Below, one piece after another: positions 1-64,000 of a stretch of DNA of 64,000 nucleotides (positions are counted from its first letter, which is position 1; the number at the start of each line of letters is the position of its first letter). The position numbers and the translations under genes were made by a program. The stretch is from Dehalococcoidia bacterium. Lineage in GTDB: Bacteria > Chloroflexota > Dehalococcoidia > UBA2979. The stretch is taken from contig OZ241365.1 in NCBI GenBank assembly GCA_965200555.1, positions 1,768,442 to 1,832,441 of the forward strand, read 5' to 3'. Below the pieces are notes generated by a model. It was not told the DNA's origin. It worked only from the letters and a program-made list of their open reading frames with translations, and did no database searches.

Positions 1-842
1 CGCCGATCGCGATCGGCGGTCGCCGCTTCGAGTGGGGCCGCCGCACCCTGCTGATGGGCATCGTCAACGTCTCGCCCGACTCGTTCTCCGGCGACGGCGT
101 GGCCGACCCGGCGCTCGCCGCCGCGCGCGCCGCGCGCATGGCCGGGGAGGGCGCGGACCTGATCGACGTCGGCGCGGAGTCGACCCGCCCCGGCCACGCG
201 CCGCTCGATCCCGAGGCCGAGTGGGCGCGGCTGGAGGCGCCGCTGCGCGCGATCCGCGCGGCGGTGGACGCGCCGATCGCGGTCGACACCTCGAAGGCCG
301 CCGTCGCCGAGCGCGCCTTCGACGCGGGCGCGGACGCGCTCAACGACGTGCGGGGGCTGCGCGGCGACCCCGCGCTCGCCCCGCTGCTGGCGCGGCGCGG
401 CCTGCCCGCCTTCGTCATGCACAACCAGCGCGGCCGGCCCCACGGCGGCGACCCCGTAGCCGACGCCCGCGCCGGCCTCGAGGCGAGCCTCGCCGCCGCC
501 GCCCGCGCGGGCGCGCCGCGCGAGCGGCTCGTGCTCGACCCCGGCTTCGGCTTCGGCTGGCGGCCGGAGCAGAACCTCGAGCTGCTGCGGCGGCTGGGCG
601 AGCTGCGCGCGCTCGGCCGCCCGCTGCTGGTGGGCGTCTCGCGCAAGTCCACGATCGGCCTCGTGACCGGCAGGCCCGAGGGCGAGCGCGCGTGGGGCAC
701 GGCCGCCGCCGTCGCGCTCGCCGTCGCCGCGGGCGCCGACGTCGTGCGCGTCCACGACGTGGCGGCGATGGCCGACGCCGCGCGCGTCGCCGACGCCGTC
801 GCGCGCGGCGGCCCGATCGGCCCGCCGGCGGGAGGCCCGTGA
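1..842 (+). CDS. folP: Dihydropteroate synthase, 5' partial (ORF is open to the window start; listed ATG at 54 is internal)
   Basis: In-frame from nt 3 with no upstream stop. The translation (...IAIGGRRFEWGRRTLLMGIVNVSPDSFSGDG...DTSKAAVAERAFDAGADALNDV...DPGFGFG...VGVSRKS) matches the pterin-binding TIM-barrel consensus of DHPS. It lies immediately upstream of the HPPK gene with a GTGA overlap. Confidence 0.9.
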   Translation, partial: PIAIGGRRFEWGRRTLLMGIVNVSPDSFSGDGVADPALAAARAARMAGEGADLIDVGAESTRPGHAPLDPEAEWARLEAPLRAIRAAVDAPIAVDTSKAAVAERAFDAGADALNDVRGLRGDPALAPLLARRGLPAFVMHNQRGRPHGGDPVADARAGLEASLAAAARAGAPRERLVLDPGFGFGWRPEQNLELLRRLGELRALGRPLLVGVSRKSTIGLVTGRPEGERAWGTAAAVALAVAAGADVVRVHDVAAMADAARVADAVARGGPIGPPAGGP

Positions 843-1384
843 GCGCGGCCGGGGAACGTGGCGGCGAAAGCGCCTGCCTCGGACTCGGCGCGAACCTCGG
901 CGACCGCCTCGAACGGCTGGCGTTCGGCCTCGACGAGCTGGCGGCGGCGGGCGTGGCGATCGAGGCGGTCTCGTCGGTCTGGGACACGCCGCCCTGGGGC
1001 GAGCCGCCGCCCGGCGCGGCGGAGCCGCCGCGCTACGCCAACGCCGCCGCCCGCGTGCGGAGCGGCCTCGATCCGCTGGGCCTGCTGCGGCTGTGCAAGC
1101 GCGTCGAGGCGGCGGCGGGCCGCGATCCGCGCGCGCCGCGCAACGCCCCGCGCCCGCTCGACCTCGACGTGCTGCTGGCGGGCGCGCGCACGCACGAGGG
1201 CGGCGGGCTGGAGCTGCCGCACCCGCGGATGCACCTGCGCGCGTTCGTGCTGCTGCCGCTGTCCGAGGTCGCGCCGGACGCCGTGCACCCCCGGCTCGGC
1301 CGCAGCGTGCGCGAACTGCTGCGCGGCGTGGACGCCTCGGGCATCGAGCCGCTGGCCCCGCGCGGCTGGTGGCCGCGCGCGTAG
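839..1384 (+). CDS. folK: 2-amino-4-hydroxy-6-hydroxymethyldihydropteridine pyrophosphokinase (HPPK)
   Basis: GTG at 839 overlaps the folP stop (GTGA). Translation ...ACLGLGANLGDR...VSSVWDTPPWG...RAPRNAPRPLDLDVLL...ELPHPRMHLRAFVLLPLSEVAP matches HPPK family motifs. The long listed ORF 32..1384 is the same frame with a spurious N-extension. Confidence 0.85.
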   Translation: MSAAGERGGESACLGLGANLGDRLERLAFGLDELAAAGVAIEAVSSVWDTPPWGEPPPGAAEPPRYANAAARVRSGLDPLGLLRLCKRVEAAAGRDPRAPRNAPRPLDLDVLLAGARTHEGGGLELPHPRMHLRAFVLLPLSEVAPDAVHPRLGRSVRELLRGVDASGIEPLAPRGWWPRA

Positions 1385-1395
1385 CGGTACGCGCG
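1376..1395. terminator. Candidate bidirectional hairpin between convergent folK and the small membrane gene
   Basis: cgcgcgta-gcgg-tacgcgcg forms an 8-bp GC-rich stem with a 4-nt loop spanning the folK stop. There is no U-tract, as is common in high-GC genomes. Confidence 0.3.
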
Positions 1396-1402
1396 GCGCC
1401 GG

Positions 1403-1672
1403 CTACGCCCCGGCGGGCGGGTCGCCGTCCCCGGCGGCGGGCGGCGGGAACGGCGGCAGCGGGGGCGCGTCGTCCTCGTCGTAGCGGGCGAAGGCCATCG
1501 TGTAGCCGACCCAGAAGGCGAGCGCCGAGAGCGCGGCGAGGCCGGCCCCGACGGGCAGCGCCAGCGCGGCGTAGGAGCGGCGCGAGGCCGCGGCGAGGAA
1601 GAGCGCCAGCTGCAGCGCCGCGCCGGCCATCAGCAGCCGCCCCGTCAGCCGCGCGCGCTCCTCGCCGTTCAC
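1403..1672 (-). CDS. Small hydrophobic membrane protein (hypothetical)
   Basis: 89-aa ORF with two predicted transmembrane stretches (LLMAGAALQLALFLAAA / LALPVGAGLAALSALAFWVGYTMAF). It sits immediately downstream of the Trm112-like gene on the same strand. Confidence 0.4.
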   Translation of the reverse strand: MNGEERARLTGRLLMAGAALQLALFLAAASRRSYAALALPVGAGLAALSALAFWVGYTMAFARYDEDDAPPLPPFPPPAAGDGDPPAGA

Positions 1673-1679
1673 GGGCCGC

Positions 1680-1907
1680 TCACGGGGCCGCCGCCCGATC
1701 GGCCCCGGGCGACGCGCCGAAGCCGGGCGGGAGCAGGTCGGGGATGCCGTCCTCGATGCGGTAGTCGTGCGGGCAGGCCGCGCAGCGCAGCGCCCCGGCG
1801 ACGATCTCCTCGCGCCCGTCGGCGAGCGTCTCGGAGGCCTCGGCGCGGAGCGCGAGCACGCCCTTGCATACGGGGCAGACGAGGATGTCCATCAGGTCGG
1901 CGCGCAT
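1680..1907 (-). CDS. Trm112/UPF0434 family zinc-ribbon protein
   Basis: 75 aa. MDILVCPVCKG...LRCAACPHDYRIEDGIPDLL is the characteristic Trm112-like CPxCK...C..C...YPI.DGIP.LL signature. Confidence 0.7.
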   Translation of the reverse strand: MRADLMDILVCPVCKGVLALRAEASETLADGREEIVAGALRCAACPHDYRIEDGIPDLLPPGFGASPGADRAAAP

Positions 1908-2042
1908 CCGGCCTCCGCTTCGCGTCCCAAGCGATCATACGCGGCGCGGCGCGCGGACGCCCCTCGCGCCGCGCGGCGGGCGCGGGTAGCGTGCGCCCCC
2001 GGACGCGGACGGCGAGCGGCAGGCTCCTCGCAGGAGGTGCGG

Positions 2043-2489
2043 ATGAGCGAGATCGACCGGTCGCAGCCCTTCGTGCCGATCGCACAACCTGCCGACGAGC
2101 AGGTCTTCGTCTACTGCGCGGGATTCAATGGGCCCGCCCTCGATCGGGCACAGCAAGAGCTGGTCGGCGTGGAACGTGACATGAATTCGTCATTGACTAC
2201 AACGAAGCGCGGGCACTGGGGCTGCGCGTCGCACTCTTGGATGAGCGGGTGTCTCTTCGCTACAGGAAGCTACTGCAGGATGGCACTATTGGCTTCCAGT
2301 CGCCTTATGATGGGATCGACGAGGAGGAGGAGGCGCAGGACGATGACGGGACAGCCGAAGGAGAAACTGGCCGACATGCGGCGCCGTGAGGAGAGCGCGA
2401 AGCAGGCTGCGCTGTCGAAGCGGCTCGTCGAGGATCTGAAGGACGAGCGCCGCGCCGCGCCGGACAAGAAGTGGGCTGCGCGATCCTGA
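2043..2489 (+). pseudogene. Possible disrupted ORF in a locally lower-GC patch. The protein-like signal switches frames (frame 0, then frame 2 at about 2180, then frame 0 again).
   Basis: In frame 0 the stretch MSEIDRSQPFVPIAQPADEQVFVYCAGFNGPALDRAQQELVGVERD is protein-like, then the same frame turns Cys/Trp/Ser-rich and implausible. The -1 frame gives protein-like EFVIDYNEARALGLRVALLDERVSLRYRKLLQDGTIGFQSPYDGIDEEEE... but has no start codon. Frame 0 is protein-like again at the 3' end (KLADMRRREESAKQAALSKRLVEDLKDERR). Confidence 0.2.
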
Positions 2490-3232
2490 GCGCATCGGAG
2501 CGGCAGCGGAAGGAGAGGCGCGGGAGCGCCTCTTCTTCTTGCGAGCGGCGAGCGGGGAGGCGGCCCGTGGCGGCGACCGGGCGGATCGCGCTGCGGCGCG
2601 CGACGGCGACGGTGCGCGAGGGCTCGATCGTCGTGCGGCCCGCGCGGGGGCAGCTGCTCGGCGCCGCCGCGCAGCTCGCGCTCGCGGCGGGGGCGGTGGC
2701 CGCGATCGCGCTCTTCCTCGACCGCCTGCCGTACTGGCTGCTCGCCGTGCTGCTGCTGGCCGCGGTGTTCCTCGGGCCGGTGGCGGCGCTGGGGTTCGTG
2801 TTCGCGGTGTTCGGCAGCAGCGTCGTCGTGGACGGGCGCAAGCGGGCGGCGCACTGGCAGCAGGGCTTCCTCGGACTGGGCATCGGAACCACTGCCTCGG
2901 TGCCGTTCGGGCGCATCGGCCACGTCGCCGTCAGCGGCGACCACGACGCCGCCGGCGCGGACGGCGAGCCGCCCGAGGTGGTGACGTGGCTCGTCGAGCT
3001 GGTGCGCGACGACGGACGGCGCTTCGAGATCGGCGCGGTGCTGGCTGCGCGCCCGCTCGCCGCCGAGGGCCACGCGCGCGCCCGCCGGCTGGCCGACGCC
3101 GTCGGCGCGCTCGCCGGGGCCGAGGTGCGCGCCGCCCCCCCGCCCGCCGCCGCCGATCCCGGGGCCGCGGCGAGGCCTCGCCGCCGCCGCTTCGCGCGCG
3201 CGCGGCGGCGGCGGGACGGGGAGCGGGGATGA
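2471..3232 (+). CDS. Hypothetical membrane protein (two TM helices; true start probably internal, about 2566 GTG)
   Basis: The hydrophobic segment LALAAGAVAAIALFLDRLPYWLLAVLLLAAVFLGPVAALGFVFAVF is followed by a soluble domain. It lies upstream of and co-directional with the VanW gene. Confidence 0.5.
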   Translation: MGCAILSASERQRKERRGSASSSCERRAGRRPVAATGRIALRRATATVREGSIVVRPARGQLLGAAAQLALAAGAVAAIALFLDRLPYWLLAVLLLAAVFLGPVAALGFVFAVFGSSVVVDGRKRAAHWQQGFLGLGIGTTASVPFGRIGHVAVSGDHDAAGADGEPPEVVTWLVELVRDDGRRFEIGAVLAARPLAAEGHARARRLADAVGALAGAEVRAAPPPAAADPGAAARPRRRRFARARRRRDGERG

Positions 3233-3259
3233 GGCGCACGGGCGCGCTCCGCGCGGCGT

Positions 3260-4081
3260 ATGATCGCGGCGGCGGGGGACGCATCGATGCTGACGCGCCG
3301 GATCGCACGCCGCTGGCTGCCGCGCCGGCTCCGGGCAGGGCTGGCGCGGACGCGTCGCGCCGTCCGCGACCGCCGCTCGGGCGTCGCCTTCGCCCTCGCG
3401 CGCGGCGAGCGCGCGGCCTTCCCCCACGCCTTCGAGGGCTACGGCCTGCCCGTCCTCGTCTACCCGGGGCAGGAGCGCCTCGCGGCGGGCAAACGCCGCA
3501 ACCAGCGCCTGATGGCGGAGGCGCTGGACGGGGCCGTGGCCGCGCCCGGCGAGGTGTTCTCGCTCTGGCGGCTGGCGGGGCGGCCCAGCGCGCGGCGCGG
3601 CTACCTCCCGGGCGCGGCGATCGTGAACGGGCGGCTCGTCGCCGAGACCGGCGGGGCCACCTGCCTGCTCTCCACCGTGCTCTACAACGCCGGCCTGCTG
3701 GCCGCCCTCGAGGTAGTGGAGCGGCACGCGCACTCGGTGGACAGCTACGGCGAGGCGCGCTACTTCGAGCCGGGCCGCGACGCGGCGATCGAGTACGGCG
3801 TGCTCGACCTGCGCTTCCGCAACCCCCACCCCTTCCCGGTGCTGCTCGCGATCGAGGCCGACGACGAGCGCGTCCGCGCCGCCTTCCGCGCCCCCGTCCC
3901 CGGCCTGCCGCGCGTCGGCATCGCCGTCGAGGGCGTCGCGGCGGACGGGCGCGGGATGCGCGCCCGCACCCTCCGCACGATCGACGCGGGCGGCGGCCCC
4001 CCGCGCGTCGAGGACCTCGGCTGGTCGCGCTACCTCGCGCCCGGCGACGCCCACTTCGCGGACGCCGCCGTCCGCGCGTGA
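3260..4081 (+). CDS. VanW family protein
   Basis: The translation contains the VanW-domain core ...GGATCLLSTVLYNAGLLAALEVVERHAHSVDSYGEARYFEPGRDAAIEYGVLDLRFRNPHPFPVLL.... Confidence 0.75.
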   Translation: MIAAAGDASMLTRRIARRWLPRRLRAGLARTRRAVRDRRSGVAFALARGERAAFPHAFEGYGLPVLVYPGQERLAAGKRRNQRLMAEALDGAVAAPGEVFSLWRLAGRPSARRGYLPGAAIVNGRLVAETGGATCLLSTVLYNAGLLAALEVVERHAHSVDSYGEARYFEPGRDAAIEYGVLDLRFRNPHPFPVLLAIEADDERVRAAFRAPVPGLPRVGIAVEGVAADGRGMRARTLRTIDAGGGPPRVEDLGWSRYLAPGDAHFADAAVRA

Positions 4082-4158
4082 CGCCCGCCCGCCGCCTCCG
4101 CGGCGGCGGCGTCGTCGGCGCTGACCCGCGGACGGCGGTGCTGTAATCTGCTCCGGCG

Positions 4159-4656
4159 ATGCCGATGCGAACTGTGGCTGCGGCACTGGTCGTCGTTCTC
4201 GTGGCGATGACCGCGCTGGCGTGCGAAGCGTCGCCGTCGGAACAGCCGGCGACCGCCGACAACGTGCCGGACACTGTGACGCCCGATCCCAGCCCGGCGC
4301 CCGCCCCGCAATCCTCGCCCGCCGCGACGCCCGAACCTGCGCTGTCGCCCACACCGGATGACGCGCCAGCGGCGACGACCGCAACGCCGGCAGCACCCGA
4401 AGTCCCGTCTGGCGGTGCGTCCGTCGCCGGCATAGCCGCCGGCTACGCCCACACGTGCGCTCTCGGCGAGAACGGAGCCGCAGTCTGCTGGGGCGCGGAC
4501 GACTTCGGCCAGTCTTCACCTCCTACGACGGGCGAGCGTTATGCCGCGATCGCCGCTGGCGGCTTCCATACCTGTGCTCTCCGACAAGACGGCACGGCCG
4601 TCTGCTGGGGCCGGAACGAATCCGATCAGGCGTCCCCTCCGCCACAGGGTCCGTAG
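4159..4656 (+). CDS. Small lipoprotein with two RCC1-like repeats (first unit of the tandem lipoprotein array)
   Basis: The signal peptide plus lipobox (LVAMTALAC) is followed by a Pro/Ala/Thr-rich linker. Two RCC1-type blades follow (GYAHTCALGENGAAVCWGADDFGQ / GGFHTCALRQDGTAVCWGRNESDQ). Downstream of the stop lies a remnant of the family tail repeat. Confidence 0.7.
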   Translation: MPMRTVAAALVVVLVAMTALACEASPSEQPATADNVPDTVTPDPSPAPAPQSSPAATPEPALSPTPDDAPAATTATPAAPEVPSGGASVAGIAAGYAHTCALGENGAAVCWGADDFGQSSPPTTGERYAAIAAGGFHTCALRQDGTAVCWGRNESDQASPPPQGP

Positions 4657-4664
4657 TCCGGGCG

Positions 4665-4725
4665 GTTCTGCCGACGCCGTGATTCGCATCGCGCGCAGCC
4701 TGCTGCATTCGGAGGGCGCGCCGTG
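4665..4725 (+). repeat. Orphan copy of the lipoprotein family 3' tail repeat (...gccgtgattcgcatcgcgcgcagcctgctgc...ggcgcgccgtgagg)
   Basis: In frame +2 it encodes ...SADAVIRIARSLLHSEGAP*, a homologue of the C-terminal tails of both LRR lipoproteins. It lies downstream of the RCC1 lipoprotein stop and directly before the next gene start. Confidence 0.65.
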
Positions 4726-6735
4726 AGGCGTATGCTCGCGGCGGGAGGCCGTCCGATGCGCCCTCGACGCCTCGCCACCGCCGTCGCGCTCCTCGCCGCG
4801 CTCGCGCTCGCCCTCGCCGCGTGCACCGGCAGCGGGCTGCCGCCCGCCGCCGCGCCCGAGGCGTCGCCGGCGGCCGAGGCGCCCTCGGCGCCCGCGCCCG
4901 CCTCGCCGCCGGAGCAGGCGTGCGCGAACGGCGTCGCGGTCGAGGAGACCGCCCCCGCCTCCGAGGGCGGCCCCTGCGTCCCCGCGCGCTACACGGCGGC
5001 CTGCTCGAAGGGCGTCGCGGTGCCGGACCCCGAGGCGAACCGCGGGCTGGTGCGCGACTGCGCGCTGCTGCTGCTCGCGCGCGACCCGCTGCGCGGGACG
5101 GCTCCGCTCAACTGGAGCGAGGACCTGCCGATCGGGGCGTGGGACGGACTCGGCTTCAACGGCGACCCGCCGCGGGTGGACGGCGTGCACCTCCGCGACC
5201 GCGGCCTCGACGGCGTCATCCCTCACTGGCTGGGCGGGCTGACGGAGCTGGTCTACCTGCACCTCGGGGCGCAGAACCACCCGACGGGGCCGATCCCGGC
5301 GGGCCTCGGCGGCCTGCGCGACCTGGCCGGGCTCCACCTCACCAACAACCGGCTGACCGGCGTCATTCCCGACCTCAGCGGCACGAACCTGTCGCGCCTC
5401 GACCTGCGCGGCAACGAGCTCACCGGCGGCGTGCCCGCGTGGCTGGGCGAGATGACGAACCTGCGCGTCCTGAACCTGCGCGGCAACGAGATCACGGGCG
5501 GCGTCCCCGCGCGGCTGGGCGAACTGACGAACCTGCGCGTCCTGAGCCTGCAGGACAACGAGCTGACGGGGCCGATCCCGCGCTCGATCGGCAGGCTGCC
5601 GCTGCTGCGCGAGGTGCGGCTGGCGCAGAACGAGCTGACGGGCTGCGTGCCGTCCCCGCTCGAGGACGTGGCGCCGTCCGGGCCGCGCAACGACGTGGCC
5701 GAGCTCGGCCTGCCGTGGTGCCTGCGCTACGCCCTCGACGCCACCGGCGCGGTCGCATCGGCCGGCCGCTGGGCGATCCTCGACGCCGGGGGCGGTGCGG
5801 ACGCGGGCGGCGGCGGCGTTTCGGGGCAGGCGGAGGCGCCGCCCGCGGTGATCACGACGTGGGAGGGGCTGCGCTCCGAGGCTGCCACGCTGCGCGTCCA
5901 CCAGACCGACGCCGCCGGCACGTCGTGGGCAGCCGAGTTCGGCGCCGTCTCCGAGGACGATCTCTTCGAGTGGCGCAAGGCGTCCGACTGCTGGGTGCGC
6001 TACCGCGTCACCGGCGATCCCGTGCGGCCCGCGGCAGGATCCGGGCGCTGGGAGTTCCCGGTCGAGTGGATGACCTATGCCGCCACCGGCGAGGGCTGCA
6101 CCGGCGCCGTCGGCGCCTCCGCCGTGCTCAGCGCCGACGAGTCCGTGCCCATGGTCATCCCCGCGACCGCGATCACCTCGCCGGTGCGGCACGGAATCGT
6201 GTTGCTCTCCCCCGAGAGCTGGGAGGGCGAAACGGAAACAAGTGAATGGCGCGAACCGCTGCCTACGTTTTCCGGGGGAGTGAACGGCGCCAGCGGGTCG
6301 AGCGCCGACGCCGCGCCCATCGAATTCGGTGTAACGGACAGCCTCGAAGAGGCACGCCGATTCCGGTATTGGCGCGACCCTGTGTTGCCTCCCGGCTGGA
6401 CATTCTTGGGGGTGGAAGCGGGCGGCCACAATGCCCCCTACTTCGGATACTGTGCCGGATGGACGGGAGTCTACGTGTGCGTGAAGGGTGGAGGGTGGCG
6501 TCCGTGGCATCTTTCGGCGAACCCGGTCCATGGTTTGGTCAGCGAGCCGCGCGTCATTGATGGACGCCCGGCGATCGTCCAGTATGCACTTGCGCCCCGG
6601 TATTATAGCGTGAGCGTCTGGATTTTCGACAGGGAAACGGGAATCGAGTATTCGGTAGTTGGCATTGATCATACCTTGCGTGACAGCAACACCGAGGCCG
6701 CGATCGCGATAGCGCGCAGCCTGCTGCCGGATTAG
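4723..6735 (+). CDS. Lipoprotein with 7 plant-type leucine-rich repeats, a conserved central module and a diverged C-terminal domain ending ...AIAIARSLLPD
   Basis: Signal peptide/lipobox (LALALAAC) and a P/A-rich linker are followed by tandem 24-aa LRRs (LxxLxLxxNxLTGxIPxxLGxLxx). The central block LPWCLRY...WEFPVEWMTYAATGEGCTGAVGA is about 90% identical to the downstream paralogue. The C-terminal domain has TGIEY and AIAIARSLLP motifs. Confidence 0.85.
   Translation: MRRMLAAGGRPMRPRRLATAVALLAALALALAACTGSGLPPAAAPEASPAAEAPSAPAPASPPEQACANGVAVEETAPASEGGPCVPARYTAACSKGVAVPDPEANRGLVRDCALLLLARDPLRGTAPLNWSEDLPIGAWDGLGFNGDPPRVDGVHLRDRGLDGVIPHWLGGLTELVYLHLGAQNHPTGPIPAGLGGLRDLAGLHLTNNRLTGVIPDLSGTNLSRLDLRGNELTGGVPAWLGEMTNLRVLNLRGNEITGGVPARLGELTNLRVLSLQDNELTGPIPRSIGRLPLLREVRLAQNELTGCVPSPLEDVAPSGPRNDVAELGLPWCLRYALDATGAVASAGRWAILDAGGGADAGGGGVSGQAEAPPAVITTWEGLRSEAATLRVHQTDAAGTSWAAEFGAVSEDDLFEWRKASDCWVRYRVTGDPVRPAAGSGRWEFPVEWMTYAATGEGCTGAVGASAVLSADESVPMVIPATAITSPVRHGIVLLSPESWEGETETSEWREPLPTFSGGVNGASGSSADAAPIEFGVTDSLEEARRFRYWRDPVLPPGWTFLGVEAGGHNAPYFGYCAGWTGVYVCVKGGGWRPWHLSANPVHGLVSEPRVIDGRPAIVQYALAPRYYSVSVWIFDRETGIEYSVVGIDHTLRDSNTEAAIAIARSLLPD
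5240..5660 (+). repeat. Tandem 72-bp coding repeats (7 LRR units) inside the LRR lipoprotein gene
   Basis: Periodic 24-aa LxxLxLxxNxLTGxIPxxLGxLxx units with matching 72-nt periodicity. Confidence 0.8.
5701..6125 (+). repeat. Conserved central module, copy 1 (about 90% identical to 7351..7730)
   Basis: The stretch LGLPWCLRY...WAILDAGG...TWEGLRSEAATLRVHQTDA.GTSWA.EFGAVSE.DLFEWRKASDCWVRY.VTG.PVRP..GSGRWEFPVEWMTYAATGEGCTGAVGA is shared almost verbatim at DNA level. Confidence 0.8.
6697..6732 (+). repeat. Family 3' tail repeat at the end of LRR lipoprotein 1 (AAIAIARSLLPD*)
   Basis: gcgatcgcgatagcgcgcagcctgctgcc is shared with the copies at about 4690 and about 8415. Confidence 0.65.
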
Positions 6736-6741
6736 CGAGCC

Positions 6742-8456
6742 ATGCGAAAGTTGTTCGCCACCGCCGCCGCGCTCCTCGCCGCGCTCGCCCTCGCCGCGTG
6801 CACCGGCGGCGGGCCGCCGCCCGCCGCCACGCCCGAGGCGACGCCGGCGGCCGAGGCGCCCTCGACGCCCGCGCCCACCGCCATCGCCACCGCCGAGGCG
6901 CCGCCGCTGCCCTCGCCCGCGCCGACGCCGGAGCCGCCGCCGGAGGTGGCGTGTGCGAACGGCGGCGCGGTCGAGGATCCCGAGGCGCGCCCCGGCCTCG
7001 TCGCCGACTGCGTGGCGCTGCTCGCGTCGAGGGATGCGCTGCGCGGCGAGGCGTCGCTCGACTGGGGCGGCGACCTCGCGATCGGGCGCTGGGAGGGCGT
7101 CGCCGTCGGCGGCGAGCCGCCGCGCGTCGTCCGCCTCGACTTGCGCGGCAAGGGACTCACGGGCGCGATCCCTCGCGGGCTGGGCGAGATGGAGAGGCTG
7201 AGCACCTGATCCTCGCGGACAACGCCTTGACGGGCGGCATCCCGCGCCCGATCGGCAGGCTGCCGCGGCTGCGCGAGGTGCGGCTGGCCGGCAACGCGCT
7301 GACGGGCTGCGTGCCCTCGGCGTTCGGGGACGCGAGGGGCGACGCCGCGTACCTCGGCCTCCCGTGGTGCCTGCGCTACGACCGCCTCGACGCCACCGGC
7401 GAGGTCGCCGAGGCGGGCGGCTGGGCGATCCTCGACGCGGGCGGCGAGGTCCTCGCGACGTGGGAGGGGCTGCGCTCCGAGGCGGCCACGCTGCGCGTCC
7501 ACCAGACCGACGCGGGCGGCACGTCGTGGGCGCCGGAGTTCGGCGCCGTCTCCGAGGGCGATCTCTTCGAGTGGCGCAAGGCGTCCGACTGCTGGGTGCG
7601 CTACCACGTCACGGGGCCGCCCGTGCGGCCCTCGGGGGGATCGGGGCGCTGGGAGTTCCCGGTCGAGTGGATGACCTACGCCGCCACCGGCGAGGGCTGC
7701 ACGGGCGCCGTCGGCGCGGCTACCGTGCTTGCCGCCGACGAGGCGCCGCCCGACGTCGTGCGGTCGCCCGATGTGGCGCGGCTCGGAGCGCCGGTGCGTC
7801 ACGGTCCGTTCCTGATGGTGCCGGTTGGCTGGACCGGCGCGATCGAACCGGAGGTCGAAGTCGCCGCGACGCCACCGGTGTTCAAGGTGCCCGAAGGCTC
7901 CGGTGCTTCGGTGTCCGCTGGCCAGTCCGGGGGCAGCGCAACTCCGGAATGGCCGGAGGGCTACCCTCACGCCTCCCAGCTCCGTAGCTACCAGATGCGA
8001 TTGGACGACACGGCGCCGGACTGGGGTATCTCTTCCCGCACGGCGAGTCTCGCCGAGATAAGGCAGCACCCGCTGTGGCGCGAGCCCGCGCTGCCATCGG
8101 GGTGGTACATGCACAAAGCCAAAGCTGTGCTACGGGGGTATGAAGCGCATTACGCGGACGACCAAGGCTTCGATGCGCTCAGAATCAGAATCTGGTGGCT
8201 CCCTTGGGAACCCTATACGGGGCACGTCATCGACCATCCTACGCGCATCCACGAACTGATCATCATTGACGGTCATCCGGCGAAGATTGAGTATGGTTCT
8301 TTGAACGTTGCTTATCCTCATGCGTATGTCACTATCTATGATAAGTCCACTGGCATCGAGTACGAGGTAACGGGAGAGAACGCAAGCCTGCGGGGCGATA
8401 TCGGCGCCGTGATCGCGATAGCGCGCAGCCTGCTGCCGCCGGCTGGCGCGCCGTGA
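6742..8456 (+). pseudogene. Frameshifted paralogue of the LRR lipoprotein (only about 2-3 LRRs; -1 frameshift at about 7205)
   Basis: The N-terminal ORF 6742..7209 (signal peptide, lipobox, linker, first LRR) stops at ...LGEMERLST*. The protein continues in the +2 frame (EHLILADNALTGGIP...) through the conserved central module and a C-terminal domain ending AVIAIARSLLPPAGAP. Adding one C at 'agcacctgatc' (to 'agcaccctgatc') restores a perfect LRR reading frame. Confidence 0.7.
7351..7730 (+). repeat. Conserved central module, copy 2
   Basis: See the 5701..6125 entry. Nucleotide identity is far higher than in the flanking LRR and C-terminal regions, consistent with gene conversion or recent duplication. 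Confidence 0.8.
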
Positions 8457-8458
8457 GG
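8403..8458 (+). repeat. Family 3' tail repeat at the end of the frameshifted paralogue (AVIAIARSLLPPAGAP*), including the shared ggcgcgccgtgagg post-stop motif
   Basis: Sequence identity with the copy at 4683-4719 extends through the stop codon into the downstream GTGAGG. Confidence 0.65.
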
Positions 8459-8545
8459 AGGCTCGCCCCCGCCGGGGCGCGGCCCGCCGGGGCCGTCGCG
8501 TGCTAGGATCGCGGGCGCGGCGCGGACGCCGCCGGGGAGGACGCC

Positions 8546-10000
8546 GTGATCCCGAGCCTGCGCGAGCGGTGCGGCGTGCTGGGCGTCTTCGCCCCCGGCG
8601 GGGACGTCGCCCGCCTCGCCTTCTTCGGGCTGCACTCGCTCCAGCACCGCGGCCAGGAGTCGGCCGGCATCGCCACGGCCGAGGCGGGCGCGCCCGACGC
8701 CGGCGTGCGCCGCTTCGCGCGGATGGGCCTCGTCACCCAGATCTTCGACGAGGGCTCGCTGCGCGCGCTCGGCGGCACCCACGCCATCGGCCACACCCGC
8801 TACTCGACCACCGGCGCGAGCGCCGAGGCCAACATGCAGCCGCTGGTCGTGGGCGGGCCGCACGGCGACCTCGCGCTCGCCCACAACGGCAACGTCGTCA
8901 ACGCCGACCTGCTGCGCGCGAACCTCGAGGAGCGCGGCGTCGCCTTCAGCGGCGGCACCGACTCCGAGGTGCTGGCGCGGCTGATCGCGCACGCGCCGGG
9001 CGAGACCTGGGAGGACCGCTTCGCCTACGCGATGCGGCGCGCCGACGGCGCCTACTCGCTGACGCTGCTGACCGGCGACGCGCTGTTCGGCCTGCGCGAC
9101 CCGCTCGGCATCCGCCCGCTCTGCCTCGGGCGGCTCGAGGGCGGCTGGGTGCTCGCCTCCGAGACCTGCGCGCTCGACACCCTCGGCGCGGAGTTCGTGC
9201 GCGAGCTCGGCCCCGGCGAGGTCGTGCGGATCGACGCGGGGGGGCCGCGCTCGCGGCGGCTCGGCGGCGACGGGGAGGCCTCGGCGCTGTGCCTGCTGGA
9301 GCACATCTACTTCGCGCGGCCCGACTCGCGGCTGCAGGGCGAGCTGCTGTACCCGGTGCGGATGCGGATGGGGGCGCGGCTGGCGCGCGAGCACCCCGCC
9401 GACGCCGACGTGGTGATCGGCATCCCCGACTCGGCGCTGGCCGCGGCCGTCGGCTACGCGGCGGAGTCCGGCATCCCCTACGTCGAGGGCCTCGTCAAGA
9501 ACCGCTACGTCGGGCGCACCTTCATCCAGCCCGACCAGCGGCTGCGCGACCGCGGCGTCGAGCTGAAGTTCAACCCGCTGCCGGAGCTGCTGGCGGACCG
9601 CCGCGTGGTGGTGGTGGACGACACGATCGTGCGCGGCACGACGACGCCGCGCGTGGTGGCGATGCTCCGCAAGGCGGGCGCGCGCGAGGTGCACATGCGG
9701 ATCACCTCGCCGCCGATCTCCCACCCCTGCTTCTACGGCGTGGACATGGCGACGCGCGGCGAGCTGATCGCCGCCCACATGGGGGTCGAGGCGATCCGCG
9801 AGCACATCGGCGCGGACTCGCTCGGCTACCTCTCGCTGGAGGACACCGTCGCCGCCACCGGCCAGGAGCGCGGGGACCTCTGCGCGGCCTGCTTCAGCGG
9901 CGAGTACCCCAGCGCCGTGCCGCTGCAGTTCGACAAGTTCGCGCTCGACGCCGGCGGCTCGCGCGACCGCCACGCGGTGCCCCTGCGCGCCGTCCGCTGA
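8546..10000 (+). CDS. purF: Amidophosphoribosyltransferase
   Basis: The N-terminal propeptide is followed by the catalytic Cys (RERCGVLGV), then the PRTase P-loop (VVVVDDTIVRGTT). Full-length similarity to PurF throughout. Confidence 0.95.
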   Translation: MIPSLRERCGVLGVFAPGGDVARLAFFGLHSLQHRGQESAGIATAEAGAPDAGVRRFARMGLVTQIFDEGSLRALGGTHAIGHTRYSTTGASAEANMQPLVVGGPHGDLALAHNGNVVNADLLRANLEERGVAFSGGTDSEVLARLIAHAPGETWEDRFAYAMRRADGAYSLTLLTGDALFGLRDPLGIRPLCLGRLEGGWVLASETCALDTLGAEFVRELGPGEVVRIDAGGPRSRRLGGDGEASALCLLEHIYFARPDSRLQGELLYPVRMRMGARLAREHPADADVVIGIPDSALAAAVGYAAESGIPYVEGLVKNRYVGRTFIQPDQRLRDRGVELKFNPLPELLADRRVVVVDDTIVRGTTTPRVVAMLRKAGAREVHMRITSPPISHPCFYGVDMATRGELIAAHMGVEAIREHIGADSLGYLSLEDTVAATGQERGDLCAACFSGEYPSAVPLQFDKFALDAGGSRDRHAVPLRAVR

Positions 10001-10007
10001 CGCCGAG

Positions 10008-11084
10008 GTGAGCGCCCTGCCCGACGCCCCTCCCGCCGCCGCCCGCTACGCCGCCGCCGGCGTCGACGTCGCGGCCGCCGAGGCCGGCCTGCCCGCGCTG
10101 CGCGCGCTCGCCGGGCGCGCGCGCCGCCCCGAGGTGATCGGCGGCGTCGGCGCCTTCGCCGGCCTCTTCCGCCTCGGCGCCTCGCGCTGGCGCGATCCGG
10201 TGCTCGTCGCCAGCGCCGACGGCGTCGGCACCAAGCTGCTCGTCGCAGCCGCCCTCGGACGCTACGGCGACGTCGGGCGCGACCTCGTGAACCACTGCGT
10301 CAACGACGTGCTGACCGCCGGCGCCGAGCCGCTGTTCTTCCTCGACTACCTCGCGACGGCGGGCCTGCCGCAGGAGCGGCGCGCCGAGATCGTCGCCGGC
10401 GTCGCCGAGGCCTGCGCGGCGAACGGCGCGGCGCTGCTCGGCGGCGAGACCGCCGACATGCCCGATCTCTACCGCCCCGGCGACTACGACCTCGCCGGCT
10501 TCCTCGTCGGCGCCGCGGAGCGCGAGGCGATCCTCGACGGCTCGCGCATCGAGGCCGGCGACGCGCTGATCGCGCTGCCCTCGACCGGCCTCCAGACCAA
10601 CGGCTACTCGCTCGTGCGCGAGATCTTCGGCGTGGCGAAGGGGCGCGGCGAGGCGCACGACCGCGCCGTGCTCGAACGGCGCGTCGAGGAGCTGGGAGGC
10701 ACGCTCGGCGACGCGCTGCTGGCGGTGCACGGCTCCTTCCTCGGGGCGGTGCGCCCGCTGCTGCCGCGGCTGCGCGGGATCGCGCACGTCACCGGCGGCG
10801 GGCTGCCCGGCAACCTGCCGCGCATCCTGCCCGACGGCCTCGCCGCCCGCGTCGACCTCGCGGGCTGGGAGCCGCCGCCGCTGTTCGGCCACATCCAGCG
10901 CGAGGGCGCCGTCGGCGACGGCGAGATGTTCCGCGTCTTCAACATGGGCGTCGGCATGGCGCTCGCCGCCGCGCCCGCCGACGCCGGCGCCGTGCTCGCC
11001 TCCGCGCCCGGCGCGTGGCGGCTCGGCGAGGTCGAGCCGCGGCCGGAGGGCGCGCCCGCCGTGCTCGGGCTGCCGGAGGACTGA
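10008..11084 (+). CDS. purM: Phosphoribosylformylglycinamidine cyclo-ligase (AIR synthetase)
   Basis: PurM motifs are present (GVGAFAGLF, DGVGTKL, NHCVNDVLTAGAEPLFFLDYLA, GGETADMP, HVTGGGL). Confidence 0.95.
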   Translation: MSALPDAPPAAARYAAAGVDVAAAEAGLPALRALAGRARRPEVIGGVGAFAGLFRLGASRWRDPVLVASADGVGTKLLVAAALGRYGDVGRDLVNHCVNDVLTAGAEPLFFLDYLATAGLPQERRAEIVAGVAEACAANGAALLGGETADMPDLYRPGDYDLAGFLVGAAEREAILDGSRIEAGDALIALPSTGLQTNGYSLVREIFGVAKGRGEAHDRAVLERRVEELGGTLGDALLAVHGSFLGAVRPLLPRLRGIAHVTGGGLPGNLPRILPDGLAARVDLAGWEPPPLFGHIQREGAVGDGEMFRVFNMGVGMALAAAPADAGAVLASAPGAWRLGEVEPRPEGAPAVLGLPED

Positions 11085-11088
11085 GGCC

Positions 11089-12643
11089 TGTGCGCGCGAT
11101 CCTGAGCGTGTACGACAAGACGGGCGCCGTGGAGCTCGCGCGCGGGCTGCGCGAACTCGGCTGGGAGCTGTGCTCGACCGGCGGCACGCAGCGCGCCCTC
11201 GCCGACGCGGGCGTGCCCGCGACGGGCGTCGCCGACCTCACCGGCAGCCCCGAAATCCTCGGCGGGCGCGTCAAGTCGCTGCACCCGAGGGTCTACGGCG
11301 GCCTGCTCGCGCGCGGCGACCGCGAGGACGACGCCGCCGAGCTCGCCGAGCACGGCATCGAGCCGTTCGGCCTCGTCGCCTGCAACCTCTACCCCTTCGC
11401 CGACACGGTGCGCGGCGGCGCCTCGCCGGCCGAGGCGCTGGAGGAGATCGACATCGGCGGCCCCTCGATGATCCGCGCGGCGGCGAAGAACCACCCGTGG
11501 GTGATCCCGATCGTCGATCCCGCCGACTACGGGGGCGTCCTCGAGGCGCTGCGCGCGGGCGGGCCGGACGCGGCACGGCGGCGCGAGCTGGCGGCGAAGG
11601 CGTTCGCGCACGTCGCGCACTACGACGCCGCCGTCGCCGAGTACCTGCGCGGCGGGGACGACCCGCTGCCCGGGCGCCTGACCCTCGGCCTCACGCGCGC
11701 CGCCGAGCTGCGCTACGGCGAGAACCCGCACCAGCGCGGCGCCTTCTACGCCATCGGCTCCGCGCTCGCGCCGCCCGAGGGCGTCGGCGCGTTCGAGCAG
11801 CACCACGGCAAGGCGCTGTCGTACGTCAACCTGCTCGACGCCGACGCGGCGCTCAACCTCGTGGCGGAGAGCGCGCAGCCGGCGGTGGCGATCGTCAAGC
11901 ACGCCAACCCCTGCTGCTTCGCCGCCGGCGACGCGCCGATCGCCGAGCTCTACGGGCGCGCCCTCGCGGGCGGCGACGCCGTCTCCGCCTACGGCGGCAT
12001 CGTCGCCGCCAACCGCCCGCTCGACCTCGCCTTCGCCTCGGCGCTGCGCGAGGTCCCGAGTCCCCTCGACGGGGGGCGCATGTTCTTCGAGATCGTGATC
12101 GCGCCGGGCTGCGAGGCCGACGGCCTCGAACGGCTCAGGGGCAAGTCGCGCGACCTCCGCATCCTCACCGCGCCCGCGGGCGCGCCCCGCCCACGCCTCG
12201 AATTCCGCTCGCTGCGGGGCGGGATGCTCGTGCAGGAGGCCGACCCCGGCGGCGAGCCGCGCTTCGAGGCGGTGAGCGAGCGCCCCCCGACGGAGGCCGA
12301 GCTGGCCGACCTGCGGCTGGCGTGGCTGGTGGCGCGCCACGTCAAGTCGAACGCGATCGCGCTGGTGCGCGGCGGCGTCCTCGTGGGCATGGGGGCGGGG
12401 CAGCCGAACCGCGTCGAGAGCGCGCGCCTCGCGGTGCGCGGCGCGGGCGAGCGGGCGGCGGGCGCGGCGCTGGCCTCGGACGCCTTCTTCCCGTTCCCCG
12501 ACTCGCTCGAGGTGGCGGGCGCGGCCGGCGTGACGGCGGCGGCCCACCCCGGCGGCTCGATCCGCGACGCCGACTCGATCGCCGCCGCCAACGCCCTCGG
12601 GATGGCGCTCGTCGCCACCGGCGCGCGCCACTTCCGCCACTAG
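11089..12643 (+). CDS. purH: Bifunctional AICAR transformylase / IMP cyclohydrolase
   Basis: The GTG start follows 4 nt after the purM stop. The MGS-like IMPCH domain is present (ILSVYDKTG...STGGT) and the AICARFT domain follows (KHANPCCFA..., GGSIRD). Confidence 0.95.
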
Positions 12644-12649
12644 GCGAGG

Positions 12650-14839
12650 GTGCGGGGACGCATGAAGATCGGCGCGATCGCGGTGCTCGCGGCGGCGATG
12701 GCGATCGCGGCGGCGGCCGCGCTGCCCGGCCCCGCGCCCTCGGAGGCGCAGACCGCGGAGTCCGAGGCGCGCATCGCCGCTCGCCGCCTCGCCGACGGCC
12801 GCGTCGAGTTCGCGCTCCAGCGGCGCACCGCCTCGGGGTGGGGCGAGCGCATCCTGCCCGCGCGGCGCTTCTTCCCCGCCGCGGGCGGAAGCGGCTGGCT
12901 CCACTCCTCGCCCGTGACCGCGGGCGGCGCCGAAGCGCGCATCTCGGCGCGCCGCCTCGCGGACGGCCGCGTCGAGTTCGCGCTCCAGCCGCGCGGCGCC
13001 TCGGGGTGGGGCGAGCGCATCCTGCCGCGGCAACGCTTCTTCCCGGCCGCGGGTGGGGAGCGCTGGCTCAACTCGTCGCCGGTCACGCTTGAAGAGGCGG
13101 AGCCGTCCGCTGCACAAGATGTGCGCCGTTTCGGACCAGTCGCCGGGGACAACCCCGCGTGGTCCCCGGACGGACGGTGGATTGCTTTCACCTCGGATCG
13201 TGATGGAGACACCAAAGTCTATGTGATGAATGCCGATGGCTCGGACATGAGGCGCTTGACTGACTACACTGCTTCTGCTTGGAACGGACCACCGGCGTGG
13301 TCTCCGGACGGACAGCGGATAGCGTTCTCCTCGAACATCGGGATCGTCGTGATGAACGCCGACGGAACGAACGCAAGACGTTTGGGCGGAGCAGGCCGAC
13401 TGGCATGGTCTCCGGACGGGCAGCGAATTGCGTTCGTCCAGGACGATCCCCACCCAATGGTCTACCCTAGTCTTTATGTGATGAACGCCGACGGAACCGG
13501 CATAAAGCTTCTTTCCAATCTTATTAGTTGGCAGGGTCGCCCAGCGTGGTCGCCAGATGGCAGAATTACGTTCGTTTCGCGCCGCGATGGTGGGGACAGC
13601 GACATTTGGGTGGTGAACGCTGACGGGTCGGGCATGAGTCGCTTGACCGACGACTTCGGCTGGGACGGACAGCCGGAGTGGTCGCCGGACGGTCGGTGGC
13701 TCGCGTTCGCCTCCGATCGTGATGGTGATAGGGAATTGTATGTGATGAACGCCGATGGTACGAACGTGAGGCGTTTGACCGACAACGCTGTTTGGGACGG
13801 AGACCCGGCGTGGTCGCCGGACGGTCGACGGATTGCGTTCGCCTCCGGCCGTGATGGTGATGAGGAAGTGTATGTGATGAACGCCGACGGTACGGACGTG
13901 AGACGCTTGACCGACAACGATTGGAGAGACGGAGACCCGGCGTGGTCTCCGGACGGGCGGCGGATCGCATTCGCCTTGGATCACGAAGACGGTCGGGCAA
14001 TCTACGTGACGAGCGCCGAGGCGCCAGCTCTTAGCTCTTTCACGCGGCTGACCGGCAACTCCTTCGCTGAGAGGGGCTTGGCGTGGTCGCCGGACGGGCA
14101 GCAGCTCGCGTTCGCGTCCAATCGTGATGGCGACTGGGAAGTCTACACGATGGACGCCGACGGTTCGGACGTGAGGCGCTTGACCGACAACGCCGTTCAG
14201 GATGCAGAGCCTGCGTGGTCGCCGGACGGGCAACAGATCGCGTTCACCTCCGACCGTGATGGTGACTGGGAGGTGTATGCGATGAATGCCGACGGCTCGA
14301 ACGTGAGGCCCTTGACCGATCACTCTGGCGACGATGTGGCGTCGGCATGGTCGCCGGACGGGCAGCGGATTGCGTTCGCTTCCGACCGTGATGGCGACTG
14401 GGAAATCTTTGTGATGAACGCCAACGGGACAAAGGTGAAGCGCGCGACTCACTCCTTCGCATGGGACACGGCTCCGACATGGTCGCCGACTGGACATCGA
14501 ATTGCGTTCATCTCGAATCGCGATGGAGATGCCGATATCTATGTAATGAATGCCGACGGCTCCCGCGTGAGGAACTTGACCAACAACGCCGTCGCCGATG
14601 CCTATCCGGTATGGTCTCCGGATGGACGTTCGATTGCCTTCTCTTCGAGACTCGATGGAGATTCCGACCGCGAAAGAGATTGGGAGCTCTATGTGATGAA
14701 CGCCGACGGTTCGGAGATAAGGCGTCTGACCGACAACCTCTCCGATGAGTGGGACCCGGCGTGGTCGCCGGACGGGAAGCTGATCGCGTTCGCCTCCGAT
14801 CGCGACGGCGACCTCGACATCTACGTGATCGAGCCTTAG
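12650..14839 (+). CDS. Secreted TolB-like PD40 beta-propeller repeat protein with an N-terminal tandem-duplicated ~55-aa module of unknown function
   Basis: Signal peptide, then 2x (RI[AS]ARRLADGRVEFAL...GWGERILP..RFFPAAGG..WL.SSPVT). About 13 PD40-type units follow (WSPDG.[RQ]IAF.S.RDGD.E[VI]Y[VA]MNADG[ST]..RRLTDN). The repeat region is visibly lower in GC than its surroundings. Confidence 0.85.
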   Translation: MRGRMKIGAIAVLAAAMAIAAAAALPGPAPSEAQTAESEARIAARRLADGRVEFALQRRTASGWGERILPARRFFPAAGGSGWLHSSPVTAGGAEARISARRLADGRVEFALQPRGASGWGERILPRQRFFPAAGGERWLNSSPVTLEEAEPSAAQDVRRFGPVAGDNPAWSPDGRWIAFTSDRDGDTKVYVMNADGSDMRRLTDYTASAWNGPPAWSPDGQRIAFSSNIGIVVMNADGTNARRLGGAGRLAWSPDGQRIAFVQDDPHPMVYPSLYVMNADGTGIKLLSNLISWQGRPAWSPDGRITFVSRRDGGDSDIWVVNADGSGMSRLTDDFGWDGQPEWSPDGRWLAFASDRDGDRELYVMNADGTNVRRLTDNAVWDGDPAWSPDGRRIAFASGRDGDEEVYVMNADGTDVRRLTDNDWRDGDPAWSPDGRRIAFALDHEDGRAIYVTSAEAPALSSFTRLTGNSFAERGLAWSPDGQQLAFASNRDGDWEVYTMDADGSDVRRLTDNAVQDAEPAWSPDGQQIAFTSDRDGDWEVYAMNADGSNVRPLTDHSGDDVASAWSPDGQRIAFASDRDGDWEIFVMNANGTKVKRATHSFAWDTAPTWSPTGHRIAFISNRDGDADIYVMNADGSRVRNLTNNAVADAYPVWSPDGRSIAFSSRLDGDSDRERDWELYVMNADGSEIRRLTDNLSDEWDPAWSPDGKLIAFASDRDGDLDIYVIEP
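12760..13090 (+). repeat. Tandem duplication (2 x about 165 bp) encoding the 'RIxARRLADGRVEFAL' module in the PD40 protein
   Basis: Two consecutive about 55-aa units with about 75% amino-acid identity. Confidence 0.7.
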
Positions 14840-14871
14840 GGCATCGCGAACGTACCGGGAGGGGGAACACG

Positions 14872-15597
14872 ATGGCCAGCGTCGACCTCGTACTGCCCGT
14901 GTACAACGAGGAGGCGATCCTCGAGCGCAGCACGGAGACGGTGCTCGCGTGGACCGGGGCGCATCCCGAACACGAGTGGCGCGTCGTGATCGCGGACAAC
15001 GCCTCGGAGGACGGCACGCTGGCGATCGCGCGGGCGCTGGAGGCGCGGCACGAGGGCCGCGTGGCGGCGCTGCACCTGCCGGTCAAGGGGCGCGGCATCG
15101 CCGTCAAGACGGCGTGGCTGACCTCGCCGGCCGAGGTGCTGGCGTTCATGGACGTCGACCTCTCGACGGACATCGCGCACATCCCGGACATCGTCGATCC
15201 GATCGCGGACGGGGAGGCGGACGTGGCGTTCGGGACGCGGCTGCATCCCGATTCGGAGACGGAGCGGGGGTGGCGGCGCGAGATCGTGTCGCAGGTCTAC
15301 ATCCGGCTGGTGCGCCACGTCGGGGGGCTGCGGGTGACGGACGCGCAGTGCGGGTTCAAGGCGGTGAGCCGCGAGGCGGCGCGGGCGCTGCTGCCGCTGG
15401 TGGAGGCGACGGGCTGGTTCTTCGACTCGGAGCTGCTGCTGGTGGCGCAGGAGAACGGCTACCGGCTGCGCGAGGCGCCGGTGCGCTGGATCGAGGACCG
15501 CGACAGCCGCGTCTCGATCCTCGGGGCGGTGGCCGAGGACCTGCGGGCGCTGTGGCGGATGCGGCGCGACGGGGTGCCGCGGGTGGGCGGGCGTTGA
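14872..15597 (+). CDS. Family 2 glycosyltransferase (polyprenyl-phosphate sugar transferase-like)
   Basis: Translation VDLVLPVYNEE...VVIADNASEDGT...FMDVDLSTD...QCGFKAV matches the GT2 DxD / GtrB-Dpm1-like pattern. The ATG at 14872 is preceded by GGGAGGGGG. Confidence 0.8.
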   Translation: MASVDLVLPVYNEEAILERSTETVLAWTGAHPEHEWRVVIADNASEDGTLAIARALEARHEGRVAALHLPVKGRGIAVKTAWLTSPAEVLAFMDVDLSTDIAHIPDIVDPIADGEADVAFGTRLHPDSETERGWRREIVSQVYIRLVRHVGGLRVTDAQCGFKAVSREAARALLPLVEATGWFFDSELLLVAQENGYRLREAPVRWIEDRDSRVSILGAVAEDLRALWRMRRDGVPRVGGR

Positions 15598-15873
15598 CCT
15601 TAGTTGGGGGGCGTCGCTAGGATCGCCGCTGCCTGCGGGCGGAGCGCGCGCGGGCGTCGGAAGGCCGGGCGCGCGGGCGCGTCCGGGGCGGGCAGCGGAG
15701 GCGCCATGATCTTCGGCGAGGTCGGCGAGGCGATGGAGCTGACCATCATCTTCGTGCTGATGACCGCCGCGATGGCCGCGCTCGTGCTGTTCGGCAAGTG
15801 GTGGGAAGCGTAGCGCGCGGAGCGCGCGGCGCCGCCGGCGGGCGGCAGGCGCCGGATCGAGGGGGAACGGCGG

Positions 15874-16629
15874 GTGGCGGCCACCGAACGTCCCGAAGGG
15901 CGTGCGCTCGGCGATCGCGCGTACGAGTTCCTCGTGAACAGCCGCGTCTGGAAGTCGATCTTCCGCATCGGCTACCCGAACACGCCGCGCAACCAGATGC
16001 TGGCGGTGGCGACGAACGTCTTCCTGCACCTCCATCCGACGCGCGTGCACCGCACGCACGTCCGCATCACGCACACCTACTGCCTCGGGGGGCTGTCGTT
16101 CTTCCTGTTCCTCGGGCTGACCGTGACCGGCGTGCTGCTGATGTTCTACTACGTGCCCTCGGTGGAACGGGCCTACGCCGACATGCAGGCGCTGCAGACG
16201 GACGTGCGCTTCGGGATGCTGCTGCGGAACACCCACCGCTGGATGGCGCACGGGATGGTCATCACGGTGATGCTGCACATGATGCGGGTGTTCTACACCG
16301 GCGCGTACAAGCCGCCGCGCGAGTTCAACTGGATCGTGGGCGTGGTGCTGCTGGTGCTGACGCTGCTGCTGTCGTTCACCGGCTACCTGCTGCCGTGGGA
16401 CGAGCTGGCGTTCTGGGCGATCACCGTCGGCACCAACATGATCGGCTCCGACCCGGTGCTGGGCGAGGTCAACCGCTTCGTGCTGATCGGCGGCTTCGAG
16501 GTGGGGCAGAACGCGCTGATCCGCTTCTACACGCTGCACGTCGTGGGGCTGCCGTTGCTGGCGGCGATCTTCATGGCCGTGCACTTCTGGCGCATCCGCC
16601 GCGACGGCGGACTCGCGCGCCCGCTGTAG
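15874..16629 (+). CDS. Cytochrome b6-like subunit (N-terminal half of a split cytochrome b)
   Basis: GTG start after GAGGGGGAA. The four-helix haem-binding core carries conserved His ([15 protein letters not shown]...[15 protein letters not shown]...[13 protein letters not shown]...[12 protein letters not shown]). Length 251 aa, as expected for the split b6 form. Confidence 0.9.
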
Positions 16630-16641
16630 GAGGCGCCGGCG

Positions 16642-17577
16642 ATGGTGGCCGAGGCCCCCGCTCCCCGCTCCGCCGTCCAGCGCGGCGCCACGCCGGGCGT
16701 GCGCCCGCGCCGCCAGCGCGAGGAGGAGCTGCTCGTCTGGCCCGACCTCGTGTTCGTCGAGTTCATCGCGGCGCTGGTGTTCACGCTGACGTTCGCGCTG
16801 CTGGCGATCCTGATCAACGCGCCGCTGCAGGACCGCGCCAACCCGGCCAACACGCCGAACCCCTCGAAGGCGCCGTGGTACTTCCTCAACCTGCAGGAGC
16901 TGCTGATCCACATGCACCCGGCGCTGGCCGGCGTGATCGTGCCCACCGTGTTCCTCGTCGCGCTGGCCGCCGTGCCCTACTTCGACACCTCGAACGAGGA
17001 GCAGGGGCGCTGGCTGAAGACGCCGCGCGCGTGGCCGAACATGCTGATCGGCCTCGCCGTGGGCACGATCGGCACGTGGGCGCTGATCGTCTACGACTCG
17101 GCCAAGCACGTCGTGCTGTACGAGCGGGCGACGCTGCAGAGCCGCGGGTTCGACGCCTTCCCGCCGTTCCTCGCCGACGAGCCGCTGCGGACGTGGCCGG
17201 AGGGCCTCAACTGGCTGCGGAGCGCGCGCAACCTACAGACCGACATCGCGTGGCCGTCGGAGCTGACCGGCGTGCCGCTGGGCGAGACGTTCGTGCGTAC
17301 GGACCTGCTGGGGCTGCCGCGCGGCTCGATCCGCTGGAACGTGCCCGCGTGGATCGTGGAGCAGGCGATCCCGATCGGGCTCATGATCGGGCTGCCGGTG
17401 CTGCTCTCGCTGGTCGCGTGGCGCACGGGGCTGGCGAAGACGCGGCGGGACCACATGATCCTGCTGTTCTCCGGCTGGGTGGCGTCGTGGCTGGTGCTGA
17501 CGATCGCCGGCACGTACTTCCGGGGCGCGGGCCTCGAGCTGCTGTGGCCGTGGGACGTGAAGCCGGCCGAATCGTAG
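16642..17577 (+). CDS. Cytochrome b C-terminal-domain subunit (subunit IV-like, extended)
   Basis: WPDLVFVEF...APWYFLNLQELL matches the PEWYFLP-type motif of the cytochrome b C-terminal domain / PetD. It is an extended 311-aa membrane protein directly downstream of cyt b6. Confidence 0.8.
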   Translation: MVAEAPAPRSAVQRGATPGVRPRRQREEELLVWPDLVFVEFIAALVFTLTFALLAILINAPLQDRANPANTPNPSKAPWYFLNLQELLIHMHPALAGVIVPTVFLVALAAVPYFDTSNEEQGRWLKTPRAWPNMLIGLAVGTIGTWALIVYDSAKHVVLYERATLQSRGFDAFPPFLADEPLRTWPEGLNWLRSARNLQTDIAWPSELTGVPLGETFVRTDLLGLPRGSIRWNVPAWIVEQAIPIGLMIGLPVLLSLVAWRTGLAKTRRDHMILLFSGWVASWLVLTIAGTYFRGAGLELLWPWDVKPAES

Positions 17578-17587
17578 GAGCGACCGG

Positions 17588-18268
17588 GTGACGAGCGAGA
17601 CACCGACCGAGGCCGCGGCGACGCCGGAGCGCGTCACCGACTCCTGGCGCGAGGCGATCGCCGCGCGGCGCACGCAGGCCGCCGACGGCGCCGCCGTGCC
17701 GGGCGCGCAGGTCAGCCGCCCCGAACGCGCCGAGGTCTCCCGCCGCAACTTCATCCGCGGCGCCTTCTGGAGCGGCCTCGGCCTCGGGCTGCTCGGCTCC
17801 GTGGCCACGCTGCTCGACTTCCTCTACCCGCGCGGGATCGAGGGCTTCGGCGGGCCGGTGCCGGCCGGCAACGTCTCGTCGTTCCCGCGCGGCGGGGACC
17901 CGCAGCACTTCCTCACCGGCCAGTTCTGGCTCGCCAACCTCGACCCGGGCGAGACGCGCAGCGGCGGCAGCGGCGGCGGCGCGGGCCTGATCGCCCTCTG
18001 GCACCGCTGCCCCCACCTCGGCTGCACCGTGCCCTGGCGCACCGGCTTCAGCTTCGACGGCAACCAGGGCTGGTACCGCTGCCCCTGCCACGGCTCGACC
18101 TACACCAAGTCCGGCATCCGCGTCTTCGGCCCCGCCCCGCGCTCGATGACCACGATGCGCGTCGACGTCGACGACGCCGGCAACATCACCGTCCAGACCG
18201 GCGACCGCACGCCGGGCAGCCCCACCAACCCCGAACGCGCCGTCTCGCACCCGCTGCTGCCGACCTAG
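17588..18268 (+). CDS. Rieske [2Fe-2S] iron-sulfur subunit with Tat signal
   Basis: Twin-arginine motif RRNFIRGAFWSG. Rieske boxes CPHLGC ... CPCHGS. Confidence 0.9.
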   Translation: MTSETPTEAAATPERVTDSWREAIAARRTQAADGAAVPGAQVSRPERAEVSRRNFIRGAFWSGLGLGLLGSVATLLDFLYPRGIEGFGGPVPAGNVSSFPRGGDPQHFLTGQFWLANLDPGETRSGGSGGGAGLIALWHRCPHLGCTVPWRTGFSFDGNQGWYRCPCHGSTYTKSGIRVFGPAPRSMTTMRVDVDDAGNITVQTGDRTPGSPTNPERAVSHPLLPT

Positions 18269-18304
18269 CGCCCGCTCCGCGAGGCCCGCCGGGCCGGAGG
18301 TGAC

Positions 18305-19372
18305 ATGAACACCAGCAAGCAGGTCAACGTGATGATCGGGCTGCTGTTCGTGACCTTCCTCATCCTCAGCGCCTACCTCGTCAACGAGTCCAACCGCCAG
18401 GACGTCGAGAGCGCCGAGATCACCGAGCGCAACGCCGAGCGCGGCGCGCGGCTGTTCGTCCAGAACTGCCGCACCTGCCACGGCCTCGACGGCAGCGGCG
18501 GCATCGGCGCCGCCGTCAACAGCGACGCCTTCCTCATCCTCGAGGACGGCAACGCCTACGGCCTCCCCGCCACTCCCGACGCCGAGGCCGTCCAGATCCG
18601 CACCTACCTGCGCGAGACCATCGAGTGCGGCCGCCCCGGCACCTACATGCAGACGTGGTCCCAGCGCTACGGCGGCTCCCTCTCCGACACCCAGATCAAC
18701 CACCTCGTCACCCTCATCACCAACGACCCCTCCGGCAAGCACGACTTCTGGGACCTCGTCCGCACCGAGGGCGACCACGCCGACGAGGAGCAGTACGGCG
18801 CCGTCCTCGAAGGCGAGCTCGGCCGCCACCCGACGATCGAGGAGGTGCGCGAGCGCAGCGAGGCCGAGACGGTCGTGCTCGACCCCACGGCCCTCACCGT
18901 GAACACCGAGTCCTGCGGCAACTACCAGCCCGCGACGAAGGCCGCCTTCCGCAACCGCGACCCCTTCAGCGACGCTCCCCCCGTCGTCGCGACGCCCGAT
19001 CCCGGCGACGCCGCGCCCACTCCGGCCGCGCCCGTCGGCGACGGCGAGGGCGTGGCCGTGCTGATGACGGAGTGGGAGATGGCGACCGACGACACGATCG
19101 AGGCCGGCACGATCACCTTCCAGGTCCGCAACGAGGGCGCCGTCGCCCACGAGTTCGCCGTGATCCGCACCGACATCGCCGTCGACGGGCTGCCCATCGA
19201 CGGCGCGGTCGCCGACGAGGCCGGCCTCGACGTGCTGGGCCGCATTCCCGAGTTCGGGTCCGGCTCGGCGCAGGCGATCACGCTCGACCTGACGCCGGGC
19301 GCCTACCTGCTGATCTGCAACGTCCCGGCCCACTACGCGCTGGGCATGGCGACGGCCATCACCGTCGAATAA
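18305..19372 (+). CDS. Membrane-anchored mono-haem cytochrome c fused to a C-terminal cupredoxin (type-1 copper) domain
   Basis: The N-terminal TM helix is followed by the CxxCH haem motif (NCRTCHG). The C-terminal beta-domain carries blue-copper ligand spacing (AHEF ... CNVPAHYALGM). Confidence 0.8.
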   Translation: MNTSKQVNVMIGLLFVTFLILSAYLVNESNRQDVESAEITERNAERGARLFVQNCRTCHGLDGSGGIGAAVNSDAFLILEDGNAYGLPATPDAEAVQIRTYLRETIECGRPGTYMQTWSQRYGGSLSDTQINHLVTLITNDPSGKHDFWDLVRTEGDHADEEQYGAVLEGELGRHPTIEEVRERSEAETVVLDPTALTVNTESCGNYQPATKAAFRNRDPFSDAPPVVATPDPGDAAPTPAAPVGDGEGVAVLMTEWEMATDDTIEAGTITFQVRNEGAVAHEFAVIRTDIAVDGLPIDGAVADEAGLDVLGRIPEFGSGSAQAITLDLTPGAYLLICNVPAHYALGMATAITVE

Positions 19373-19429
19373 CGGGCCGCGAGGCGAACCGGACGGCGCG
19401 GGGAACGCGCCGGCAGAGGGGGATACGGC

Positions 19430-19549
19430 ATGGCGGAAGTCGAGACCGGCAAGCGCTACCGCTGCAACGACTGCGGCGCCGAGTTCATCGTCACCCGCGG
19501 CGGCCCCGGCGCGCTGCGCTGCGGCGACCACGAGCTCGAGCAGATCTAG
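19430..19549 (+). CDS. 39-aa zinc-ribbon-like small protein (MAEVETGKRYRCNDCGAEFIVTRGGPGALRCGDHELEQI)
   Basis: ATG preceded by AGAGGGGGA. It has four Cys in CxxC...C..H arrangement. It is absent from the ORF track only because of the length cut-off. It shares an N-terminal GKRYR motif with the next small ORF. Confidence 0.4.
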   Translation: MAEVETGKRYRCNDCGAEFIVTRGGPGALRCGDHELEQI

Positions 19550-19560
19550 GGGGGCCGGCG

Positions 19561-19704
19561 ATGGCTGTGGCACTGGGCAAGCGCTACCGCGACGAGCAGT
19601 CCGAGGTCGAGGTGCTGTGCATCAAGCCCGGCGAGTGCGACCTCAACGTCGACGGGCGCGGCATGGAGGAGCTGCAGCCGAAGGTGCTGCCCTCCGCCGA
19701 TTAG
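19561..19704 (+). CDS. 47-aa small protein paralogous to the preceding one (MAVALGKRYRDEQSEVEVLCIKPGECDLNVDGRGMEELQPKVLPSAD)
   Basis: ATG preceded by a G-rich SD-like stretch. It begins 12 nt after the previous small ORF's stop. It shares the GKRYR motif and two Cys with its neighbour. Confidence 0.35.
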   Translation: MAVALGKRYRDEQSEVEVLCIKPGECDLNVDGRGMEELQPKVLPSAD

Positions 19705-19843
19705 ATCCCGCCGCCTTGCGGCGCAACCGGGCGCGCGGCGGGCAGCCGCGCGCTCGCCGTGCGTCCTGCGGCCCCTCGCCCCCGCGCGCGGCGCAGGGCG
19801 TACCCTGTGGGCGCGACGGGCGGGAAGCGGCGGGAACGCTGCC

Positions 19844-20272
19844 ATGACGGAGTACGAGGATGACCCCGGTGAGGCCACGGACGCCGAGCGGCTGGCTGCC
19901 GCGCTCGCCGCGTTCGGGCGGCGCGTGGCCGAGGCCGCCGAGCGCGCCCCGCGCGGCGCGATGACGCTGGACGGCGCGACCGCCATCGCCGAGGGCATCG
20001 CCGAGCGCATTGAGATCTACCGCGAGCTCGCCGCCGCCGAGTGGGCGCAGGTCGTCGCCGCGCTGAGCGCGGGCGGCGCGATCGGCGAGGACGAGGCGGT
20101 GCGGCGGGCCGTCGCGATGGCGCGTCCCGCCGTCGAGGCGCTCGAAGCCATCGACGCGGCGCTCGCCCGCGCCGCCTCCGCCAACGCGCGCGCCGCCGAG
20201 TCGCTGCGGGCCCTGCGCGCGCTGTTCACCGCCGCGGAGCCGCCGCCCGGCGGCGCGGAGGCGGCGCCGTGA
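19844..20272 (+). CDS. Hypothetical Ala-rich soluble protein
   Basis: 142-aa ORF with protein-like composition and an ATG start. Its stop overlaps the GTG of the next gene (GTGA), which suggests translational coupling. Confidence 0.45.
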   Translation: MTEYEDDPGEATDAERLAAALAAFGRRVAEAAERAPRGAMTLDGATAIAEGIAERIEIYRELAAAEWAQVVAALSAGGAIGEDEAVRRAVAMARPAVEALEAIDAALARAASANARAAESLRALRALFTAAEPPPGGAEAAP

Positions 20273-21051
20273 TCCGGCGCACGGCCTCGGCGGTGGTGCG
20301 CGCCTTCCGCGAATCGCGGGGCGACTACATGCCCGTGCTGGTCGGCGGGCTGCTGGGAATCGGGATGGCCGCCATCGCGGTCGGCGTGCTGCTCGGCGTC
20401 TCGCTGCCGCTCGGCCGCATGGGAGCGCCTCGCGGCGTCGCGATCCCCCTCGGCCTGATCGCGGCGGCGGGCGTGTGGATCGTGATGTGGCCGCCCGCCA
20501 TGCGACTCGCCATGGGGAGCGGCCCGGGCTTCTCCGGAGGAGGCGGCCTCATGAGCATCGGGAAGCACGAAGTCGGGATCGAGGACGCCCGCGCCGCCGT
20601 GTTCGCGCTCGACGCGCTGCTCGCGCTGAGCTTCGACCGCGAGTCGATGTCGCAGCTCACGCCCGTCCAGCGCGACGGCGTCCGCGCCGGCGTGATCCAG
20701 CACTACCTCACCGTCTACGAGCTGTGCTACGTCCTGATCGAACACTGGGTGAAGGAGCGCCGCGACGAGGAAGAGACGCGCCGCGCGTGGGTCGATCAGA
20801 TCCTGCTGTTCGCCGCCTCCGACGGGCTGATCGCGAACGTCGCGCGCTGGACCTCGAACGGCGGCGAGCGCCGCGGCCTCACGAACGTCGTGGGCTGGGA
20901 CGGCGAGTACCACCCGATCGCGAAGCGCGCCGACCGCGCCCACGCCCTCGCGCCGGGGCTGATCGAGGACGCGCGGGCGCTGCTGGTCCGCCTCGACGCC
21001 GAGGCCGAGGCGGACGCGGGCGAGGGCGGCGCGGGCGCTTCCGCGTCGTAG
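20269..21051 (+). CDS. Hypothetical membrane protein
   Basis: The GTG start overlaps the upstream stop. Hydrophobic helices (PVLVGGLLGIGMAAIAVGVLLGV, IPLGLIAAAGVWIVMW) are followed by a soluble C-terminal domain. Confidence 0.5.
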   Translation: MIRRTASAVVRAFRESRGDYMPVLVGGLLGIGMAAIAVGVLLGVSLPLGRMGAPRGVAIPLGLIAAAGVWIVMWPPAMRLAMGSGPGFSGGGGLMSIGKHEVGIEDARAAVFALDALLALSFDRESMSQLTPVQRDGVRAGVIQHYLTVYELCYVLIEHWVKERRDEEETRRAWVDQILLFAASDGLIANVARWTSNGGERRGLTNVVGWDGEYHPIAKRADRAHALAPGLIEDARALLVRLDAEAEADAGEGGAGASAS

Positions 21052-21060
21052 CCGCGGGCC

Positions 21061-22056
21061 TCAGCGCGCCTGCTCCCACGGCAGGGAGCGCGGCTGCAGC
21101 AGCTGGCGCACGCCGCCGTCGGCGGCGAGGGCGACGAGGTCGGCGCCGCCGTAGACGGCGGGGTTCATGCCGCGCAGTGCGGCCGTCGCCAGCTCCTCGT
21201 CCGCGTGCGCGTAGGGCGCGCCGAGCAGCACGGCGGTCATCTCCACCTCCTCGCCGGCGGCGGAGGCGGCGGCGCGCTGGGCGGCGGCGCGCGCGAGCAG
21301 CGCCCGCAGCGCGCGCCGCACCACCGCCCCGTCGCCCGGGTCGAAGTCCGCCGCCGCGCCGAACACCGTCGCGCCCGCGGGCTCGTCGAGCGGCAGGCGC
21401 GAGACCAGCCAGTGGTCGTGCGCCTCGACGGGCGAGACCTCCTCCAGCGCCAGCACGGCGGCGCGGTCGCGCACGCGCGCGATCACGAGATCGAGCTCGG
21501 GGCGCTCCTCCGGCAGCCGCCGCAGCGCGCGCGCGTCGAGGTGGAACGCGCCGCCGATGCCCTCCGAGAGCGTCGTCCACTCCGCGGCGAGGGGGCCGCT
21601 GACGGACACGTAGGCCCCCTCCGCGTCGACCTTGGCGAGGGCGAGCGTGACCGGCAGCCGCAGCTCGCGGCGCTCGCCGGGGGCGAGGCCGCCGCAGCCG
21701 CGCGCGGCGGCGACGCGCAGCGCCGACTGCCCCGGCTCGCCCTCCGGCAGCGTCGCGCCCGGCGGCGCCCACAGCACGTAGCCTCCCGGCTCGCCGTCGA
21801 GGTCGGCGGAGAGCCGCGCCTCGAGGTCCGCCGCGCCGGGGGCGGGATCGCCACCCTGGAGCAGGCCGATCGTGACGCCGACGCGCGCCTCGCGGCGGGC
21901 GAGCAGGGCGTCGAAGGCGGACGGCTCGTCCGCGGGGAGAGGGCGGAACGTGCGGAAGTAGCGCTCGCCCATCCAGCCCGCGAGCATCGCGAGGATGGCG
22001 CGATGCTGGCGCGAGTCGGCCCGATCCTCCGCGGGCGGGTCGGCGGGCGGCCCCAC
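21061..22056 (-). CDS. Hypothetical protein
   Basis: 331-aa ORF with balanced, protein-like composition. It is convergent with the preceding gene. No recognisable family motif. Confidence 0.45.
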   Translation of the reverse strand: MGPPADPPAEDRADSRQHRAILAMLAGWMGERYFRTFRPLPADEPSAFDALLARREARVGVTIGLLQGGDPAPGAADLEARLSADLDGEPGGYVLWAPPGATLPEGEPGQSALRVAAARGCGGLAPGERRELRLPVTLALAKVDAEGAYVSVSGPLAAEWTTLSEGIGGAFHLDARALRRLPEERPELDLVIARVRDRAAVLALEEVSPVEAHDHWLVSRLPLDEPAGATVFGAAADFDPGDGAVVRRALRALLARAAAQRAAASAAGEEVEMTAVLLGAPYAHADEELATAALRGMNPAVYGGADLVALAADGGVRQLLQPRSLPWEQAR

Positions 22057-22089
22057 GGGGCGGGGAGGCCTCGGCGCCGGGGCCGCCGC

Positions 22090-22506
22090 CTAGCCCTCGC
22101 CGCCGGCGCGGCGGGCGTCGAGGCGGTCGAGGATCGGCAGCACGCCGTGGCGCAGCAGCTGCTGGACGACGGCGAGGTTGAGGCCGGCGAAGCCGGCCAC
22201 GCCCAGCCACTTGAGGGCGGTGGCGAGCCTCGTGCCGTCGTAGCCGGCCTGCTGCGCCCAGTAGACGCCGGCGACGGAGACGGCGATCAGGCCGAGGAAG
22301 GCGAGCGGCCACTCCCAGCGGCGGATGAAGCGCGCGAACACCGCCGCGAGGCCCACCCCGATCCCGACGTTCGTGCCCACGAAGCCCAGCACCGGCGTGC
22401 CCTTGTGGCCCCACGTCTCGAACGCCGCGAGGAACAGCAGCACCACCAGCGGGCCGGCGAGCAGTGCGATCGCCATCCCCGGCAGATCCGCGCGCGTGAA
22501 CCGCAT
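22090..22506 (-). CDS. Hypothetical integral membrane protein
   Basis: 138 aa with four hydrophobic helices (IALLAGPLVVLLFLAAF..., GIGVGLAAVFARFI..., LAFLGLIAVSVAGVYW..., WLGVAGFAGLNLAVV). Confidence 0.5.
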   Translation of the reverse strand: MRFTRADLPGMAIALLAGPLVVLLFLAAFETWGHKGTPVLGFVGTNVGIGVGLAAVFARFIRRWEWPLAFLGLIAVSVAGVYWAQQAGYDGTRLATALKWLGVAGFAGLNLAVVQQLLRHGVLPILDRLDARRAGGEG

Positions 22507-22546
22507 CGTCCCCTCCTCGCCGCTCCGCGATCCCGACGTCCGGGCG

Positions 22547-23311
22547 CTAGATGTTCGAGCGCGACTGGCCGCCGTCGACGTTGAGCGTCGCGCCCACCAC
22601 CCACGAGGCGCGCGGGCTGGCGAGGAAGACGACGGCGGCGGCGACCTCCTCGGGGCGTCCGAAGCGCCCGCCCGGTATCTCGCGCTCGACGAAGCGGGCC
22701 ATGCCCTCGGGGTCCTCGGCGAGGCGGCGGCCCCACGAGCCGCCCTCGAAGGCGATCGAGCCGGGGGCGACGCTGTTGACGCGCACGCCGTCGGCGGCCC
22801 ACTCGCGGGCGAGCGCCTTCGAGACGGCGATCTGGGCGGCCTTGCCCGCGTTGTAGGCGACGCCGCCGCCGCTCTCGCGCCCGTAGATCGAGGAGATGTT
22901 GACGATCGCGCCGCCGCCGGGCGCGGCCGCGAGGTGCGGGCGCGCCAGCTCGGAGAGGCGCAGCGCGGAGACGGCGTTGGCCTCGAGCGTGGCGCGCAGC
23001 ACCTGCTCGCTCCCGCCCTCGCCCGCGCGCCCGCCGGCGTTGTTGACCAGCGCGCCGACGCCGCCGTGGGCCGCCGCCGCCGCCTCGACGAGGCGCACGC
23101 GGTCGGCTTCCGCGGTCACGTCGGCGGTCACGGCGACGACCTCGGCGCCGGCGGCGGCGAGGCGGTCGCGGGCCGCGGCGAGGGGTCCCTCGGCGCGCGC
23201 GCAGATCGCGAGGCGCGCGCCCTCGGCGGCGAACGCCTCGGCGATGGCGTAGCCGATGCCGCGGCTCGCCCCGGTCACGATCACCGAGCGCCCGGCCAGT
23301 CCGAGGTCCAT
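22547..23311 (-). CDS. SDR-family short-chain dehydrogenase/reductase
   Basis: The Rossmann motif VIVTGASRGIGYAIA is present, with NNAG and the catalytic YxxxK (YNAGKAA). Confidence 0.85.
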   Translation of the reverse strand: MDLGLAGRSVIVTGASRGIGYAIAEAFAAEGARLAICARAEGPLAAARDRLAAAGAEVVAVTADVTAEADRVRLVEAAAAAHGGVGALVNNAGGRAGEGGSEQVLRATLEANAVSALRLSELARPHLAAAPGGGAIVNISSIYGRESGGGVAYNAGKAAQIAVSKALAREWAADGVRVNSVAPGSIAFEGGSWGRRLAEDPEGMARFVEREIPGGRFGRPEEVAAAVVFLASPRASWVVGATLNVDGGQSRSNI

Positions 23312-23478
23312 GCCCGCTCCGCGCCCGCCCGCCGCCCGCGTGGGGCGGCGCGCGCTCCGCGCCGATACTGGCAGCGGCGGGCGGCGGCGTCCAGCGCGCG
23401 GCCCCGGTGCGCGGCGGCGGCGGCGTGGTATGCTGGGTTCGCGTACCGGGTACGCTTACGGCGGCGGGCGGAGGAGCG

Positions 23479-25197
23479 ATGCGGCGGCTGCGGGTCGGGC
23501 TGGCGCAGATCAACACCACCGTCGGGGACTTCGCGGGCAACCGCGCGCGCATCCTCGAGGCGGCGCGGCGCGCCTCGGAGCGGGGCGCGGACCTCGTCGC
23601 GTTCCCCGAGCTCGCGGTGACGGGCTACCCGCCCGAGGACCTGCTGCTGCGCGCCTCCTTCGTCGAGGAGGCCGAGGCTTCGCTGCGGACGCTCGCGCGC
23701 GAGGCCGACGGCCTGCCGCCGCTGCTCGTGGGCTGCGTCGAGTACGCCGGCGCGCTCCACAACGCCGCCGCCGTCGTCCACGGCGGCGCCGTCGCCGGCG
23801 TCCACCGCAAGCACCGCCTGCCCAACTACGGCGTCTTCGACGAGCGCCGCTACTTCCGCCCCGGCCGCGGGACGCCGCGCTTCGTCGTCGGCGGCGTGGA
23901 GGTGGCGGCCACGGTCTGCGAGGACATCTGGTACGCCGACGGCCCCGTCCGCGACGCCGCACTCGCCGGCGCCGAGGTGATCGTCAACCTCAACGCCTCG
24001 CCGTTCCACGCCGGCAAGACGCGCGAGCGCGAGCGGATGCTCGCCACGCGCGCCGCCGACAACCGCGTCGCCATCGCCTACGTCAACCAGGTCGGCGGGC
24101 AGGACGAGCTGGTCTTCGACGGCAACTCGCTCGTGCTCGGCCCGCGCGGCGAACTGCTCGCGCGCGGGGCCTCGATGCGCGAGGACCTCGTCGTCGCCGA
24201 CGTCGACGTCGACGCGGTGCGGCAGGCGCGGCTGCACGAGGGGCGGCTGCGCCTCCCGCCGGACGCCGCCGCCCCCGCCCCGCCCGTGCGCGTCACCGCC
24301 GCGCGCGAGGACGCGCCGCCGCCGCTGCCGCCGCCCGCCCTCGACCCGCCCGGCGAACTCGCCGAGGTCTACGACGCGCTCGTCGCCGGCACGCGCGACT
24401 ACGTGCGGAAGTCGGGCTTCGCGGACGCGATCGTGGCGCTCTCGGGCGGCATCGACTCCTCGCTCGTGGCGGCGGTGGCGGTGGACGCGCTGGGGGCGGA
24501 GCGCGTGCGCGGCGTCTCGCTGCCCTCGCGCTACTCCTCGGAAGGCTCGGTGGCCGACGCGCGCGAGCTCGCCGCGCTGCTCGGCGTCGAGCTCGTCGCG
24601 ATGCCGATCGAGGCGCTGCACCGCGCGGCGCTCGACGCGCTGGCCGCCCCCTTCGCCGGCACGAGCGAGGGCGTGGCCGAGGAGAACCTGCAGTCGCGGC
24701 TGCGCGCGATGCTCGTCATGGCGCTCTCCAACAAGTCCGGCGCGCTCGTCCTCACCACCGGCAACAAGTCGGAGTACGCCTGCGGCTACGCCACGCTCTA
24801 CGGCGACATGGCGGGCGGCTTCGCGGTGATCAAGGACGTGCCCAAGACCCTCGCCTACCGCCTCGCCCGCCACCGCAACGGGCGCGGCATGGCGATCCCG
24901 CAGGCCGTGCTCGACAAGCCCCCCTCCGCCGAACTGCGCCCCGGCCAGCTCGACACCGACTCGCTCCCCCCCTACGGGACGCTCGACCCGATCGTCGAGG
25001 CCTACGTCGAGGACGACGCCTCGTTCGAGGCGATCGTGGCGCGCGGCTTCGAGGCGGAGACGGTGCGCCGCGTGATCGCCCTGATCGACCGCAACGAGTA
25101 CAAGCGCCGCCAGGCCCCGCCCGGCGTCAAGATCACGCCGCGCGCCTTCGGCCGCGACCGCCGCTACCCCCTCGCCTCGCGCTACCGCGGCGGCTGA
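23479..25197 (+). CDS. nadE: Glutamine-dependent NAD+ synthetase (N-terminal CN-hydrolase domain + C-terminal NAD synthetase domain)
   Basis: The nitrilase-like domain is present (LRVGLAQIN..., FPELAVTGY, CEDIWY) and the ATP-PPase domain follows (SGGIDSS P-loop, ...TTGNKSE). The listed ORF start at 23407 is a spurious N-extension. Confidence 0.9.
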   Translation: MRRLRVGLAQINTTVGDFAGNRARILEAARRASERGADLVAFPELAVTGYPPEDLLLRASFVEEAEASLRTLAREADGLPPLLVGCVEYAGALHNAAAVVHGGAVAGVHRKHRLPNYGVFDERRYFRPGRGTPRFVVGGVEVAATVCEDIWYADGPVRDAALAGAEVIVNLNASPFHAGKTRERERMLATRAADNRVAIAYVNQVGGQDELVFDGNSLVLGPRGELLARGASMREDLVVADVDVDAVRQARLHEGRLRLPPDAAAPAPPVRVTAAREDAPPPLPPPALDPPGELAEVYDALVAGTRDYVRKSGFADAIVALSGGIDSSLVAAVAVDALGAERVRGVSLPSRYSSEGSVADARELAALLGVELVAMPIEALHRAALDALAAPFAGTSEGVAEENLQSRLRAMLVMALSNKSGALVLTTGNKSEYACGYATLYGDMAGGFAVIKDVPKTLAYRLARHRNGRGMAIPQAVLDKPPSAELRPGQLDTDSLPPYGTLDPIVEAYVEDDASFEAIVARGFEAETVRRVIALIDRNEYKRRQAPPGVKITPRAFGRDRRYPLASRYRGG

Positions 25198-25317
25198 GCG
25201 CGCGGCGCCCCGGCGCCCGTCGCGAGGGCGCAGGGGCGCGCCCGCCCGCTGCGCGACGGCCCTCGAAGCGCACGCCGCCCGCGAGGCGGCGCACGCCGCG
25301 CCCGGCCCGCGGCACCG

Positions 25318-26688
25318 TCAGCAGGGCGGGAGATCGTCGGTTAGGACATCCCCTTTATCCAGCGCGCGGGGGAGGCAGCCGGTCAACTCGTTCCCGCTGA
25401 GCCATAGCGTCTCAAGGTTCGCCAAGCCGCCGAGTTCGGGCGGGATGCCGCCGCTCAGATCGTTGTCGCGGAGCCTCAAAGACCGCAGGTTCGCCAAGCC
25501 GTCGAGTTCGGGCGGGATGCTGCCAGTCAACCCGTTCCCGCTGAGGCCCAAATACTCCAGGTTCGCCAAGCCGCCGAGTTCGGGCGGGATGCTGCCGCTC
25601 AACTCGTTCAAATCGAGCTGCAACAGCCACAGGTTCGCCAAGCGGCCGAGTTCGGGCGGGATGCTCCCGCTCAACTCGTTCCCGTCGAGCCACAACTGCC
25701 GCAGGTTCGCCAAGCGGCCGAGTTCGGGCGGGATGCTGCCGCTCAACTCGTTCCCGCCGAGCCACAACTGCCGCAGGTTCGCCAAGCGGCCGAGTTCGGG
25801 CGGGATGCTGCCAGTCAACTCGTTATAACCGAGATGCAAAGCCTGCAGGTTCGCCAAGCAGCCGAGTTCGGGAGGGATGCTGCCAGTCAACTCGTTATAA
25901 TCGAGATGCAAAGCCTGCAGGTTCGCCAAGCGGCCGAGTTCGGGCGGGATGCTGCCGCTCAACCCGTTAAAGTCGAGGCCCAGACCGGTGACGCGGGGCG
26001 GCGATCCCCCGATCGTGACGCCTTCCCACTGGTCCATCGGCGTCGCGACGCTCCAATTCGGCACTCTGCCGTCGCCCGCGAGGACGTCGCGGACGGCGAG
26101 CAGCGTCTCGCGGTCCGCGGCCAGCCCCGGGTTGCGGTCCGGCTCCGCCACCGCGCCGCCCGGGCACGACGCCCGAGGCGCCGGCGCCGGCGCCGCCGCC
26201 GAGGGGGACGTGGCGGTCGGCGCGCCCTCGCCGGGAGCGCTTGCGCCGACGAACACCGGCGACGATCGGAGCCATCTGCCTCGGCTGCCCGCCGGGAAGT
26301 AGCGGGAGGACGGCAGGACGCGGTCGCCCCACTCGCCGTCCGTTCCGCGCTCGCTCAACGCGAACTCGATGCGCCCGTCGCCGAGGCGGCGCGCCTCGAT
26401 CCGGACCGTTGGGGCGGGAGCGCTTGCGCCGACGGACACCGGCGACGATCGGAGCCATCTGCCTCGGCTGCCCGCCGGGAAGTAGCGGGAGGACGGCAGG
26501 ATGCGGTCGCCCCACTCGCCGTCCGTTCCGCGCTCGCTCAACGCGAACTCGACGCGCCCGTCGTCGAGGCGGCGCGCCTCGATCCGCACCTCGACGCCAC
26601 TGTTCTGCGCCGCCGCCAGCCCGATGCCGAGGGCGGCGACTGCGCCGAGCAGCACCGCCAGCAGTCCTGCGGTCTTCCCGTTCGCCAT
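25318..26688 (-). CDS. Secreted LRR protein A: signal peptide + 2x 'RIEARRL' module + about 8 plant-type LRRs, ending ...GCLPRALDKGDVLTDDLPPC
   Basis: The probable start is MANGKTAGLLAVLLGAVAALGIGLAAAQ (ATG at 26688 preceded by GGAGG; the listed ORF start at 26796 is an extension). The tandem ~55-aa modules are followed by 24-aa LRRs (LSGSIPPELGRLANLxxLxLxxNE). Confidence 0.85.
   Translation of the reverse strand: MANGKTAGLLAVLLGAVAALGIGLAAAQNSGVEVRIEARRLDDGRVEFALSERGTDGEWGDRILPSSRYFPAGSRGRWLRSSPVSVGASAPAPTVRIEARRLGDGRIEFALSERGTDGEWGDRVLPSSRYFPAGSRGRWLRSSPVFVGASAPGEGAPTATSPSAAAPAPAPRASCPGGAVAEPDRNPGLAADRETLLAVRDVLAGDGRVPNWSVATPMDQWEGVTIGGSPPRVTGLGLDFNGLSGSIPPELGRLANLQALHLDYNELTGSIPPELGCLANLQALHLGYNELTGSIPPELGRLANLRQLWLGGNELSGSIPPELGRLANLRQLWLDGNELSGSIPPELGRLANLWLLQLDLNELSGSIPPELGGLANLEYLGLSGNGLTGSIPPELDGLANLRSLRLRDNDLSGGIPPELGGLANLETLWLSGNELTGCLPRALDKGDVLTDDLPPC
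25330..25940 (-). repeat. Tandem 72-bp LRR coding repeats (about 8 units) in LRR-A
   Basis: Near-identical 72-nt units are visible directly in the sequence (e.g. ...ggcgggatgctgccgctcaactcgtt...caggttcgccaagcggccgagttcggg...). Confidence 0.85.
26268..26601 (-). repeat. Tandem duplication (2 x about 165 bp) encoding the 'RIEARRL' module in LRR-A
   Basis: The two units are nearly identical at DNA level (...gtcgccccactcgccgtccgttccgcgctcgctcaacgcgaactcga...). Confidence 0.85.
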
Positions 26689-26722
26689 GAGGGTGCCTCC
26701 TTGCGGCGCAGGCAGGGGTGAC

Positions 26723-26817
26723 CGCTCTCCGCAAGAGGCCAGTACCGGCGCAGGGCCGCAAGGAGGCGCGAAGCCCCTGCTTGCGTGCTGCGCCATGATC
26801 GGGCTCTTGCGGAGAGC
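26723..26817. repeat. 14-15 bp perfect inverted repeat (cgctctccgcaagag ... ctcttgcggagagc) enclosing about 65 nt in the LRR-A 5' region
   Basis: Arms at 26723-26737 and 26804-26817. It lies within or upstream of the LRR-A 5'UTR. A partially homologous sequence precedes LRR-B. Confidence 0.5.
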
Positions 26818-26893
26818 CGCGCCGAGGCTACCCCGGTCGGGACGCCCGCGGCAAGCGGCGCCTCGCTGAGCCGCGCCCTCGCCGCGCGCGGCG

Positions 26894-27745
26894 CTACGCC
26901 CCGTCGCCGAGGGCGTAGGGGCGGGCGGCGTCGGCGAGGCGGAGGGCGGCGGCGTGGGCGGCGACGTCGTGGACGCGCACGGCGTGCGCGCCGCGCCAGC
27001 TCGCCAGCACGTGGAAGGCCAGCGTCGCCTCCAGCTGGCCGGGCGCGTCCTGCCGCTTCGCGTGCCCCAGCGCCTCGGCGAGGAAGCCCTTGCGCGAGGC
27101 CGAGACCAGCAGCGGGTAGCCCTCGGCGGCCAGCGCGGGCAGCCCGCCCAGCAGCCGCAGGTTGTCGGCCAGCGACTTGCCGAACTCGAAGCCGGGGTCG
27201 AGCCACGGCCGCGGCGCGCCCGCCGCCTCGAGGGCGCGCGCGCGCTCCCGCAGGAATGCGCGCGCCTCGGCCGCCGCGTCGCCGTAGGTCTGGCTGGCCT
27301 CGTAGTGGCGGCGGGGCGCGCCGCGCATGTGCATCGCGATCGGCGTCGCGCCCCACTCGGCGGCGACGGCGACCATCGCCGGGTCGCGGAAGCCCGTCAC
27401 GTCGTTGATCGCGCCCGCGCCGGCCTCGGCCGCCGCCCGCGCCACCTCCGGCGTCCACGTGTCCACCGACACCGCCACGCCCTCGCGCGCCAGCGCCTCG
27501 ACGACGGGCGCGACGCGCTCCAGCTCCTCCTGCGGCGACGGCGCCGCCGCCCGCGACGAGGTCGAGTGCGCGCCCACGTCGACGATCGCCGCGCCCTCGG
27601 CCACCAGCTCGCGCGCCCGCGCGAGCGCCCGCCCGGGCGCGGCCACCGAGGCCGCGATCGGCGAGTCGGGCGAGAGGTTGAGGATGCCCATGATCGCCGT
27701 GCGCCCGGGCGAGCCGATGGCGCGCCCGCCGATCCGCAGCTCCAC
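26894..27745 (-). CDS. Dihydropteroate synthase-like protein (second, divergent DHPS paralogue; FolP2-like)
   Basis: Clear DHPS fold similarity (IMGILNLSPDS..., VDVGAHST, VSVDTW, GAINDVTG, DPGFEFGKS, SASRKGF, VRVHDVA). The N-terminal SPDSPIAAS lacks the canonical SFSDGG-type motif seen in the first copy at nt 1-842. Confidence 0.75.
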   Translation of the reverse strand: MELRIGGRAIGSPGRTAIMGILNLSPDSPIAASVAAPGRALARARELVAEGAAIVDVGAHSTSSRAAAPSPQEELERVAPVVEALAREGVAVSVDTWTPEVARAAAEAGAGAINDVTGFRDPAMVAVAAEWGATPIAMHMRGAPRRHYEASQTYGDAAAEARAFLRERARALEAAGAPRPWLDPGFEFGKSLADNLRLLGGLPALAAEGYPLLVSASRKGFLAEALGHAKRQDAPGQLEATLAFHVLASWRGAHAVRVHDVAAHAAALRLADAARPYALGDGA

Positions 27746-27891
27746 GCGCCACCCTCCGTCCGCCGCCGCCCCGCGGCCCAGTGTAGCCTCGGCGCCCCGC
27801 GCGCCCGCGCCGTGTTGCGCCGCGCGGGGCCGTCTCGTAGCGTCGCGGCGGCAACGGGGCGGCGAGGCGGCGCGAGCCGCGGGGAGCGCGC

Positions 27892-28671
27892 ATGACGGGC
27901 GAGCCGGCGCTCGTGGCGGCCGACTTCACCGCCGGCGAGCTGCGCCTGCTGCTCGCCGACCCCGGCGGCGCGCCGCTGCGGCGCGGTGCGTGGGCGCTCC
28001 CGCCGCTCGCGGACGAGCGCGCGTGGGCGTGGGAGGTCGGCGGGCGCATCGCCGCGCTGTTCGCCGCCGAGGGCTCGCGCCGCTCGGCCCTCGCCGTGGC
28101 CGTCGCCGCGCCCGGCGTCGTCGATCCCGTCGCCGGGCGGCTGGAGCACTCGGCGGGGCAGGAGGCGTGGGACGGCCTCGCCGTGGCCGAGGCGCTGCGC
28201 CGCCACATCGGCGCGCCGGTCGCCTGCGAGGGGCGCGCGCTGGCCGCGCTGATCGGCGAGCGCTGGCAGGGCGCGGCGGCCGGGGCCGACGACGTGCTCT
28301 ACGTCTCGCTGCGCGGCGCGCCGGCGGCGGCGCTGCTGGCCGGCGGCCGGCCCGTGCGCGGCGCGCGCCACGCCGCCGGAGCGCTGCCCGCCATGCCCGA
28401 ACTCGCCCCCGGCCAGCCGATCGGCGACGACGACCTCGAAACGGCGTCGGGGCTGCTCGCCGACGCCGCCGCGCTGCTCGCCCCCGAGCTGATCGTGATC
28501 GACGGCGCCGGCGAGCACGTGGGCCGCCTCGCGCCGCTGCTGCGGCGCGTGCTCGCCGAGGTCGCGCCCGGCCCCGAGGTCGTCGCCTCGGCGCTCGGCG
28601 ACGCGGCGGCGCTCGCCGGCGCGGCGCGCATCGCCGCGACCCTCGCGCTCGAGGGCGAGCGCAAGCCGTGA
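27892..28671 (+). CDS. ROK/ASKHA-fold sugar-kinase-like protein (short, possibly degenerate)
   Basis: Glycine-rich ASKHA-like segments (AVAVAAPGVVDP..., CEGRALAALIGERWQGAAAG..., LYVSLRGAPAAALLAGGRPVRG) are present. It lacks an obvious ROK zinc motif, so the assignment is tentative. Confidence 0.4.
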   Translation: MTGEPALVAADFTAGELRLLLADPGGAPLRRGAWALPPLADERAWAWEVGGRIAALFAAEGSRRSALAVAVAAPGVVDPVAGRLEHSAGQEAWDGLAVAEALRRHIGAPVACEGRALAALIGERWQGAAAGADDVLYVSLRGAPAAALLAGGRPVRGARHAAGALPAMPELAPGQPIGDDDLETASGLLADAAALLAPELIVIDGAGEHVGRLAPLLRRVLAEVAPGPEVVASALGDAAALAGAARIAATLALEGERKP

Positions 28672-29108
28672 GCGCCCTGCCCCCCGGCGGGGGCGCGCAA
28701 GGCGCGGGCGGCGCGGGCGGGCGGCCCTACGCGCTGGCGCTCGACGCCGACCGTCTCGGCACGCTGCTGGGCGCGATCGCGTGGGTGCTGGGGGCGCTCG
28801 AAATCATGCGCGACCGCGGCCACGCCGAGGCCAGCGAGGAGCTGCACGGGCTGCAGCAGTCGCTCGCGCCGCGCCTCGAAGCGCTGCTCGGCGACCTCGC
28901 GGCGGCGCGCGGCGCCGTCGAGGGCGGCCCCGCCGGCGCGGGCCACGGCGAGCGCGTCGAGGCGTCCTACGCGCGCGTGCGCGAGGCGTTCGAGCGCTGG
29001 ATCGCGCTCACCGCCTCGGACACCGCGAGCGTCGCCATCGGCCAGCGCCTCGCCGACCTCGCCGGCGGCGAGGGCGAGGGCGGTGCGGGCGGCGGCGGCG
29101 AGGGGTAG
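28668..29108 (+). CDS. Hypothetical protein
   Basis: The GTG overlaps the upstream stop (GTGA). 146-aa protein-like ORF with Gly-rich termini. Confidence 0.35.
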   Translation: MSALPPGGGAQGAGGAGGRPYALALDADRLGTLLGAIAWVLGALEIMRDRGHAEASEELHGLQQSLAPRLEALLGDLAAARGAVEGGPAGAGHGERVEASYARVREAFERWIALTASDTASVAIGQRLADLAGGEGEGGAGGGGEG

Positions 29109-29115
29109 CGCCCGC

Positions 29116-29343
29116 CTAGTTCGGCGAGGGCGCGTCGCGGTAGCGGGGCGAGAGGCCGGCCAGCGCCATCTCCGCGATTTCGAGCGCCGACTCCACCGTC
29201 TCCTCGCAGTTCCGCGCCTCAATGGCCTCGCCCAGTTCCTTGACGGCGTCGGCCAGCAGCTCCAGTTCGTCTTCCTCGGCGGCCTGCCGGATGGCGCGCA
29301 GCCGCGTCTCGGGGCTGCCCGTGGGGACGATCGTTCCGCTCAT
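29116..29343 (-). CDS. Small helical hypothetical protein, divergent from the DNA methyltransferase gene
   Basis: 75 aa ([75 protein letters not shown]). The remainder of the listed 143-aa ORF is a GC artefact. No HTH is evident. Confidence 0.35.
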
Positions 29344-29392
29344 CTTCGCGCTCCTCGGAATGCGGCGCCTGTGCTTCGTGGATTGTATGTTC

Positions 29393-29422
29393 TGGACACT
29401 GCGCGCGCAACAGGGCAGAATA
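29393..29422 (+). promoter_or_regulatory. Putative promoter in the AT-richer divergent region upstream of dcm (TGGACA-18-AGAATA)
   Basis: Locally lower-GC stretch between the divergent small ORF and dcm. Valid only if dcm starts at GTG 29456 rather than ATG 29387. Confidence 0.2.
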
Positions 29423-29455
29423 CGCGCCCGTGGGAGTGGCGGGGCGGAGGGCGCA

Positions 29456-30487
29456 GTGGGCGGCGACTTCCGCTTCGTCGATCTGTTCGCGGGCATCGGC
29501 GGCCTGCGCCGGGGCTTCGACGCCGCGGGCGGACGCTGCGTGTTCACCTCCGAGTGGGACAGGCACGCGCAGGCGACCTACCGCGCCAACTTCGGAGACG
29601 CCCCCGATCACGTCATGGCCGGCGACATCCGCGGGGTGGCCGTGGCGGACGTGCCCGAGCACGACCTGCTGCTGGCCGGCTTCCCCTGCCAGCCGTTCTC
29701 GATCGCGGGCGTGAGCAAGAAGAACGCGATCGGCCAGCCGCACGGCTTCCGCTGCGACTCGCAGGGCACGCTGTTCTTCGACGCCGCGCGCATCATCGCC
29801 CACCGCCGCCCCGAGGCGTTCGTGCTCGAGAACGTCAAGAACCTCGTCAACCACGACCGGGGCCGCACCTTCCGCGTCATCCGCGAGACGCTGGAGGACG
29901 ACCTCGGCTACCACGTCACGGCGCGCGTGATCAACGCGAAGGGCTACGTCCCCCAGAACCGCGAGCGCATCTTCATCGCCGGCTTCCGCGACCGCGACGA
30001 CGTGAGCCTCGACGACATGTACGTCCCCGACCCCGGCGACGGGCCGAAGCTGCGCTCCGTCCTCCACCCCGAGGACGGCAACGAGGCGCCGGAGCCCCCC
30101 TACACCGATAGCAAGGGCCGCGTCCGCGACCGCTATGCGCTCACCGACCACCTCTGGCAATACCTGCAGGACTACGCGGAGAAGCACCGGCGGCGCGGCA
30201 ACGGCTTCGGGTTCGGCCTCGTGGGGCCGGAGGACGTGGCGCGCACGCTCTCGGCCCGCTACTACAAGGACGGCTCCGAGATTCTGGTGCGGCGCGAGGG
30301 CGGGAACCCGCGCCGCCTGACGCCTCGCGAGTGCGCGCGGCTCATGGGGTTCGACCGGCCGGGCGAGCCGCCGTTCGCCATCCCGGTCTCCGACACGCAG
30401 GCCTACCGCCAGTTCGGCAACGCCGTCGCCGCGCCGGTCGGGGACGCGGTGGCGGCGTTCGTCGTCCGCCGCCTGCGCGGAGGCTGA
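29456..30487 (+). CDS. dcm: DNA (cytosine-5)-methyltransferase (Dcm/M.EcoRII-like); alternative upstream ATG at 29387
   Basis: All C5-MTase motifs are present: [45 protein letters not shown]. The GTG at 29456 has GGAGGG five nt upstream. Confidence 0.9.
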
Positions 30488-30490
30488 GCG

Positions 30491-30943
30491 ATGGCCGACG
30501 TGGTGGACGCCGCGACGCGCAGCCGCATGATGGCGGGCATCCGCGGGCGCGACACGCGGCCCGAACTCGTGATCCGGCGCGGCCTCCACGCGCGCGGCTA
30601 CCGCTACCGCCTCTACTCGCGCCGCCTGCCGGGCCGCCCCGACCTCGCGTTCACGTCGCGCAAGGCGGTGATCTTCGTCCAGGGCTGCTTCTGGCACGGC
30701 CACGACTGCCCGCTCTTCAGGTGGCCCGCCACCCGCGCCGGGTGGTGGCGCGCGAAGATCGAGGCCACCCGCGAGCGCGACCGCGCCGTGCGCGACCGCC
30801 TCGCCGCGATGGGCTGGCGTCAGCTGCGCGTGTGGGAATGCGCCCTCAAGGGCCCGCAGCGCCGCGATCCAGACGCGGTGCTCGACGAGATCGCCGCGTG
30901 GCTCGACGGCGACGAGCCGGAGCGCGACACGAGGGGGGCGTAA
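30491..30943 (+). CDS. vsr: Very-short-patch-repair endonuclease
   Basis: TRSRMMAGIRGRDTRPE...LPGRPDLAF...AVIFVQGCFWHGHDC...GWRQLRVWEC is the Vsr family signature. It lies directly downstream of dcm. Confidence 0.9.
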   Translation: MADVVDAATRSRMMAGIRGRDTRPELVIRRGLHARGYRYRLYSRRLPGRPDLAFTSRKAVIFVQGCFWHGHDCPLFRWPATRAGWWRAKIEATRERDRAVRDRLAAMGWRQLRVWECALKGPQRRDPDAVLDEIAAWLDGDEPERDTRGA

Positions 30944-32202
30944 TGCCGGTCATGGACCTCGGCGACTGGCTCGACGAGCAGATGGAGATCGCGCTGGCCC
31001 CCATGCTGCTTCAGGACGCCGCCGCCGAACACGGCGTGCTCTGGTATGCCAAACGGCTGTCCGCCAACGACACGCAGGCCACAGGGGGCCACCAGGCTGG
31101 CTTCTACATCCCGAAGCGGATCGCATTCCTGCTTATCCCGTCGCTGCACCAGCCCTCCGAACTGAACCCCCGGGTCGAGTTCGAAATGCTGGTCGACAGT
31201 CACCCCGAGGCACGAGAAGTCCGCGCCATCTGGTACAACAAAAAACTCCACGGCGGCACTAACGATGAAGTGAGGGTGACGGGCCTCGGCGGGGCTTCGC
31301 GTTCGCCGCTACTGGACCCGGCTTTGACTGGCGCACTGGCAGTGTTCGCGTTCCATCAAGGAACGCCGCCGAAAGGACTTGTGTGCCATGTCTGGGTCTG
31401 TGAGCACGACACCGAAGCCGATCTCATCGAAGAACGTATCGGACCAGTCGAAACGGGACAGGGGCGACTATGGCCCGATCTCCTCGCTCCGCTCAATCAG
31501 CCGGGCAGGTGCTGGCTTGAACCGGATGAACTCCCCAGAACCTGGCTCGATAACTATCCCACGGGCGAGGAAGTGCTCAGAAAGGTATTGGAGCTCCGGC
31601 CGGAGCGTTCGGCCAGTGCGGATGCCCGTCTCTCGCGTCGTCGTGATTGCGAGGAGGCGCTGTTCTACAGCATCGAGAATGCCATAGAGTTTCCGAGAAT
31701 ACGCGAGCGGTTCTGGAGTTTCGACAGCTTCGGTGAAATCATCGATCACATGATGCCGAGCATTCAGAGGCGCAGATCGCGCTCGGGCAACTCGCTCCAG
31801 CTCCAGATCCGCGAGATTTTCAGAGAGGAAGGATTGGATGAGGGAACTGACTTCTCCTACCAGCCGATTTCGGAGCGGAGAAACCGCCCGGACTTCCTCT
31901 TTCCGAGCGTAGCTGCCTACCGCGATCAGAAATACCCACAGGACCGGCTCCGGATGCTGGCTGTCAAAACCTCGTTGCGCGACCGCTGGCGGCAAGTGCT
32001 CAGGGAGGCCGACCGCATTGGGAAGAAGCACCTGCTCACGCTGGACACAGCAGTTACCGAGGAACTGCTGAACGATATCGATCAAGCGGACATCCAACTA
32101 GTCGTGCCTCGGTCACTGCATCGGAAGTACCCTGATTCGGCTCGGGCGACGCTACAGACGGTGGAGGAATTCATCGGCGAGGTGCGCGCCCTTGCGGGCT
32201 AG
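30943..32202 (+). CDS. Putative type II restriction endonuclease (EcoRII-like: N-terminal B3-like DNA-binding domain + C-terminal catalytic domain)
   Basis: The ATG overlaps the vsr stop (TAATG). The N-terminal LSANDTQATGGHQAGFYIPK resembles the EcoRII-N effector domain. 419 aa. Markedly lower GC than the surrounding genome. Its position next to Dcm+Vsr fits a CCWGG-type R-M module. Confidence 0.6.
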   Translation: MPVMDLGDWLDEQMEIALAPMLLQDAAAEHGVLWYAKRLSANDTQATGGHQAGFYIPKRIAFLLIPSLHQPSELNPRVEFEMLVDSHPEAREVRAIWYNKKLHGGTNDEVRVTGLGGASRSPLLDPALTGALAVFAFHQGTPPKGLVCHVWVCEHDTEADLIEERIGPVETGQGRLWPDLLAPLNQPGRCWLEPDELPRTWLDNYPTGEEVLRKVLELRPERSASADARLSRRRDCEEALFYSIENAIEFPRIRERFWSFDSFGEIIDHMMPSIQRRRSRSGNSLQLQIREIFREEGLDEGTDFSYQPISERRNRPDFLFPSVAAYRDQKYPQDRLRMLAVKTSLRDRWRQVLREADRIGKKHLLTLDTAVTEELLNDIDQADIQLVVPRSLHRKYPDSARATLQTVEEFIGEVRALAG

Positions 32203-33254
32203 TCCGGCGCGCCGGGGCGCGGTTCGAGGGCGAAGGCCGACGCCAGCAGCTCGTAGGAGCGGAGGCGGTCGGCGTAGGCGTGGGTGATGGTGACGACGAC
32301 GAACTCGCGGACGCCGAGGTCCGCGGCGAGCGCCTCGAGGCGTGCGCGCACCAGCGCCGGGCCGCCGACGAGGGCGTTCGCGCGCTGGAAGCCGATGTAG
32401 TCGCGCTCGGCCTCGGTCAGCGGCTCGGCGAGCGCGGCCTCGACCGAGGGCACGCCCGCGCCGAGGCCCTGCCGGTTGCGGAGGCGCCACAGCCAGCGGC
32501 TCATCGCCAGCTCCCCGGCGCGCTCGTCGCTGTCGGCGCAGGTGACGGCGACGCCGGCGCTGGCGCGCGGTTCGGCGAGCCAGCGCGAGGGCCGGAAGTC
32601 GCGGCGGTAGAGCGCGATCGCCTCGCCCGCCCACTCCTCCTGGATGAAGTGGGCGAAGGAGAAGGGCAGCCCGAAGGCGGCGGCGAGGCTCGCGCTTTCG
32701 AGCGAGGAGCCGAGCAGCCACGGTTCGGGCGCGGTGGGGCCGAGCGGGGTGGCGCGGACGCTGCGGAACTCGTGGCCCTCCGGCGGCTCGCCGGCGACGA
32801 GGCGCAGCAGGTCGGCGACCTGCGCGGGGTAGTGGTGGATGCCGAGCGCGCCGGGGCCGAGCGTGAGCGCGGCGGCGGTGAGGCCGTCGGAGCCGGGCGC
32901 GCGGCCCAGCCCGAGGTCGATGCGGCCGGGGTAGAGCGTCTCCAGCAGGCGGAAGTTCTCGGCCACCTTGAGCGGGGCGTAGTGGGAGAGCATGACGCCG
33001 CCGGAGCCGACGCGCATCGCCGAGGTCTCGGCGGCGACGCGCGCGATCAGCACCTCGGGCGCGGAGCCGGCGAGGCCGCGGCTGTTGTGGTGCTCGGCCA
33101 GCCAGTAGCGCGAGTAGCCGAGCCGCTCGGCGGCGCGCGCGAGCCGCAGCGTCTCGGCGAGCGCTTCGGCCGCCGTGCCGCCCTCGCGGATCGGCGACTG
33201 GTCGAGCACGCCGAGCGTGATCGCCGGGGGGCCGCCGCCGTCCGCGTCCTCCAT
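32199..33254 (-). CDS. LLM-class flavin-dependent (luciferase-like) oxidoreductase
   Basis: Translation ...SRYWLAEHHNSRGLAGSAPEVLIA...GGVMLSHYAPLKVAENF...YPGRIDLGLGRAPG matches the luciferase-like monooxygenase family. Confidence 0.8.
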   Translation of the reverse strand: MEDADGGGPPAITLGVLDQSPIREGGTAAEALAETLRLARAAERLGYSRYWLAEHHNSRGLAGSAPEVLIARVAAETSAMRVGSGGVMLSHYAPLKVAENFRLLETLYPGRIDLGLGRAPGSDGLTAAALTLGPGALGIHHYPAQVADLLRLVAGEPPEGHEFRSVRATPLGPTAPEPWLLGSSLESASLAAAFGLPFSFAHFIQEEWAGEAIALYRRDFRPSRWLAEPRASAGVAVTCADSDERAGELAMSRWLWRLRNRQGLGAGVPSVEAALAEPLTEAERDYIGFQRANALVGGPALVRARLEALAADLGVREFVVVTITHAYADRLRSYELLASAFALEPRPGAPD

Positions 33255-33299
33255 GCGCCGAGGATACCGCGCCGCCGGGCATCGGTCGGGCGCGCGGCC

Positions 33300-33962
33300 T
33301 CAGTTGAGGGCGCCGTGGACGCTCCAGCGGCTGACGGGCGGCGGGGCGGCGCGCTCGCGCAGGCGCTCCAGCACGCCCTCGAACATCGCGACGGCGCGCG
33401 CGAGCCGCGCGGCGGGATCGAGCGTTTCGAGCAGGCGCTGGCGTTCCGCGGCGCTGCCCGCGCCGGTCGCGCCGATGGCGTCGGCGAGCGCGCCGCTGCC
33501 GCGCGGGAGTGGCGCGGGGGCGTCCTCGCCGCGCTCGCCGCGGGCGGACGGCCGCAGCCGCGCGAACGCCTCGAGCTGCGCGCGCGCCCGCTCGCGCAGC
33601 GCCTCGGGCGCCTCGCCGGGCGGCTCGGCGAGCGGTTCGGCGTCGCAGCGCAGGTAGGGGCGGTCGCGGTGGAGGCGGACGATGCGGAAGCGCCGCTCGC
33701 CGCGCGCGAGCACGAGCAGCGAGTCCGGCAGCGGGCCGGGGTCGGCGCGCTCGATGCGGGCGGTCGCGCCGACCTCGAAGGGTTCGGCGTAGCCGCCGAC
33801 CTCGGGCCCCTCGCGGATCAGCGCGACGCCGAAGGGTTCGCCGCGCTCGCGGCACTCGGCGACGAGCCGCAGGTAGCGGGGCTCGAAGACGTGCAGCGGC
33901 AGCGCCATGCCGGGGAACAGCACGCCGTGCAGCGGGAACAGCCGCAGCGGCATCGCGTCCAT
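33300..33962 (-). CDS. Lon N-terminal (LON substrate-binding) domain protein
   Basis: MPLRLFPLHGVLFPGMALPLHVFEPRYLRLV is the PUA-like Lon-N signature. About 220 aa. The remainder of the listed 617-aa ORF is an artefact. Confidence 0.7.
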   Translation of the reverse strand: MDAMPLRLFPLHGVLFPGMALPLHVFEPRYLRLVAECRERGEPFGVALIREGPEVGGYAEPFEVGATARIERADPGPLPDSLLVLARGERRFRIVRLHRDRPYLRCDAEPLAEPPGEAPEALRERARAQLEAFARLRPSARGERGEDAPAPLPRGSGALADAIGATGAGSAAERQRLLETLDPAARLARAVAMFEGVLERLRERAAPPPVSRWSVHGALN

Positions 33963-34051
33963 CGAGGCGCCCTCCGCGGGCAGCGTAGCGCGCGCGGCCC
34001 CCCGGCGCGCGCGAGGGGCCGCCGGCGCGGGGGTTGCGGGGCGCGGCGGCG

Positions 34052-34082
34052 TTTGCAAGGGCGTCCGCCGCGTTGCTATGTT
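34052..34082 (+). promoter_or_regulatory. Putative sigma70-type promoter for the nitronate monooxygenase gene (TTGCAA-18-TATGTT)
   Basis: A -35/-10-like pair lies about 55 nt upstream of ATG 34140, in the divergent intergenic region shared with the Lon-N gene. Located by eye only. Confidence 0.25.
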
Positions 34083-34139
34083 CGCGCTGCCGCACGGCCG
34101 CCGCCGCGCGGGCGGCGCACCGCGGCGGGAGGTAGGGCC

Positions 34140-35249
34140 ATGAACGGCGATCCGCTGCGTACCCGCTTCTGCGAGGAGCTCGACTGCGAGTTCCCGATCG
34201 TCGCGTTCGCGCACACCCGCGAGGTGATCGCCGCCGTCACCAACGCCGGCGCCGTCGGCGTGCTCGGCGCGACCGGGCTGGAGCCCGACGAGCTCGAACG
34301 CGACATCCGCTGGATCCGCGAGCAGGTCGGCGACAAGGCCTTCGGCGTCGACCTGCTGGTGCCGGCCTCGTTCGTGCAGGGCAACCGCGAGGACCTCGAG
34401 GAGATGATCCCGCAGGAGCACCGCGACTTCGTGGCGGGGCTGATGCGCGACAACGACATCCCGCCGCCGAAGAAGGAGCCCGACGGCGGCATCGACGCGG
34501 GGCTGCTGGAGAAGGCGCAGCGCCAGCTCGACGTGGTGCTGGCGGAGCGGACGCCGATCTTCGCCTCGGGCCTCGGCAGCCCCGCGTTCATCCTCGACCG
34601 CGCGCACGCCGCGGGCACGCGGGTGTGGGGGCTGGTCGGGATGCGCCGTCAGGCGGTGCGCGAGCTCGACGCGAAGGTGGACGGCGTGATCGCGCAAGGC
34701 GGCGACGCGGGCGGCCACAGCGGGCGCATCGGCACCTTCTCGCTGGTGCCGGAGGTGGTGAAGGCGCGCAACGAGCGCAGCCCCGGCAGCCTCGTGCTCG
34801 CGGCCGGCGGCGTCACCACCGGCGCGCACGTCGCGGCGGCGATCGCGCTGGGCGCGGACGCCGTGTGGTGCGGCACCGTCTGGCAGGCCACCGAGGAGTC
34901 CAAGACCGAGGACTACGCCAAGCGCAAGCTGCTCGACGCCGTGGTCGAGGACGCCGTGCAGTCGCGCGCGACGACCGGCAAGCCGGTGCGCCAGGTGCGC
35001 TCCCGCTGGACCGAGGCGTGGGCCGCCCCCGACGCCCCCGACCCCCTGCCGATGCCCCTCCAGCCGATGCTGGTCAAGGAGATCAAGCAGGCGATCGACG
35101 ACCACCACCTCGAGGACTGGAGCGGCCCTCCGGCCGGCCAGGGCGTGGGCCACATCCAGTCGATCAGGCCCGCGCGCCAGGTGGTGCTCGACCTCATGGA
35201 GGAGGCGCGGGACGCCATCGGCCGCCTCGCCGGCGCCCCCGTCGCCTGA
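34140..35249 (+). CDS. Nitronate monooxygenase (2-nitropropane dioxygenase-like, FMN-dependent)
   Basis: NMO family blocks are present (FPIVAFAHT..., GVIAQGGDAGGHSG, LAAGGVTTGAHVAAAIALGADAVWCGT). The ATG at 34140 is internal to the artefactual 989-aa ORF. Confidence 0.85.
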   Translation: MNGDPLRTRFCEELDCEFPIVAFAHTREVIAAVTNAGAVGVLGATGLEPDELERDIRWIREQVGDKAFGVDLLVPASFVQGNREDLEEMIPQEHRDFVAGLMRDNDIPPPKKEPDGGIDAGLLEKAQRQLDVVLAERTPIFASGLGSPAFILDRAHAAGTRVWGLVGMRRQAVRELDAKVDGVIAQGGDAGGHSGRIGTFSLVPEVVKARNERSPGSLVLAAGGVTTGAHVAAAIALGADAVWCGTVWQATEESKTEDYAKRKLLDAVVEDAVQSRATTGKPVRQVRSRWTEAWAAPDAPDPLPMPLQPMLVKEIKQAIDDHHLEDWSGPPAGQGVGHIQSIRPARQVVLDLMEEARDAIGRLAGAPVA

Positions 35250-35255
35250 CGGGGG

Positions 35256-35282
35256 CGCCGCCCCTCGGCCCCTCGGGCGGCG
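35256..35282. terminator. Candidate hairpin between convergent nitronate monooxygenase and PIN-toxin genes
   Basis: cgccgccc-(11 nt)-gggcggcg forms an 8-bp stem in the 60-nt convergent intergenic gap. Confidence 0.3.
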
Positions 35283-35309
35283 GCGTCCGCCCGAGGCGCT
35301 GGCGCCGCG

Positions 35310-35732
35310 TCAGCCGTCGTCGAGCGCGGTCAGCACCTCGACGCCGAGGGCGCGCGCCACGGCGCAGGCGTTCCGGTCGTGCGACATGTACGGCACGCCG
35401 TGCTCGGCCGCGTGGGCGATGATCCAGAGGTCGTTGTCGCCGACCCGCGCCAACCTCAACTCGCGCCGCCGTACGCGCGCGCGGTTGTACCAGGTGGATG
35501 TCGCCTCCACGGCGGGAAGGCGAACGCATTCCCGGTACAGCGCCTCAAGCCGTGCCATCCGTTGCTCCCCCCAATTCCTGCCCGCCAGTTCCGTTTCGGC
35601 AAAGTAAGACAATGCGATCACGCGCTCCCCCAACAGTTCGCGGTAGCGCCTGCCGTGTTGGCTTTGCAAGGTGAAATAGGAGAGTACGGGGGTGTCCACC
35701 ACAACATAGGTGAGAGCACGTCCAGCGGTCAT
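35310..35732 (-). CDS. PIN-domain ribonuclease toxin (VapC-like)
   Basis: N-terminal VVDTPVL... with conserved acidic residues across the domain (..ETE.., ..DNDLWIIAHA..). 140 aa. Its start overlaps the upstream gene by 4 nt. Confidence 0.7.
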   Translation of the reverse strand: MTAGRALTYVVVDTPVLSYFTLQSQHGRRYRELLGERVIALSYFAETELAGRNWGEQRMARLEALYRECVRLPAVEATSTWYNRARVRRRELRLARVGDNDLWIIAHAAEHGVPYMSHDRNACAVARALGVEVLTALDDG

Positions 35733-36667
35733 CGCAACCGTCCCTCATGAATCTCTTGCCGAAAGGCCTCCGCCTCTTCCTCCGTCTCCCAGAGGCCGGA
35801 CAGAAGCGCGAAGTAGTCCGGGGGCGGGCGAAGCAAAAGGCCTTGTTCCCGCGCCAGTTCATCGATCGACTTCGGAGGCAGTTCCACGCCTCGCTCTTCG
35901 GGTTCGAGCAGGCGGATGAGTCCTACTACCCGCTCTGCGATAGTGTCGCCGACGATTGCTTCACTGACATGCAGCTCGGCAAGTTGACCCAGAACAGAGG
36001 GCAGCTCGTGGCGCACGTCCTCTTCGACTGACATAACGATGTTCGAGTCATCCGCGAGCTTGAGGCGCAGACGCTGCCTTCCGGCCTCGACATCGGCCAT
36101 GTACACGTGGCCGAACATGACACGTTGTCGAATCTCAGGTACGGGTTCTTCCTGCAGGGAGAAGTTGGCCGTTAGCGGGATGTGAGCACTGATCTCTTCT
36201 CCGGCTGGCGGATGGTGCACGACTTCGGCGTAATTTCCGATCCTGGCGGCAGATCGCACGAGGCGTTCCACTGCCCGTCGGCGTCCAATTCCCTGAGGGG
36301 TGTACGCCTCATTCCTTGCGTACATTTCCATCTCTTCGACGAGTGTTCGCGTGACGGCCGTCGGCGTGACCTCTTCGTCCCACTGCAACATGCCCTGCTG
36401 ACCGACAGCCGTCGGCGGCTCCGCGAATGCGATATTGACGCTGCCCGGAGACACGGAAGCCACGCGCAAACCGGCCAGCGACAGCTCAAGCGGGTTCAGC
36501 GGGCCGCGCCGGGGTCCCAAGGCAAGCTTCTCATCGGCGATCACGCGGGCGGCTCCGGCGATGTCCTGCAGCAGCTGGCCGAGGGCGCGGGCATCGACGC
36601 CCGCGTCCATGTCGCCATCCACCCGGAACAGCAGCCACGGCCGCCCTGCGGTGCTGTCAGTCGTCAT
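35729..36667 (-). CDS. 312-aa protein of unknown function, translationally coupled upstream partner of the PIN toxin (candidate atypical antitoxin/regulator)
   Basis: Protein-like ORF in a lower-GC patch. It ends ...ELPPKSIDELAREQGLLLRPPPDYFALLSGLWETEEEAEAFRQEIHEGRLR and overlaps the PIN gene start (ATGA). No HTH/RHH/AbrB-type antitoxin motif is recognisable. Confidence 0.5.
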   Translation of the reverse strand: MTTDSTAGRPWLLFRVDGDMDAGVDARALGQLLQDIAGAARVIADEKLALGPRRGPLNPLELSLAGLRVASVSPGSVNIAFAEPPTAVGQQGMLQWDEEVTPTAVTRTLVEEMEMYARNEAYTPQGIGRRRAVERLVRSAARIGNYAEVVHHPPAGEEISAHIPLTANFSLQEEPVPEIRQRVMFGHVYMADVEAGRQRLRLKLADDSNIVMSVEEDVRHELPSVLGQLAELHVSEAIVGDTIAERVVGLIRLLEPEERGVELPPKSIDELAREQGLLLRPPPDYFALLSGLWETEEEAEAFRQEIHEGRLR

Positions 36668-36769
36668 GGCCCCTCGCGAACGGCAGCATAGCAGACACCG
36701 CCCATGCCCTGCGCGATCCCCGTGGCGGGCCGCCCTCGCGTCACGCCCTGATCGCCGGCGCCCGCGCCT

Positions 36770-38311
36770 TCACGCGCCCGCGCGCTGCGCGGCGACGTTG
36801 AGCAGGCGGTTGAGCGCGTGCATGTAGGCGCGCGCCGACGCCACGAGGATGTCGGTGTCGGCGGCGCGGCCCGTGTAGGTGTAGCCCGCGGCCTCGATGC
36901 GGATCGTGACCTCGCCGACGGCGTCGATGCCCTCGGTCACGGACTTGACGCTGAACTCGGTCAGCTCGTTCTCCACGCCCATCACGCGGTTGATCGCCTG
37001 GTAGATGGCGTCCACCGGGCCCGTGCCGATCGCCGCGTCCTGCCGCGTCCCGCCGTCGGGGGCGGTCAGCCGCACCGTCGCCGTCGGCGCCGAGTGGTCG
37101 CCGGCCGTGACCTGCACGAGGTCCAGCCGCCACTGGTCGTGCACCGTCACCGAGGCCTGCTCGGCGAGGATGGCGTGGAGGTCGCGGTCGTCGACCTCGT
37201 CCTTGCGGTCGGCGACGTCCTGGAACGCCTCGTAGACGCGGGCCAGCGCCTCCTCCTCGAGCTCGACGCCGAGGTCGGAGATGCGGGCGCGCAGCCCGTG
37301 GCGGCCGGAGAGCTTGGTCAGCACGATCGAGTCGCCGGCGGGGATGCCGATCGAGGAGGGGTCCATGATCTCGTAGGTCTCGCGCAGCTTGAGCACGCCG
37401 TCCTGGTGGATGCCGGAGGAGTGGCGGAAGGCGTTGCGCCCGACCACCGCCTTGTTGGACTGGACGGCCATGCCGGAGACGCGCTCGACGAGGCGGCTGG
37501 CGCGGTAGAGCTCCTCGGTGCGGACGCCGGTGCTGAGGCCGGTGAAGTCGCCGCGCGTGCGGATCGCCATGATCACCTCTTCGAGCGAGGTGTTGCCCGC
37601 GCGCTCGCCGATGCCGTTGATCGCGCCCTCCACCTGGCGCGCGCCCGCCAGCACGCCGGCCAGCGAGTTGGCCGTGGCCATGCCGAGGTCGTTGTGGCAG
37701 TGGACGGAGACGCGGGCGCGGCCGATGTCCGGCACGGTCTCGCGCAGCGAGGCGATGAGCGCGCCGAACTCCTGCGGGATGGCGTAGCCGACGGTGTCGG
37801 GGACGTTGACGGTGGTCGCGCCCTCCTCGATCGCGGCCTGCAGCAGCTGCGCGACGAACCCGGGGTCGGAGCGCGTGGCGTCCATCGGCGAGAACTCGAC
37901 GTCGGGGCAGTAGCCGGCGGCGCGGGCGACGGCGGCGCGCGCCATCTCCATCACGTCCTCGCGGTTCTTGTGCAGCTGGTGCGCCATGTGGATCTCGCTG
38001 GCCGAGATGAAGACGTGGATGCGCGGCGTCTCGGCCTGCGAGACGGCGTTCCAGCAGGCGTCCACGTCGGCGGCGCTGGCCCGCGCGAGGCCGGCGATGA
38101 CCGGCCCCCGCACCTCGCGCGCGATCAGCGAGACCGCCTCGAAGTCGCCGGGCGAGGAGAACGGAAAGCCCGCCTCGATGATGTCCACCTCGAGGCGCGC
38201 GAGCTGCCTCGCCACCTCCAGCTTGTCCTCGATCGTGAAGCCGATGCCCGCCGACTGCTCGCCGTCGCGGAGCGTCGTGTCGAAGATGTATACCTTGTCG
38301 CTGTCGCTCAT
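36770..38311 (-). CDS. leuA: 2-isopropylmalate synthase
   Basis: IFDTTLRDGEQSAG..., HCHNDLGMATANSLAGV..., and the C-terminal LeuA dimerisation/regulatory domain are present. Confidence 0.95.
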   Translation of the reverse strand: MSDSDKVYIFDTTLRDGEQSAGIGFTIEDKLEVARQLARLEVDIIEAGFPFSSPGDFEAVSLIAREVRGPVIAGLARASAADVDACWNAVSQAETPRIHVFISASEIHMAHQLHKNREDVMEMARAAVARAAGYCPDVEFSPMDATRSDPGFVAQLLQAAIEEGATTVNVPDTVGYAIPQEFGALIASLRETVPDIGRARVSVHCHNDLGMATANSLAGVLAGARQVEGAINGIGERAGNTSLEEVIMAIRTRGDFTGLSTGVRTEELYRASRLVERVSGMAVQSNKAVVGRNAFRHSSGIHQDGVLKLRETYEIMDPSSIGIPAGDSIVLTKLSGRHGLRARISDLGVELEEEALARVYEAFQDVADRKDEVDDRDLHAILAEQASVTVHDQWRLDLVQVTAGDHSAPTATVRLTAPDGGTRQDAAIGTGPVDAIYQAINRVMGVENELTEFSVKSVTEGIDAVGEVTIRIEAAGYTYTGRAADTDILVASARAYMHALNRLLNVAAQRAGA

Positions 38312-38428
38312 CGCTGCCGTCCCTCCGTGCCGCCCCGCCGCCGTGCGCGCCCTCCCGACCGCGTTACGCGGCGGAGGGCCGGGGAAGCACGAGGCTTCCC
38401 GGCGGGGCGGCGGCGAGGGGCGGCGGGG

Positions 38429-39427
38429 TCACGGCTTCGGCCCGCCGAGCCAGCTCATCATCGCGCGCACCTCGCGCCCGACCTCCTCGATCGGGTGCGC
38501 CGCCTCGCGGCGCCGCAGCGCGAGGAAGCGCGCGCGGCCGGCCTGGTTCTCGCCGATCCACTCGCTGGCGAACTGCCCGCTGCGGATCTCCTCGAGGATG
38601 GCGCGCATCCGCTCCTTCACGCCGTCGTCGATCACGCGCGGGCCGCGCGTGTAGTCGCCGTACTCGGCGGTGTCGCTGACCGAGTAGCGCATGTACTCCA
38701 TGCCGCCCTCGTAGAGCAGGTCGACGATCAGCTTCACCTCGTGGAAGGTCTCGAAGTAGGCCGACTCCGGCTGGTAGCCGGCCTCGACCAGCGTCTCGTA
38801 GGCGGCCTTGATCAGCGAGGTGAGGCCGCCGCAGAGGATGACCTGCTCGCCGAACAGGTCCGTCTCCGTCTCCTCGAGGAACGTCGTCTGGAGGATGCCG
38901 GCGCGCGAGGAGCCGATGCCCTTGCCGTAGGCGAGGGCGACCTGCAGCGCCGACTCGCTGGCGTCCCTGTGGACGGCGACGAGGGCGGGCACGCCCAGCC
39001 CCTGCTCGTACTCGCGGCGCACGAGGTGGCCCGGCCCCTTCGGCGCGATCATCGAGACGTCGACGCCGTCGGGCGGGTCGATCTGGTGGAAGTGGACGTT
39101 GAAGCCGTGCGCGAACATCAGCGTCTTGCCGCCGACGTGGGGGGCGACGTGGTCCTCGTAGACCTGGCGCTGGACCTGGTCGGGGACGAGCATCATCACC
39201 ACGTCGGCCTCGCGCGCGACGTCGGCGACGCTGCCGACCTCGAGGCCCGCGGCCTGCGCGCGCTCCCACGAGGGCGAGCCGGGGTAGAGGCCGACGGCGA
39301 CGCGCAGGCCGGAGTCGCGCAGGTTCAGCGCGTGCGCGTGCCCCTGCGAGCCGTAGCCGACGATCCCGATCGTGCGCCCCTCGAGCAGGCCGAGGTCCGC
39401 GTCCTCGTCGTAGTAGATCCTCGCCAC
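38429..39427 (-). CDS. ilvC: Ketol-acid reductoisomerase
   Basis: IYYDEDADL..., [20 protein letters not shown]..., LCGG...[15 protein letters not shown] are present. Confidence 0.95.
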
Positions 39428-39466
39428 GCGATCGCTCCCCTTCCGCCGCGCCGCCGGGCGCGGCGG

Positions 39467-40069
39467 CTAGTCGCTGACGTACGGCAGATCGCCGCCCGGG
39501 CGCCTGCCGGAGTCGTGGTGGAAGCGCAGCGCCTCGGCCGTCTCCGGCTCGTGCACCGCCGTCGTGCGCTCGCCGCGCAGCATCGCGATGCGGCCGGTGC
39601 GCGTCATCTCCAGCACCCCGTAGGGGGCGAGGTTCTCCAGCAGCGAGTCGAGCTGGCGCTCGTCCGTCACCGCCTGCACGATCATGCTGCCCGGCGCCAC
39701 GTCCACGGCGCGCGCGCGGAAGACGTCCACCAGGTCCAGCACCTCGCGCCGCTGCGCCGTCGTGCACGCCACCTTGATCAGCGCCAGTTCGCGCGTCACC
39801 GCGTCCTCGCGCGTCAGGTTGGAGACCGAGATCACGTCGATCAGCTTCGCCAGCTGCTTCTCGACCTGGTCGACGACGCCGTTGGCGCTCTCGACGACGA
39901 TGGTCATGCGCGAGACGCCCTCGTCCTCGGTGGTGCCGACGGCGAGCGAGTCGATGTTGAAGCCGCGCCGCCGGAACAGCGAGGCGACGCGGTTGAGCAC
40001 GCCCGGCCGGTCCTCGACGAGGGCGACGACGGTGTGCTTGCGCGGGGCGGCCTCGGCGGCGGCGCTCAC
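39467..40069 (-). CDS. ilvN: Acetolactate synthase small (regulatory) subunit
   Basis: The ACT domain HTVVALVEDRPGVLNRVASLFRRRGFNIDSLAVGTTEDEGVSRMTIVV is present. The GTG start overlaps the ilvB stop (GTGA). The listed 756-aa ORF is an extension artefact. Confidence 0.85.
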   Translation of the reverse strand: MSAAAEAAPRKHTVVALVEDRPGVLNRVASLFRRRGFNIDSLAVGTTEDEGVSRMTIVVESANGVVDQVEKQLAKLIDVISVSNLTREDAVTRELALIKVACTTAQRREVLDLVDVFRARAVDVAPGSMIVQAVTDERQLDSLLENLAPYGVLEMTRTGRIAMLRGERTTAVHEPETAEALRFHHDSGRRPGGDLPYVSD

Positions 40070-41769
40070 GAGGCCAGCTCGCGCGCCGTCCGCGGCTCGG
40101 GGGCCTCGACGGTCTCCGACAGCGCGGCGCCGGCGGGCACCATCGGCCAGACGTTGGCCTCGGCCTCGACGCGGAAGTCGAGCAGCACGGGGCCGGGGTG
40201 GGCGTTGGCCTCGGCGATGGCGGCGTCGACCTCCGACTTCTCGTCGACGCGGATGGCGTGGATGCCGTAGGCGTCGGCGATCTTGAGGAAGTCGGGCTGG
40301 CTGATCGACACGGCGACGTAGTTGTCGTCGTAGAACAGCTCCTGCCACTGGCGCACCATGCCGAGGTAGCCGTTGTTGACGATGGCGAGCTTCACGGGCA
40401 GCTGCTCGTCGACCATCGTGGCGATCTCCTGGAAGGTCATCTGGAAGCCGCCGTCGCCGCAGATCGACCACACGGGGCGGTCGCGGCAGGCCGCCTGCGC
40501 GCCCATCGCGGCGGGCACCTCGAAGCCCATCGTGCCGAGGCCGCCCGAGGTGATGAGCTGGTGCGGGCGCGTGATCCGCATGTGCTGCGCGGCCCACATC
40601 TGGTGCTGCCCCACGCCCGTCACGATGATCGCGTCGTCGCCGTTGAGGTCGGAGATGCGCTTGATCACGTGCTGCGTGGTCAGCTCCGGCCCGCCGGGGA
40701 TCGCCATCGAGCGCGCGTGCTCGTCGCGCACCTCGTCGATCCAGCGGATCCAGTCGAGGTGCGCGCGCTGGCGCACGGCCGCCGTCAGCTGCGGCAGCAC
40801 CTGCTTCACGTCGCCGAGGATCGGCACGGCGGTCGGCAGGTTCTTGCCGTGCTCGCCTGCGTCGATGTCCACGTGGATCAGCTTCGCCCCGCGGTTGAAG
40901 TCGGCGAAGCGCCCGATCGCGCGGTCGTCCATGCGGTTGCCGATCCCGATCACGAGGTCGGCGTTGGAGGCCGCCATGTTCGCCTCGTAGGAGCCGTGCA
41001 TCCCCATCATCCCGTAGGACAGCACGTGGGTGCGCGGAATCCCGCCGAGGCCCAGCAGCGTGTTGAGCACGGGGATGCCGGTGCGCTCCGCGAACGCCCG
41101 CAGCTCCTCGCAGGCGCCTCCGAGGATCACGCCGTGGCCGCCGATGATCAGCGGCCGCTCGGCCTCGTCGATCAGCCGCGCCGCCGCCTCGACGTCGGCG
41201 GCGGGGGCGGCCCCCGGCACGCGGTAGCCGCGCACGGCGATCGACTCCGGCCACGCGAACTCGGCCTCGTCGATGAACACGTCCTTGGGGATGTCGATGT
41301 GCACGGGCCCCGGCCGCCCGCTGGTCGCGAGGTAGGCGGCCTCGGCGAAGGTGTAGGCGAGGTCCTCGGTCCGCATCACGAGGTAGTTGTGCTTGACGCA
41401 GGGGGTGGTGATGCCGGTGGCGTCGGCTTCCTGGAAGCCGTCCTTGCCGATCAGGTTGCGGGCCACGTTGCCGGTGATGAAGAGCGTCGGCACCGAGTCC
41501 ATCATCGCGTTCTGGATCGCGGTCACGAGGTTGGTCGCGCCCGGTCCGGAGGTGGCGAGCGCGCAGCCGATGCGCCCGCTGGCGCGGGCGTAGCCGTCGG
41601 CGGCGTGGCCGCCGCCCTGCTCGTGGCGCACCAGCACGTGGCGCACCTCGGGATGCGCGGGCCAGCGGTCGTACAGCGGCAGCACGACGCCGCCGGGGTA
41701 TCCGAACACGGTGTCGATGCCGATGCGCTTGAGGCATTCGAGCACGATGTCCGCGCCGCTCATCTTCAT
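40066..41769 (-). CDS. ilvB: Acetolactate synthase large subunit
   Basis: MKMSGADIVLECL...GYPGGVVLP... is present, with ThDP motif GDGGFQM...NN. The ATG at 41769 gives a full-length AHAS. The upstream 23 codons of the listed ORF are unlikely to be coding. Confidence 0.95.
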   Translation of the reverse strand: MKMSGADIVLECLKRIGIDTVFGYPGGVVLPLYDRWPAHPEVRHVLVRHEQGGGHAADGYARASGRIGCALATSGPGATNLVTAIQNAMMDSVPTLFITGNVARNLIGKDGFQEADATGITTPCVKHNYLVMRTEDLAYTFAEAAYLATSGRPGPVHIDIPKDVFIDEAEFAWPESIAVRGYRVPGAAPAADVEAAARLIDEAERPLIIGGHGVILGGACEELRAFAERTGIPVLNTLLGLGGIPRTHVLSYGMMGMHGSYEANMAASNADLVIGIGNRMDDRAIGRFADFNRGAKLIHVDIDAGEHGKNLPTAVPILGDVKQVLPQLTAAVRQRAHLDWIRWIDEVRDEHARSMAIPGGPELTTQHVIKRISDLNGDDAIIVTGVGQHQMWAAQHMRITRPHQLITSGGLGTMGFEVPAAMGAQAACRDRPVWSICGDGGFQMTFQEIATMVDEQLPVKLAIVNNGYLGMVRQWQELFYDDNYVAVSISQPDFLKIADAYGIHAIRVDEKSEVDAAIAEANAHPGPVLLDFRVEAEANVWPMVPAGAALSETVEAPEPRTARELAS

Positions 41770-41877
41770 GGTGTCCCGCCTCTTCGTTCTTCCGTCGCCG
41801 TCCGTCAGGCGCCTGGCGCGCAGTTGCGAGCCCGGCACGCGGGCTGGGAGGCGGCGGCGCGGGGTGCGCGTCGCCGC

Positions 41878-41976
41878 CTAGCGCAGTACGAGGACGAGCG
41901 GCAGCGCCCGCGCGAGGATGCGCGTGCGGGCCAGCGAGGAGCCGTCGGGCCGCAGCCGTGCGGCGATCGTGCTCAT
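41878..41976 (-). CDS. Candidate ilvB leader peptide (MSTIAARLRPDGSSLARTRILARALPLVLVLR)
   Basis: 32-codon ORF about 110 nt upstream of ilvB. Its C-terminal third is rich in Ile/Leu/Val codons. A GC-rich hairpin (GGCGGCG...CGCCGCC) immediately follows the stop. It resembles actinobacterial ilvB attenuator leaders (established knowledge). Confidence 0.3.
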   Translation of the reverse strand: MSTIAARLRPDGSSLARTRILARALPLVLVLR

Positions 41977-42029
41977 GGCGACGCCAGTATCCGCGCGCCG
42001 CCCCGAGGCGTCAAGGCGCGCTGCGCGGG

Positions 42030-42293
42030 CTACGCGAACACGCGGAAGGAGTGCCCGCACTCCCCGATGAGCCGCTCCACGATGGGGGCGAAGGGCACGT
42101 CCGACAGGTCGATGCCCTCGCTGGCGTGCAGGAACTCGACGCCGGCGACGCCACGGTCCTCCGTGTAGTCCACGATCCGCAGGTCGTCCAGGAACGCCTG
42201 ACGCGAAGCCGCCCCGTCGCGCAACCGGACGTAGAGCGCATCGGCTTCGGCGTCGTACGTGGCGCGCATTGCCGTCACGGTCGCTCCTCCCAC
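42030..42293 (-). CDS. DUF2283 family protein
   Basis: 87 aa. TYDAEADALYVRLRDG...VDYTEDRGVAGVEFLHAS matches the DUF2283 consensus (YDxEADALYIRL...GIEIL). Confidence 0.65.
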   Translation of the reverse strand: MGGATVTAMRATYDAEADALYVRLRDGAASRQAFLDDLRIVDYTEDRGVAGVEFLHASEGIDLSDVPFAPIVERLIGECGHSFRVFA

Positions 42294-42541
42294 GCCGCTG
42301 TCATGATCCTCGGCGGCGCCGACCCCCGTTCCACGTATACGCGAAGATCACGGCCCTCCCACTCGCCGATATAGATCACGCACGGCTTCGCGCCCGGCCT
42401 CGGGCCCGCAGGCCGTGACGTATGGTAATGCTCCAGAACACGGTCGATGGCCAGCTCCGGGATGCCGCGCATCTCCATTCGCGTCCGCGCGTGGGGAACG
42501 ATGACGCGACGCGGCAGGATATCCTCCTCCGAAGCCAGCAT
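42275..42541 (-). CDS. DUF4258 family protein (usually paired with DUF2283)
   Basis: 88 aa. HARTRMEMRGIPELAIDRVLEHY...EGRDLRVYVER matches the DUF4258 pattern. It overlaps the DUF2283 gene by 19 nt. Confidence 0.6.
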   Translation of the reverse strand: MLASEEDILPRRVIVPHARTRMEMRGIPELAIDRVLEHYHTSRPAGPRPGAKPCVIYIGEWEGRDLRVYVERGSAPPRIMTAAWEERP

Positions 42542-42575
42542 ACACCCCGGCGGCGCACGAGACGCGCGCCGCGCG

Positions 42576-43793
42576 CTACGCGCGGGGCCGCCCGTGGCGC
42601 CTCGACGTGATCGCGCGGGCGAGGCGTTCGAGGGGGGGCGCGAGCGCGGCCAGCGGGCCGCCGGAGCGCACGAGGTCGACGTAGGTGTCCTCGCCGCGCA
42701 CGAGGCGCGCGCAGCGCCGCCAGACGCGGCCCGAGCGCTGCAGCGCCCACACGAACGGCGGCGGCCAGAGGTGGAAGACCTCCATCAGCGCGTGCGAGGC
42801 CGCGATCTCCGGCAGCAGCTCGCGCTCCAGCGCCAGCCGGTAGCCCGCCAGCGTGTCCACCTCGCCGCGCACGTAGTCGGCGGCGGCCGGCGCCACCGCC
42901 ACGCCCGAGGCGATCGCCGCGTGGATGCCCTCGCCCGACAGCGGGTCGACGAGGCCCGCGGCGTCGCCCAGCAGCGCCGAACCGCGCGCCGCCAGCTCCG
43001 CCCCGCGGCGGCGCATCGGCAGGTGGTGGCCGCGCAGGCCCTCCAGCCGCGCCGGGTCGATGCCGTAGCCGCGGCAGAGGGCGGCGAGCGCGGGGCGCAG
43101 GCGATCGGCGTCCGCCGCCTTCCAGCCGCCCACGCCGACGTTGACGTGGTCGCCCTTCGGGAACAGCCAGCCGTAGCCGCCGCGCATCGTCCCCAGCTGG
43201 AGCGCGATGCGCCCGCGCAGCCACGCGGGCGGGCCGTCCGGGAACGGCGCGTTGCCCTCGAGCGCGACTGCGCTCTCCTCCGGCTGCTCGTAGCCGAGGA
43301 AGGTGCGGACGACGCCGTTCGCGCCGTCGGCGCCGATCACGACGCGCGAGCGCACGAGGTCCGCGCCCGCGCCGCGGCGGGCGGCGGGCGCATCGGGGGC
43401 GACGCGCAGCTCGAAGCCGCCGGGCGTCGCCGCGACGTGCTCGACGCGGCGGCCGTCCCCGAAGCGCGCGCCCGCCTCCTGCGCGCGTTCGGCGAGGTAG
43501 GCGTCGAGGCGGCTGCGCTGCGTCATGTAGGTGAGCGGCTCGCCGTGGTCGCGGGCGACGCGGCGGCCCTCGCGGTACTGGATCACCGCGCCCGTCGTCA
43601 CGTCCTCGATCACGGGGTCGAGGGGGAACGGCAGCAGCCCGGCGCAGCGGATCGTGACGCCGCCGCCGCAGGGCTTGTCGCGCGGGAAGCGCGCGCGGTC
43701 GAGCAGCAGCGTCTCGACGCCGCGCGCCGCCAGCTCGCGCGCCGCGGTGCTGCCGGCCGGCCCGGCCCCGACGACGACCGCCTCGACCTCCAC
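42576..43793 (-). CDS. FAD-dependent geranylgeranyl reductase family oxidoreductase
   Basis: The N-terminal dinucleotide fold VVVGAGPAGSTAARELAARG...LLLDR is followed by GD and GEG motifs typical of the GGR/FixC-like family. Confidence 0.8.
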   Translation of the reverse strand: MEVEAVVVGAGPAGSTAARELAARGVETLLLDRARFPRDKPCGGGVTIRCAGLLPFPLDPVIEDVTTGAVIQYREGRRVARDHGEPLTYMTQRSRLDAYLAERAQEAGARFGDGRRVEHVAATPGGFELRVAPDAPAARRGAGADLVRSRVVIGADGANGVVRTFLGYEQPEESAVALEGNAPFPDGPPAWLRGRIALQLGTMRGGYGWLFPKGDHVNVGVGGWKAADADRLRPALAALCRGYGIDPARLEGLRGHHLPMRRRGAELAARGSALLGDAAGLVDPLSGEGIHAAIASGVAVAPAAADYVRGEVDTLAGYRLALERELLPEIAASHALMEVFHLWPPPFVWALQRSGRVWRRCARLVRGEDTYVDLVRSGGPLAALAPPLERLARAITSRRHGRPRA

Positions 43794-43884
43794 GCGCGCT
43801 CCTCCCCGTCCGCCGTTGCCCTCGCCGCAGGTACGCCGGCCGCCGACCGCCCGCGACCGATGGTATGCGCGGGCGACCGTGCGG

Positions 43885-44787
43885 TCAGGCCGCGCCGAGG
43901 GCGATCGCGGCGCCGGCGGCGAAGATCGCCTGCACGGCGGCGGCGGCGGCGAACAGCAGCCGCCCCGCCGCGCGCTCGCGCGGGTACGCTGCCGCGCCGA
44001 GGCCGAGGCCGCCCAGCAGCAGCAGCGTCGCCGTGCGCGGCAGTTCGAGCAGCGCCGGCGGCCCCTCCAGCCCGGTGATCGGGGGAGGCGAGCCGGGCGG
44101 GAAGGTCACCTCGAACGTTTCGGGCAGGCCGGCGTAGCGGAGCGCGACCTGGAGCCAGACCAGCGCCCCGGCCGCGACGGCGAGCGCGATCAGCGCGAGC
44201 GCCGGGCGGTCGCTCCACAGCCCGAGGCGGGCGGCGCCGGCGCGGCGCACGTGGTGCGGCAGCTCGGCGGTGGATCCCAGATCCTGGCGGCGCTGCACCT
44301 GCTGCGCGAAGGCGGGGCGATCCTCGAACGCGAGCGCGTAGTTGCGCTCGTCGGTCATCACGTACAGCAGCTGCTCCGGCGCCTGGGCGGTCGAGTAGCA
44401 GAGCACCGGGCCGATGCGGTCGATCGTGGCGCGGCCGACGTGGCAGCCCCACCACGAGACGCCGCGCACGCGCGGGAACTCGACGGCCTCGCCGGGCACG
44501 AGGCGGTGGATGGCGCCCAGCGGGATCACCTGCCGCGTCAGCCCCCACGTCACGATCAGCGCGTTGCGGTCGAGCTGGTAGGCGAGCGTCGCGAGGGCGT
44601 AGCACCAGTACGCGAAGAGCGCCGCCAGCGACAGCGCCGCGGCGGCCCCCGCCCACGAGAGGAACCCCGGCAGCCCGAACTCCGCCCCGGCCGCGTAGTT
44701 GAGCAGCAGCAACGCCACGCACACGGCCCACAGCGTGAGCACGCTGCCGACGAGCAGCCCGAGGGCGCGCGGAGGGCGGTACGTCAT
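43885..44787 (-). CDS. Hypothetical polytopic membrane protein
   Basis: 300 aa with multiple hydrophobic helices at both ends and a soluble middle domain. Confidence 0.5.
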   Translation of the reverse strand: MTYRPPRALGLLVGSVLTLWAVCVALLLLNYAAGAEFGLPGFLSWAGAAAALSLAALFAYWCYALATLAYQLDRNALIVTWGLTRQVIPLGAIHRLVPGEAVEFPRVRGVSWWGCHVGRATIDRIGPVLCYSTAQAPEQLLYVMTDERNYALAFEDRPAFAQQVQRRQDLGSTAELPHHVRRAGAARLGLWSDRPALALIALAVAAGALVWLQVALRYAGLPETFEVTFPPGSPPPITGLEGPPALLELPRTATLLLLGGLGLGAAAYPRERAAGRLLFAAAAAVQAIFAAGAAIALGAA

Positions 44788-44817
44788 CGCCGGGCGCGGA
44801 CGCCTGCGCGCGCGGCC

Positions 44818-45756
44818 TCAGGCGGGGGCGGCGGCGCGCGAGTAGACCGGCGTCAGCCACTCGGCGTACTGCGGGAGGCGGCCCGTGATCGCCCGGAAGT
44901 AGCGCTCCTGCAGCTGCTTCGTGACCGGGCCGGGCCGCCCGTCGCCGATCGGCACGCGGTCGATCTCGGTGACGGGGGTGACGTGGGCGGCGGTGCCGGT
45001 CATGAACACCTCGTCCGCGATGTAGAGCTCGGTGCGGTCGATCGTGCGCGCCTGCACCTCGAGGCCGAGTTCCTCGCCCGCCATCCGCAGCACGGTTTCG
45101 AGCGTGATGCCCTCGAGGATGTTGTCCTGCGGGCCGGGCGTGACGAGCCGGCCGTGGCGCAGGATCGCGATGTTCTCGCCGGAGCCCTCGGAGACGTGGC
45201 CGTCGGGGTTGAGCAGGATCGCCTCGTCGAAGCCGGAGAGCTGGGCCTCGGTCTTGGCGAGGGCGTTGTTGACGTAGAGGCCGTTCACCTTCGCCCGCGC
45301 CGGGATCGAGGTGTCGTCCACGCGCCGCCACGACGAGGTGACGCAGCGCGCCCCCTCGTCCGGGTCGAGGTAGGCCCCGAACGGCGCCACGTAGAGCAGG
45401 AAGTCGTCCTCGAGGTCGTGCAGCCGCACCCCCAGCGCCTCGCTCGACTTGTAGACGATGGGCCGGACGTACACGTCCTCCTCGAAGCCGGAGCGCTCCA
45501 CCAGCCGCTCGACGAGCGACACGATCTCGTCGTCGCCGAGGGGCAGGCCGAGGCGCATGATCTTGGCGCTCTGGCGCAGCCGCACGACGTGGTCGCGCAC
45601 GCGGAAGAGGTAGAGTTCGCGCTGCTCGCCGTTCCAGTTGCCGCGGATGCCCTCGAACACGGCGGTGCCGTAGTTGAAGGCGTGGGTCATCACGCCGATC
45701 CGGGCCTCGGCCAGCGGCATGAACTCGCCGCGAAGATACGCCATCGGTGTCGCCAT
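44818..45756 (-). CDS. ilvE: Branched-chain amino acid aminotransferase
   Basis: Fold-type IV aminotransferase blocks (AFNYGTAVFEGIRG..., EAILLNPDGHVSEGSGENI..., GITLETV..., FMTGTAAHVTPV). The ATG at 45756 is internal to the listed 503-aa ORF. Confidence 0.9.
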   Translation of the reverse strand: MATPMAYLRGEFMPLAEARIGVMTHAFNYGTAVFEGIRGNWNGEQRELYLFRVRDHVVRLRQSAKIMRLGLPLGDDEIVSLVERLVERSGFEEDVYVRPIVYKSSEALGVRLHDLEDDFLLYVAPFGAYLDPDEGARCVTSSWRRVDDTSIPARAKVNGLYVNNALAKTEAQLSGFDEAILLNPDGHVSEGSGENIAILRHGRLVTPGPQDNILEGITLETVLRMAGEELGLEVQARTIDRTELYIADEVFMTGTAAHVTPVTEIDRVPIGDGRPGPVTKQLQERYFRAITGRLPQYAEWLTPVYSRAAAPA

Positions 45757-45928
45757 CTGCGCCGTCCGTTCCCGGGGCGGGGCGCGCCCCCGCGTCCGGC
45801 GATGATAGGACTCGCGCGATCCGCGCGGCAACCGCCCCGTCCCGCTCCCCGCCGGGGCGCTATGCTGCGCCGGTACGCGCCCCCCGAACGGCGCGAGGGC
45901 GCGGCCCGCGCGGGGAGGAGGCCACGGG

Positions 45929-46774
45929 ATGTCGAGGCTCAGCGAGACCTTCGCGATCGGCGCGCTGGAGGTGGCCGCGCTGAGCGACGGCGCGCCCGAC
46001 CGCGAGCTGTCCGGCTTCTTCTCCGGCGCCGACCCCGCCGAGTGGACGCGCGCCGTCGGCGTCGCCTCGCCCTCGGACCCCGTGCCGTTCAACTTCGGCT
46101 CGTTCCTGATCCGCGGCGGCGGCCCGCTCACCCTCGTCGACACCGGCTTCGGCCCGCCCGCCCGCGCGATGGGCGTGCCCGGCGGCGGCGGCCTGCTCGA
46201 CCGCCTCGCCGAACTCGGCGTCGCGCCCGCCGACGTCGAGGCCGTCGTCCACACCCACCTCCACGGCGACCACGTCGGCTGGAACGTCGACGACGACCGC
46301 GGCGACGCGCTCGTCTTCACGAACGCCACCCACTACGTCGCCCGCGCCGAGCTCGACTACTGGACCGGCCCCGAGGCCGACGCCAACCCGCTCGCCGCCG
46401 AGGCCCGCCGCCGCATCGGCCCCCCGCTCGCCGCCGGCCGCGTCGAGGCCGTCGAGGGCGAGTACGCCGTCACCGCCGCCGTGACGATGATCCCGACGCC
46501 GGGCCACACGCCCGGCCACTGCAGCGTGCTGGCCGCCTCGGACGGCGAGCACCTGCTGCTGCTCGGCGACGCCGCCCACCACCCCGTGCACCTCGAACGC
46601 CACGACTGGCTGCCGGAGGTGGACCTCGACAAGGCGGAGTCGGGCCGCTCGCGCGCGAAGCTGGCGCGCCTCGCCGCCGAGCGCGGCGCCGTCGTCAGCG
46701 GCGGCCACTTCCCGATCCTCACCCTCGGCCGCGTCCGCGAGACCGCCGCCGGCTACCGCTGGGAGCCGCTGTAG
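45929..46774 (+). CDS. MBL-fold metallo-hydrolase
   Basis: HTHLHGDHVG motif (HxHxDH), with downstream His/Asp ligands (TPGHTPGH..., GGHF). Confidence 0.8.
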   Translation: MSRLSETFAIGALEVAALSDGAPDRELSGFFSGADPAEWTRAVGVASPSDPVPFNFGSFLIRGGGPLTLVDTGFGPPARAMGVPGGGGLLDRLAELGVAPADVEAVVHTHLHGDHVGWNVDDDRGDALVFTNATHYVARAELDYWTGPEADANPLAAEARRRIGPPLAAGRVEAVEGEYAVTAAVTMIPTPGHTPGHCSVLAASDGEHLLLLGDAAHHPVHLERHDWLPEVDLDKAESGRSRAKLARLAAERGAVVSGGHFPILTLGRVRETAAGYRWEPL

Positions 46775-46787
46775 CCGCGCGCGAGGC

Positions 46788-49721
46788 TCAGGAGGGGCGC
46801 GTCGACTTGCCGCCGTGCACCGTCGGCTCCGCGCACCACTGGCGGCGCAGCGCCCCGAGCGGTTCGAGCACGGCCTCCGGCAGCCCCAGCAGCTCGACGA
46901 GCACCGCGCGGTCGAGCGCCTGCCGCGCCGGGTCGCGGTACGCCTCGTTGGCGGGCAGGAACTCGCGATCGGCGAACGCCTCGAAGATCGCCGCCGCGTC
47001 GCCGAGCTGCGCCTCGCTCAGCGCGCGCACGTCGAGCGCGGGCAGCGACGGCAGCGCCGAGATGGTGATCCGCGCCCGCCCCATGTGCTGACGAGTCCCC
47101 GTCCACCAGAACGCGATCAGCCCGAGCGTCGTGTTGGCCCACAGCGCCAGCGCCTCCTCGCGGCGCGGGTCGCCCTCGACGCGGAAGTTGGGCCACGCCG
47201 TGCCGCCGATCGAGCGCTCCGGCGTGATGCAGGCCGCGAGGCTTTGGGACGCAAGCCCGAAGTCGCGATTGACGTGGAGCCGCGTCGCCGTCTCCCACAC
47301 CGTGATGGCCTGGTCGCGACGGCCCGGACGCACGCGCCCTTCGCGATCGGGCTCCACGGTCAGGCGGCGCTCGCGATCCGTCGCATGAGACCAAAGCATC
47401 GGGTAGGAAGCTGTGCCGCGTCGCCTGATCGCGTCGAAGGGGCCTCCTGCCTTGCCGGTGATCTGCATGTCGTGGAGGCCTTTCTCGCCCAGTGCGCCGA
47501 TCGGCGCGATCGGGACGGGCAACGCCTCCCGCAGGCGCGGCAGCTGCAGCATCCCGCCGCGCAAGGCCATCGCCGCTTCCGCGACATCGGTTTCGCGCAC
47601 CTGCGCGCATCCGCCGTCGGCGAGCGTGGCCCGGACGAAGACCCCCGCGATCTCGTCGCCGGCCCGCAGCAGGCCGGCGCGGTCGTCCGGCGCGTCATGG
47701 ACGAGGCCTCCGATTGCCGCGCCCTCGGCGATGCTGCGGGGGCGGGCGTACAGGTTGGCGTAGAGCGCCTCTGCCTCCGCGACTCCCGCCACGGCAGGCT
47801 CGTCCCGCTTCGTGGCGAGGACCAGCGCCTCGCCAATCGTCGTGTCGGCGGAGAAAGCGCGGGCGGTCTGTCCGGTGGAGGCGATGGTCACCACCGTCAC
47901 GCCCCGATAGTGTTTCGCCAGCAGGTCCCGCGCGGCGGACCACGCCTCGCCCGCCACGACCGTGACCGGCAGCACCAGCGCGAGCACGCCGCCCGGCTTG
48001 ACCTTCGCGTGGGCGAGATCGATGAAGTTCGAAGCCAGGCCCGCGTACCCGTGGCCGGCCACGTCGGTCAGCTGGCGGCGGATGCCGCGGAGCGTCTCCG
48101 CCATCGCCCGCTGCTCGTCCTCGCTGGTGTCGAAGCCGGCGAACGACGAGACGGGTACGGGCCTGCCGTCGATCTCGCCTTCGTGCCCGAGCGGGCGCGT
48201 GAACGGCGGGTTCATGATCACGAGGTCGGCGGACTCGCGCGGCAGCCGGATCTCGTCGCCGCGCTGCGTGTAGTCGCCGACCTCCACCGCCTCGCCGCCG
48301 CCGGTCAGCACGTGCTCGCCGGTGCCGAACAGCGAGGGCTGCGCGTCGCTGGCGATGAGGTCGAGCGAGCCGATGGCGGCGGGGCGGCCCGTGGCCTCCT
48401 CCTGCCGGCCGTAGGGCATCGTGTGGACGCGGGTGCGTCCGAACGTCACCGCCGGGTGCGCGCCCGACAGCATCGAGGCCGTCAGGTGCGTGGCGGCGGG
48501 CATGATGTCGGCGCCGATCAGCGCCTCCTCCATCATCGCACGGTGCAGCGGCTCGTCGTCGCCGCCGGCGCGGCGGTGACGGGCGGCGATGGCGCGGTAG
48601 GCGGCCGACAGCAGGACGCCGGTGCCGCAGGCGAGGTCGGCGACGCGCAGCCCCGTCACCGCCTCGGGGCGGCCCCAGTCCGCGTCCAGCCTCGACACCG
48701 CGAGTTCGGCGAGCAGCGCCGACGACGTGGGCAGCGTGTAGAACGTGGCGAGGAACTTGCGGTCGGTGATCAGCCGCCCGAACATCTGGCCCGCGAGGTC
48801 CTGCGTGCTGGTCACGCCGATCCCGTCCAGCTCGTCCGCGACGGCGCGCAGGCGCTCCAGCACGGCCGCCGCCACGCCCGGCCGGATCGGCCGCAGCACG
48901 TCCGAGGCGATGCGGAAGATCGGCCAGTAGTTGACCTCGGCGAGGATGTAGCGCCACGTTTCCAGCACGCGGTCCTTCGACATCCGGCCGAGCTCGCCGC
49001 GCAGTTCGCCGATCGGGGGGAGGCCGTAGGGACCCGCGAGGCCGGCGTGGAACGTGAGCGCGTTGGCGACGATCGCCATCGCCATCCGCGAGGTCTGCTC
49101 GCCGTCCTCCTGCCGCAGCGCCGCGGCGATGCTCGCCCGCGTATACGGCTGGTCCTCCAGACCGGCGCGCAGCCGCGCGGCGGCCTGCCGCACGCCCTCC
49201 TCGAGGATACGCATCCCCTCCTCGATGCGGCGCTCGGAGAGCGAGGCCTGCTCGATCAGGCCAGCCAGCGCGTCGACGCCGCCGTGCAGCCAGCCGGAGC
49301 GCGGCCAGCGCTCCGGGTCGGCGGGCTCGCCCTCGCGGTGCGTGAAGACGCAGTAGCCGAACCCGGCTCCGGCGATGCGCGCGGCGAGGGCCGCCTGGTC
49401 GCCGCGCAGCGAGAGCGGCGCGCGCACGGCGATCGCCTGCTCGACCGCCTCGCCGTCCGCGTCCACGATCGCGCCGAGGCGGGCGCGCGCGTCGTCCTCG
49501 ACGGTCGCGGCGGGCTCCCACTCGGTCTCGACGACGACGGGCGCGCCGCCGGGGTGGCGGATCACGATGTCGGGGCGCTCGGCGGGATGGCCGCGCAGGA
49601 CGCCGGTCTGCTCCGCGCCGATGCGCCCCGGCTCGCGCCAGCGGGGGTGCTTGCCGCGCAGCGCCTCGGCGAGCGCGGGGTTGAACGCGGGTTCGCTGGT
49701 GCGCGGCATCGCCGCCAGCAT
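46788..49721 (-). CDS. Large (977 aa) gamma-class N6-adenine DNA methyltransferase-domain protein; candidate Type IIG/IIL restriction-modification enzyme or solitary MTase
   Basis: SAM motif I VADLACGTGVLL (about aa 360) and motif IV LVIMNPPFTRP (about aa 520), in gamma order. There is a roughly 350-aa N-terminal domain and a roughly 450-aa C-terminal putative target-recognition domain. No separate REase, S or helicase genes are nearby. Confidence 0.75.
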   Translation of the reverse strand: MLAAMPRTSEPAFNPALAEALRGKHPRWREPGRIGAEQTGVLRGHPAERPDIVIRHPGGAPVVVETEWEPAATVEDDARARLGAIVDADGEAVEQAIAVRAPLSLRGDQAALAARIAGAGFGYCVFTHREGEPADPERWPRSGWLHGGVDALAGLIEQASLSERRIEEGMRILEEGVRQAAARLRAGLEDQPYTRASIAAALRQEDGEQTSRMAMAIVANALTFHAGLAGPYGLPPIGELRGELGRMSKDRVLETWRYILAEVNYWPIFRIASDVLRPIRPGVAAAVLERLRAVADELDGIGVTSTQDLAGQMFGRLITDRKFLATFYTLPTSSALLAELAVSRLDADWGRPEAVTGLRVADLACGTGVLLSAAYRAIAARHRRAGGDDEPLHRAMMEEALIGADIMPAATHLTASMLSGAHPAVTFGRTRVHTMPYGRQEEATGRPAAIGSLDLIASDAQPSLFGTGEHVLTGGGEAVEVGDYTQRGDEIRLPRESADLVIMNPPFTRPLGHEGEIDGRPVPVSSFAGFDTSEDEQRAMAETLRGIRRQLTDVAGHGYAGLASNFIDLAHAKVKPGGVLALVLPVTVVAGEAWSAARDLLAKHYRGVTVVTIASTGQTARAFSADTTIGEALVLATKRDEPAVAGVAEAEALYANLYARPRSIAEGAAIGGLVHDAPDDRAGLLRAGDEIAGVFVRATLADGGCAQVRETDVAEAAMALRGGMLQLPRLREALPVPIAPIGALGEKGLHDMQITGKAGGPFDAIRRRGTASYPMLWSHATDRERRLTVEPDREGRVRPGRRDQAITVWETATRLHVNRDFGLASQSLAACITPERSIGGTAWPNFRVEGDPRREEALALWANTTLGLIAFWWTGTRQHMGRARITISALPSLPALDVRALSEAQLGDAAAIFEAFADREFLPANEAYRDPARQALDRAVLVELLGLPEAVLEPLGALRRQWCAEPTVHGGKSTRPS

Positions 49722-49794
49722 ACCGCGCGGCTTGCGAGGCGTCCGCCGGCGCTCGCCGCTGGCGCGCGGGGCGGGGGCGTGACAGCCTCGGGCG

Positions 49795-50622
49795 GTGGAG
49801 GACTACCTGCTCGCGGCGGCGCTCGGCCTCGTGCAGGCGCTGACCGAGTTCCTGCCGATCTCCTCGTCCGGGCACCTCGCGGTCGCGGGCGAGGTCGCGG
49901 GGGGCGAGGTCCGCGGCCTCACCTTCGACGTGGGGCTGCACCTCGGCACGACGGCGGCGGTGCTGGCGTACTTCCGGCGCGACTGGGCGCTGATCGCCGC
50001 GTCGGCGTGGCGCGACGCGCGCGCGCACGGAGGCGCGGTGCGGCGCTGGCGCTGGCGCTCGCGGCTGGGGCTGCTGCTCGCGCTCGGCTCGCTGCCCGCC
50101 GCCGCCGCGGGCGCGGCGCTCGAACTCGCCGCCGACGGCGGGCCGCGCAGCCCGCCCGTGGTGGGCGCGGCGCTGATCGCGGGCGGCGCGCTGATGTGGG
50201 CGATCGACGCCCGCGCGCGCGCGGGCGGCGGCCTGCGCGCCGTCGACGCCCCCCGCGCGCTCGCCGTCGGCGCGGCCCAGGCCGTCGCGCTCGTCCCCGG
50301 CGTCTCGAGGTCGGCGGCGACGATCTCGGCGGGGCGCGCGCTCGGCCTCGACCGCACCGCCGCCGCCCGCTTCTCGTTCCTGCTCTCCGCGCCCGTCACG
50401 CTCGGCGCCGGCGCCGTGCTCGTGCGCGAGGCCGCCCGGCGGCCGGACGAGGTGGCGTGGGGGCCGATGCTGCTCGGCGCCGCCGTGGCCGCGCTCGCCG
50501 GCCTGCTCGCGATCGGCTGGCTGCTGCGCTTCCTGCGCCGCCGCGGCCTGCGCGTCTTCGCGTGGTACCGCATCGCCCTCGGCGCCGCCGTGCTCGCCGC
50601 CGTCCAGGCCGGCGCGCTCTGA
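49795..50622 (+). CDS. uppP: Undecaprenyl-diphosphate phosphatase
   Basis: LTEFLPISSSGHL..., ALVPGVSRSAATI..., and a polytopic hydrophobic profile are present. GTG start. Confidence 0.85.
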   Translation: MEDYLLAAALGLVQALTEFLPISSSGHLAVAGEVAGGEVRGLTFDVGLHLGTTAAVLAYFRRDWALIAASAWRDARAHGGAVRRWRWRSRLGLLLALGSLPAAAAGAALELAADGGPRSPPVVGAALIAGGALMWAIDARARAGGGLRAVDAPRALAVGAAQAVALVPGVSRSAATISAGRALGLDRTAAARFSFLLSAPVTLGAGAVLVREAARRPDEVAWGPMLLGAAVAALAGLLAIGWLLRFLRRRGLRVFAWYRIALGAAVLAAVQAGAL

Positions 50623-50668
50623 CGCCGCGGCCGCGCGCTACGATGGGGCGCGAACGGAGCACGACGCG

Positions 50669-51460
50669 ATGACGCACGCCGACGCCGCGCCCGACGCACC
50701 CGCCGCCGCTGCGCCCGGCGCCCTCGCCGGGCGCAAGGCGCTCGTCGTCGGCGTGGAGACGGCGGCGGGGGGCGCGATCGCCTCGGCGCTCGGCGCGGCG
50801 GGGGCCGATGTGGCGCTGGCCGTGCTGCGGCCCGACGAGGGCGTGCTGGCGGCGCGCCGCATCCAGCGCGAGCTGCGCGCGCTGGGCCGCGCGGCCTACA
50901 CCTACGCGCTGGACGCGACGCTCGGCCAGAACGCGAAGGTCACGACGCGGCAGGTGGCGAAGGAGCTGGGCGGCCTCGACCTCGTGGTCAGCGCCGCCGA
51001 CGCGCCGCTGGCCGGCCCGCTCGCGCGCACCTCGGAGGCGCAGCTGGGGCAGGCGATGGCGCTCAACTGCCACGCCCACGCCTGGGTCGCGCGCGCCGCC
51101 TTCGACGAGTTCCGCCGCGGCGGGCGCGGCTGCCTGCTGATCGTCACGCACGTGCTCGGCGAGCGGCCCGCGCCCGGCGCGGGCGCCTACGCGCTCGCCT
51201 GCGCCGCCGCGATCGGCCTCGGACGCGCGCTCGCCGCCGAGCACGCCGCGCCCGGCCTCGCCGCCGTCACGCTGCTGCGGGGGGCCGCCGCGTTCGACCC
51301 CTCGGCCGTCGCCGCCGACGGCGGCGGCCTCGAGGCCGCGATCGCGGGCGCCGACGCCGCCGAGGCCCCGGCGCTCGCCCGCCTCGCCACGGAGGCCGCC
51401 GCCAGCCCGCCCGAGGCGGTGACGGGCCGCGTGCTCTCCGCCGCCGCGGACGCGCCGTGA
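50669..51460 (+). CDS. SDR-like Rossmann-fold protein with degenerate glycine motif (possibly non-catalytic)
   Basis: LAGRKALVVGVETAAGGAIASALGAAGADVALAV resembles the SDR N-terminus but lacks a clean TGxxxGIG and YxxxK. Its stop overlaps the GTG of the next gene (GTGA). Confidence 0.5.
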   Translation: MTHADAAPDAPAAAAPGALAGRKALVVGVETAAGGAIASALGAAGADVALAVLRPDEGVLAARRIQRELRALGRAAYTYALDATLGQNAKVTTRQVAKELGGLDLVVSAADAPLAGPLARTSEAQLGQAMALNCHAHAWVARAAFDEFRRGGRGCLLIVTHVLGERPAPGAGAYALACAAAIGLGRALAAEHAAPGLAAVTLLRGAAAFDPSAVAADGGGLEAAIAGADAAEAPALARLATEAAASPPEAVTGRVLSAAADAP

Positions 51461-53415
51461 GCGCCGCGGGCGGCCTCGCCCGCCTTAGCGCCGCGCTGGC
51501 GCTGCTGCTCGTGCTGTCCACCGCCTGCGGGGGCGGCGCGCCGGACGGCGGCGGCGGGCAGGCCGGGCCGTCCGTTCCCTCGCCGGGGCTGACGCAGGCC
51601 GGCGCGGCGGCGCTGATCGCGGTCGGCGAATCCCACGTCTGCGACCTGCGGCGGGACGGGACGATCGTCTGCCGGGGCAACGTCCACGGGGGATGGCCGG
51701 ACGGCGGGGGGTGGGTGCGGATCACGTCGGGGCGAGACTTCTCCTGCGCGCTGCGCGGCGACGGAACCCTCGCCTGCTGGGGCGTCGGCGCCCACGGCGA
51801 GACCGATCCGCCGGACGGGAGGTTCGCTTCCGTGGACGCGGGGCGGCGTCACGCCTGCGCCCTCGACGCCGCCGGCTTCGCGACGTGCTGGGGCCGCGAC
51901 GACGACGGCCGGACGGCGGCGCCTCCTGACGTAGCGTTCGCCTCGATCGGGGCGGGCGACGCCCACGGCTGCGGCCTGACGCCCGGCGGCGAGCTGCGCT
52001 GCTGGGGCGCCAACGGGGACGGACAGGCCGAGCCGCGCCCCGGCCCCTTCCGCGCGCTGGCCGTCGGCGCGCGCCACACCTGCGCGCTGCGAGGCGACGG
52101 GACCGCCTTCTGCCAGGGTTCGGACGGGGACGGCGAGGCCAGCCCGCCGGACACGGCGTTCCTCGCGATCGCCGCCGGCGACGGGCGGACCTGCGGGATC
52201 GCCGCCGGAGGCTCGCTGACGTGCTGGGGCCGCGGCCGGCCGCTCGCGCCGGAGGGCGCGTTCGCGTCGGTCAGCGTCGGACGGTACGAGACCTGCGCCG
52301 TGCGGACGGACGGCCGCGCCGAGTGCTGGCCCCACGGGCCGTCGCCGGACGGCGGGGGCGTGCGCGCAGAGCTCGCGCTGGCGGGCCGCGACCTCGATCA
52401 GCCGGTCGAGCTGTTCCCGTGGCCGGGCGGCGGCCTCGCCGTGGCGGACCGCAGCGGCTACGTCGACGTCTACGCCCCGGACGGGGCGGAGCCGCGGCGG
52501 GCGCTCGACCTGACCGGCCTGATCGCGACCGCCTGTTGCGACCTCGAAAGCGGGCTGCTCAGCGCGGCGCCGGACCCGGAGTTCGGGGCGTTCCCGTACC
52601 TCTACGTCTACTGGACGGCGGACGCGGTCGGCGAAGCGGACATGGCCGCGGCGCGACTCTCCCGCTTCCCGGTCGCCGGCGGGCGGGCCGTGCGCGAGGA
52701 CGAGCTGGTCATCCTCGACATCCCCCTGGCGAGGAAACACTTCGGGGGCGCCGTCCGCTTCGGCCCGGACGGGATGCTGTACCTGTCGCTGGGTGATCTG
52801 GGCAGCATAGAGGACGCGCAGGACCCGGGCACGCTGGGAGGGACGATCGTCCGCATCGACGTGCGGGGCGCGACGGCGCAACGGCCCTACCGCGTCCCGG
52901 ACGACAACCCGTTCGCCGCGTCGCCGGACGCGCGGCCCGAGATCTGGGCCTACGGCCTCCGCAATCCCTGGCGGATGCACTTCGGGCCGGACGGCCGCCT
53001 GTGGGTCGGCGACGTGGGCCAGAACTCGTTCGAGGAGGTGTCGATCGCCTCGGCGGGCGCGAACCTCGGCTGGCCCGCCGCCGAGGGCGACGCCTGCTAC
53101 TGGGGCGAAGACGTCTGCGCGTCCACGACGCCGCCGGCGGCGGCCTACGGCCACACCGAAGGGAACTGCGCGGTCGTCGGCGGCCTCGCGCTGCCCGAAC
53201 CCGACGGCAGGTACGTGTTCGCCGACTTCTGCAGCGGCAGGGTGTGGGCGCTGGAAGGCGGCGACGGGGACTGGCGGATGCGGGAGCTGCTGGACCTGCC
53301 GCTGTCCGTCAGCTCGTTCGGGCGCGGCCACGACGGCGAGGTGTACGTGCTCACCTTCCGCGGCCCCGCGCTCCGGCTGGCGATCGGGCCCGGCGCCGGT
53401 GAGGCCTCGCCCTGA
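51457..53415 (+). CDS. Lipoprotein: about 7 RCC1-like repeats fused to a C-terminal soluble glucose/sorbosone dehydrogenase-like (SGDH/PQQ-dependent) beta-propeller
   Basis: Signal peptide + lipobox (LVLSTAC). Repeated H.C.L..DG...CWG blades are present (HVCDL, FSCALRGDGTLACWG, HACAL..FATCWG, HGCGL..LRCWG, HTCAL, RTCGI..LTCWG, ETCAV). The C-terminal YGLRNPWRMHFGPDGRLWVGDVGQNSFEEVS...GANLGWP is the SGDH family signature. Confidence 0.8.
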   Translation: MSAAGGLARLSAALALLLVLSTACGGGAPDGGGGQAGPSVPSPGLTQAGAAALIAVGESHVCDLRRDGTIVCRGNVHGGWPDGGGWVRITSGRDFSCALRGDGTLACWGVGAHGETDPPDGRFASVDAGRRHACALDAAGFATCWGRDDDGRTAAPPDVAFASIGAGDAHGCGLTPGGELRCWGANGDGQAEPRPGPFRALAVGARHTCALRGDGTAFCQGSDGDGEASPPDTAFLAIAAGDGRTCGIAAGGSLTCWGRGRPLAPEGAFASVSVGRYETCAVRTDGRAECWPHGPSPDGGGVRAELALAGRDLDQPVELFPWPGGGLAVADRSGYVDVYAPDGAEPRRALDLTGLIATACCDLESGLLSAAPDPEFGAFPYLYVYWTADAVGEADMAAARLSRFPVAGGRAVREDELVILDIPLARKHFGGAVRFGPDGMLYLSLGDLGSIEDAQDPGTLGGTIVRIDVRGATAQRPYRVPDDNPFAASPDARPEIWAYGLRNPWRMHFGPDGRLWVGDVGQNSFEEVSIASAGANLGWPAAEGDACYWGEDVCASTTPPAAAYGHTEGNCAVVGGLALPEPDGRYVFADFCSGRVWALEGGDGDWRMRELLDLPLSVSSFGRGHDGEVYVLTFRGPALRLAIGPGAGEASP

Positions 53416-53454
53416 CGCCGCGCCCCTCGCCCCGATGCGCGGCGCCGGGCCGGC

Positions 53455-53499
53455 GCGCGTTCCCGATCGTGAACAGCCGCCCGTATGCTGGGCGCGCCG
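53455..53499 (+). repeat. 44-bp direct repeat, left copy (gcgcgttcccgatcgtgaacagccgcccgtatgctgggcgcgcc) flanking LRR-B
   Basis: It matches 54707..54750 with 2 mismatches. The two copies bracket the LRR-B gene and its 5'UTR. Confidence 0.8.
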
Positions 53500-53580
53500 A
53501 TGGCCGCGGGCGTCCCTACCGGGTAGCCTCTGCCTGCGCCGCGAGGAGGCGCCCTCATCGCGAACGGGAAGACCGCGGGA

Positions 53581-54621
53581 TTGCTGGCGGTGCTGCTCGG
53601 CGCAGTCTCCGCGCTGGGCTTCGCGCTGGCGGCGGCACGGAACAGCGGCGCCGAGGTGCGGATCGAGGCGCGCCGCCTCGACGACGGGCGCGTCGAGTTC
53701 GCGTTGAGCGAGCGCGGAGCGGACGGCGAGTGGGGCGACCGCATCCTGCCGTCCTCCCGCTACTTCCCGGCGGGCAGCCGCGGCGGATGGCTCCGATCGT
53801 CGCCGGTGTCCGTCGGCGCAGGCGCTCCCGCCCCGGCGGTGCGGATCGAGGCGCGCCGCCTCGGCGACGGGCGCATCGAGTTCGCGTTGAGCGAGCGCGG
53901 AACGGACGGCGAGTGGGGCGACCGCGTCCTGCCGTCCTCCCGCTACTTCCCGGCGGGCAGCCGCGGCGGATGGCTCCGATCGTCGCCGGTGTCCGTCGGC
54001 GCAAGCGCTCCCGCCGCCGCGTCCCCCTCGGCGGCGGCGCCCGCGCCGGCGCCTCGGGCGTCGTGCCCGGACGGCGCGGTGGCGGAGCTGGACGGCAACC
54101 CGGGACTGGCCGCGGACGGCGAGCAGCGTCTCGCCGTCCGCGACGTCCTCGCGGGCGACGGCGAAGTGCTGAATTGGAGCGCCGCGCTGCCGATGGACCA
54201 GTGGGAAGGCGTCACGATCGGGGGATCGCCGCCCCGCGTCACCGTTCTATTGCTCACTAGGGCTGGGAACGGGTTGAGCGGCAGCATCCCGCCCGAACTC
54301 GGCCGCTTGGCGAACCTGGAGTGGCTGAGCCTCGACGGGAACGAGTTGAGCGGCAGCATCCCGCCCGAACTCGGCGGCTTGGCGAACCTGGAGTGGCTGA
54401 ACCTCAACGGGAACGAGTTGAGCGGCAGCATCCCGCCCGAACTCGGCGGCTTGGCGAAGCTGGAGGGGTTGTGGCTTCGCGGGAACGGGTTGAGCGGCAG
54501 CATCCCGCCCGAACTCGGCAACCTGGCGAAGCTGGAGGGGCTGAGTCTGCGCGGGAACGCGCTGACCGGCTGCCTCCCCCGCGCGCTGGATAACCTGACC
54601 GACGCGCTCCCGCCCTGCTGA
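53581..54621 (+). CDS. Secreted LRR protein B (paralogue of LRR-A, 4-5 LRRs); the ancestral start codon position now reads ATC
   Basis: More than 90% nucleotide identity to LRR-A over the 5'UTR, signal peptide and the 2x 'RIEARRL' modules. It ends ...GCLPRALDNLTDALPPC. At the position of LRR-A's ATG (after AGGAGG+7) the sequence is ATC (IANGKTAGLL...), so the first ATG is 7 codons downstream (MLAVLLG...). Confidence 0.75.
   Translation: MLAVLLGAVSALGFALAAARNSGAEVRIEARRLDDGRVEFALSERGADGEWGDRILPSSRYFPAGSRGGWLRSSPVSVGAGAPAPAVRIEARRLGDGRIEFALSERGTDGEWGDRVLPSSRYFPAGSRGGWLRSSPVSVGASAPAAASPSAAAPAPAPRASCPDGAVAELDGNPGLAADGEQRLAVRDVLAGDGEVLNWSAALPMDQWEGVTIGGSPPRVTVLLLTRAGNGLSGSIPPELGRLANLEWLSLDGNELSGSIPPELGGLANLEWLNLNGNELSGSIPPELGGLAKLEGLWLRGNGLSGSIPPELGNLAKLEGLSLRGNALTGCLPRALDNLTDALPPC
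53645..53985 (+). repeat. Tandem duplication (2 x about 165 bp) encoding the 'RIEARRL' module in LRR-B
   Basis: Same module as in LRR-A, more than 90% identical in nucleotide sequence. Confidence 0.85.
54277..54600 (+). repeat. Tandem 72-bp LRR coding repeats (4-5 units) in LRR-B
   Basis: Periodic LSGSIPPELGxLAxLExLxLxGNx units. Confidence 0.85.
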
Positions 54622-54706
54622 CGGCGCCGCCCGCACCCGGCGTCCGGCGGCCCCGACCGGTGTCGCGGGCGGGCGCGGCAGGCGCTGTCGTCCGCGGTAA
54701 GCTGTC

Positions 54707-54750
54707 GCGCGTTCCCGATCGTGAACCGCCGCCCGTATGCTGGACGCGCC
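54707..54750 (+). repeat. 44-bp direct repeat, right copy (gcgcgttcccgatcgtgaaccgccgcccgtatgctggacgcgcc)
   Basis: See the left copy at 53455..53499. Confidence 0.8.
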
Positions 54751-54850
54751 CGCGCCGGCCCGCTTCCGGCGGGCGGAGGGCGTCGCGGGTGCGGGAGGCG
54801 CGCGCGGTGAACGGCGACGGTCCGCGACGGGCGGCGGGAGGCGGCGCGCC

Positions 54851-55372
54851 GTGAGCGCGGCGGACGGCCTCGCGGGCCGTCACGCGCTGGTGGCCGCCGC
54901 GCGCGAACCCGAGGGCCGCGCCCTCGCCCTCGCCCTCGCCGCCGCCGGCGCGACCGTCAGCGTCGCGACGGCGCGCGACGACCGCGCCGAGGAGGTGACG
55001 GCGCACTCGATCCTCAACGAGTGCTGGACGCTCGGACGCGACGGCCGCGCGCTCCGCCTCGACCTCGCCGACCCCGCCGCCGCCGATGCCGCCCTCGCCG
55101 GCCTCGAGGCCGCGGTCGCGCCCCTCGACGCGCTGGTGATCGCCCCCCCGCGCGAGGGCGACGGCGACGCCTCGGCGTTCGCGGATGCGGCGGCGCGCCG
55201 CATGGCGGAGCGCGGCGGCGGGCGCATCGCGCTCTGCGCGGGCGCGGACGGCGGCGAGGCGGCGCGCGCTCTCGCCGCGTCGCTGTCCGCGCGCTGGGCG
55301 GAGCGCGGCGTCGGCGCCTCGGCGGTGGAGGCGGTCGGCGACGCGGTGGCGGCGGCGGTCGGCGCCCCGTGA
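54851..55372 (+). CDS. Short SDR-like fragment, paralogous to 50669..51460
   Basis: GTG start. LAGRHALVAAAREPEGRALALALAAAGATVSVAT parallels the N-terminus of the SDR-like protein at 50669. The first 25 nt are also homologous to the start of the RCC1-SGDH lipoprotein gene (gtgagcgcNgcggNcggcctcgc). Confidence 0.35.
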   Translation: MSAADGLAGRHALVAAAREPEGRALALALAAAGATVSVATARDDRAEEVTAHSILNECWTLGRDGRALRLDLADPAAADAALAGLEAAVAPLDALVIAPPREGDGDASAFADAAARRMAERGGGRIALCAGADGGEAARALAASLSARWAERGVGASAVEAVGDAVAAAVGAP

Positions 55373-56052
55373 CGACGCGGGCGAGAACCGAACCGCCCGG
55401 TCAGCGCGCGCGGACGCGCGAGCAGTCGCGGCGCGTGTAGTCCTTGGGGTGGCTGTGCGCGGCCTCGCCTTCGGCCGTCACGACCTCGTGCACCGTGCCG
55501 ACGTGCTGCCCGTTCGCTGTGATCAGCTTGACGATCCGCGCCTCCCCGCCGATCCAGCGCGGATCGCGCGCCGCCGTTCGGTGTACGATGAGTTCGAGGA
55601 ACACGCCCGCCGCCCGTTTGCCGTCCATGTCCGCGACGGCCCACAATGCGGCGAGATCAGCGGACGGGACGACTTCGATGACGACACCCCTGATCGTCCG
55701 CTCCCCGACGCGGGCCGAGGTGCTGGAGGCGGCGCGGCGGACGCTGGCGGACGGCCCGGGCCAGTATGGCCGATTGCCCGACTTCCTCGCCTCCGTGGAC
55801 TGGTCGGAGCGCGTGCGCCCGGGCGCCGGCGCCGCGGACCTGCTGGGGCGGCTGGAGCTGTGGGACAGCGAGTACCGCGAGGGCGGCATCGGCTGGGACG
55901 AGCTGGCGGCGCGCCTCGCCGCGCTCGGCGGCGGATAGCGCCAGACGCGCCGCTCCCCGTCGGGCGCGATTGACGCGCCGGCGGCGGCGCGCCTACGATT
56001 TCGCGTGCGCCCGCCGCCGGCGGGCGGCGGCGGCGAAAGGCCGGACGCGAAC

Positions 56053-56259
56053 GTGACCGAGGTCTACGTCGGGGAGACGGAGTCGTTCGAGGCGGCGCTG
56101 AAGCGCTTCAACAAGCGCGTGCAGGCCGACGGCATCCTCTCCGACGCGCGCCGGGCGGAGTACTACGAGAAGCCGTCCGTGCGCCGCAAGAAGAAGGAGG
56201 CCGCGCGCCTCCGCAAGCTGCGTAAGGCGATGCGCGCGCAGACCAGGCAGCGGCGCTAG
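56053..56259 (+). CDS. rpsU: 30S ribosomal protein S21
   Basis: VTEVYVGETESFEAALKRFNKRVQADGILSDARRAEYYEKPSVRRKKKEAARLRKLRK matches the bS21 family. GTG start; the listed ORF start at 56005 is an extension. Confidence 0.85.
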   Translation: MTEVYVGETESFEAALKRFNKRVQADGILSDARRAEYYEKPSVRRKKKEAARLRKLRKAMRAQTRQRR

Positions 56260-56344
56260 CCGCGCCCCCGCGCGCGGCGCCCCGGCCGGCGGCGTCCGGC
56301 CCCGCGCGGCGCGCGCCCACGACCGGAGACGGCAGGCGCAGGCG

Positions 56345-56797
56345 ATGGCCACGCTCGCGGACGCGATCCGCTCCGACATGACCGAGGCGATGCGGGCGGG
56401 CGACCGCACGCGCCGCGACACCCTGCGCCTGCTCATCGCCGCCCTCGACAACGCCCGCATCGCCGCCGGCCGCGACCTCGACGGCGGCGAGGCCGTCGCC
56501 GCGCTCCAGCGCGAGGCCCGCCAGCGCCGCGACTCGATCGGGGAGTACCGCAAGGGCGGACGCGACGACCTCGTCCGGCGCGAGGAGGCCGAGCTGGCGA
56601 TCATCGGCGAGTACCTGCCGGACGAGCTGACCGAGGACGAGCTGCGCGCGGCCGTCGAGGAGGCGATCGCGGAGGCCGGCGCGAGCGAGCCGGGCGACCT
56701 CGGCAAGGTGATGGGTCCGCTGATGGCGCGCGTGCGCGGACGCGCCGACGGCCGCCGCGTCAACGAACTCGTGCGCGAGCGGCTGGCGGGCGGTTGA
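56345..56797 (+). CDS. GatB/YqeY domain protein
   Basis: LADAIRSDMTEAMRAGDRTRRDTLRLLIAAL...EYRKGGRDDLVRREEAELAIIGEYLP...GKVMGPLMA matches the YqeY family. This is the classic rpsU-yqeY arrangement. Confidence 0.8.
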   Translation: MATLADAIRSDMTEAMRAGDRTRRDTLRLLIAALDNARIAAGRDLDGGEAVAALQREARQRRDSIGEYRKGGRDDLVRREEAELAIIGEYLPDELTEDELRAAVEEAIAEAGASEPGDLGKVMGPLMARVRGRADGRRVNELVRERLAGG

Positions 56798-56819
56798 TCG
56801 GGCCCCGCCGCCCCGCGCC

Positions 56820-59042
56820 GTGCTGAGCCGCCCGGACGGCGAGGCGCAGTGGCATACGCCCGGCGCCGCCGCCGCGTTCGGCCTCGTGGTCGCCGTGGCG
56901 CTCGCGGCGGCGCTGTTCCCGTGGCACCCCGGCGGCGCGAAGCTGCGCGAGGGCGAGCCCTCGCCGTTCGCGCTTTCGGCCCCCACCGGCGTCTCCTACG
57001 AGTCGGACGTGCTGACGGAGCGCGCGCGCGCCGCCGCGGCCGCCGCCGTGCCCTCCAAGCTGGTGCGCGAGGAGTCGATCCTGCGCCGCCAGCTGGGCGA
57101 GCTCGGCCAGCAGCTGGCCGGCGTCCGCGACGCGCGGGCGGCCACGCTCAGCGACTCCGAGCGCGAGTCGCGCATCCGCGCCGCCGCCGCGGGCGCGCTC
57201 GCGCAGTCCTCGATCGTGACCCTCGCCGCCGTCTCCGGCGAGCGCTTCGACGTCATCGCGGCCGAGGCCGGGCGCGTGCTGCGCGAGACCCTCGGCGGCG
57301 GCGTGACCGAGGAGCAGGCGGCGGCGGCGCGCGCCTCCGTGCCCGAGCGCCTGCTCGCCGGGAGCCGCCTCACCGCCGCCGAGGGGACGGCGGCGGCCGA
57401 GCTCGTCGCGCCGCTCGTCGTGCCCAACGTCGTCGCCGACGCGGGGCTGACCGAGGCCGACCGCGAGGCGGCGCGCGCGCGCGTCGCGCCGGTGCGGGTG
57501 ACGCGCGAGCGCGGCCAGCTGCTCGTCGAGGAGGGGCAGGAGCTGACCGCCGCCGACCTCGAGCTGCTGCGGCGCGCCGAGCTGGGCACGGGCGGGGTGA
57601 CGGCGCAGGGGGCGCTGGCGGCGGCGCTCGTGGCGGCGCTGGCGGGCGCGGCCTGCGGCGCCTACCTCTTCGTCGTGCGCCCGCGGGCGCTGTCCGGGGC
57701 GCGGCGGCTGGCGCTGTTCGCGCTGCTGCTGACCGCTCCCGCGGCGGCGCTGCAGTACGGGCTGCCGCTGGTCATGCCCGACCTCGACCGCCAGTTCCTC
57801 GCCTACGCGCTGCCGCTGGCGGCGGCGCCGATGGCGGCGGCGGTGCTGCTCGAACTCGGCGCGGCGCTGCTGCTGGCGATGCTGCTCTCCGTCCTCGCCG
57901 GCTTCGTCGCCGCCTCCGTGCCGTTCGCCGACGCGGGCGGCGCGGGCCAGATCGAGTCGGCGCGGATGGCGCTCACCGTCGGCGCCGGATCGCTGGCCGG
58001 CGTGTTCGTCACGGCGCGCGCCACCAACCTCAACCGCTACCTCGCGGCGGGGTTCGCCGTCGGCGGCGCGGCCGTCGCCGCGCTGCTGGCGACGTGGCTG
58101 CTCGACGCCGGCCGGCAGGCGGGCGACCTCGCGTGGATCGCGGGGGCGGGAGGGCTGGGCGGCCTCGCCTCGGCGCTGATCGGGGTGGGCTTCTTCGTGG
58201 TGCTGAGCCGACCCTTCGGCATCATCACGCGCGTCGCGCTGATGGAGCTGGCGCAGCTCAGCCACCCCCTGCTGCGCCGCCTCCAGGACGAGGCGCCCGG
58301 CACCTTCCAGCACTCCGTCATGGTCAGCACGATGGCCGAGCGCGCCGCCGACCGCATCGGCGCCGACTCGCTGCTGGTGCGCGTCGGCGCCTACTACCAC
58401 GACATCGGCAAGCTCACCGCCCCCGAGTTCTTCGTCGAGAACTCGCCCGCCGGCGAGGACCCCCACGCCACGCTCGACCCGCTGCAGAGCACGCGCCTGA
58501 TCCAGCAGCACGTGCTGGCCGGCGCCGAACTCGCGCGCCGCGAGGGGGTGCCCGCGGCCGTCGCCCAGTTCATTCCCCAGCACCACGGCACCCGCCGCGT
58601 CCAGTTCTTCTACCGCCGCGCCGCCGCCGCCGATCCCGACGTCGACCCCGAGCTGTTCCGCTACCCCGGCCCCCGCCCCCAGTCGCGCGAGGCCGCGATC
58701 CTCATGCTCGCCGACTCCAGCGAGGCCGCCGTCCGCGCCAGCGCCGACCGCTCCCGCGAGCGCATCGCCGCCGTCGTCGAGGAGATCGTGCGCGAGCGCG
58801 TCGACGAGGACCAGTTCGACGAGTGCGACATCTCGCTGCGCGACCTGCGGATCGTCGCCGACTCGTTCGTGCAGACGCTCAACGCCGTCTACCACCCGCG
58901 CGTCGAGTACCCCGAGCCGACCGCGCACGAGATCGCCGAGCGCGGCGGCGCCCCGCCCCCGCGCCGCGCCGCCCGCCCCGCGCCCCCGGCCGCCGCCCGC
59001 GCCGCCGAGGCCCCCCCCGAGCGCGGCGGCGGCGAGGACTGA
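56820..59042 (+). CDS. 7TM-receptor-linked HD/HDIG phosphohydrolase (PgpH/YqfF-like membrane HD-domain protein)
   Basis: Large extracytoplasmic N-terminal region, about 7 TM helices, then an HD domain (FQHSVMVSTMAERAADRIG..., GAYYHDIGKL, ILMLADSSEAA). Confidence 0.8.
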   Translation: MLSRPDGEAQWHTPGAAAAFGLVVAVALAAALFPWHPGGAKLREGEPSPFALSAPTGVSYESDVLTERARAAAAAAVPSKLVREESILRRQLGELGQQLAGVRDARAATLSDSERESRIRAAAAGALAQSSIVTLAAVSGERFDVIAAEAGRVLRETLGGGVTEEQAAAARASVPERLLAGSRLTAAEGTAAAELVAPLVVPNVVADAGLTEADREAARARVAPVRVTRERGQLLVEEGQELTAADLELLRRAELGTGGVTAQGALAAALVAALAGAACGAYLFVVRPRALSGARRLALFALLLTAPAAALQYGLPLVMPDLDRQFLAYALPLAAAPMAAAVLLELGAALLLAMLLSVLAGFVAASVPFADAGGAGQIESARMALTVGAGSLAGVFVTARATNLNRYLAAGFAVGGAAVAALLATWLLDAGRQAGDLAWIAGAGGLGGLASALIGVGFFVVLSRPFGIITRVALMELAQLSHPLLRRLQDEAPGTFQHSVMVSTMAERAADRIGADSLLVRVGAYYHDIGKLTAPEFFVENSPAGEDPHATLDPLQSTRLIQQHVLAGAELARREGVPAAVAQFIPQHHGTRRVQFFYRRAAAADPDVDPELFRYPGPRPQSREAAILMLADSSEAAVRASADRSRERIAAVVEEIVRERVDEDQFDECDISLRDLRIVADSFVQTLNAVYHPRVEYPEPTAHEIAERGGAPPPRRAARPAPPAAARAAEAPPERGGGED

Positions 59043-59099
59043 GCGGCGAGGGGCGGGCGGGCCGCCGCCCGCGGCGGCGTATCGGGTATGCTGCGGGCC

Positions 59100-59795
59100 A
59101 TGCGCGCGGCGATCGTGGTCTTCCCCGGCACCTGGAGCGACGGCGACTGCGTCTTCGCCCTCGAACGGCTCGGCGCCTCGGCGCGGCGCGTCTGGCACCG
59201 CGAGACCGACCTCGGCGGGGCCGAGCTGGTGGTGCTGCCGGGCGGCTTCTCCTACGGCGACTACCTGCGCTGCGGGGCGATCGCCCGCTTCTCGCCGGTG
59301 ATGGAGGCGGTGCGCGCGCACGCCGCCGCCGGAGGCCTCGTGATCGGCATCTGCAACGGCTTCCAGATCCTGTGCGAGGCGGGGATGCTGCCGGGCGTGC
59401 TGATGCGTAACGCCTCGCTCCAGTTCCGCTGCGAGTGGGTGCGCCTCGCCGCCGCCTCGCGGCGCTCGCCGTTCACCGCCGGCATCGAGCCGGGGCGCGT
59501 GCTGCGCGTCCCGATCTCGCACGGCGAGGGCGCCTACCACGCCTCCGCCGCCGACCTCGCGGCGCTCGAGGCGGCGGGCCGCGTCGCCTTCCGCTACTGC
59601 GACGCCGAGGGCCGCGCCACGCCCGAGGCCAACCCCAACGGCTCCGCCGCCAACGTCGCGGGCGTGCTCGGCGAGGACGGCAACGTGCTCGGCATGATGC
59701 CGCACCCCGAACGCGCCTCCCACCCGCTGCTCGGCGGCGAGGACGGCGCGGCCATCTGGCGTTCGGCGATGGCCAGCCTCGCGGCCGCGGCCTGA
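59100..59795 (+). CDS. purQ: Phosphoribosylformylglycinamidine synthase, glutaminase subunit (alternative ATG at 59088)
   Basis: MRAAIVVFPGTWSDGD..., the catalytic GICNGFQIL, and HGEGAY...MMPHPER are present. Confidence 0.9.
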   Translation: MRAAIVVFPGTWSDGDCVFALERLGASARRVWHRETDLGGAELVVLPGGFSYGDYLRCGAIARFSPVMEAVRAHAAAGGLVIGICNGFQILCEAGMLPGVLMRNASLQFRCEWVRLAAASRRSPFTAGIEPGRVLRVPISHGEGAYHASAADLAALEAAGRVAFRYCDAEGRATPEANPNGSAANVAGVLGEDGNVLGMMPHPERASHPLLGGEDGAAIWRSAMASLAAAA

Positions 59796-59819
59796 GCGCC
59801 GCACGGAAAGGAACCCGGC

Positions 59820-60470
59820 ATGACGAGCGACACGGCGGCGGCGGCGCCCTACCCCGCGCGGCTCGACGTCGAGTACCCCGAGGAGGGGCTGAGCCGCCTC
59901 ACGACGTTCTTCCGCGCGATCTGGGCGATCCCGATCCTCGCCGTGCTGACCGCGCTGACCGGCGGCGGCCCCCGGATCCAGCAGCTGGGGGACGACGCCT
60001 GGCTGATCGTGGCCTCGTCGGCCGGCCTGCTGGTGGTGCCGGTGCTGCTGATGATCCTCTTCCGGCGCAAGTACCCGCGCTGGTGGTTCGACTGGCACCT
60101 CGAACTGGCGCGCTTCTCGACGCGCGTCTGGGCGTACCTGCTGCTGATGCGCGACGAGTACCCCTCGACCGACGAGGAGCAGGCCGTCCGCCTCGACCTC
60201 GACTACCCGGACGCGGAGCGCGACCTCAACCGCTGGCTGCCGCTGGTGAAGTGGCTGCTGGCGATCCCGCATTTCGCGATCCTGACCGCGCTGGGCGTGA
60301 TCGCGGGGGTGCTGGTCGTCGTCGCGTGGTTCGCGATCCTGTTCACGGGGCGCTACCCGCGCGGCATCTTCGGCTTCCTCCTCGGCGTCTCGCGCTGGTG
60401 GCTGCGGGTCGAGGCCTACTCGCTGCTGCTGATCACCGACCGCTACCCGCCGTTCGGCTTCGACGACTAG
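59820..60470 (+). CDS. DUF4389 domain membrane protein (copy 1)
   Basis: RLTTFFRAIWAIPILAV..., WLPLVKWLLAIPHFAIL..., FTGRYPRGIFGFLLGVSRWWLRV..., and a terminal DRYPPF are present. Confidence 0.7.
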   Translation: MTSDTAAAAPYPARLDVEYPEEGLSRLTTFFRAIWAIPILAVLTALTGGGPRIQQLGDDAWLIVASSAGLLVVPVLLMILFRRKYPRWWFDWHLELARFSTRVWAYLLLMRDEYPSTDEEQAVRLDLDYPDAERDLNRWLPLVKWLLAIPHFAILTALGVIAGVLVVVAWFAILFTGRYPRGIFGFLLGVSRWWLRVEAYSLLLITDRYPPFGFDD

Positions 60471-60610
60471 GCGGGCGGCGCCCCCGGACGTGGCGGGGCC
60501 CCGCCGCGTCCGGGGCTGCGCGAGCGCGGCGCGGCGCGCTATAGTGCGCGCCCGCGCCGCACGCCGCCGGAAGGCGGCGGCGGGCGGCGGACGTGTGGAG
60601 GGAACGAACG

Positions 60611-61189
60611 ATGGCGGCGATGGACAGCGGCTATCCGGTCACCTTCGACGTGGCCTACCCCGAGTCGCCGAACCGCTTCCTGATCCTGATCCGCTGGCTG
60701 CTGGTGGTGCCGCACCTGATCGTGCTCAACGTCCTCGAGACGCTCGTCGGGCTGGGGACGCTGGTCGGGTTCTTCGCGATCCTGTTCACGAAGAACTACC
60801 CGGACTTCATCTGGCGCTTCGTCGTGGGCGTCATGCGCTGGACCCAGAACGCCACCGCCTACACGCTCTTCCTCGACCGCTATCCGCCGTTCAGCCTGAC
60901 CGAGGGGCAGTACGAGCCGGTCACGTTCACGGTGGAGAAGCCGGCCGCGTTCAACCGCTGGCTGCCGCTCGTGAAGTGGCTGCTGATGCTGCCGCACATC
61001 GCGATCCTGATCGTGCTGTCCGCGATCGCGACGTTCGCGGTCGTCCTGCTCGCCCTCGGCGTGCTGTTCACCGGGCGCTACCCGCGCGGCCTGTTCAACT
61101 ACCTCGTCGGCGTCGGGCGCTGGGGCGCGCGCGTCAACGCCTACGGCCTGCTGCTGGTGGACCGCTACCCGCCGTTCTCGCTGCGCTAG
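60611..61189 (+). CDS. DUF4389 domain membrane protein (copy 2, tandem paralogue)
   Basis: Same architecture and motifs as copy 1 (RWLLVVPHLIV..., WLPLVKWLLMLPHIAIL..., FTGRYPRGLFNYLVGVGRWGARV..., DRYPPF). Start chosen at MAAMDSGYP. Confidence 0.7.
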   Translation: MAAMDSGYPVTFDVAYPESPNRFLILIRWLLVVPHLIVLNVLETLVGLGTLVGFFAILFTKNYPDFIWRFVVGVMRWTQNATAYTLFLDRYPPFSLTEGQYEPVTFTVEKPAAFNRWLPLVKWLLMLPHIAILIVLSAIATFAVVLLALGVLFTGRYPRGLFNYLVGVGRWGARVNAYGLLLVDRYPPFSLR

Positions 61190-61222
61190 GCGGCGAGGGG
61201 CGCGCGGGACGCGCGAGGGGCG

Positions 61223-63472
61223 ATGCCCGCCGCCGACGCCACGCTGGCGCGCCTCGCGCTCACGCGCGCCGAGTACGACCGCCTCGTCGCGATGCTCGGG
61301 CGCGAGCCGAACGGCCTCGAGCTCGGCATGGCGGCGGCGCTGTGGTCCGAGCACTGCGGCTACAAGCACACGCGCGCGCTGTTCCGCCACTTCCCGGCGG
61401 ACGGCCCGCGCGTGCTGACCGGGGCCGGCGCCGAGAACGCGGGCGCCGTGGACCTCGGCGGCGGCTGGTGCGCCGTCTTCAAGATGGAGTCGCACAACCA
61501 CCCCTCGGCGATCGAGCCCTACGAGGGCGCCGCGACCGGCGTCGGCGGCATCCTGCGCGACGTCTTCGCGATGGGCATGAGGCCCGTCGCGCTGCTCGAC
61601 TCGCTGCGCTTCGGCCCCCTCGACGACGCGCGCAACCGCCGCCTCTTCCGCGGCGTCGTGGCCGGCGTCGGCGGCTACGGCAACTGCGTCGGCGTCCCCA
61701 CCGTCGGCGGCGAGACGCACTTCGACCCCTCCTACTCCGGCAACCCGCTCGTCAACGCGATGTGCGTCGGCGCCGGCCGCGCCGAGCACCTGCTCTCGGC
61801 CTCGGCGCGGGGACCCGGCAACCCGCTCGTGCTCGTCGGCGCCGACACCGGCCGCGACGGCATCCATGGCGCCACCTTCGCCTCGGCCGAACTGGACGGC
61901 GCCTCGGAGGAGCGCCGCCCCGCCGTGCAGGTCGGCAACCCGTTCCTGGAGAAGCTGCTGCTGGAGGCCTGCGTCGAGCTGGCCGAGCGCCACGGCGACT
62001 GGATCGAGGGCCTGCAGGACCTCGGCGCGGCGGGGCTGACCTCGAGCTGCGTCGAGGCGGCGGCGCGCGCGGGCACGGGCGTCGCGATCGACGTGGCGAG
62101 GGTCCCGCGGCGCGAGGCGGGCATGACGCCGGACGAGGTGATGCTGTCGGAGTCGCAGGAGCGGATGCTCGTGATCCCGAAGCGCGAGCGCCTCGCCGAC
62201 GTGCTGGCGCTGTTCCGCCGCTGGGAGCTGCGCGCCGACGCGATCGGCGAGGTCACGGACGACGGCCACGTCACCGTGCGCGACGGCGACGCCCTCGCCG
62301 CGCGCGTCCCGATCGCCGTGCTCGCCGATCCGCCGCGCTACGAGCTGCGCGGCGAGCCGCCGCCCGGCCACGCGGCGCGGCTCGGCGTGGACCTCGGCGC
62401 GCTGCCGGACACGGCGGACCCGGCTGCCGACCTGCTGGCGCTGCTCGGCTCGCCGAACCTCGCGAGCCGGCGCTGGATCTGGCGGCAGTACGACCACGAG
62501 GTGCTGACCGGCACCGTGATCGGCCCCGGCGGCGACGCGGCGCTGATCTGGCTGAAGGAAGCCGGCTGCGCGATCGCCCTCGCGACCGACGGCGACGGGC
62601 GGCTGGTCGGCCTCGATCCGCGCGTCGGCGCGGCCTGCGCCGTCGCCGAGGCGGCGCGCAACGTCGTCGCCGTCGGCGCGGAGCCGGTCGCGGTCACGGA
62701 CTGCCTCAACTTCGGCAACCCGGAGCGGCCGGAGGTGGCGTGGCAACTCGAACAGGCGGTGATCGGGCTGTCCGAGGCCTGCCGAGCCCTCGGCGCGCCC
62801 GTGGTGTCGGGCAACGCCTCGCTCTACAACGAGACGCCGGAGGGCGCGGTGCTGCCGACGCCGGCGATCGGGATGCTGGGCCTGCTCGACGACGTGGAGC
62901 GGCGCCTCGGCATGGCCTTCGCGGCCGGCCACGAGGCGCTGCTGCTGGGCGCGCCGGCGGCGCAGCCCGCCGCCGCGCTGGCCGGCTCCGAGCACCTCGC
63001 GCTGCGCCACGGCCTCGCCGCCGGCCGGCCGGCGCTGGACCTCGATCTCGAGGCGCGGGTGCAGCGGCTGGTGCTCGACGCCAACGCGCGGGGGCTGCTC
63101 GCCGCGGCGCACGACTGCTCCGGCGGCGGCCTCGCGGTCGCGCTCGCCGAGTGCTGCCTCGCGGGCGGGGTCGGCCTCGACGCGGGCGGCGCGGACCTCG
63201 GCGGGCGGCTCGACGCGGCGCTGTTCGGCGAGGCGCAGTCGCGCTTCGTCGTGGCCGCGCCGGACGCGGCGGCGCGCGCGGCCCTCGAGGCGCTCGCGGC
63301 GGATCGCGGCGTGCCCGCCGCGGCGCTCGGCGCGGCGGGCGGCGATCGCTTCCGGCTGGGGCCGATCGATCTGCCCCTCGGCGCGCTGCGCGAGGCCTGC
63401 GAGGGCGGCCTGCCGCGCGCGCTGGGGGAGCCGGCCGCCGCCGAACCCGATTCGGCGGCGGCGCTATACTGA
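61223..63472 (+). CDS. purL: Phosphoribosylformylglycinamidine synthase subunit PurL
   Basis: EHCGYKHT..., [23 protein letters not shown]..., and duplicated AIRS-like domains are present. Full-length similarity to PurL throughout. Confidence 0.95.
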
Positions 63473-63492
63473 GCGCGCACCGAGGGGCCCGC

Positions 63493-64000
63493 ATGGCGAC
63501 GACGGCGCAGCCGTGGAGTGGTGGCGCGCGGGCGCGCGCGGGCGCATTCACGAGGTCCCTGCCGTTCGAGATCGGCATCGTCGCGCTGATCCTGTGCAGC
63601 GGCGTGCTGGTGGGGCTGGAGACCGTCGCCTCGCTGGACGCGCGCTACGGCGCGTGGTTCGACCTCGGCCAGCGGGCGATCCTCGGCGTGTTCGTCGCCG
63701 AGGCGGCGCTCAAGATGTTCGCCCTCGCGCCGCGCGCCGACCGCTACTTCCGCGACCCGTGGAACGTCTTCGACTTCGCGATCATCGTGCTCTCGCTGAT
63801 CCCGGCGGTCGGCGTGTGGGCGATCGTGGCGCGCAAGGCGCGGCTGCTGCGCGTGCTGCGGCTGGTGTCGGTGATCCCCGAACTGCGGCTGCTGGTGGCG
63901 ACGCTCGTGCGCTCGATCCCCGGGATGCTGCACATCGTCGTGCTGCTGGGGGCGCTGTCCTACATCTACGCGATCATCGGCTACCAGCTGTTCAGCGAGC
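63493..64000 (+). CDS. Voltage-gated-type ion channel (Ion_trans family), 3' partial
   Basis: ATG at 63493. Helices S1-S3 and an S4-like segment with spaced Arg (KARLLRVLRLVSVIPELRLL), then S5. The ORF runs off the window end. Confidence 0.6.
   Translation, partial: MATTAQPWSGGARARAGAFTRSLPFEIGIVALILCSGVLVGLETVASLDARYGAWFDLGQRAILGVFVAEAALKMFALAPRADRYFRDPWNVFDFAIIVLSLIPAVGVWAIVARKARLLRVLRLVSVIPELRLLVATLVRSIPGMLHIVVLLGALSYIYAIIGYQLFSE

Follow-up and report, generated by a model that had tools for sequence, protein, structure and literature searches.

Conserved fronts and divergent C-terminal cassettes in a multi-copy surface lipoprotein family of GC-rich Dehalococcoidia

The question raised by positions 4159 to 8456 of the DNA analyzed here (the window, a stretch of 64,000 nucleotides) is why consecutive open reading frames on one strand combine nearly identical segments with strongly diverged ones. 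A reading made from the letters alone (the sequence-only reading) had described three consecutive lipoprotein genes with swappable heads, a gene-converted central module and diverged C-terminal domains. The stretch is part of a multi-copy family of membrane-anchored surface lipoproteins in very GC-rich Chloroflexota (Dehalococcoidia). The family previously had no name and is carried by no domain database, and its genes join a near-uniform front half to one of about 20 very different tail domains, with the tail DNA differing in base composition. The pattern of conserved and diverged segments belongs to this whole family and not to the pair of genes in the window alone.

Three same-strand ORFs, each with a signal peptide, a lipobox Cys and a Pro/Ala/Thr-rich linker, were recovered as originally described, together with heads of two RCC1 blades, seven LRRs and three LRRs. 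Using a lipobox of the form [LVI][ASTVI][GAS]C or the PROSITE pattern PS51257, located after a positive N-terminal region and a hydrophobic stretch, genes 1, 2, and 3 were all classed as lipoproteins (Sec/SPII) by sequence, the lipid modification being predicted only. The description as three consecutive genes stood for these features and had to be revised for their integrity: only gene 2 is intact, gene 3 is frameshifted and gene 1 is a stump, so that two of the three units of the array are broken.

Gene 2 (4756..6735, + strand; ORF call, 659 aa from the ATG at 4756) is the sole intact family member of the three, and an upstream GTG at 4723 is likewise open. Its N-terminus, MRPRRLATAVALLAALALALAAC, contains a canonical LAAC lipobox (...LALAAC23, 4822-4824). 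The head, located at about 5005-5700, consists of a plant-type LRR N-cap and seven LRRs (LRR_1, 57.1 bits, 1.9e-16, cut-off 20.6; LRR_8, 57.8 bits, cut-off 27), and a 72-nt LRR period is present at 5383-5564. This is followed by the central conserved domain (5707..6123, +; GC3 0.93), a small beta domain with an invariant Cys pair and the motifs LFEWRKA.DCWVRY.V and W.YAATG.GC.G, and by a variable cassette (6200..6690, +; GC3 about 0.70-0.81), which comprises a loop and most of the C-terminal alpha/beta domain and whose DNA had no match in eight related genes. A conserved 3' arm (6693..6880, +) runs from the AIAIARSLLPD tail through the stop codon and 6 nt of spacer into gene 3, where it takes in the start, the signal peptide and the linker; the related array L061 has a junction of this type.

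Gene 3 (6742..8456, +) is a family member with three LRRs and a frameshift, and its repaired protein is 571 aa long. The N-terminus, MRKLFATAAALLAALALAAC, again contains a canonical LAAC lipobox (...LALAAC20). Positions 6742-7209 are read in one frame, which ends at a stop at 7207-7209, and the remainder in that of the ORF 6798-8456; the database protein P0045 corresponds to the part downstream of the frameshift. The site lies in LRR2 at 7205..7206 (+), where CC is found in place of the CCC of the L062 gene (…GAGCACCCTGATC…), a 1-nt deletion that gives ACCTG versus ACCCTG in this 88% identical gene of another assembly. Restoration of CCC reads ERLSTLIL, and the repaired gene scores 23.4 bits with LRR_1. 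A phase-variable contingency gene, whose frame would switch through length changes of a long homopolymer or short tandem repeat in the 5' part, was considered and judged unlikely: a search found no simple-sequence tracts, and CCC is too short for frequent slippage. The central conserved domain of gene 3 (7359..7724, +; GC3 0.98) precedes a variable cassette (7800..8400, +; GC3 0.68-0.80) with a loop longer by 45 residues, which among the eight related genes is matched by the L062 gene alone (88%). At the end of gene 3, another family gene has left 18 codons of its beginning (8453..8506, +; VRRLAPAGARPAGAVAC and a stop); the GTG of this relic overlaps the TGA of gene 3, and its first seven codons match the start of P0025/L060b (MRRLAPA).

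Gene 1 (4159..4656, +; ORF call and Pfam) encodes a truncated lipoprotein of 165 aa. Its signal peptide, MPMRTVAAALVVVLVAMTALAC, is unrelated to that of the family and is followed by the lipobox Cys22 (4222-4224) and a Pro/Ala/Thr linker; the lipobox, ...TALAC22, satisfies the broader PS51257 pattern only. Two RCC1 blades (Pfam RCC1_2, 72.4 bits) end in an abrupt stop after the second, which falls short of a complete RCC1 propeller of about seven blades, and the RCC1-like domain model scored 48 bits against a cut-off of 150. The GC3 of the gene is 0.745, its DNA had no match in eight family genes, and a protein search with gene 1 returned short RCC1 fragments only. Next to it, and out of frame, a family C-terminal domain has left a relic of its final 21 codons (4661..4726, +; GGSADAVIRIARSLLHSEGAP and a stop); this relic is 81% identical to 8402-8458, and its TGA (4724-4726) overlaps the GTG at 4723 in the same manner as at intact family gene junctions. 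Gene 1 is probably a deletion remnant and no more than a putative family member; the arrangement is at least as well explained by a separate RCC1 lipoprotein gene that a deletion would have joined to the 21-codon end of a family gene since lost. A full RCC1 lipoprotein is encoded elsewhere in the window, at 51457-53415. The window also encodes other LRR, RCC1, and PD40 proteins, and its PD40 propeller gene is atypical in GC3 (0.76).

Domain assignments were sought in several databases. Scanning the three proteins against Pfam and NCBIfam returned LRR and RCC1 only, with no toxin or secretion domain, and a sequence-profile search of the PDB returned plant LRR ectodomains only, via the head; the family profile matched the cap and first repeats of the ERL1/2, TDR, and FLS2 ectodomains (E down to 7.8e-11). 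Based on Pfam scores above gathering, the repeat LxxLxLxxNxLxGxIPxxLGxL and an LRRNT-like cap, the LRRs of genes 2 and 3 are of the plant-specific 24-residue type with an N-terminal cap. The structure of the module was predicted as two confident domains (pLDDT 88.5, pTM 0.86), and all tails share one predicted fold. Foldseek gave no match below E 0.04 in the PDB, and the C-terminal domain, used by itself as a profile query, gave 15 unnamed short proteins and no annotated family. The earlier statement that the central and C-terminal domains match no known family is thus upheld for Pfam, NCBIfam, PDB sequence profiles, and Foldseek. An Rfam scan of the window returned nothing, and a promoter and terminator scan of 3900-8700 returned nothing usable.

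In each protein of the family, a lipid-anchor signal leads into a long Pro/Ala/Thr stalk, and the stalk is followed, directly or after a head, by the two-domain module that defines the family. Its motif set is RY.xLDATGE...LFEWRxxxDCWVRYxV...W.YA..GC.G, followed by WRDPxLPxGW...IDGxPA...TGxxY...AIAIARSL; all motifs are present in genes 2 and 3 and none in gene 1, and most homologs share the lipobox motif of genes 2 and 3. Among relatives, the head is a plant-type LRR solenoid (2-7 or more repeats), FN3, absent, or several modules in a row. The suggestion of swappable heads therefore stands for LRR arrays, FN3, no head and multiple modules, and does not extend to RCC1, since the search of family homologs and that with gene 1 found no intact protein with an RCC1 head and the module. 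Tandem modules occur in relatives either inside one ORF or as consecutive genes.

A protein search retrieved 169 homologs, all unnamed, and cluster look-ups gave no names. The module was present in 374 clusters in a search of 1.84 billion protein representatives, and GTDB representative genomes contributed 58 loci, almost all from metagenome-assembled genomes (MAGs) of Dehalococcoidia or Tepidiformaceae. The best GTDB representative locus is 41% identical across the whole module, the nearest relatives there being 26-47% identical. One 2.49-Mb contig (2,490,836 bp) carries at least 20 family copies, since genes 2 and 3 were assigned to it together with 19 or more clusters; these per-genome paralog counts were taken from the contig-length labels of database proteins and not read off the genome sequence. 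About 20 copies of roughly 1.5 kb amount to more than 1% of a 2.5-Mb genome. A literature search found no paper describing the family.

The mosaic was quantified segment by segment. Genes 2 and 3 are 94% (4803-4902 versus 6780-6879) and 95% (4772-4812 versus 6755-6795) identical in DNA at their 5' ends. In the central module, 300 nt (5844-6143 versus 7445-7744) align at 90% identity and 122 codons at 89.6%, and the C-terminal domains are 46% identical in nucleotides and about one third in protein, in agreement with the roughly 90% and 35% first reported. The DNA homology claimed for the N-termini is confirmed for genes 2 and 3 (94-95%). Where the residue is identical, genes 2 and 3 share the codon in 34 of 35 cases in the signal and linker (expected 0.58, p = 1.4e-7) and in 82 of 97 in the central module (expected 0.65, p = 1.5e-5); the figure for the C-terminal domain, 12 of 35, is that expected at random (0.38), and the LRR N-cap (0.52) is at the level set by codon bias. 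Between the two genes, dS amounts to 0.11-0.22 for the signal and central segments and reaches saturation in the tail. A GC3 near 1 inflates synonymous similarity and the excess in the central module is moderate (0.85 versus 0.65), so strong purifying selection and codon bias explain part of the apparent conversion signal.

Among the about 20 paralogs of one genome, mean identity is 87% in the central domain versus 39% in the C-terminal domain. Over 5565 pairs, central and tail identities are uncorrelated (r = 0.13). Tails of 40% identity or less were found in 155 of the 261 pairs with central domains at least 90% identical; for nearly identical central domains the median tail identity, 0.39, equals the family background, with no continuum. 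The claim of a gene-converted central module was accordingly narrowed: the module is not special to this pair (paralog mean 87%), its synonymous excess is moderate, and the signal and linker carry the strongest signal. The constant parts across paralogs are the gene front up to a PVRHG motif, and the final 10 or so codons, through the junction, into the beginning of the following gene; between them lies a cassette of about 500-600 nt that is almost completely different among the paralogs of one genome. Units are separated by 6 nt or share overlapping codons, and GTGA and ATGA junctions are conserved in the family.

Related assemblies, a comparison that the sequence-only reading had proposed, differ in array size, genomic position and C-terminal domain. 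The L060 array has three genes and the L061 array two, both in housekeeping contexts. DNA matches to the arms around the two variable segments (about 6200-6690 and 7800-8400) were found in each of the eight related genes, and to the cassettes in none or one. The L059 gene is 86% identical to 4946-6194 and unrelated beyond, the similarity ending at 6194, and the L062 gene is 88% identical along all of gene 3, yet lies at a different locus. Other assemblies carry the same types of tail, 0.82-0.97 identical and in some cases closer than the central domain. In the closest pair, the tail has a dN/dS of 0.42 and a dS of 0.35, versus a dS of 0.12-0.17 in the front. All tails keep the shared motifs and align along their whole length. 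The description as a diversifying cassette family was therefore right in its mosaic, cassette-like character and overstated in pace: tail types that recur at up to 97% in other assemblies point to a stable repertoire and not to rapid variation.

These data bear on an explanation by ordinary tandem paralogs under unequal constraint, in which the front would be held by purifying selection and codon bias, the tails would have drifted and acquired a low GC3 through relaxed codon selection, and neither conversion nor exchange would be involved. Several observations fit: codon bias alone predicts a same-codon use of 0.63-0.65, which the LRR N-cap does not exceed, the low GC3 extends to gene 1, and only one of the three units is intact. 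This explanation is nevertheless considered unlikely in view of the codon counts in the signal, linker and central module, the sharp L059 breakpoint, the lack of correlation between central and tail identities (several pairs have a tail closer than the central domain), the retention in the tails of motifs, a confident fold and a dN/dS of 0.42, and a GC3 drop that is seen in intact genes of more than 30 genomes.

Base composition follows the same boundaries. The GC of the two C-terminal domains is 0.57-0.63 versus 0.73-0.83 elsewhere in genes 2 and 3, so the difference that had been visible by eye is real, and it sits at synonymous sites: four-fold sites have 0.94 GC in the front versus 0.69 in the tail, and at the cassette boundary GC3 steps down, here from 0.93-1.0 and throughout the family from about 0.95, to about 0.69. 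In 53 distant loci, GC3 was 0.92 in the central domain versus 0.79 in the tail, with a drop in 49 of the 53 (p = 9e-10). Recent import of cassettes from lower-GC donors, followed by recombination into a resident chassis, was judged improbable. Cassette GC3 (0.63-0.75) does resemble that of other atypical genes of the window, such as the PD40 propeller gene, and family genes occupy different loci in different assemblies; however, the module was found only in GC-rich genomes of the Dehalococcoidia type (locus GC 0.62-0.73), the tails in those genomes show the same relative GC3 drop, and the search gave no donor-like close homolog, GTDB representative relatives being as distant as given above.

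Localized, AT-biased hypermutation of the C-terminal domain by a diversity-generating retroelement (DGR) or another targeted mutator is given little credence. It would account for divergence limited to one sharply bounded segment, for a tail dS two to three times that of the front in the closest pair and, through AT-biased mutational input, for the low GC3. The hallmarks of a DGR are a 3' variable repeat, a nearby, near-identical template repeat differing at adenines, and a reverse transcriptase. No second copy of either cassette that could serve as a template repeat is present within the 64-kb window, and the differences comprise many indels and all base types over 130-200 residues, unlike adenine-specific DGR variation. 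The recurrence of tail types across assemblies, with some pairs more conserved than their central domains, and the background-level tail identity of near-identical central domains also argue against it. GC-biased gene conversion (gBGC) that acts on the arms and spares the unique cassettes is the most likely source of the GC3 cliff; a link between recombination and GC3 in bacteria has been reported (PMC4450053). Possible recombination of orthologous cassettes between strains weakens this argument.

The explanation favored here, and regarded as rather probable on these sequence comparisons, is a family of surface receptors or adhesins whose evolution combines duplication in tandem, gene conversion of segments, and the exchange of cassettes. 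Tandem duplication, which leaves stop and start codons overlapping, builds the arrays, and deletion and frameshift break them down. Gene conversion between paralogs would homogenize the conserved arms, which in turn may act as homology arms for the exchange of cassettes. The chassis may contact a common partner or envelope structure, and ligand-binding specificity would reside in the C-terminal domain, either alone or together with the LRR head; the tails appear to be old, maintained specificities. The surface of a single cell would accordingly present about 20 putative binding specificities, directed most likely at host molecules (the host probably being a sponge, a habitat suggested by MAG names) or at other extracellular ones. 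A more specific version is put forward as doubtful but possible: about 20 anciently diverged and trans-specifically maintained binding domains on a conversion-homogenized chassis would be used by uncultured Dehalococcoidia symbionts for host or environmental ligands, the GC3 cliff being a footprint of gBGC or, alternatively, of an unrecognized AT-biased targeted diversification.

A conserved chassis with a stable repertoire makes these proteins candidates for host-symbiont or substrate recognition in an uncultured lineage. The GC3 drop within a gene, in dozens of genomes whose housekeeping GC3 is almost 100%, bears on what drives extreme bacterial GC; both halves of the gene are on one transcript, so the drop separates recombination-linked from expression-linked effects on composition. 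If the gBGC case is true, the family is a natural within-gene control for tests of gBGC in bacteria.

Several known systems combine constant and variable parts in a similar way. Polymorphic toxins (CdiA-CT, Rhs) carry unrelated C-terminal toxins after a demarcation motif, with the immunity gene directly downstream. A system of this type, in which a constant delivery portion is joined to a variable toxin and followed by orphan modules, resembles the family in its conserved N-terminal part, its sharply bounded, lower-GC, variable C-terminus and the truncated relics that adjoin full genes. It is nonetheless an extremely improbable explanation: the tails are all homologous, with one fold and shared motifs, no immunity-sized ORF fits between units separated by 6 nt or by overlapping codons, and the predicted lipid-anchored proteins gave no matches to a toxin fold, toxin domain or secretion apparatus domain. 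In the variable surface lipoprotein families of Borrelia and Mycoplasma, the 5' parts are constant and the exposed parts vary, gene conversion takes place, and pseudogenes are common. The family is likewise a lipoprotein multigene family with conserved 5' ends, a variable part and broken copies, but its cassette types are stable across assemblies, it lacks long simple repeats, and a single expression site with silent cassettes is contradicted by each unit having its own start and signal peptide.

The Listeria internalins comprise many paralogs, often in recombining tandem clusters, and their hallmarks are 22-residue LRRs, an Ig-like inter-repeat domain, and LPXTG or GW anchoring. Internalins and the family alike are secreted, surface-bound proteins with an N-terminal cap, a variable number of LRRs, a conserved domain fused after the LRRs, and a varying C-terminus. 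The family differs in being anchored by a lipobox and in a central domain with no Ig-like match, and the NCBIfam models internalin_A, internalin_H, and inl_like reached 17.7-19.1 bits where 1050-1600 is required, and did so via the LRRs alone. At the level of structure, the predicted C-terminal domain may resemble Mog1/PsbP-like and RseB/LolA-like folds (LpqN, 6e5d; PknH sensor, 4esq; Dip2269, 3v7b; RseB, 2v42) at 8-14% sequence identity; Foldseek and sequence-profile searches gave no support, so this link would be a resemblance of fold class, with homology putative at most. Finally, eukaryote-like repeat proteins (LRR, FN3, ankyrin, WD40) are enriched in sponge-associated MAGs (PMC8163846). 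The family shares the LRR and FN3 heads, and the names of its carrier MAGs match published sponge MAG sets. Surveys of such 'eukaryote-like' symbiosis factors use Pfam repeats and would therefore miss the unannotated two-domain module, and it is by this module, and not by its head, that the family is defined.

Three successive same-strand genes, each starting with a lipoprotein signal and a Pro/Ala/Thr linker, occupy positions 4159-8456 between a VanW-like gene (3260-4081) and purF/purM (8546-11084), in a window of about 75% GC. Gene 2 (ATG at 4756 or GTG at 4723, to 6735) is intact. Its head, a plant-type leucine-rich repeat (LRR) N-cap plus seven LRRs of 24 residues (Pfam LRR_1, E 1.9e-16; a 72-nt period was detected there), precedes the central domain, which a loop links to the C-terminal domain; the family profile matched the ectodomains of FLS2, ERL, and TDR. 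Gene 3 (6742-8456), with three LRRs, is not one ORF, as its first frame terminates at 7207-7209 and the protein resumes in a different frame. A gene 88% identical to it in another assembly (locus L062) has GAGCACCCTGATC where the window has GAGCACCTGATC, and thus one C of a CCC run is missing at 7205-7206. Database protein P0045 (409 aa) is exactly the part of gene 3 after the frameshift, so the lesion, whether biological or not, is present in the deposited assembly. An 18-codon relic of a further family gene start, VRRLAPAGARPAGAVAC plus stop (VRRLAPA...), lies at 8453-8506 between gene 3 and purF, its GTG overlapping the gene 3 TGA in the same GTGA/ATGA manner as at the intact junctions of locus L060. 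With gene 2 intact and its neighbours broken or relic, the array is one live gene between decayed units. Overlapping stop/start codons (GTGA or ATGA) occur at 4723-4726 and 8453-8456 of the window and at 10001-10004 and 11437-11440 of L060, and a second junction type, TAG plus 6 nt plus ATG, at 6733-6744 of the window and 5207-5218 of locus L061; both stereotyped forms suggest that translation is coupled and that units with fixed boundaries were duplicated in tandem.

Gene 1 (4159-4656) encodes two RCC1 blades (RCC1_2, 72 bits) and then a stop. Directly 3' and in another frame lies a tail relic, GGSADAVIRIARSLLHSEGAP plus stop (4661-4726), which represents the final 21 codons of the family C-terminal domain and is 81% identical in DNA to 8402-8458. 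The signal peptide of gene 1 is its own and differs from that of the family, its DNA matched none of the eight related family genes compared, and its GC at third codon positions (GC3) is 0.745. No intact protein joining RCC1 to the family module (central plus C-terminal domain) was found in the family search or the gene 1 search. The sequence-only reading had treated RCC1 as a swappable head; the two blades stand, but headship is unproven. We lean to a deletion that brought together an independent RCC1 lipoprotein gene and the 3' end of a family gene now lost; alternatively, an RCC1-headed family member may have lost its middle. Positions 51457-53415 (+) encode a full-length RCC1-repeat lipoprotein (652 aa) that ends in a long C-terminal domain and is 40-47% identical to the two gene 1 blades. 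Three database relatives of gene 1 (P0121, P0124, and P0132) are short RCC1-repeat proteins whose Arg-rich ends look out of frame, and truncation or mis-assembly of RCC1 genes may be frequent in these organisms.

Genes 2 and 3 are truly mosaic, and the segment identities agreed with those read from the sequence alone: 94-95% at the homologous 5' ends, 90% over 300 nt of the central module (89.6% over 122 codons), and 46% in the DNA of the diverged C-terminal domains, where GC drops to 0.57-0.63. Because third positions are nearly all G or C, raw synonymous distances are misleading, and codon identity at identical residues was instead compared with the codon-usage expectation. The same codon was used at 34/35 residues of the signal/linker (expected 0.58, p = 1.4e-7), 82/97 of the central module (0.65, p = 1.5e-5), and 35/44 of the last LRRs (0.67, p = 0.05), with no excess in the LRR N-cap (17/33, expected 0.65) and a random value in the C-terminal domain (12/35, expected 0.38). 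The gene-converted central module of the sequence-only reading shows a codon excess but is not special to this pair, as chassis conservation is family-wide; the latest common history of the two genes is at the 5' end.

The central and C-terminal query retrieved 169 unnamed proteins, in which no Pfam domains were found besides LRR or FN3 in the heads. Exhaustive scanning of 1.84 billion protein representatives yielded no more than 374 clusters; many have 2-6 modules per protein, and the extra domains are LRR arrays or FN3. Up to six modules occur in database proteins of 1000-1900 aa. The AlphaFold model of the module was confident (pLDDT 88.5, pTM 0.86). Foldseek returned no significant match to it and sequence-profile searches no annotated relative, so that, as the earlier reading had it, neither domain matches a recognised family, and both are for practical purposes undescribed. 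The GTDB representative genomes contain 58 loci with the module, nearly all from MAGs of Dehalococcoidia or Tepidiformaceae, where identity is 26-47% and several modules often stand in a row; more distant Dehalococcoidia (L008, L012, L032, and others) have up to four or five on one strand at about 1-kb spacing. MAG names such as SB06xx_bin, COS3_bin, and APA_bin resemble what we take to be published sponge MAG sets. The sponge species of those sets are listed in PMC8163846. Other assemblies have arrays of two or three family genes amid unrelated housekeeping genes: between an ABC transporter and yceD/rpmF (L060), adjoining rnpA/yidC (L061), or adjoining men genes (L062); array size, locus, and tail type all vary among the related assemblies. 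Paralogous LRR proteins at 25318-26796 (-) and 53581-54621 (+) resemble genes 2 and 3 in their N-cap and have 4-9 plant-type LRRs and two copies each of a ~55-aa repeat (VRIEARRL.DGR.EFALSERG.DGEWGDR.LPSSRYFPAGSRG.WLRSSPV), without the family module.

Across 106 members (5565 pairs), central and C-terminal identity were uncorrelated (r = 0.13), and 155 of the 261 pairs with central domains at least 90% identical had C-terminal domains at most 40% identical. One 2.49-Mb contig (2,490,836 bp, NCBI/ENA) labels 19 clusters among the matches listed as well as genes 2 and 3. Among 20 paralogs of the window's genome, assigned by the contig labels of database proteins, mean identity was 0.87 in the central domain and 0.39 in the tail, which exceeded 0.6 in only 4/190 pairs. 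For most tail types another assembly has a close match (0.82-0.97), and in some such pairs the tails are more alike than the central domains (0.97 vs 0.87; 0.94 vs 0.90). An L059 gene is 86% identical to 4946-6194 and then unrelated; the L062 gene matches the whole of gene 3, tail included, at a different locus, and its neighbour matches the gene 3 front at 92% with a different tail. All eight related genes matched 4700-6190 and 6690-7790, against none for the cassette at 6200-6690 and one for 7800-8400, so every cassette lies between shared flanks: upstream, about 1.4 kb ending at the PVRHG motif, and downstream, the ARSLL tail, the junction, and the signal/linker of the next gene. From this layout and the discordances, we infer that the arms would be converted between paralogs and the cassettes swapped through them. 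In the closest pair (gene 3 and L062), dN/dS was 0.16 central and 0.42 in the tail (dS 0.17 and 0.35), with no signal of positive selection at the whole-domain level; the tails are under constraint, not decaying. The array as first described was sound but incomplete, and its interpretation as a diversifying cassette family largely right, with a third correction besides the unproven RCC1 head and the family-wide chassis conservation: the tail repertoire is stable rather than fast-diversifying.

Housekeeping genes of the window have GC3 of 0.98-1.00 (purF, 8546-9997, 1.00 over 484 codons); most window genes are at or above 0.94, and a minority of genes or segments at 0.6-0.8. In genes 2 and 3, GC3 stays at 0.93-1.0 as far as the central domain extends, falls to about 0.80 across the loop, and reaches 0.68-0.70 for the tail, a drop repeated in six further genes at three other loci. 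It persists at four-fold sites alone (0.94 vs 0.69), which excludes amino-acid composition as the cause, and expression level was ruled out because both halves are on one transcript. Over 53 distant loci, mean GC3 was 0.92 central and 0.79 in the tail, 49 of the 53 differences being positive (Wilcoxon p = 9e-10). Cassettes of foreign origin could give such a cliff, but a low-GC donor lineage was not found; local AT-biased mutation is a further candidate, and the stability of the cassette types argues against hypermutation. The preferred reading is that GC-biased gene conversion (compare PMC4450053) would act where paralogs can convert each other. Elsewhere in the window, a 729-aa ORF with 12 PD40 (TolB-like beta-propeller) repeats, a repeat protein of atypical composition, lies at 12650-14836 (+) in a low-GC island (GC 0.58-0.65, GC3 0.76). 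Further islands (0.59-0.64) lie at 2001-2400, 31201-32000, and 35601-36400, and a plausible 312-aa protein at 35732-36667 (-) had no Pfam match. ARAGORN placed a tRNA-His at 54820-54910 (91 nt; bacterial tRNAs are seldom this long), where Rfam gave no tRNA at the gathering threshold.

The lipid anchor signal, long stalk, binding-type heads, extracytoplasmic Cys pair, and maintained repertoire of tail types most likely belong to surface receptors or adhesins. Ligand specificity would be set by the tail, plus the LRR head where present, and anchoring or a common partner would be served by the chassis. The family lacks defining features of polymorphic toxins, of targets of diversity-generating retroelements, and of phase-variable genes. 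The nearest functional analogy is the internalin family, from which these proteins differ, to the exclusion of membership, in LRR type, post-LRR domain, anchor, and model scores. This is a newly found, unannotated paralogous family of surface lipoproteins or LRR adhesins, and its unusual property is a GC3 cliff within the gene throughout the family.

Follow-up and report, generated by a model that had tools for sequence, protein, structure and literature searches.

A cytochrome b6-type complex of uncultured Chloroflexota with a predicted auracyanin-like copper domain tethered to its cytochrome c subunit

The window (the whole stretch of DNA analysed, 64 kb) contains an operon that, judged from its sequence, encodes a respiratory quinol-oxidising cytochrome b6-type complex of an uncultured member of the Chloroflexota. 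Its fourth subunit joins a membrane-anchored class-I cytochrome c to a C-terminal domain that is, by sequence and structural model, an auracyanin-like type-1 (blue) copper cupredoxin with predicted copper binding. Related species carry a second cytochrome c in place of the cupredoxin, and tails of both kinds are found on CoxII proteins. The reading that we favour, and regard as probable, is that complex III has its electron carrier built in, held on a tether, and passes electrons through it to a terminal oxidase.

Overall organization of the locus

The four-gene core (15874-19372, plus strand) encodes cytochrome b6 (251 aa), subunit IV (311 aa), a Tat-Rieske protein and the 355-aa fourth subunit, all co-oriented and separated by gaps of 10-36 nt. 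The open reading frames match exactly those described in an earlier, sequence-only reading, and the Pfam domains agree with its assignments. The GC3 of all four frames is 0.97-0.99 in the ORF analysis, and they are therefore genuine genes; long antisense ORFs over the operon were rejected as genes, being high-GC shadows. The order b6-subunit IV-Rieske-c is kept in 80 of 80 related loci, all from Chloroflexota MAGs, and with it the split cytochrome b and the downstream position of the Rieske gene. The sequence-only reading had pointed out the gene order and the extended subunit IV; with 4070 homologues of subunit IV both are, as far as sequences tell, the invariant standard of a large Chloroflexota clade that is uncultured and known from MAGs only.

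The conserved unit extends beyond the four genes, with one small gene upstream and two small zinc-ribbon-like genes downstream. A putative sigma-70-like promoter, TTGACC-18-TAGGAT (15594..15623, plus strand), lies between the stop of the upstream glycosyltransferase gene and the first of these; it is a consensus match only, and the sole such site in 15300-20100 compared with 0.1 expected from shuffles. Just 5' of b6, p35 (15706..15813, plus strand) encodes a 35-aa peptide with a single TM segment, MIFGEVGEAMELTIIFVLMTAAMAALVLFGKWWEA, which is found directly upstream of b6 in all 74 loci reaching that far, retains the motifs GE.GE...LGKWWE among loci and is also predicted by independent gene callers on other contigs. 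It has no match in Pfam or the PDB and probably serves the complex as a small subunit. Immediately 3' of the fourth-subunit gene in all 77 loci reaching there is p39 (19430..19549, plus strand), a 39-aa desulforedoxin/zinc-ribbon-like protein (C12-x2-C15 ... C30) that scores 23.7 bits against Pfam Desulfoferrod_N (cut-off 23) and is tied to the complex by gene position only. It is followed by p47 (19561..19704, plus strand), a paralogue-like protein of 47 aa that lacks the CxxC knuckle (MAVALGKRYRDEQS...LQPKVLPSAD), has no match in Pfam or the PDB and is present, with very high conservation, in each of the 77 loci. Conservation does not extend to the gene after it (19844-20272).

Core subunits of the complex

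The b6-type subunit (15874..16629, plus strand) is a four-helix protein matching Cytochrome_B (PF00033) at 1e-45. All 74 sequences compared share its two pairs of haem ligands, His121/His135 and His222/His237, as expected for haems bL and bH, and the motif [FYW]CLGG, here Y-C70-LGG, which predicts attachment of haem cn. The closest solved structures are chloroplast and cyanobacterial b6 (7e-51, versus ~1e-30 for the cytochrome b of bc1).

Subunit IV (16642..17577, plus strand) matches Cytochrom_B_C (PF00032) over residues 66-131 (3e-6) and bears the Qo motif A77-P-W-Y80, with APWY invariant in 74 of 74 sequences. It is nearly twice the canonical length, as three canonical helices are followed by a loop of ~80-90 residues and then by two additional helices. 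Hydropathy accordingly gives five hydrophobic helices, placed by the AlphaFold2 (AF2) model at residues 24-57, 93-114, 130-152, 234-262 and 268-295 (pLDDT 67.7). The protein contains no cysteine and no haem c site, and it has no sequence match in the PDB.

The Rieske 2Fe-2S subunit (17588..18268, plus strand; 226 aa; PF00355, 7.5e-7) carries a twin-arginine signal/anchor, S-R51-R52-NF, whose arginine pair is kept among relatives, and has a TM segment at residues 58-79. Both cluster boxes, CPHLGC and CPCHGS, occur unchanged in every one of 74 sequences. Among solved structures, Rieske proteins of the b6f type are nearest, although the match to the NCBIfam b6f Rieske model (1e-15) falls under its cut-off. 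By its Pfam matches (PF13442/PF00034) the fourth subunit belongs to the class-I cytochromes c and does not qualify as cytochrome f (PetA), and p35, which lacks a family match, does not correspond to the small subunits PetG/L/M/N. The complex is therefore b6-type and not a strict b6f.

The fourth subunit

The fourth subunit (18305..19372, plus strand) consists of a TM anchor, a class-I cytochrome c, a helical insert, a flexible linker and the cupredoxin (AF2 pLDDT 85.5, pTM 0.79). The anchor (residues 7-25, 18323..18379, plus strand; hydropathy peak 2.27) sits inside a long helix that the model places at residues 3-54. It leads to the single CxxCH of the protein, the haem c attachment site C55-R-T-C58-H59 (18467..18481, plus strand), which is invariant in both alignments. 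The haem domain passes the Pfam models Cytochrome_CBB3 (PF13442; 7.5e-7, 29.8 bits, cut-off 27) and PF00034 (25.8 bits, cut-off 21.3). Across 83 sequences C55, C58, H59, C108, M115, C204, H282, C338, H343 and M348 are all invariant; M115 is the likely sixth haem ligand, and C108 and C204 form a putative disulfide pair. A Pro/Ala/Thr-rich tether (~residues 220-247, 18962..19045, plus strand) joins the haem domain to the cupredoxin. It comprises the blocks of lowest pLDDT (53-68), is devoid of secondary structure in the model and varies in length and sequence among homologues.

The C-terminal domain (residues 248-355, 19046..19369, plus strand) presents its copper motifs as H282-E-F and C338-x4-H343-x3-G-M348. 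All 83 cupredoxin-type homologues keep the four ligands H282, C338, H343 and M348, and the loop C-x4-H-x4-M occurs in all 85 cupredoxin domains examined. The match to Pfam Copper-bind (PF00127) is marginal (2e-4, 22.2 bits, cut-off 21.2), with only residues 315-355 aligned, and the Pfam SoxE model gives a weak match. The AF2 model shows a Greek-key beta-sandwich cupredoxin fold with eight strands in residues 248-354 and 10-residue block pLDDT values of 90-96 from residue 251. In Foldseek the top match is the Roseiflexus auracyanin 6kol (E 1.7e-8, TM 0.67; phmmer 2.7e-6), with further matches to auracyanins A and B (1qhq, 2aan), EfeO, rusticyanin and azurin. The sequence-only reading had described a fusion of a TM anchor, a CxxCH site and a type-1 copper domain with exactly these motifs, and had called for domain searches, structure prediction and a survey of the ligands; all three bear it out.

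Exchange of the tail domain

In the 77 species compared, the N-terminal half of the fourth subunit is constant and only the tail varies: 55 have a second cytochrome c, 20 one cupredoxin, one has two cupredoxins and one a different cupredoxin. The metal loop in the 21 species with one or two cupredoxins is identical to that of this locus. The second cytochrome c of sister lineages occupies the exact position of the cupredoxin, and the tail is therefore an exchangeable carrier module. Tail types intermingle on the tree of the core subunits, and Fitch parsimony requires a minimum of 9-10 switches, a count that is approximate because the trees are neighbour-joining trees without support values. 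The cupredoxin family as a whole numbers 3990 representatives, most of them stand-alone, lipoprotein-like cupredoxins, among which the fused ones are not monophyletic in the tree.

The fusion had been called unusual, which is true in part. It is not rare in the clade, being present in 83 of the best 120 protein clusters (90% identity; ENA, JGI, NCBI and Logan), yet by species it is the minority form (22 of 77). Nor did the other reservation of the sequence-only reading, that the architecture might be standard for a well-studied clade, apply in full: it is standard for its clade, but the clade is known from MAGs only, and no paper describing the fourth subunit was found in the searchable literature.

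The same modules are attached to oxidase subunits. The linker and cupredoxin of this locus are 46% identical to the tail of one CoxII (E 4e-33), and the haem 'cA' tail of sister lineages shares 40% identity with the caa3-type cytochrome c domain on a different CoxII (E 5e-23); the named CoxII relatives all come from Dehalococcoidia or Chloroflexi MAGs. The earlier suggestion of a built-in wire to an oxidase gains support because sister lineages carry a cytochrome c at the cupredoxin position and because the same tails occur on CoxII, though the direction of transfer and the partner are parts of it that we infer.

Proposed electron path and alternative explanations

In the mechanism that we propose, cytochrome b6 and subunit IV would together build the Qo site at which menaquinol is oxidised. 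One electron would pass to the b haems and a putative haem cn, whereas the other would reach the Rieske cluster, then haem c in the anchored fourth subunit and, within the same polypeptide, the type-1 copper centre. Held by its ~28-residue flexible tether at the outer membrane face, the copper domain could act as a captive mobile carrier and hand the electron on to a terminal acceptor, for which CuA in a haem-copper oxidase is the most probable candidate.

The cupredoxin might instead feed a different acceptor on the periplasmic side, for example copper nitrite reductase (NirK) or nitrous oxide reductase (NosZ), or take its input from an external donor, which would place the complex in denitrification or lithotrophy and not in O2 respiration. 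In other bacteria NirK and NosZ receive electrons from blue copper proteins, the 64-kb window contains no terminal oxidase, and the very large cupredoxin family, with its many stand-alone and tandem lipoprotein forms, must have several partners. However, nir and nos genes are not recurrent near the operon in 80 loci, whereas CoxII and CoxIV subunits carry fused tails of this very family and the alternative haem tail is a caa3-type CoxII cytochrome c domain. Both findings on the tails suggest that oxidases are the usual partner, and we consider such a diversion of electrons unlikely. Less credible still is a copper-handling or structural role (as chaperone, sensor or docking element) that would leave haem c as the sole electron exit. 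Cupredoxin folds do serve copper trafficking, for example in PCuAC and the N-domain of EfeO, and EfeO is the second-best structural match here. Yet the auracyanins match better, the complete His-Cys-His-Met set and the type-1 loop are conserved without exception, and in most species a CxxCH cytochrome c substitutes for the domain, a replacement that is sensible for an electron carrier and for nothing else.

There is only a slight chance that the b subunits are ExtPQ-like, akin to the NCBIfam cytochromes of selenite/tellurite-reduction operons, and not part of a Q-cycle complex III. The b6 subunit reaches 291.1 bits with the ExtP equivalog model (cut-off 290), and ExtQ is the top NCBIfam match of subunit IV (1.4e-13), but the latter fails at 51.2 bits against a cut-off of 150, so that the two partners do not both pass. 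Moreover, each locus encodes a conserved Rieske protein and has the Qo motif, and b6 is equally b6f-like. With a margin of one bit only, the ExtP match is most likely a trap for annotation. The idea that the haem-copper fusion is a frameshift or an assembly join of two adjacent genes is effectively refuted: 5 of the best 120 database homologues are truncated or frameshifted, which is nothing specific, whereas the gene is a single uninterrupted frame with a GC3 of 0.97, the same protein occurs on four independent metagenome contigs, and the fusion recurs in 83 independent clusters (90% identity) as well as in the genomes of 22 species.

Beyond the tethered carrier itself, we offer a broader view tentatively, and would not bet on it at even odds. 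Complexes III and IV of the clade may share one pool of tethered carriers, caa3-type cytochrome c or auracyanin-like copper domains, that evolution has attached many times to the cytochrome c subunit of the bc complex and to CoxII, a genetically hard-wired counterpart of the plastocyanin/cytochrome c6 switch that may be driven by the availability of iron versus copper. Such a pool could make soluble carriers between complexes III and IV unnecessary, with transfer from haem c through type-1 copper to CuA, and p35, perhaps with p39 and p47, would be new components.

The usual description of a Rieske/cytochrome b complex has an invariable c-type subunit as its exit and a soluble carrier as a separate protein. 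In this clade the carrier would be part of the complex, copper or haem according to lineage, with at least nine exchanges. The clade would thus offer a natural experiment on the wiring between the exit of complex III and its partners, and on the replacement of iron by copper in respiration, as well as candidate parts for engineered electron wires.

Comparison with known complexes

The complex resembles cyanobacterial and chloroplast b6f in its split b6 and subunit IV, the CxGG motif, the Rieske protein and the closest solved relative of b6. The acceptor of b6f is plastocyanin or cytochrome c6, and likewise copper or a class-I cytochrome c is found here, but the choice is a fused tail set per lineage, whereas in b6f it is a soluble pair under regulation. 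Cytochrome f is replaced by an N-terminally anchored class-I cytochrome c, subunit IV has five helices, the Qo motif is APWY and not PEWY, and b6, subunit IV, Rieske and c form one operon. Within the same phylum, the alternative complex III (ACIII) of Chloroflexus and Roseiflexus likewise relies on a membrane-held auracyanin-like cupredoxin to take the electrons of a quinol oxidoreductase. The enzyme here is a Rieske/cytochrome b complex and not ACIII, and its cupredoxin is fused to the cytochrome c subunit, whereas there it is a separate anchored protein.

Two serial redox centres are also found in the dihaem QcrC of the actinobacterial QcrCAB (III2IV2 supercomplex) and in the dihaem c of Heliobacteria and epsilon-proteobacteria, an arrangement that makes a soluble carrier unnecessary. 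The dihaem sister forms (55 of 77 species) are direct analogues of such QcrC-type subunits. In this locus, however, the second centre is predicted to be type-1 copper on a long disordered tether and not a packed second haem domain, and cytochrome b is split. Identity with the actinobacterial complex was rejected, as there is one CxxCH and the NCBIfam scores are 23.6 (QcrC; cut-off 200), 109.7 (QcrB; 500) and 35.5 bits (QcrA; 275). Bacillus QcrABC (b6c) is alike in its b6-type b with the haem-cn cysteine, its separate subunit IV-like protein and its class-I cytochrome c exit. There, however, subunit IV carries the cytochrome c as a fusion and the Rieske gene comes first in the operon, whereas here subunit IV lacks cysteine, cytochrome c has its own gene and Rieske is third (80 of 80 loci); identity with this type was likewise rejected.

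Archaeal Rieske/b systems also use blue copper, as in Sulfolobus SoxM with the sulfocyanin SoxE and in the plastocyanin-like subunits of Thaumarchaeota. In these a cupredoxin, in place of a soluble cytochrome c, links the bc-like module to the oxidase with no intermediate haem c, whereas here haem c and copper are combined in one polypeptide and the host is bacterial. The linker fusion of a cognate carrier to its enzyme recalls the CoxII-cytochrome c fusions of caa3 oxidases and the cytochrome c- or cupredoxin-fused CuNiR, in which carrier tethering is the subject of PMC13324648. In those enzymes the carrier sits on the acceptor; here it sits on the donor complex (III), instead or in addition.

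The fourth gene is annotated merely as 'c-type cytochrome' and subunit IV as 'hypothetical protein', the three conserved small genes carry no annotation, and b6 lies at the threshold of the misleading ExtP name. Some homologues bear the JGI label 'menaquinol-cytochrome c reductase cytochrome b/c subunit'.

Operon architecture and core complex

Four genes, all + strand and separated by 10-36 nt, encode a cytochrome b6-type subunit (15874-16629, 251 aa), an extended subunit IV (SUIV; 16642-17577, 311 aa), a Rieske protein (17588-18268, 226 aa) and a cytochrome c-cupredoxin fusion (18305-19372, 355 aa). All four open reading frames (ORFs) were recovered at exactly the positions assigned by the sequence-only reading, together with the motifs it quoted for the fourth protein: a transmembrane (TM) segment at residues 7-25, C55RTC58H59, H282EF and C338-x4-H343-x3-G-M348. 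The feature is real and was correctly observed. Because the G+C content of the window is ~75%, long ORFs occur in every frame, but GC3 values of 0.97-0.99 with low GC2 identify these four as real genes. Antisense ORFs of 730-1297 aa that overlap real genes (10604-14497, 14836-17109 and 17381-19573, all on the − strand) are Arg/Pro/Ala-rich shadows of the 75% G+C and not genes.

At its core, the operon encodes a Rieske/cytochrome b complex of b6 type. The b6 subunit matches Cytochrome_B of Pfam (1e-45); its nearest solved relatives are chloroplast and cyanobacterial b6 proteins (7e-51), far ahead of the cytochrome b of bc1 (~1e-30). It has both His pairs and a CxGG motif, which in b6f binds haem cn. 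The Rieske protein (Pfam, 7.5e-7) carries the boxes CPHLGC and CPCHGS behind a twin-arginine leader. SUIV matches Cytochrom_B_C only over residues 66-131 (3e-6), and its profile found no match among PDB sequences; it has 4070 homologues, and its AlphaFold2 model has a pLDDT of 67.7. It contains five long helices, of which three are canonical and two more follow a loop of ~80-90 residues. SUIV lacks cysteine altogether, which rules out a Bacillus-type fusion of SUIV with cytochrome c. Its Qo motif (residues 77-80) reads APWY. This motif, the His pairs, CxGG, both Rieske boxes and the twin-arginine leader are invariant in 74 relatives. In all 74, the position of Glu in PEWY has no acidic residue, which may bear on proton release in menaquinol oxidation.

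One genome per GTDB species was scanned, and the 80 related loci that emerged all belong to Chloroflexota MAGs, with b6 identities of 80-94%. The order b6-SUIV-Rieske-c is kept in all of them. The split cytochrome b with the Rieske gene downstream therefore stands as originally described, but it is not peculiar to this locus: it is the standard architecture of a large clade known from metagenomes alone.

The fourth subunit combines haem c and a cupredoxin

Against Pfam and NCBIfam, the fourth subunit matches Cytochrome_CBB3/Cytochrom_C and Copper-bind (22.2 bits, cut-off 21.2). A search of 5.8 billion proteins yielded 282 homologues; those with names are all Chloroflexota or Dehalococcoidia MAG proteins, annotated at most as 'c-type cytochrome'. 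Across the 83 members of cupredoxin type, residues C55, C58, H59 and M115 of the haem site and the four copper ligands (H282, C338, H343 and M348) are invariant, so the proposed fusion of haem c with type-1 (T1) copper survives a test for ligand loss in orthologues. Two further cysteines, C108 and C204, are also invariant in these members and could possibly pair as a disulfide.

The AlphaFold2 model, computed from an alignment of homologues (pLDDT 85.5, pTM 0.79), has a long N-terminal helix. Next come a helical cytochrome domain that carries an insert and, at approximately residues 220-247, a stretch of low confidence with no secondary structure; an eight-stranded sandwich completes the chain. 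The top Foldseek match in the PDB is the Roseiflexus auracyanin 6kol (E 1.7e-8, TM 0.67), which phmmer also recovers; Chloroflexus auracyanins B and A, rusticyanin and azurin come next. A search of a viral fold library gave only generic beta-sandwich matches. Together, the invariant ligands, the model and the Foldseek and phmmer matches predict that the C-terminal domain is an auracyanin-like T1 cupredoxin.

The C-terminal tail is exchangeable

Across the family, the fourth subunit aligns over its first 220 residues and varies in its C-terminal module, or tail. Among 77 complete species loci, 55 have as tail a second CxxCH cytochrome c domain, of sequence type 'cA' or 'cB', and 20 have one cupredoxin. 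A single locus carries two tandem cupredoxins (L023:7001-8386), and in another (L062:7001-7999) the cupredoxin is of a different type. In this last domain (FYCSVPGHREGGLVG), Leu replaces the axial Met as in high-potential T1 sites; the tail suggests an independent capture. Tandem copies also occur in lipoproteins (four to six in P0029, P0241 and P0242), and such arrays, including the pair on the c subunit of L023, may be extended copper wires.

The tail types intermingle on a neighbor-joining tree of the core (concatenated b6, SUIV and Rieske; 74 taxa, 719 columns), where a haem-'cA' group is the sister of the copper group to which the window belongs. Under Fitch parsimony the minimum is 9 copper/haem switches; three states raise it to 10. 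With only the cupredoxin domain as the query, an exhaustive search gave 3990 representatives at 50% identity; most of the nearest either stand alone as lipoprotein-like proteins 130-200 aa long or form tandem arrays with as many as six copies. A weakly resolved domain tree without support values scatters the fused cupredoxins among the stand-alone ones in six or more groups, which correspond to clades of the core tree. The interleaving, the number of switches and the scatter of the fused domains point to a tail that was repeatedly captured or replaced, not to one ancient fusion.

Tail modules are shared with oxidase subunits

The cupredoxin relatives include a cytochrome oxidase subunit II (CoxII; PF00116), P0310, whose C-terminal linker and cupredoxin align with residues 222-355 of the window protein at 46% identity (E 4e-33). 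Plain forms make up 105 of the 120 closest CoxII relatives; 9 have a T1 tail and 3 have cytochrome c plus T1, and those with names are all from Dehalococcoidia or Chloroflexi MAGs. In one protein of this CoxII set, the caa3-type cytochrome c domain aligns with the haem 'cA' tail of the bc c subunits at 40% identity (E 5e-23). By these matches, one pair of tail modules serves both complex III and complex IV of the clade. CoxII proteins with a C-terminal cupredoxin, or cytochrome c plus cupredoxin, of this tail family include P0387, P0388, P0392 and P0443 besides P0310, with their closest named relatives among Chloroflexota/Dehalococcoidia MAG proteins; in P0245, cupredoxins are joined to an oxidase subunit IV. 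These 'copper-tailed' oxidase proteins look undescribed.

Conserved small genes extend the unit

Three small unannotated genes flank the operon. The first, p35 (15706-15813, +), encodes a 35-aa single-TM peptide and lies between b6 and the only sigma-70-like site of the region, which is just upstream of it. It precedes b6 in all 74 loci that reach that far, with conserved motifs GE.GE...LGKWWE, and has no significant match in PDB or Pfam. Downstream of the c subunit, p39 (19430-19549, +) and p47 (19561-19704, +) stand in tandem in 77 of 77 loci; the next gene is not conserved. The p39 product is desulforedoxin/zinc-ribbon-like (CxxC...C) and exceeds the Desulfoferrod_N threshold; the zinc knuckles it matches in the PDB are of a generic kind, and C2H2 repeats inflate those hits. 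p47 is a relative of p39 that has lost the CxxC knuckle, is extremely conserved (…LQPKVLPSAD) and has no significant match in PDB or Pfam.

The housekeeping flanks (purM, purH, GT2, YqeY, 7TM-HD, S21 and purL/purQ) are also syntenic in 57-72 of the 80 loci, so the adjacency of p39 and p47 does not by itself prove membership in the complex. The case for p35, a candidate small subunit, is stronger because it is a membrane peptide, universal, and located inside the promoter-to-b6 interval. An Rfam scan of the whole window returned nothing, and a terminator scan found none, as expected at 75% GC.

Proposed mechanism and alternatives

The sequence-only reading had envisaged a built-in electron wire, and the mechanism that we consider probable has this form. 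Menaquinol, the likely quinol given the phylum and the non-acidic APWY motif, would be oxidized at the Qo site. One electron would pass from the Rieske cluster to haem c and on to the T1 copper, which a flexible tether keeps at the outer face; a haem-copper oxidase would then accept it at its CuA site. The other electron would cross the b and cn haems.

The CoxII matches are the best available evidence, indirect as it is, that the copper tail may talk to an oxidase. No partner oxidase was found within the 64-kb window, where the neighbors are purine and branched-chain amino acid genes; output of electrons to NirK/NosZ or another partner is unlikely, yet it is the foremost alternative. That the auracyanin-like domain handles copper without a redox role is improbable. 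An ExtPQ-like system is more doubtful still: b6 clears the NCBIfam equivalog ExtP ('selenite/tellurite reduction operon b-type cytochrome') at 291.1 against a cut-off of 290, but this margin is 1 bit and its partner fails ExtQ (51 versus 150). The assignment was rejected given the ExtQ failure and the Rieske protein and Qo motif kept in all relatives; the ExtP pass is likely to give b6 a misleading automatic name. An artefactual fusion of the haem and copper domains was also rejected, and we give it almost no weight beside the proposed route to CuA.

Comparison with known complexes

The complex would work like b6f with plastocyanin or cytochrome c6, except that here each lineage has one set choice of carrier, in fused form. 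Cytochrome f is missing, so this is no b6f in the strict sense. It also resembles the actinobacterial complex with dihaem QcrC, but with copper as the second center. The auracyanin of the phylum is reused here on a Rieske/b complex and not on alternative complex III. Neither QcrABC, QcrCAB nor ExtPQ includes it as a strict member.

For Chloroflexi, Ward et al. 2018 (PMC5826079) recorded only presence or absence of a 'bc complex', and Dibrova et al. 2017 (PMC5600118) make no mention of Chloroflexi in their main text. The full-text literature searched, which covers few subscription journals and so may miss an earlier mention, yielded no description of a cupredoxin-fused c subunit. What is new beyond the sequence-only reading is the apparent repeated swapping of copper and haem tails, the modules shared with CoxII and the three conserved small genes.

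Other features of the window and related loci

Two genes encode repeat proteins of eukaryote-like or surface-repeat type: a leucine-rich-repeat protein (4657-6735, +) and a long PD40/Tricorn-like beta-propeller protein (12650-14839, +), the latter between purH and the glycosyltransferase gene, upstream of the bc operon. At 29144-30943 (+), genes for a C-5 cytosine DNA methyltransferase and then a Vsr very-short-patch repair endonuclease adjoin a patch of lower G+C (0.67 versus ~0.75) and so may form a mobile methylase module. Two tandem DUF4389 membrane proteins are encoded at 59796-61189 (+), and in 28 related loci a DUF4389 gene lies ~6 kb downstream of the bc operon (for example, L046:12712-13779).

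Follow-up and report, generated by a model that had tools for sequence, protein, structure and literature searches.

The 64,000-nt stretch of Dehalococcoidia DNA analysed in this study (the window) contains two related genes, LRR-A and LRR-B, placed in opposite orientation at the ends of a 27-kb segment. The presence of this inverted repeat, proposed in the original prediction, was confirmed by a repeat search of the window. Each arm is a complete gene cassette, comprised of a 32-nt 5′UTR with an RBS, a signal peptide, two 183-nt modules, a linker, an array of 72-nt LRR units and a short 3′ flank. The two cassettes have the following features:

25275..26723, minus strand: arm A, the whole LRR-A cassette (repeat search, alignments)
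25318..26691, minus strand: LRR-A CDS, 457 aa from the ATG at 26691
26232..26590, minus strand: two tandem 183-nt leader modules of LRR-A, 97% alike (repeat search)
25370..25968, minus strand: LRR array of LRR-A, 8.3 copies of a 72-nt unit (TRF)
25258..25290, minus strand: 3′ anchor of the A locus, 33 nt
26282..26403, minus strand: longest perfect tract in arm A, 122 nt
53522..54676, plus strand: arm B, the whole LRR-B cassette (repeat search, alignments)
53555..54621, plus strand: LRR-B reading frame, with two modules, 5 LRRs and the tail ..LDNLTDALPPC
53655..54015, plus strand: two tandem 183-nt leader modules of LRR-B (repeat search)
54265..54578, plus strand: LRR array of LRR-B, 4.4 copies of a 72-nt unit (TRF)
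53842..53963, plus strand: partner of the longest perfect tract in arm B, 122 nt
53459..53491, plus strand: upstream member of a direct-repeat pair on either side of the LRR-B cassette; a duplicate of the SDR-like 5′ end
54711..54743, plus strand: downstream copy of the direct repeat, the true 5′ end of the SDR-like gene

From its N-terminus, LRR-A contains a signal peptide (MANGKTAGLL..AAAQ), followed by two 61-aa modules (RIEARRLxDGRxEFAL) and a Pro/Ala linker, and then a Cys-containing cap, 9 plant-type LRRs and the tail ..LDKGDVLTDDLPPC. The Pfam families LRR_1, LRR_4 and LRR_8 were matched above their gathering thresholds by both LRR-A (103.6, 94.7 and 76.4 bits, respectively) and LRR-B (61.0, 48.3 and 43.1 bits). 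The two genes carry 9 vs 5 repeats by motif, or 8.3 vs 4.4 units by TRF, in agreement with the "about 8 vs 4-5" counted in the original inspection. At 53555-53557, LRR-B has the codon ATC where LRR-A has its ATG start; the public annotation of LRR-B begins at GTG 53590 and gives a protein of 343 aa (P0001). Two strains conspecific with the window, L014 and L015, have ATG at this position of LRR-B, and contig L001 (10% diverged) has ATC, the frame being open in both the window and L001.

The upstream copy of the direct repeat comprises the ATG and first codons of the SDR-like gene, and opens a 13-codon ORF ending at 53526. The label of promoter, once considered for this repeat of 33-43 nt, was dropped, since it contains no consensus promoter and represents the duplicated 5′ end of the SDR-like gene. 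A scan of the DNA around both arms (75% G+C) found no consensus promoters or terminators.

Similarity of the arms and content of the 27-kb segment

The repeat search returned inverted matches between 26182-26723 and 53522-54063 (542 nt, 91%) and between 25982-26233 and 53997-54248 (252 nt, 90%), while the regions 25355-25983 and 54265-54593, which hold the LRR units of 72 nt, matched in many registers at 78-84%. Other, unrelated inverted pairs in the window reached at most 124 nt at 70%. Global alignment of the leader parts (26723-25982 vs 53522-54263, 742 nt each) gave 682 matches, 45 mismatches and 30 gap columns, i.e. 93.8% identity without gaps and 90.1% with gaps. The predicted identity of more than 90% thus holds for the leader two-thirds of the arm, but not for the LRR arrays (78-87%). 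The alignments also contain all of the parts that had been named as shared, from the 5′UTR/RBS and signal peptide to both modules and the LRR repeats.

The homology begins 32 nt 5′ of the start codon, and therefore includes the RBS (AAGGAGG) and excludes the promoters; at the 3′ end it extends a few tens of nt beyond the stop codons. The regions upstream of the two genes are unrelated beyond these 32 nt. Both genes point outward, so that it is their 5′ ends that lie next to the segment. RecA recombination requires a minimal processing segment of a few tens of nt, a length exceeded by the 122-nt perfect tract as well as by the next perfect tracts (67, 61 and 56 nt).

The differences between the two leaders are evenly distributed among codon positions (14/13/13), and comprise 24 non-synonymous and 12 synonymous codon changes, a pattern that does not look like the result of tight homogenisation. 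Each copy also has substitutions of its own that recur in both of its modules (SRGRW in A, SRGGW in B).

The segment and the genes flanking the arms are located as follows:

23407..25197, plus strand: nadE, outer flank of arm A, convergent with LRR-A
26894..27745, minus strand: folP2, inner flank of arm A, divergent from LRR-A
26724..53521, no strand assigned: segment between the arms, 26.8 kb
51457..53415, plus strand: RCC1-repeat and glucose/sorbosone dehydrogenase (GSDH) protein, inner flank of arm B
54737..55372, plus strand: SDR-like gene, outer flank of arm B

According to the domain search, the segment contains folP2 (-), ROK (+), Dcm-Vsr-EcoRII (+), luciferase-like (-), PIN (-), leuA-ilvC-ilvN-ilvB (-), FAD monooxygenase, bPH, ilvE (-), 977-aa MTase-like (-), uppP (+), SDR (+) and RCC1+GSDH (+). 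The interior genes listed in the original prediction (folP2, the R-M island, PIN, ilvBNC-leuA, the 977-aa MTase and uppP) are all among them. The folP2 product is identical to protein P0233, and P0108 differs from it at one residue (E107A).

Pfam searches with 54 ORF translations of the window revealed no recombinase domain. The GC-skew profile, which is uninformative at the scale of the window, has no signal marking the arms as endpoints of an inversion. The block of minus-strand genes (about 32-49.7 kb) ends away from the arms, and so provides no evidence of a past inversion. An Rfam search of the window returned no match, and a tRNA-His call by ARAGORN in the window was unsupported.

Related strains: orientation of the segment and variation at both loci

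The orientation of the window was found in all five related contigs that span a junction from flank to flank (L001, L008, L009, L011 and L014), and the inverted isomer in none of them. These contigs represent related strains and species, 90-99% identical to the window in the flanking genes. The A junction (folP2-X-nadE) is arranged as in the window in L008 and L009, whose flanks are 98-99% identical to it, and in L011, a 1.39-Mb contig of a sister species (92-95% identity). The B junction (GSDH-LRR-SDR-like) is conserved in L014, a 70-kb long-read contig collinear with the window from ilvC through GSDH to LRR-B and the SDR-like gene, and in L001, where a GSDH gene 90% identical to that of the window is followed by LRR-B and then the same downstream sequence. 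Both loci, with the same flanks, were recovered independently in at least six other assemblies. The related contigs are mostly short-read metagenome assemblies, which may be chimeric where identical repeats exceed the read length; apart from the contig of the window itself, only L011 and L014 are long-read-like. Since an assembler outputs only the majority path, a minority inverted isomer would be invisible in these data.

The recombinational inversion that had been proposed has the physical potential (inverse arms, a 122-nt perfect tract and exchange between the loci), but has no counterpart in the five contigs, where a single fixed orientation was found. Of the two observations that the original prediction had named as contrary to it, a fixed orientation and copies much less alike than estimated by eye, only the former was made, in related genomes; the copies are as similar as had been estimated. 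The ongoing repeat-mediated rearrangement also predicted is recognizable as changes in copy number, conversion patches and cassette replacement, and not as inversion.

The leader of the A-locus allele of L008 alternates between the states of window A and window B in tracts (16 runs over 48 sites; P=0.007 by permutation). In one sample, L013 (A locus) and L015 (B locus), which come from the same sample but not provably from the same genome, share an unbroken 317-nt tract containing a variant exclusive to these two, while their signal segments differ at 22 of 114 sites. Among the modules, paralogues are as similar to each other as orthologues (95-98%). The identity of the leader drops to 88-94% between strains, while the flanking housekeeping genes remain 98-99% identical. 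The 33-nt 3′ anchor, conserved at the A locus in all strains, is also located 3′ of LRR-B in L014, so that an A-locus-specific flank is present at the B locus. In sample SAMN12291595, the signal-peptide types appear to be reciprocally swapped between the loci relative to the window. The tract-like alternation, the common 317-nt tract and the identity levels of modules and leader point to sequence exchange (conversion tracts) between the copies, as read from short-read metagenome assemblies; the mosaicism could in part reflect old alleles shuffled between strains instead of exchange between the loci of one chromosome.

The C-terminal parts vary to a greater extent. Across strains, the A locus has 9, 13 or 0 LRRs and the B locus 5, 3 or 13. 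In the A slot (folP2-nadE), replacement of the whole LRR domain by a PD40 propeller was observed, exactly between window positions 26233 and 25300. The presence of the B copy in a lineage about 10% diverged (L001) indicates that the duplication is old.

Probable concerted evolution and alternative explanations

It is probable that LRR-A and LRR-B are inverted paralogues of an ordinary kind that evolve in concert at two fixed slots, in the manner of tufA/tufB. Each slot (nadE|folP2 and GSDH|SDR-like) harbors a cassette for a predicted Sec-secreted protein built of 61-aa beta-modules and plant-type LRRs. The leaders would stay about 94-97% alike because the two copies and other leader-sharing paralogues exchange patches by gene conversion, for which we infer RecA-type homologous recombination as the mechanism. 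The 72-nt LRR arrays may grow and shrink by unequal recombination or slippage, and the C-terminal domain of the A slot may be exchangeable between the conserved leader and the conserved 3′ anchor. A crossover between the arms could invert the 27-kb interval. As part of this explanation as a whole, the orientation of the window is likely to be the one that is maintained, and inverted isomers, if they arise, would be rare or transient.

The tufA/tufB genes of Salmonella enterica are inversely oriented paralogues that co-evolve by gene conversion, sometimes with inversion (Paulsson et al. 2017, PMC5485169). The link between their conversion and chromosomal inversion was reported by Hughes (2000), as cited in PMC5485169 and PMC6735719; according to the former, which cites the same work, inversion of the interval accompanies about half of certain conversion events. 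The LRR pair resembles this system in having two inverse copies of about 1.1-1.2 kb on one chromosome, in its patch-wise exchange, and in that a crossover would invert the interval. However, 12 of 1185 nt differ between the tuf genes, compared with 45 mismatches and indels in 742 nt of the LRR pair, the remaining third of each LRR arm is a repeat array of unequal length, and the interval is 762 kb in the tuf system vs 27 kb here. In addition, conversion of the LRR pair is read from sequence only, and its inverted isomer was not seen among the contigs.

In Staphylococcus aureus, hsdMS paralogues form near-perfect repeats of 1,748 bp, between which a reversible, recA-independent inversion with a phenotype has been demonstrated (Guerillot et al. 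2019, PMC6778178). The same authors consider inverted repeats of paralogous genes longer than 1 kb as potential inversion hotspots, and such inversions as undetectable by short reads (PMC6778178). The LRR arms are likewise inverted repeats of paralogous genes exceeding 1 kb, but they are less identical, and no isomer was found among the five contigs. In the sap system of Campylobacter fetus, surface-protein homologues with conserved, near-identical 5′ regions face outward from a small invertible segment bearing one promoter, and recombination within these 5′ regions swaps the expressed 3′ part. The LRR homologues also have a conserved 5′ region and face outward from a segment; in contrast to sap, each copy has its own upstream region, the interval consists of 27 kb occupied by housekeeping genes, and the inverted isomer was not seen in the contigs. 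The Hin/Gin/Fim invertons, with border repeats of about 10-40 bp and a nearby gene for a dedicated invertase or tyrosine recombinase, are not matched, the LRR arms being whole genes of 1.1-1.4 kb.

An active switch, in which the segment, carrying both promoters and starts, would flip or swap patches and the start-less LRR-B would serve as a silent cassette, appears quite unlikely. It is also distinctly improbable that such a switch places different LRR arrays behind the intact start and signal peptide of LRR-A and so produces antigenic or adhesive variation, for which the sap homologues of C. fetus and pilE/pilS offer parallels. The inward-facing 5′ ends, the homology beginning at the RBS, the ATC codon in a frame that is nevertheless open in the window and L001, the reciprocally swapped signal-peptide types and the extreme variation of repeat number and domains between strains would all suit a switch. 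They are opposed by the absence of the inverted isomer from every junction-spanning contig, the distinct upstream region of each copy, the lack of a recombinase gene among the window ORFs tested, and leader arms that are only about 94% identical and not homogenised as in known switches; moreover, the normal ATG in L014 and L015 indicates that LRR-B is not a dedicated silent copy. A wider role for the leader (about 0.55 kb, with the RBS, signal peptide and both beta-modules) and the 3′ anchor, as portable recombination handles by which C-terminal binding domains (LRR, PD40, RCC1 and others) are swapped, resized and re-targeted among several slots in a symbiont lineage, is rather doubtful. The LRR-A/LRR-B pair would then be one node of a network, and surface proteins would be diversified in a programmed manner by general recombination with no dedicated recombinase, which we consider a fairly improbable arrangement. 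There is a similarly slight chance that crossovers (double, or inversion followed by re-inversion) move the segments with signal peptide and start codon reciprocally, so that a copy switches between ATG (expressed) and ATC (silent).

It is rather unlikely that the two genes are passively diverging paralogues, whose similarity would be due to common descent and purifying selection on the leader, with neither exchange nor recombinational consequence. The 45 differences in 727 aligned leader positions and the three indels, the gene-specific substitutions in both modules, and the fixed orientation are consistent with such a history. Yet the duplication predates the split of about 10%, and the module paralogues are no more diverged than orthologues; the tract-like alleles, the 317-nt tract common to A and B in one sample and the A-type flank at the B locus of L014 also argue for concerted evolution. 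Assembly of one gene twice, or a misjoin at a repeat, could create a false inverted pair, and repeat-rich genes are classic sites of misassembly, here in a metagenome-derived contig of 2.49 Mb. This origin is extremely unlikely, given the dozens of positions, the indels and the unequal repeat numbers that distinguish the two copies, the unique flanks on both sides of each, and the recurrence of both loci in independent assemblies.

As a candidate for inversion the locus adds little, since inverted paralogues of more than 1 kb are well known as potential hotspots and the orientation is conserved here. It is of more use for illustrating how putatively secreted repeat proteins of uncultured Dehalococcoidia evolve in concert and have their domains replaced in nature. 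Behind the same leader, the number of LRRs ranges from 3 to 13, or another domain is present, in strains whose neighbouring housekeeping genes are 98-99% identical.

The leader family

The window contains a third gene with the same leader architecture, fused to a beta-propeller of the PD40/TolB type:

12650..14839, plus strand: third leader gene, with a signal peptide and two modules, 65-75% nt identity

Profile searches of Pfam, NCBIfam and PDB with the leader returned no match. Both modules were predicted with pLDDT values of 93-98, and a Foldseek comparison of the leader with PDB produced no match better than E=0.03 (TM 0.19). The module is a confidently predicted fold with no relative in Pfam, NCBIfam or PDB. 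The LRR proteins are presumably secreted and may bind host or surface ligands, and the family appears to consist of uncharacterised, hypervariable secreted proteins. If the organisms are host-associated, the leader genes would be candidates for surface variation directed at hosts or phages. A sponge origin of the window is suggested only by contig names starting with PANK22-1, which are probably those of Caribbean sponge metagenomes.

Sponge-associated Chloroflexi encode eukaryote-like repeat proteins with LRR, WD40/PD40, ankyrin and TPR domains (Bayer et al. 2018, PMC6306507). The genes described here similarly encode putatively secreted repeat proteins of Chloroflexi/Dehalococcoidia, but a shared leader with interchangeable C-terminal domains is not described in PMC6306507. 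Among the JGI relatives returned by protein searches, none was closer than about 73%, and a search of genome contigs of species representatives with the leader found only relatives from Dehalococcoidia, at about 48% identity. Among named relatives of the leader family, the closest is a protein of a "Chloroflexi bacterium" MAG, and the GTDB relatives are Dehalococcoidia MAGs.

The inverted gene pair and the orientation of the 27-kb segment

The window, with an average G+C content of 74.7%, contains two genes for putatively secreted LRR proteins, LRR-A and LRR-B, located in opposite orientation at either end of a 27-kb segment. A repeat search of the window and pairwise alignment identified the following features:

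25318-26691, minus strand: LRR-A gene, between nadE and folP2 (A locus)
53555-54621, plus strand: LRR-B gene, between the GSDH gene (RCC1+GSDH) and an SDR-like gene (B locus)
26182-26723 / 53522-54063: inverted arm match, 542 nt, 91% identity
25982-26233 / 53997-54248: inverted arm match, 252 nt, 90% identity
25355-25983 versus 54265-54593: family of shifted matches, 78-84% identity, corresponding to registers of a 72-nt tandem unit

Alignment and translations revealed that each arm carries one complete gene cassette, composed of (i) a 32-nt 5′UTR with the ribosome-binding site AAGGAGG, (ii) a signal peptide (MANGKTAGLLAVLLGAV..AAAQ), (iii) two tandem 183-nt modules (RIEARRLxDGRxEFAL..WGDRxLPSSRYFP..GRWLRSSPV), which are 97% alike inside each gene, (iv) a Pro/Ala linker, (v) a cap with Cys, (vi) plant-type LRRs of 24 residues and (vii) a tail ending in ..LPPC. 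Within the 742-nt leader part (the shared 5′ part ahead of the LRRs), the alignment of LRR-A with LRR-B has 682 matching and 45 mismatching positions plus 30 gap columns, i.e. 93.8% identity without gaps. Perfect tracts reach 122 nt (26282-26403 / 53842-53963), the next longest being 67, 61 and 56 nt. There are nine LRRs in LRR-A and five in LRR-B (8.3 and 4.4 TRF units, respectively). The coordinates and orientation of the original prediction were thus borne out, as were its identity of >90% (for the leader), its repeat numbers (about 8 versus 4-5) and its gene list for the interior of the segment (folP2, an R-M island, PIN, ilv/leu genes, a gene for a 977-aa methyltransferase-like protein and uppP).

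The closest model for this pair is tufA/tufB of Salmonella, 1185-nt genes in inverse orientation, whose two copies, separated by 12 nucleotide differences, co-evolve through conversion (PMC5485169). Inversion has been demonstrated between the hsdMS paralogues of S. aureus, and inverted gene repeats of >1 kb are treated as generic inversion hotspots (PMC6778178). LRR-A/LRR-B are of the same kind as these two pairs, but they are more diverged, consist in part of a repeat array, and showed no inversion. The pair does not qualify as a site-specific inverton, since its arms are whole genes and no recombinase domain was found in the 54 window ORF translations submitted to Pfam. Systems of the sap type are recognized by near-identical 5′ regions and observed isomers, neither of which was found for LRR-A/LRR-B. 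In addition to what the original prediction described, both genes point outward, and therefore the 27-kb segment contains the 5′ ends of both, each with an upstream region unrelated to that of the other.

The LRR-B, folP2 and RCC1+GSDH proteins of the window are identical to database proteins P0001, P0233 and P0238, respectively, all encoded on one 2,490,836-bp NCBI/ENA contig. The nearest leader-bearing GTDB species representatives are Dehalococcoidia MAGs (approximately 48% identity), and for close relatives the only sequences found were metagenome contigs from ENA and Logan; the contig-name prefix "PANK22-1" presumably denotes Caribbean sponge metagenomes. Based on the identity of flanking housekeeping genes to the window, these relatives were sorted into conspecific strains (98-99%; L008, L009, L010, L013, L014 and L015), a sister species (92-95%; L011 and L012) and a more distant lineage (approximately 90%; L001).

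A crossover within the arms would keep nadE and the SDR-like gene joined to their 3′ parts, while moving folP2 to the SDR-like side and GSDH to the nadE side. The arrangements observed in contigs running from the inner to the outer flank were as follows:

Gene order at the A and B loci of related contigs
L008: folP2, then LRR gene (13 repeats) in the same direction, convergent with nadE; window arrangement
L009: folP2, then leader+PD40 gene in the same direction, convergent with nadE; window arrangement
L011 (1.39-Mb contig): ROK divergent from folP2, then Trypsin_2 gene in the direction of folP2, convergent with nadE; window arrangement
L001: GSDH, LRR-B (one module, 3 LRRs), downstream sequence as in the window; window arrangement
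L014 (70-kb long-read contig): ilvC-ilvN-ilvB, ilvE, uppP-SDR-GSDH, LRR-B (13 repeats), SDR-like gene; collinear with the window throughout

The inverted isomer was absent from all five of these contigs, most related contigs being short-read assemblies that represent the majority path only. The contigs of L013 and L015 stop within the LRR array, and their inner junctions are of the window type. The potential for inversion put forward in the original prediction is real, given the inverted arms and their long perfect tract, but inversion itself is not evident: the examined synteny offered no alternative orientation, and the window arrangement has been kept over approximately 10% sequence divergence.

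Probable exchange between the two copies and the origin of LRR-B

The A-locus allele of L008 is a mosaic, alternating between A-like and B-like tracts at the sites separating the two window copies (e.g. eight A-like sites in a row, then six B-like; 16 runs over 48 sites, permutation P=0.007). The modules show concerted evolution: paralogues from one genome resemble each other in them as closely as orthologues from different strains do (95-98%). In one sample, the A-locus contig L013 and the B-locus contig L015 share 317 identical nt, including one variant present in no other sequence, and differ at 22 of 114 sites of the signal segment, whose types have changed places between the two loci compared with the window. 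Conversion between LRR-A and LRR-B is likely.

The codon at 53555-53557 of LRR-B is ATC, where LRR-A has ATG, and the public annotation (P0001, 343 aa) begins at GTG 53590. The ATC is common to the window and the approximately 10%-diverged L001, and ATG is present in L014 and L015; all four have an uninterrupted reading frame. The homology of the two copies reaches approximately 55 nt beyond the stop codons, where the LRR-A of the window carries a 34-nt deletion. On both sides of the LRR-B cassette lies a direct repeat whose copies (53459-53491 and 54711-54743) agree at 32 of 33 positions, against a chance expectation of 0; counting its context, the repeat measures approximately 43 nt, and it is conserved in L001 and L015. 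It corresponds to the beginning of the SDR-like gene, ATG and first codons included, which indicates that the cassette was inserted into, or beside a duplication of, the start of this gene. L001 already carries the insertion. The upstream copy of the repeat opens a 13-codon ORF (53485-53526) ending directly before the ribosome-binding site of LRR-B.

In L014, part of this upstream copy has given way to 27 nt (L014 11999-12025) that are identical to the nadE 3′ end in complement, and LRR-B is followed (L014 13737-14030) by approximately 180 nt of A-locus-type 3′ flank and approximately 100 further nt. This layout shows either a transfer of DNA from one locus to the other or a duplication whose original unit was larger, and permuted. 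The products of a simple arm-to-arm inversion or simple conversion do not fit it.

The variable nadE/folP2 slot and the leader module

Beyond the question of inversion, the region is of more interest for its hypervariable folP2/nadE slot, for domain swapping anchored in the leader and for an uncharacterized module. Between strains, leader identity drops to 88-94%, while flanking genes remain 98-99% identical, and LRR numbers range from 3 to 13. In L009, a 1.1-kb PD40 propeller replaces the window sequence from 26233 (directly after module 2) to 25300 (19 nt beyond the stop codon), with flanks on either side still approximately 97.5% identical. In the sister species (L011, L012), an unrelated Trypsin_2 gene occupies the place of the whole LRR-A gene, followed in L012 by an alpha/beta-hydrolase and a TnsA-like fragment. 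Among close relatives, the slot (25198-26893) is thus a gene-replacement hot spot, containing an LRR gene with 9 (window) or 13 repeats (L008, L013), leader+PD40 (L009) or Trypsin_2 (L011, L012).

The leader has no match in Pfam, NCBIfam or PDB sequences, and the LRR region of both genes scores well above Pfam thresholds. The 61-aa module (RIEARRLxDGRxEFAL...GRWLxSSPV) is encoded at three sites of the window:

26232-26590: modules of LRR-A
53655-54015: modules of LRR-B
12762-13086: module region of the third leader gene (12650-14839)

AlphaFold2 (53 homologues) predicted each module to be a small beta-domain (pLDDT 93-98), for which Foldseek hits in the PDB were no better than E=0.03. The leader was found in 107 database proteins, with one to three modules behind a signal peptide, combined with LRR, RCC1, LysM, DUF1524 or no recognized domain; in the third leader gene and L009 it is joined to PD40. 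These sequence features point to a putative family of secreted or surface proteins built on a shared N-terminal unit, which would carry interchangeable binding domains.

Approximately 200 nt upstream of LRR-A (26692-26907, minus strand) are 73% conserved upstream of the gene for P0005 (L002 9822-10000), a different leader-bearing gene, which a more distant relative carries on a 656-kb contig in a genomic context other than that of LRR-A. The stretch, which has no match in Rfam, may constitute a conserved 5′ regulatory region.

Other features of the window

A 91-nt tRNA-His reported by ARAGORN (54820-54910, plus strand) inside the SDR-like frame is probably a false positive, with no Rfam tRNA at the gathering threshold. 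The 977-aa protein (46788-49721, minus strand) shows weak methyltransferase similarity (PADLOC mad2 4.7e-12, MTase_II 6.8e-9; Pfam MTS 0.009); it is absent from L014 and L015, in which its site holds a Lactamase_B gene together with a small ORF. The R-M island (29222-32202, plus strand) encodes a Dcm methyltransferase, a Vsr endonuclease and an EcoRII-type restriction enzyme, with a G+C content of approximately 0.67 versus 0.75. Synteny with L011 stops at its edge (approximately 29.1 kb) and just past nadE (approximately 23.4 kb).

Two folP paralogues (3-842, plus strand; 26894-27745, minus strand) lie 26 kb apart in inverse orientation and, at approximately 65-70% nt identity, are too diverged for recombination. 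Tandem paralogous LRR lipoprotein genes (4723-6735 and 6742-8456, plus strand) are devoid of leader modules and share segments of 90-94% identity. The second, from which several LRRs have been lost, is divided between two reading frames (6742-7209, 6798-8456); it is either a pseudogene or contains a frameshift introduced by sequencing. Directly upstream of this tandem lies a small ORF with RCC1 repeats (4159-4656).
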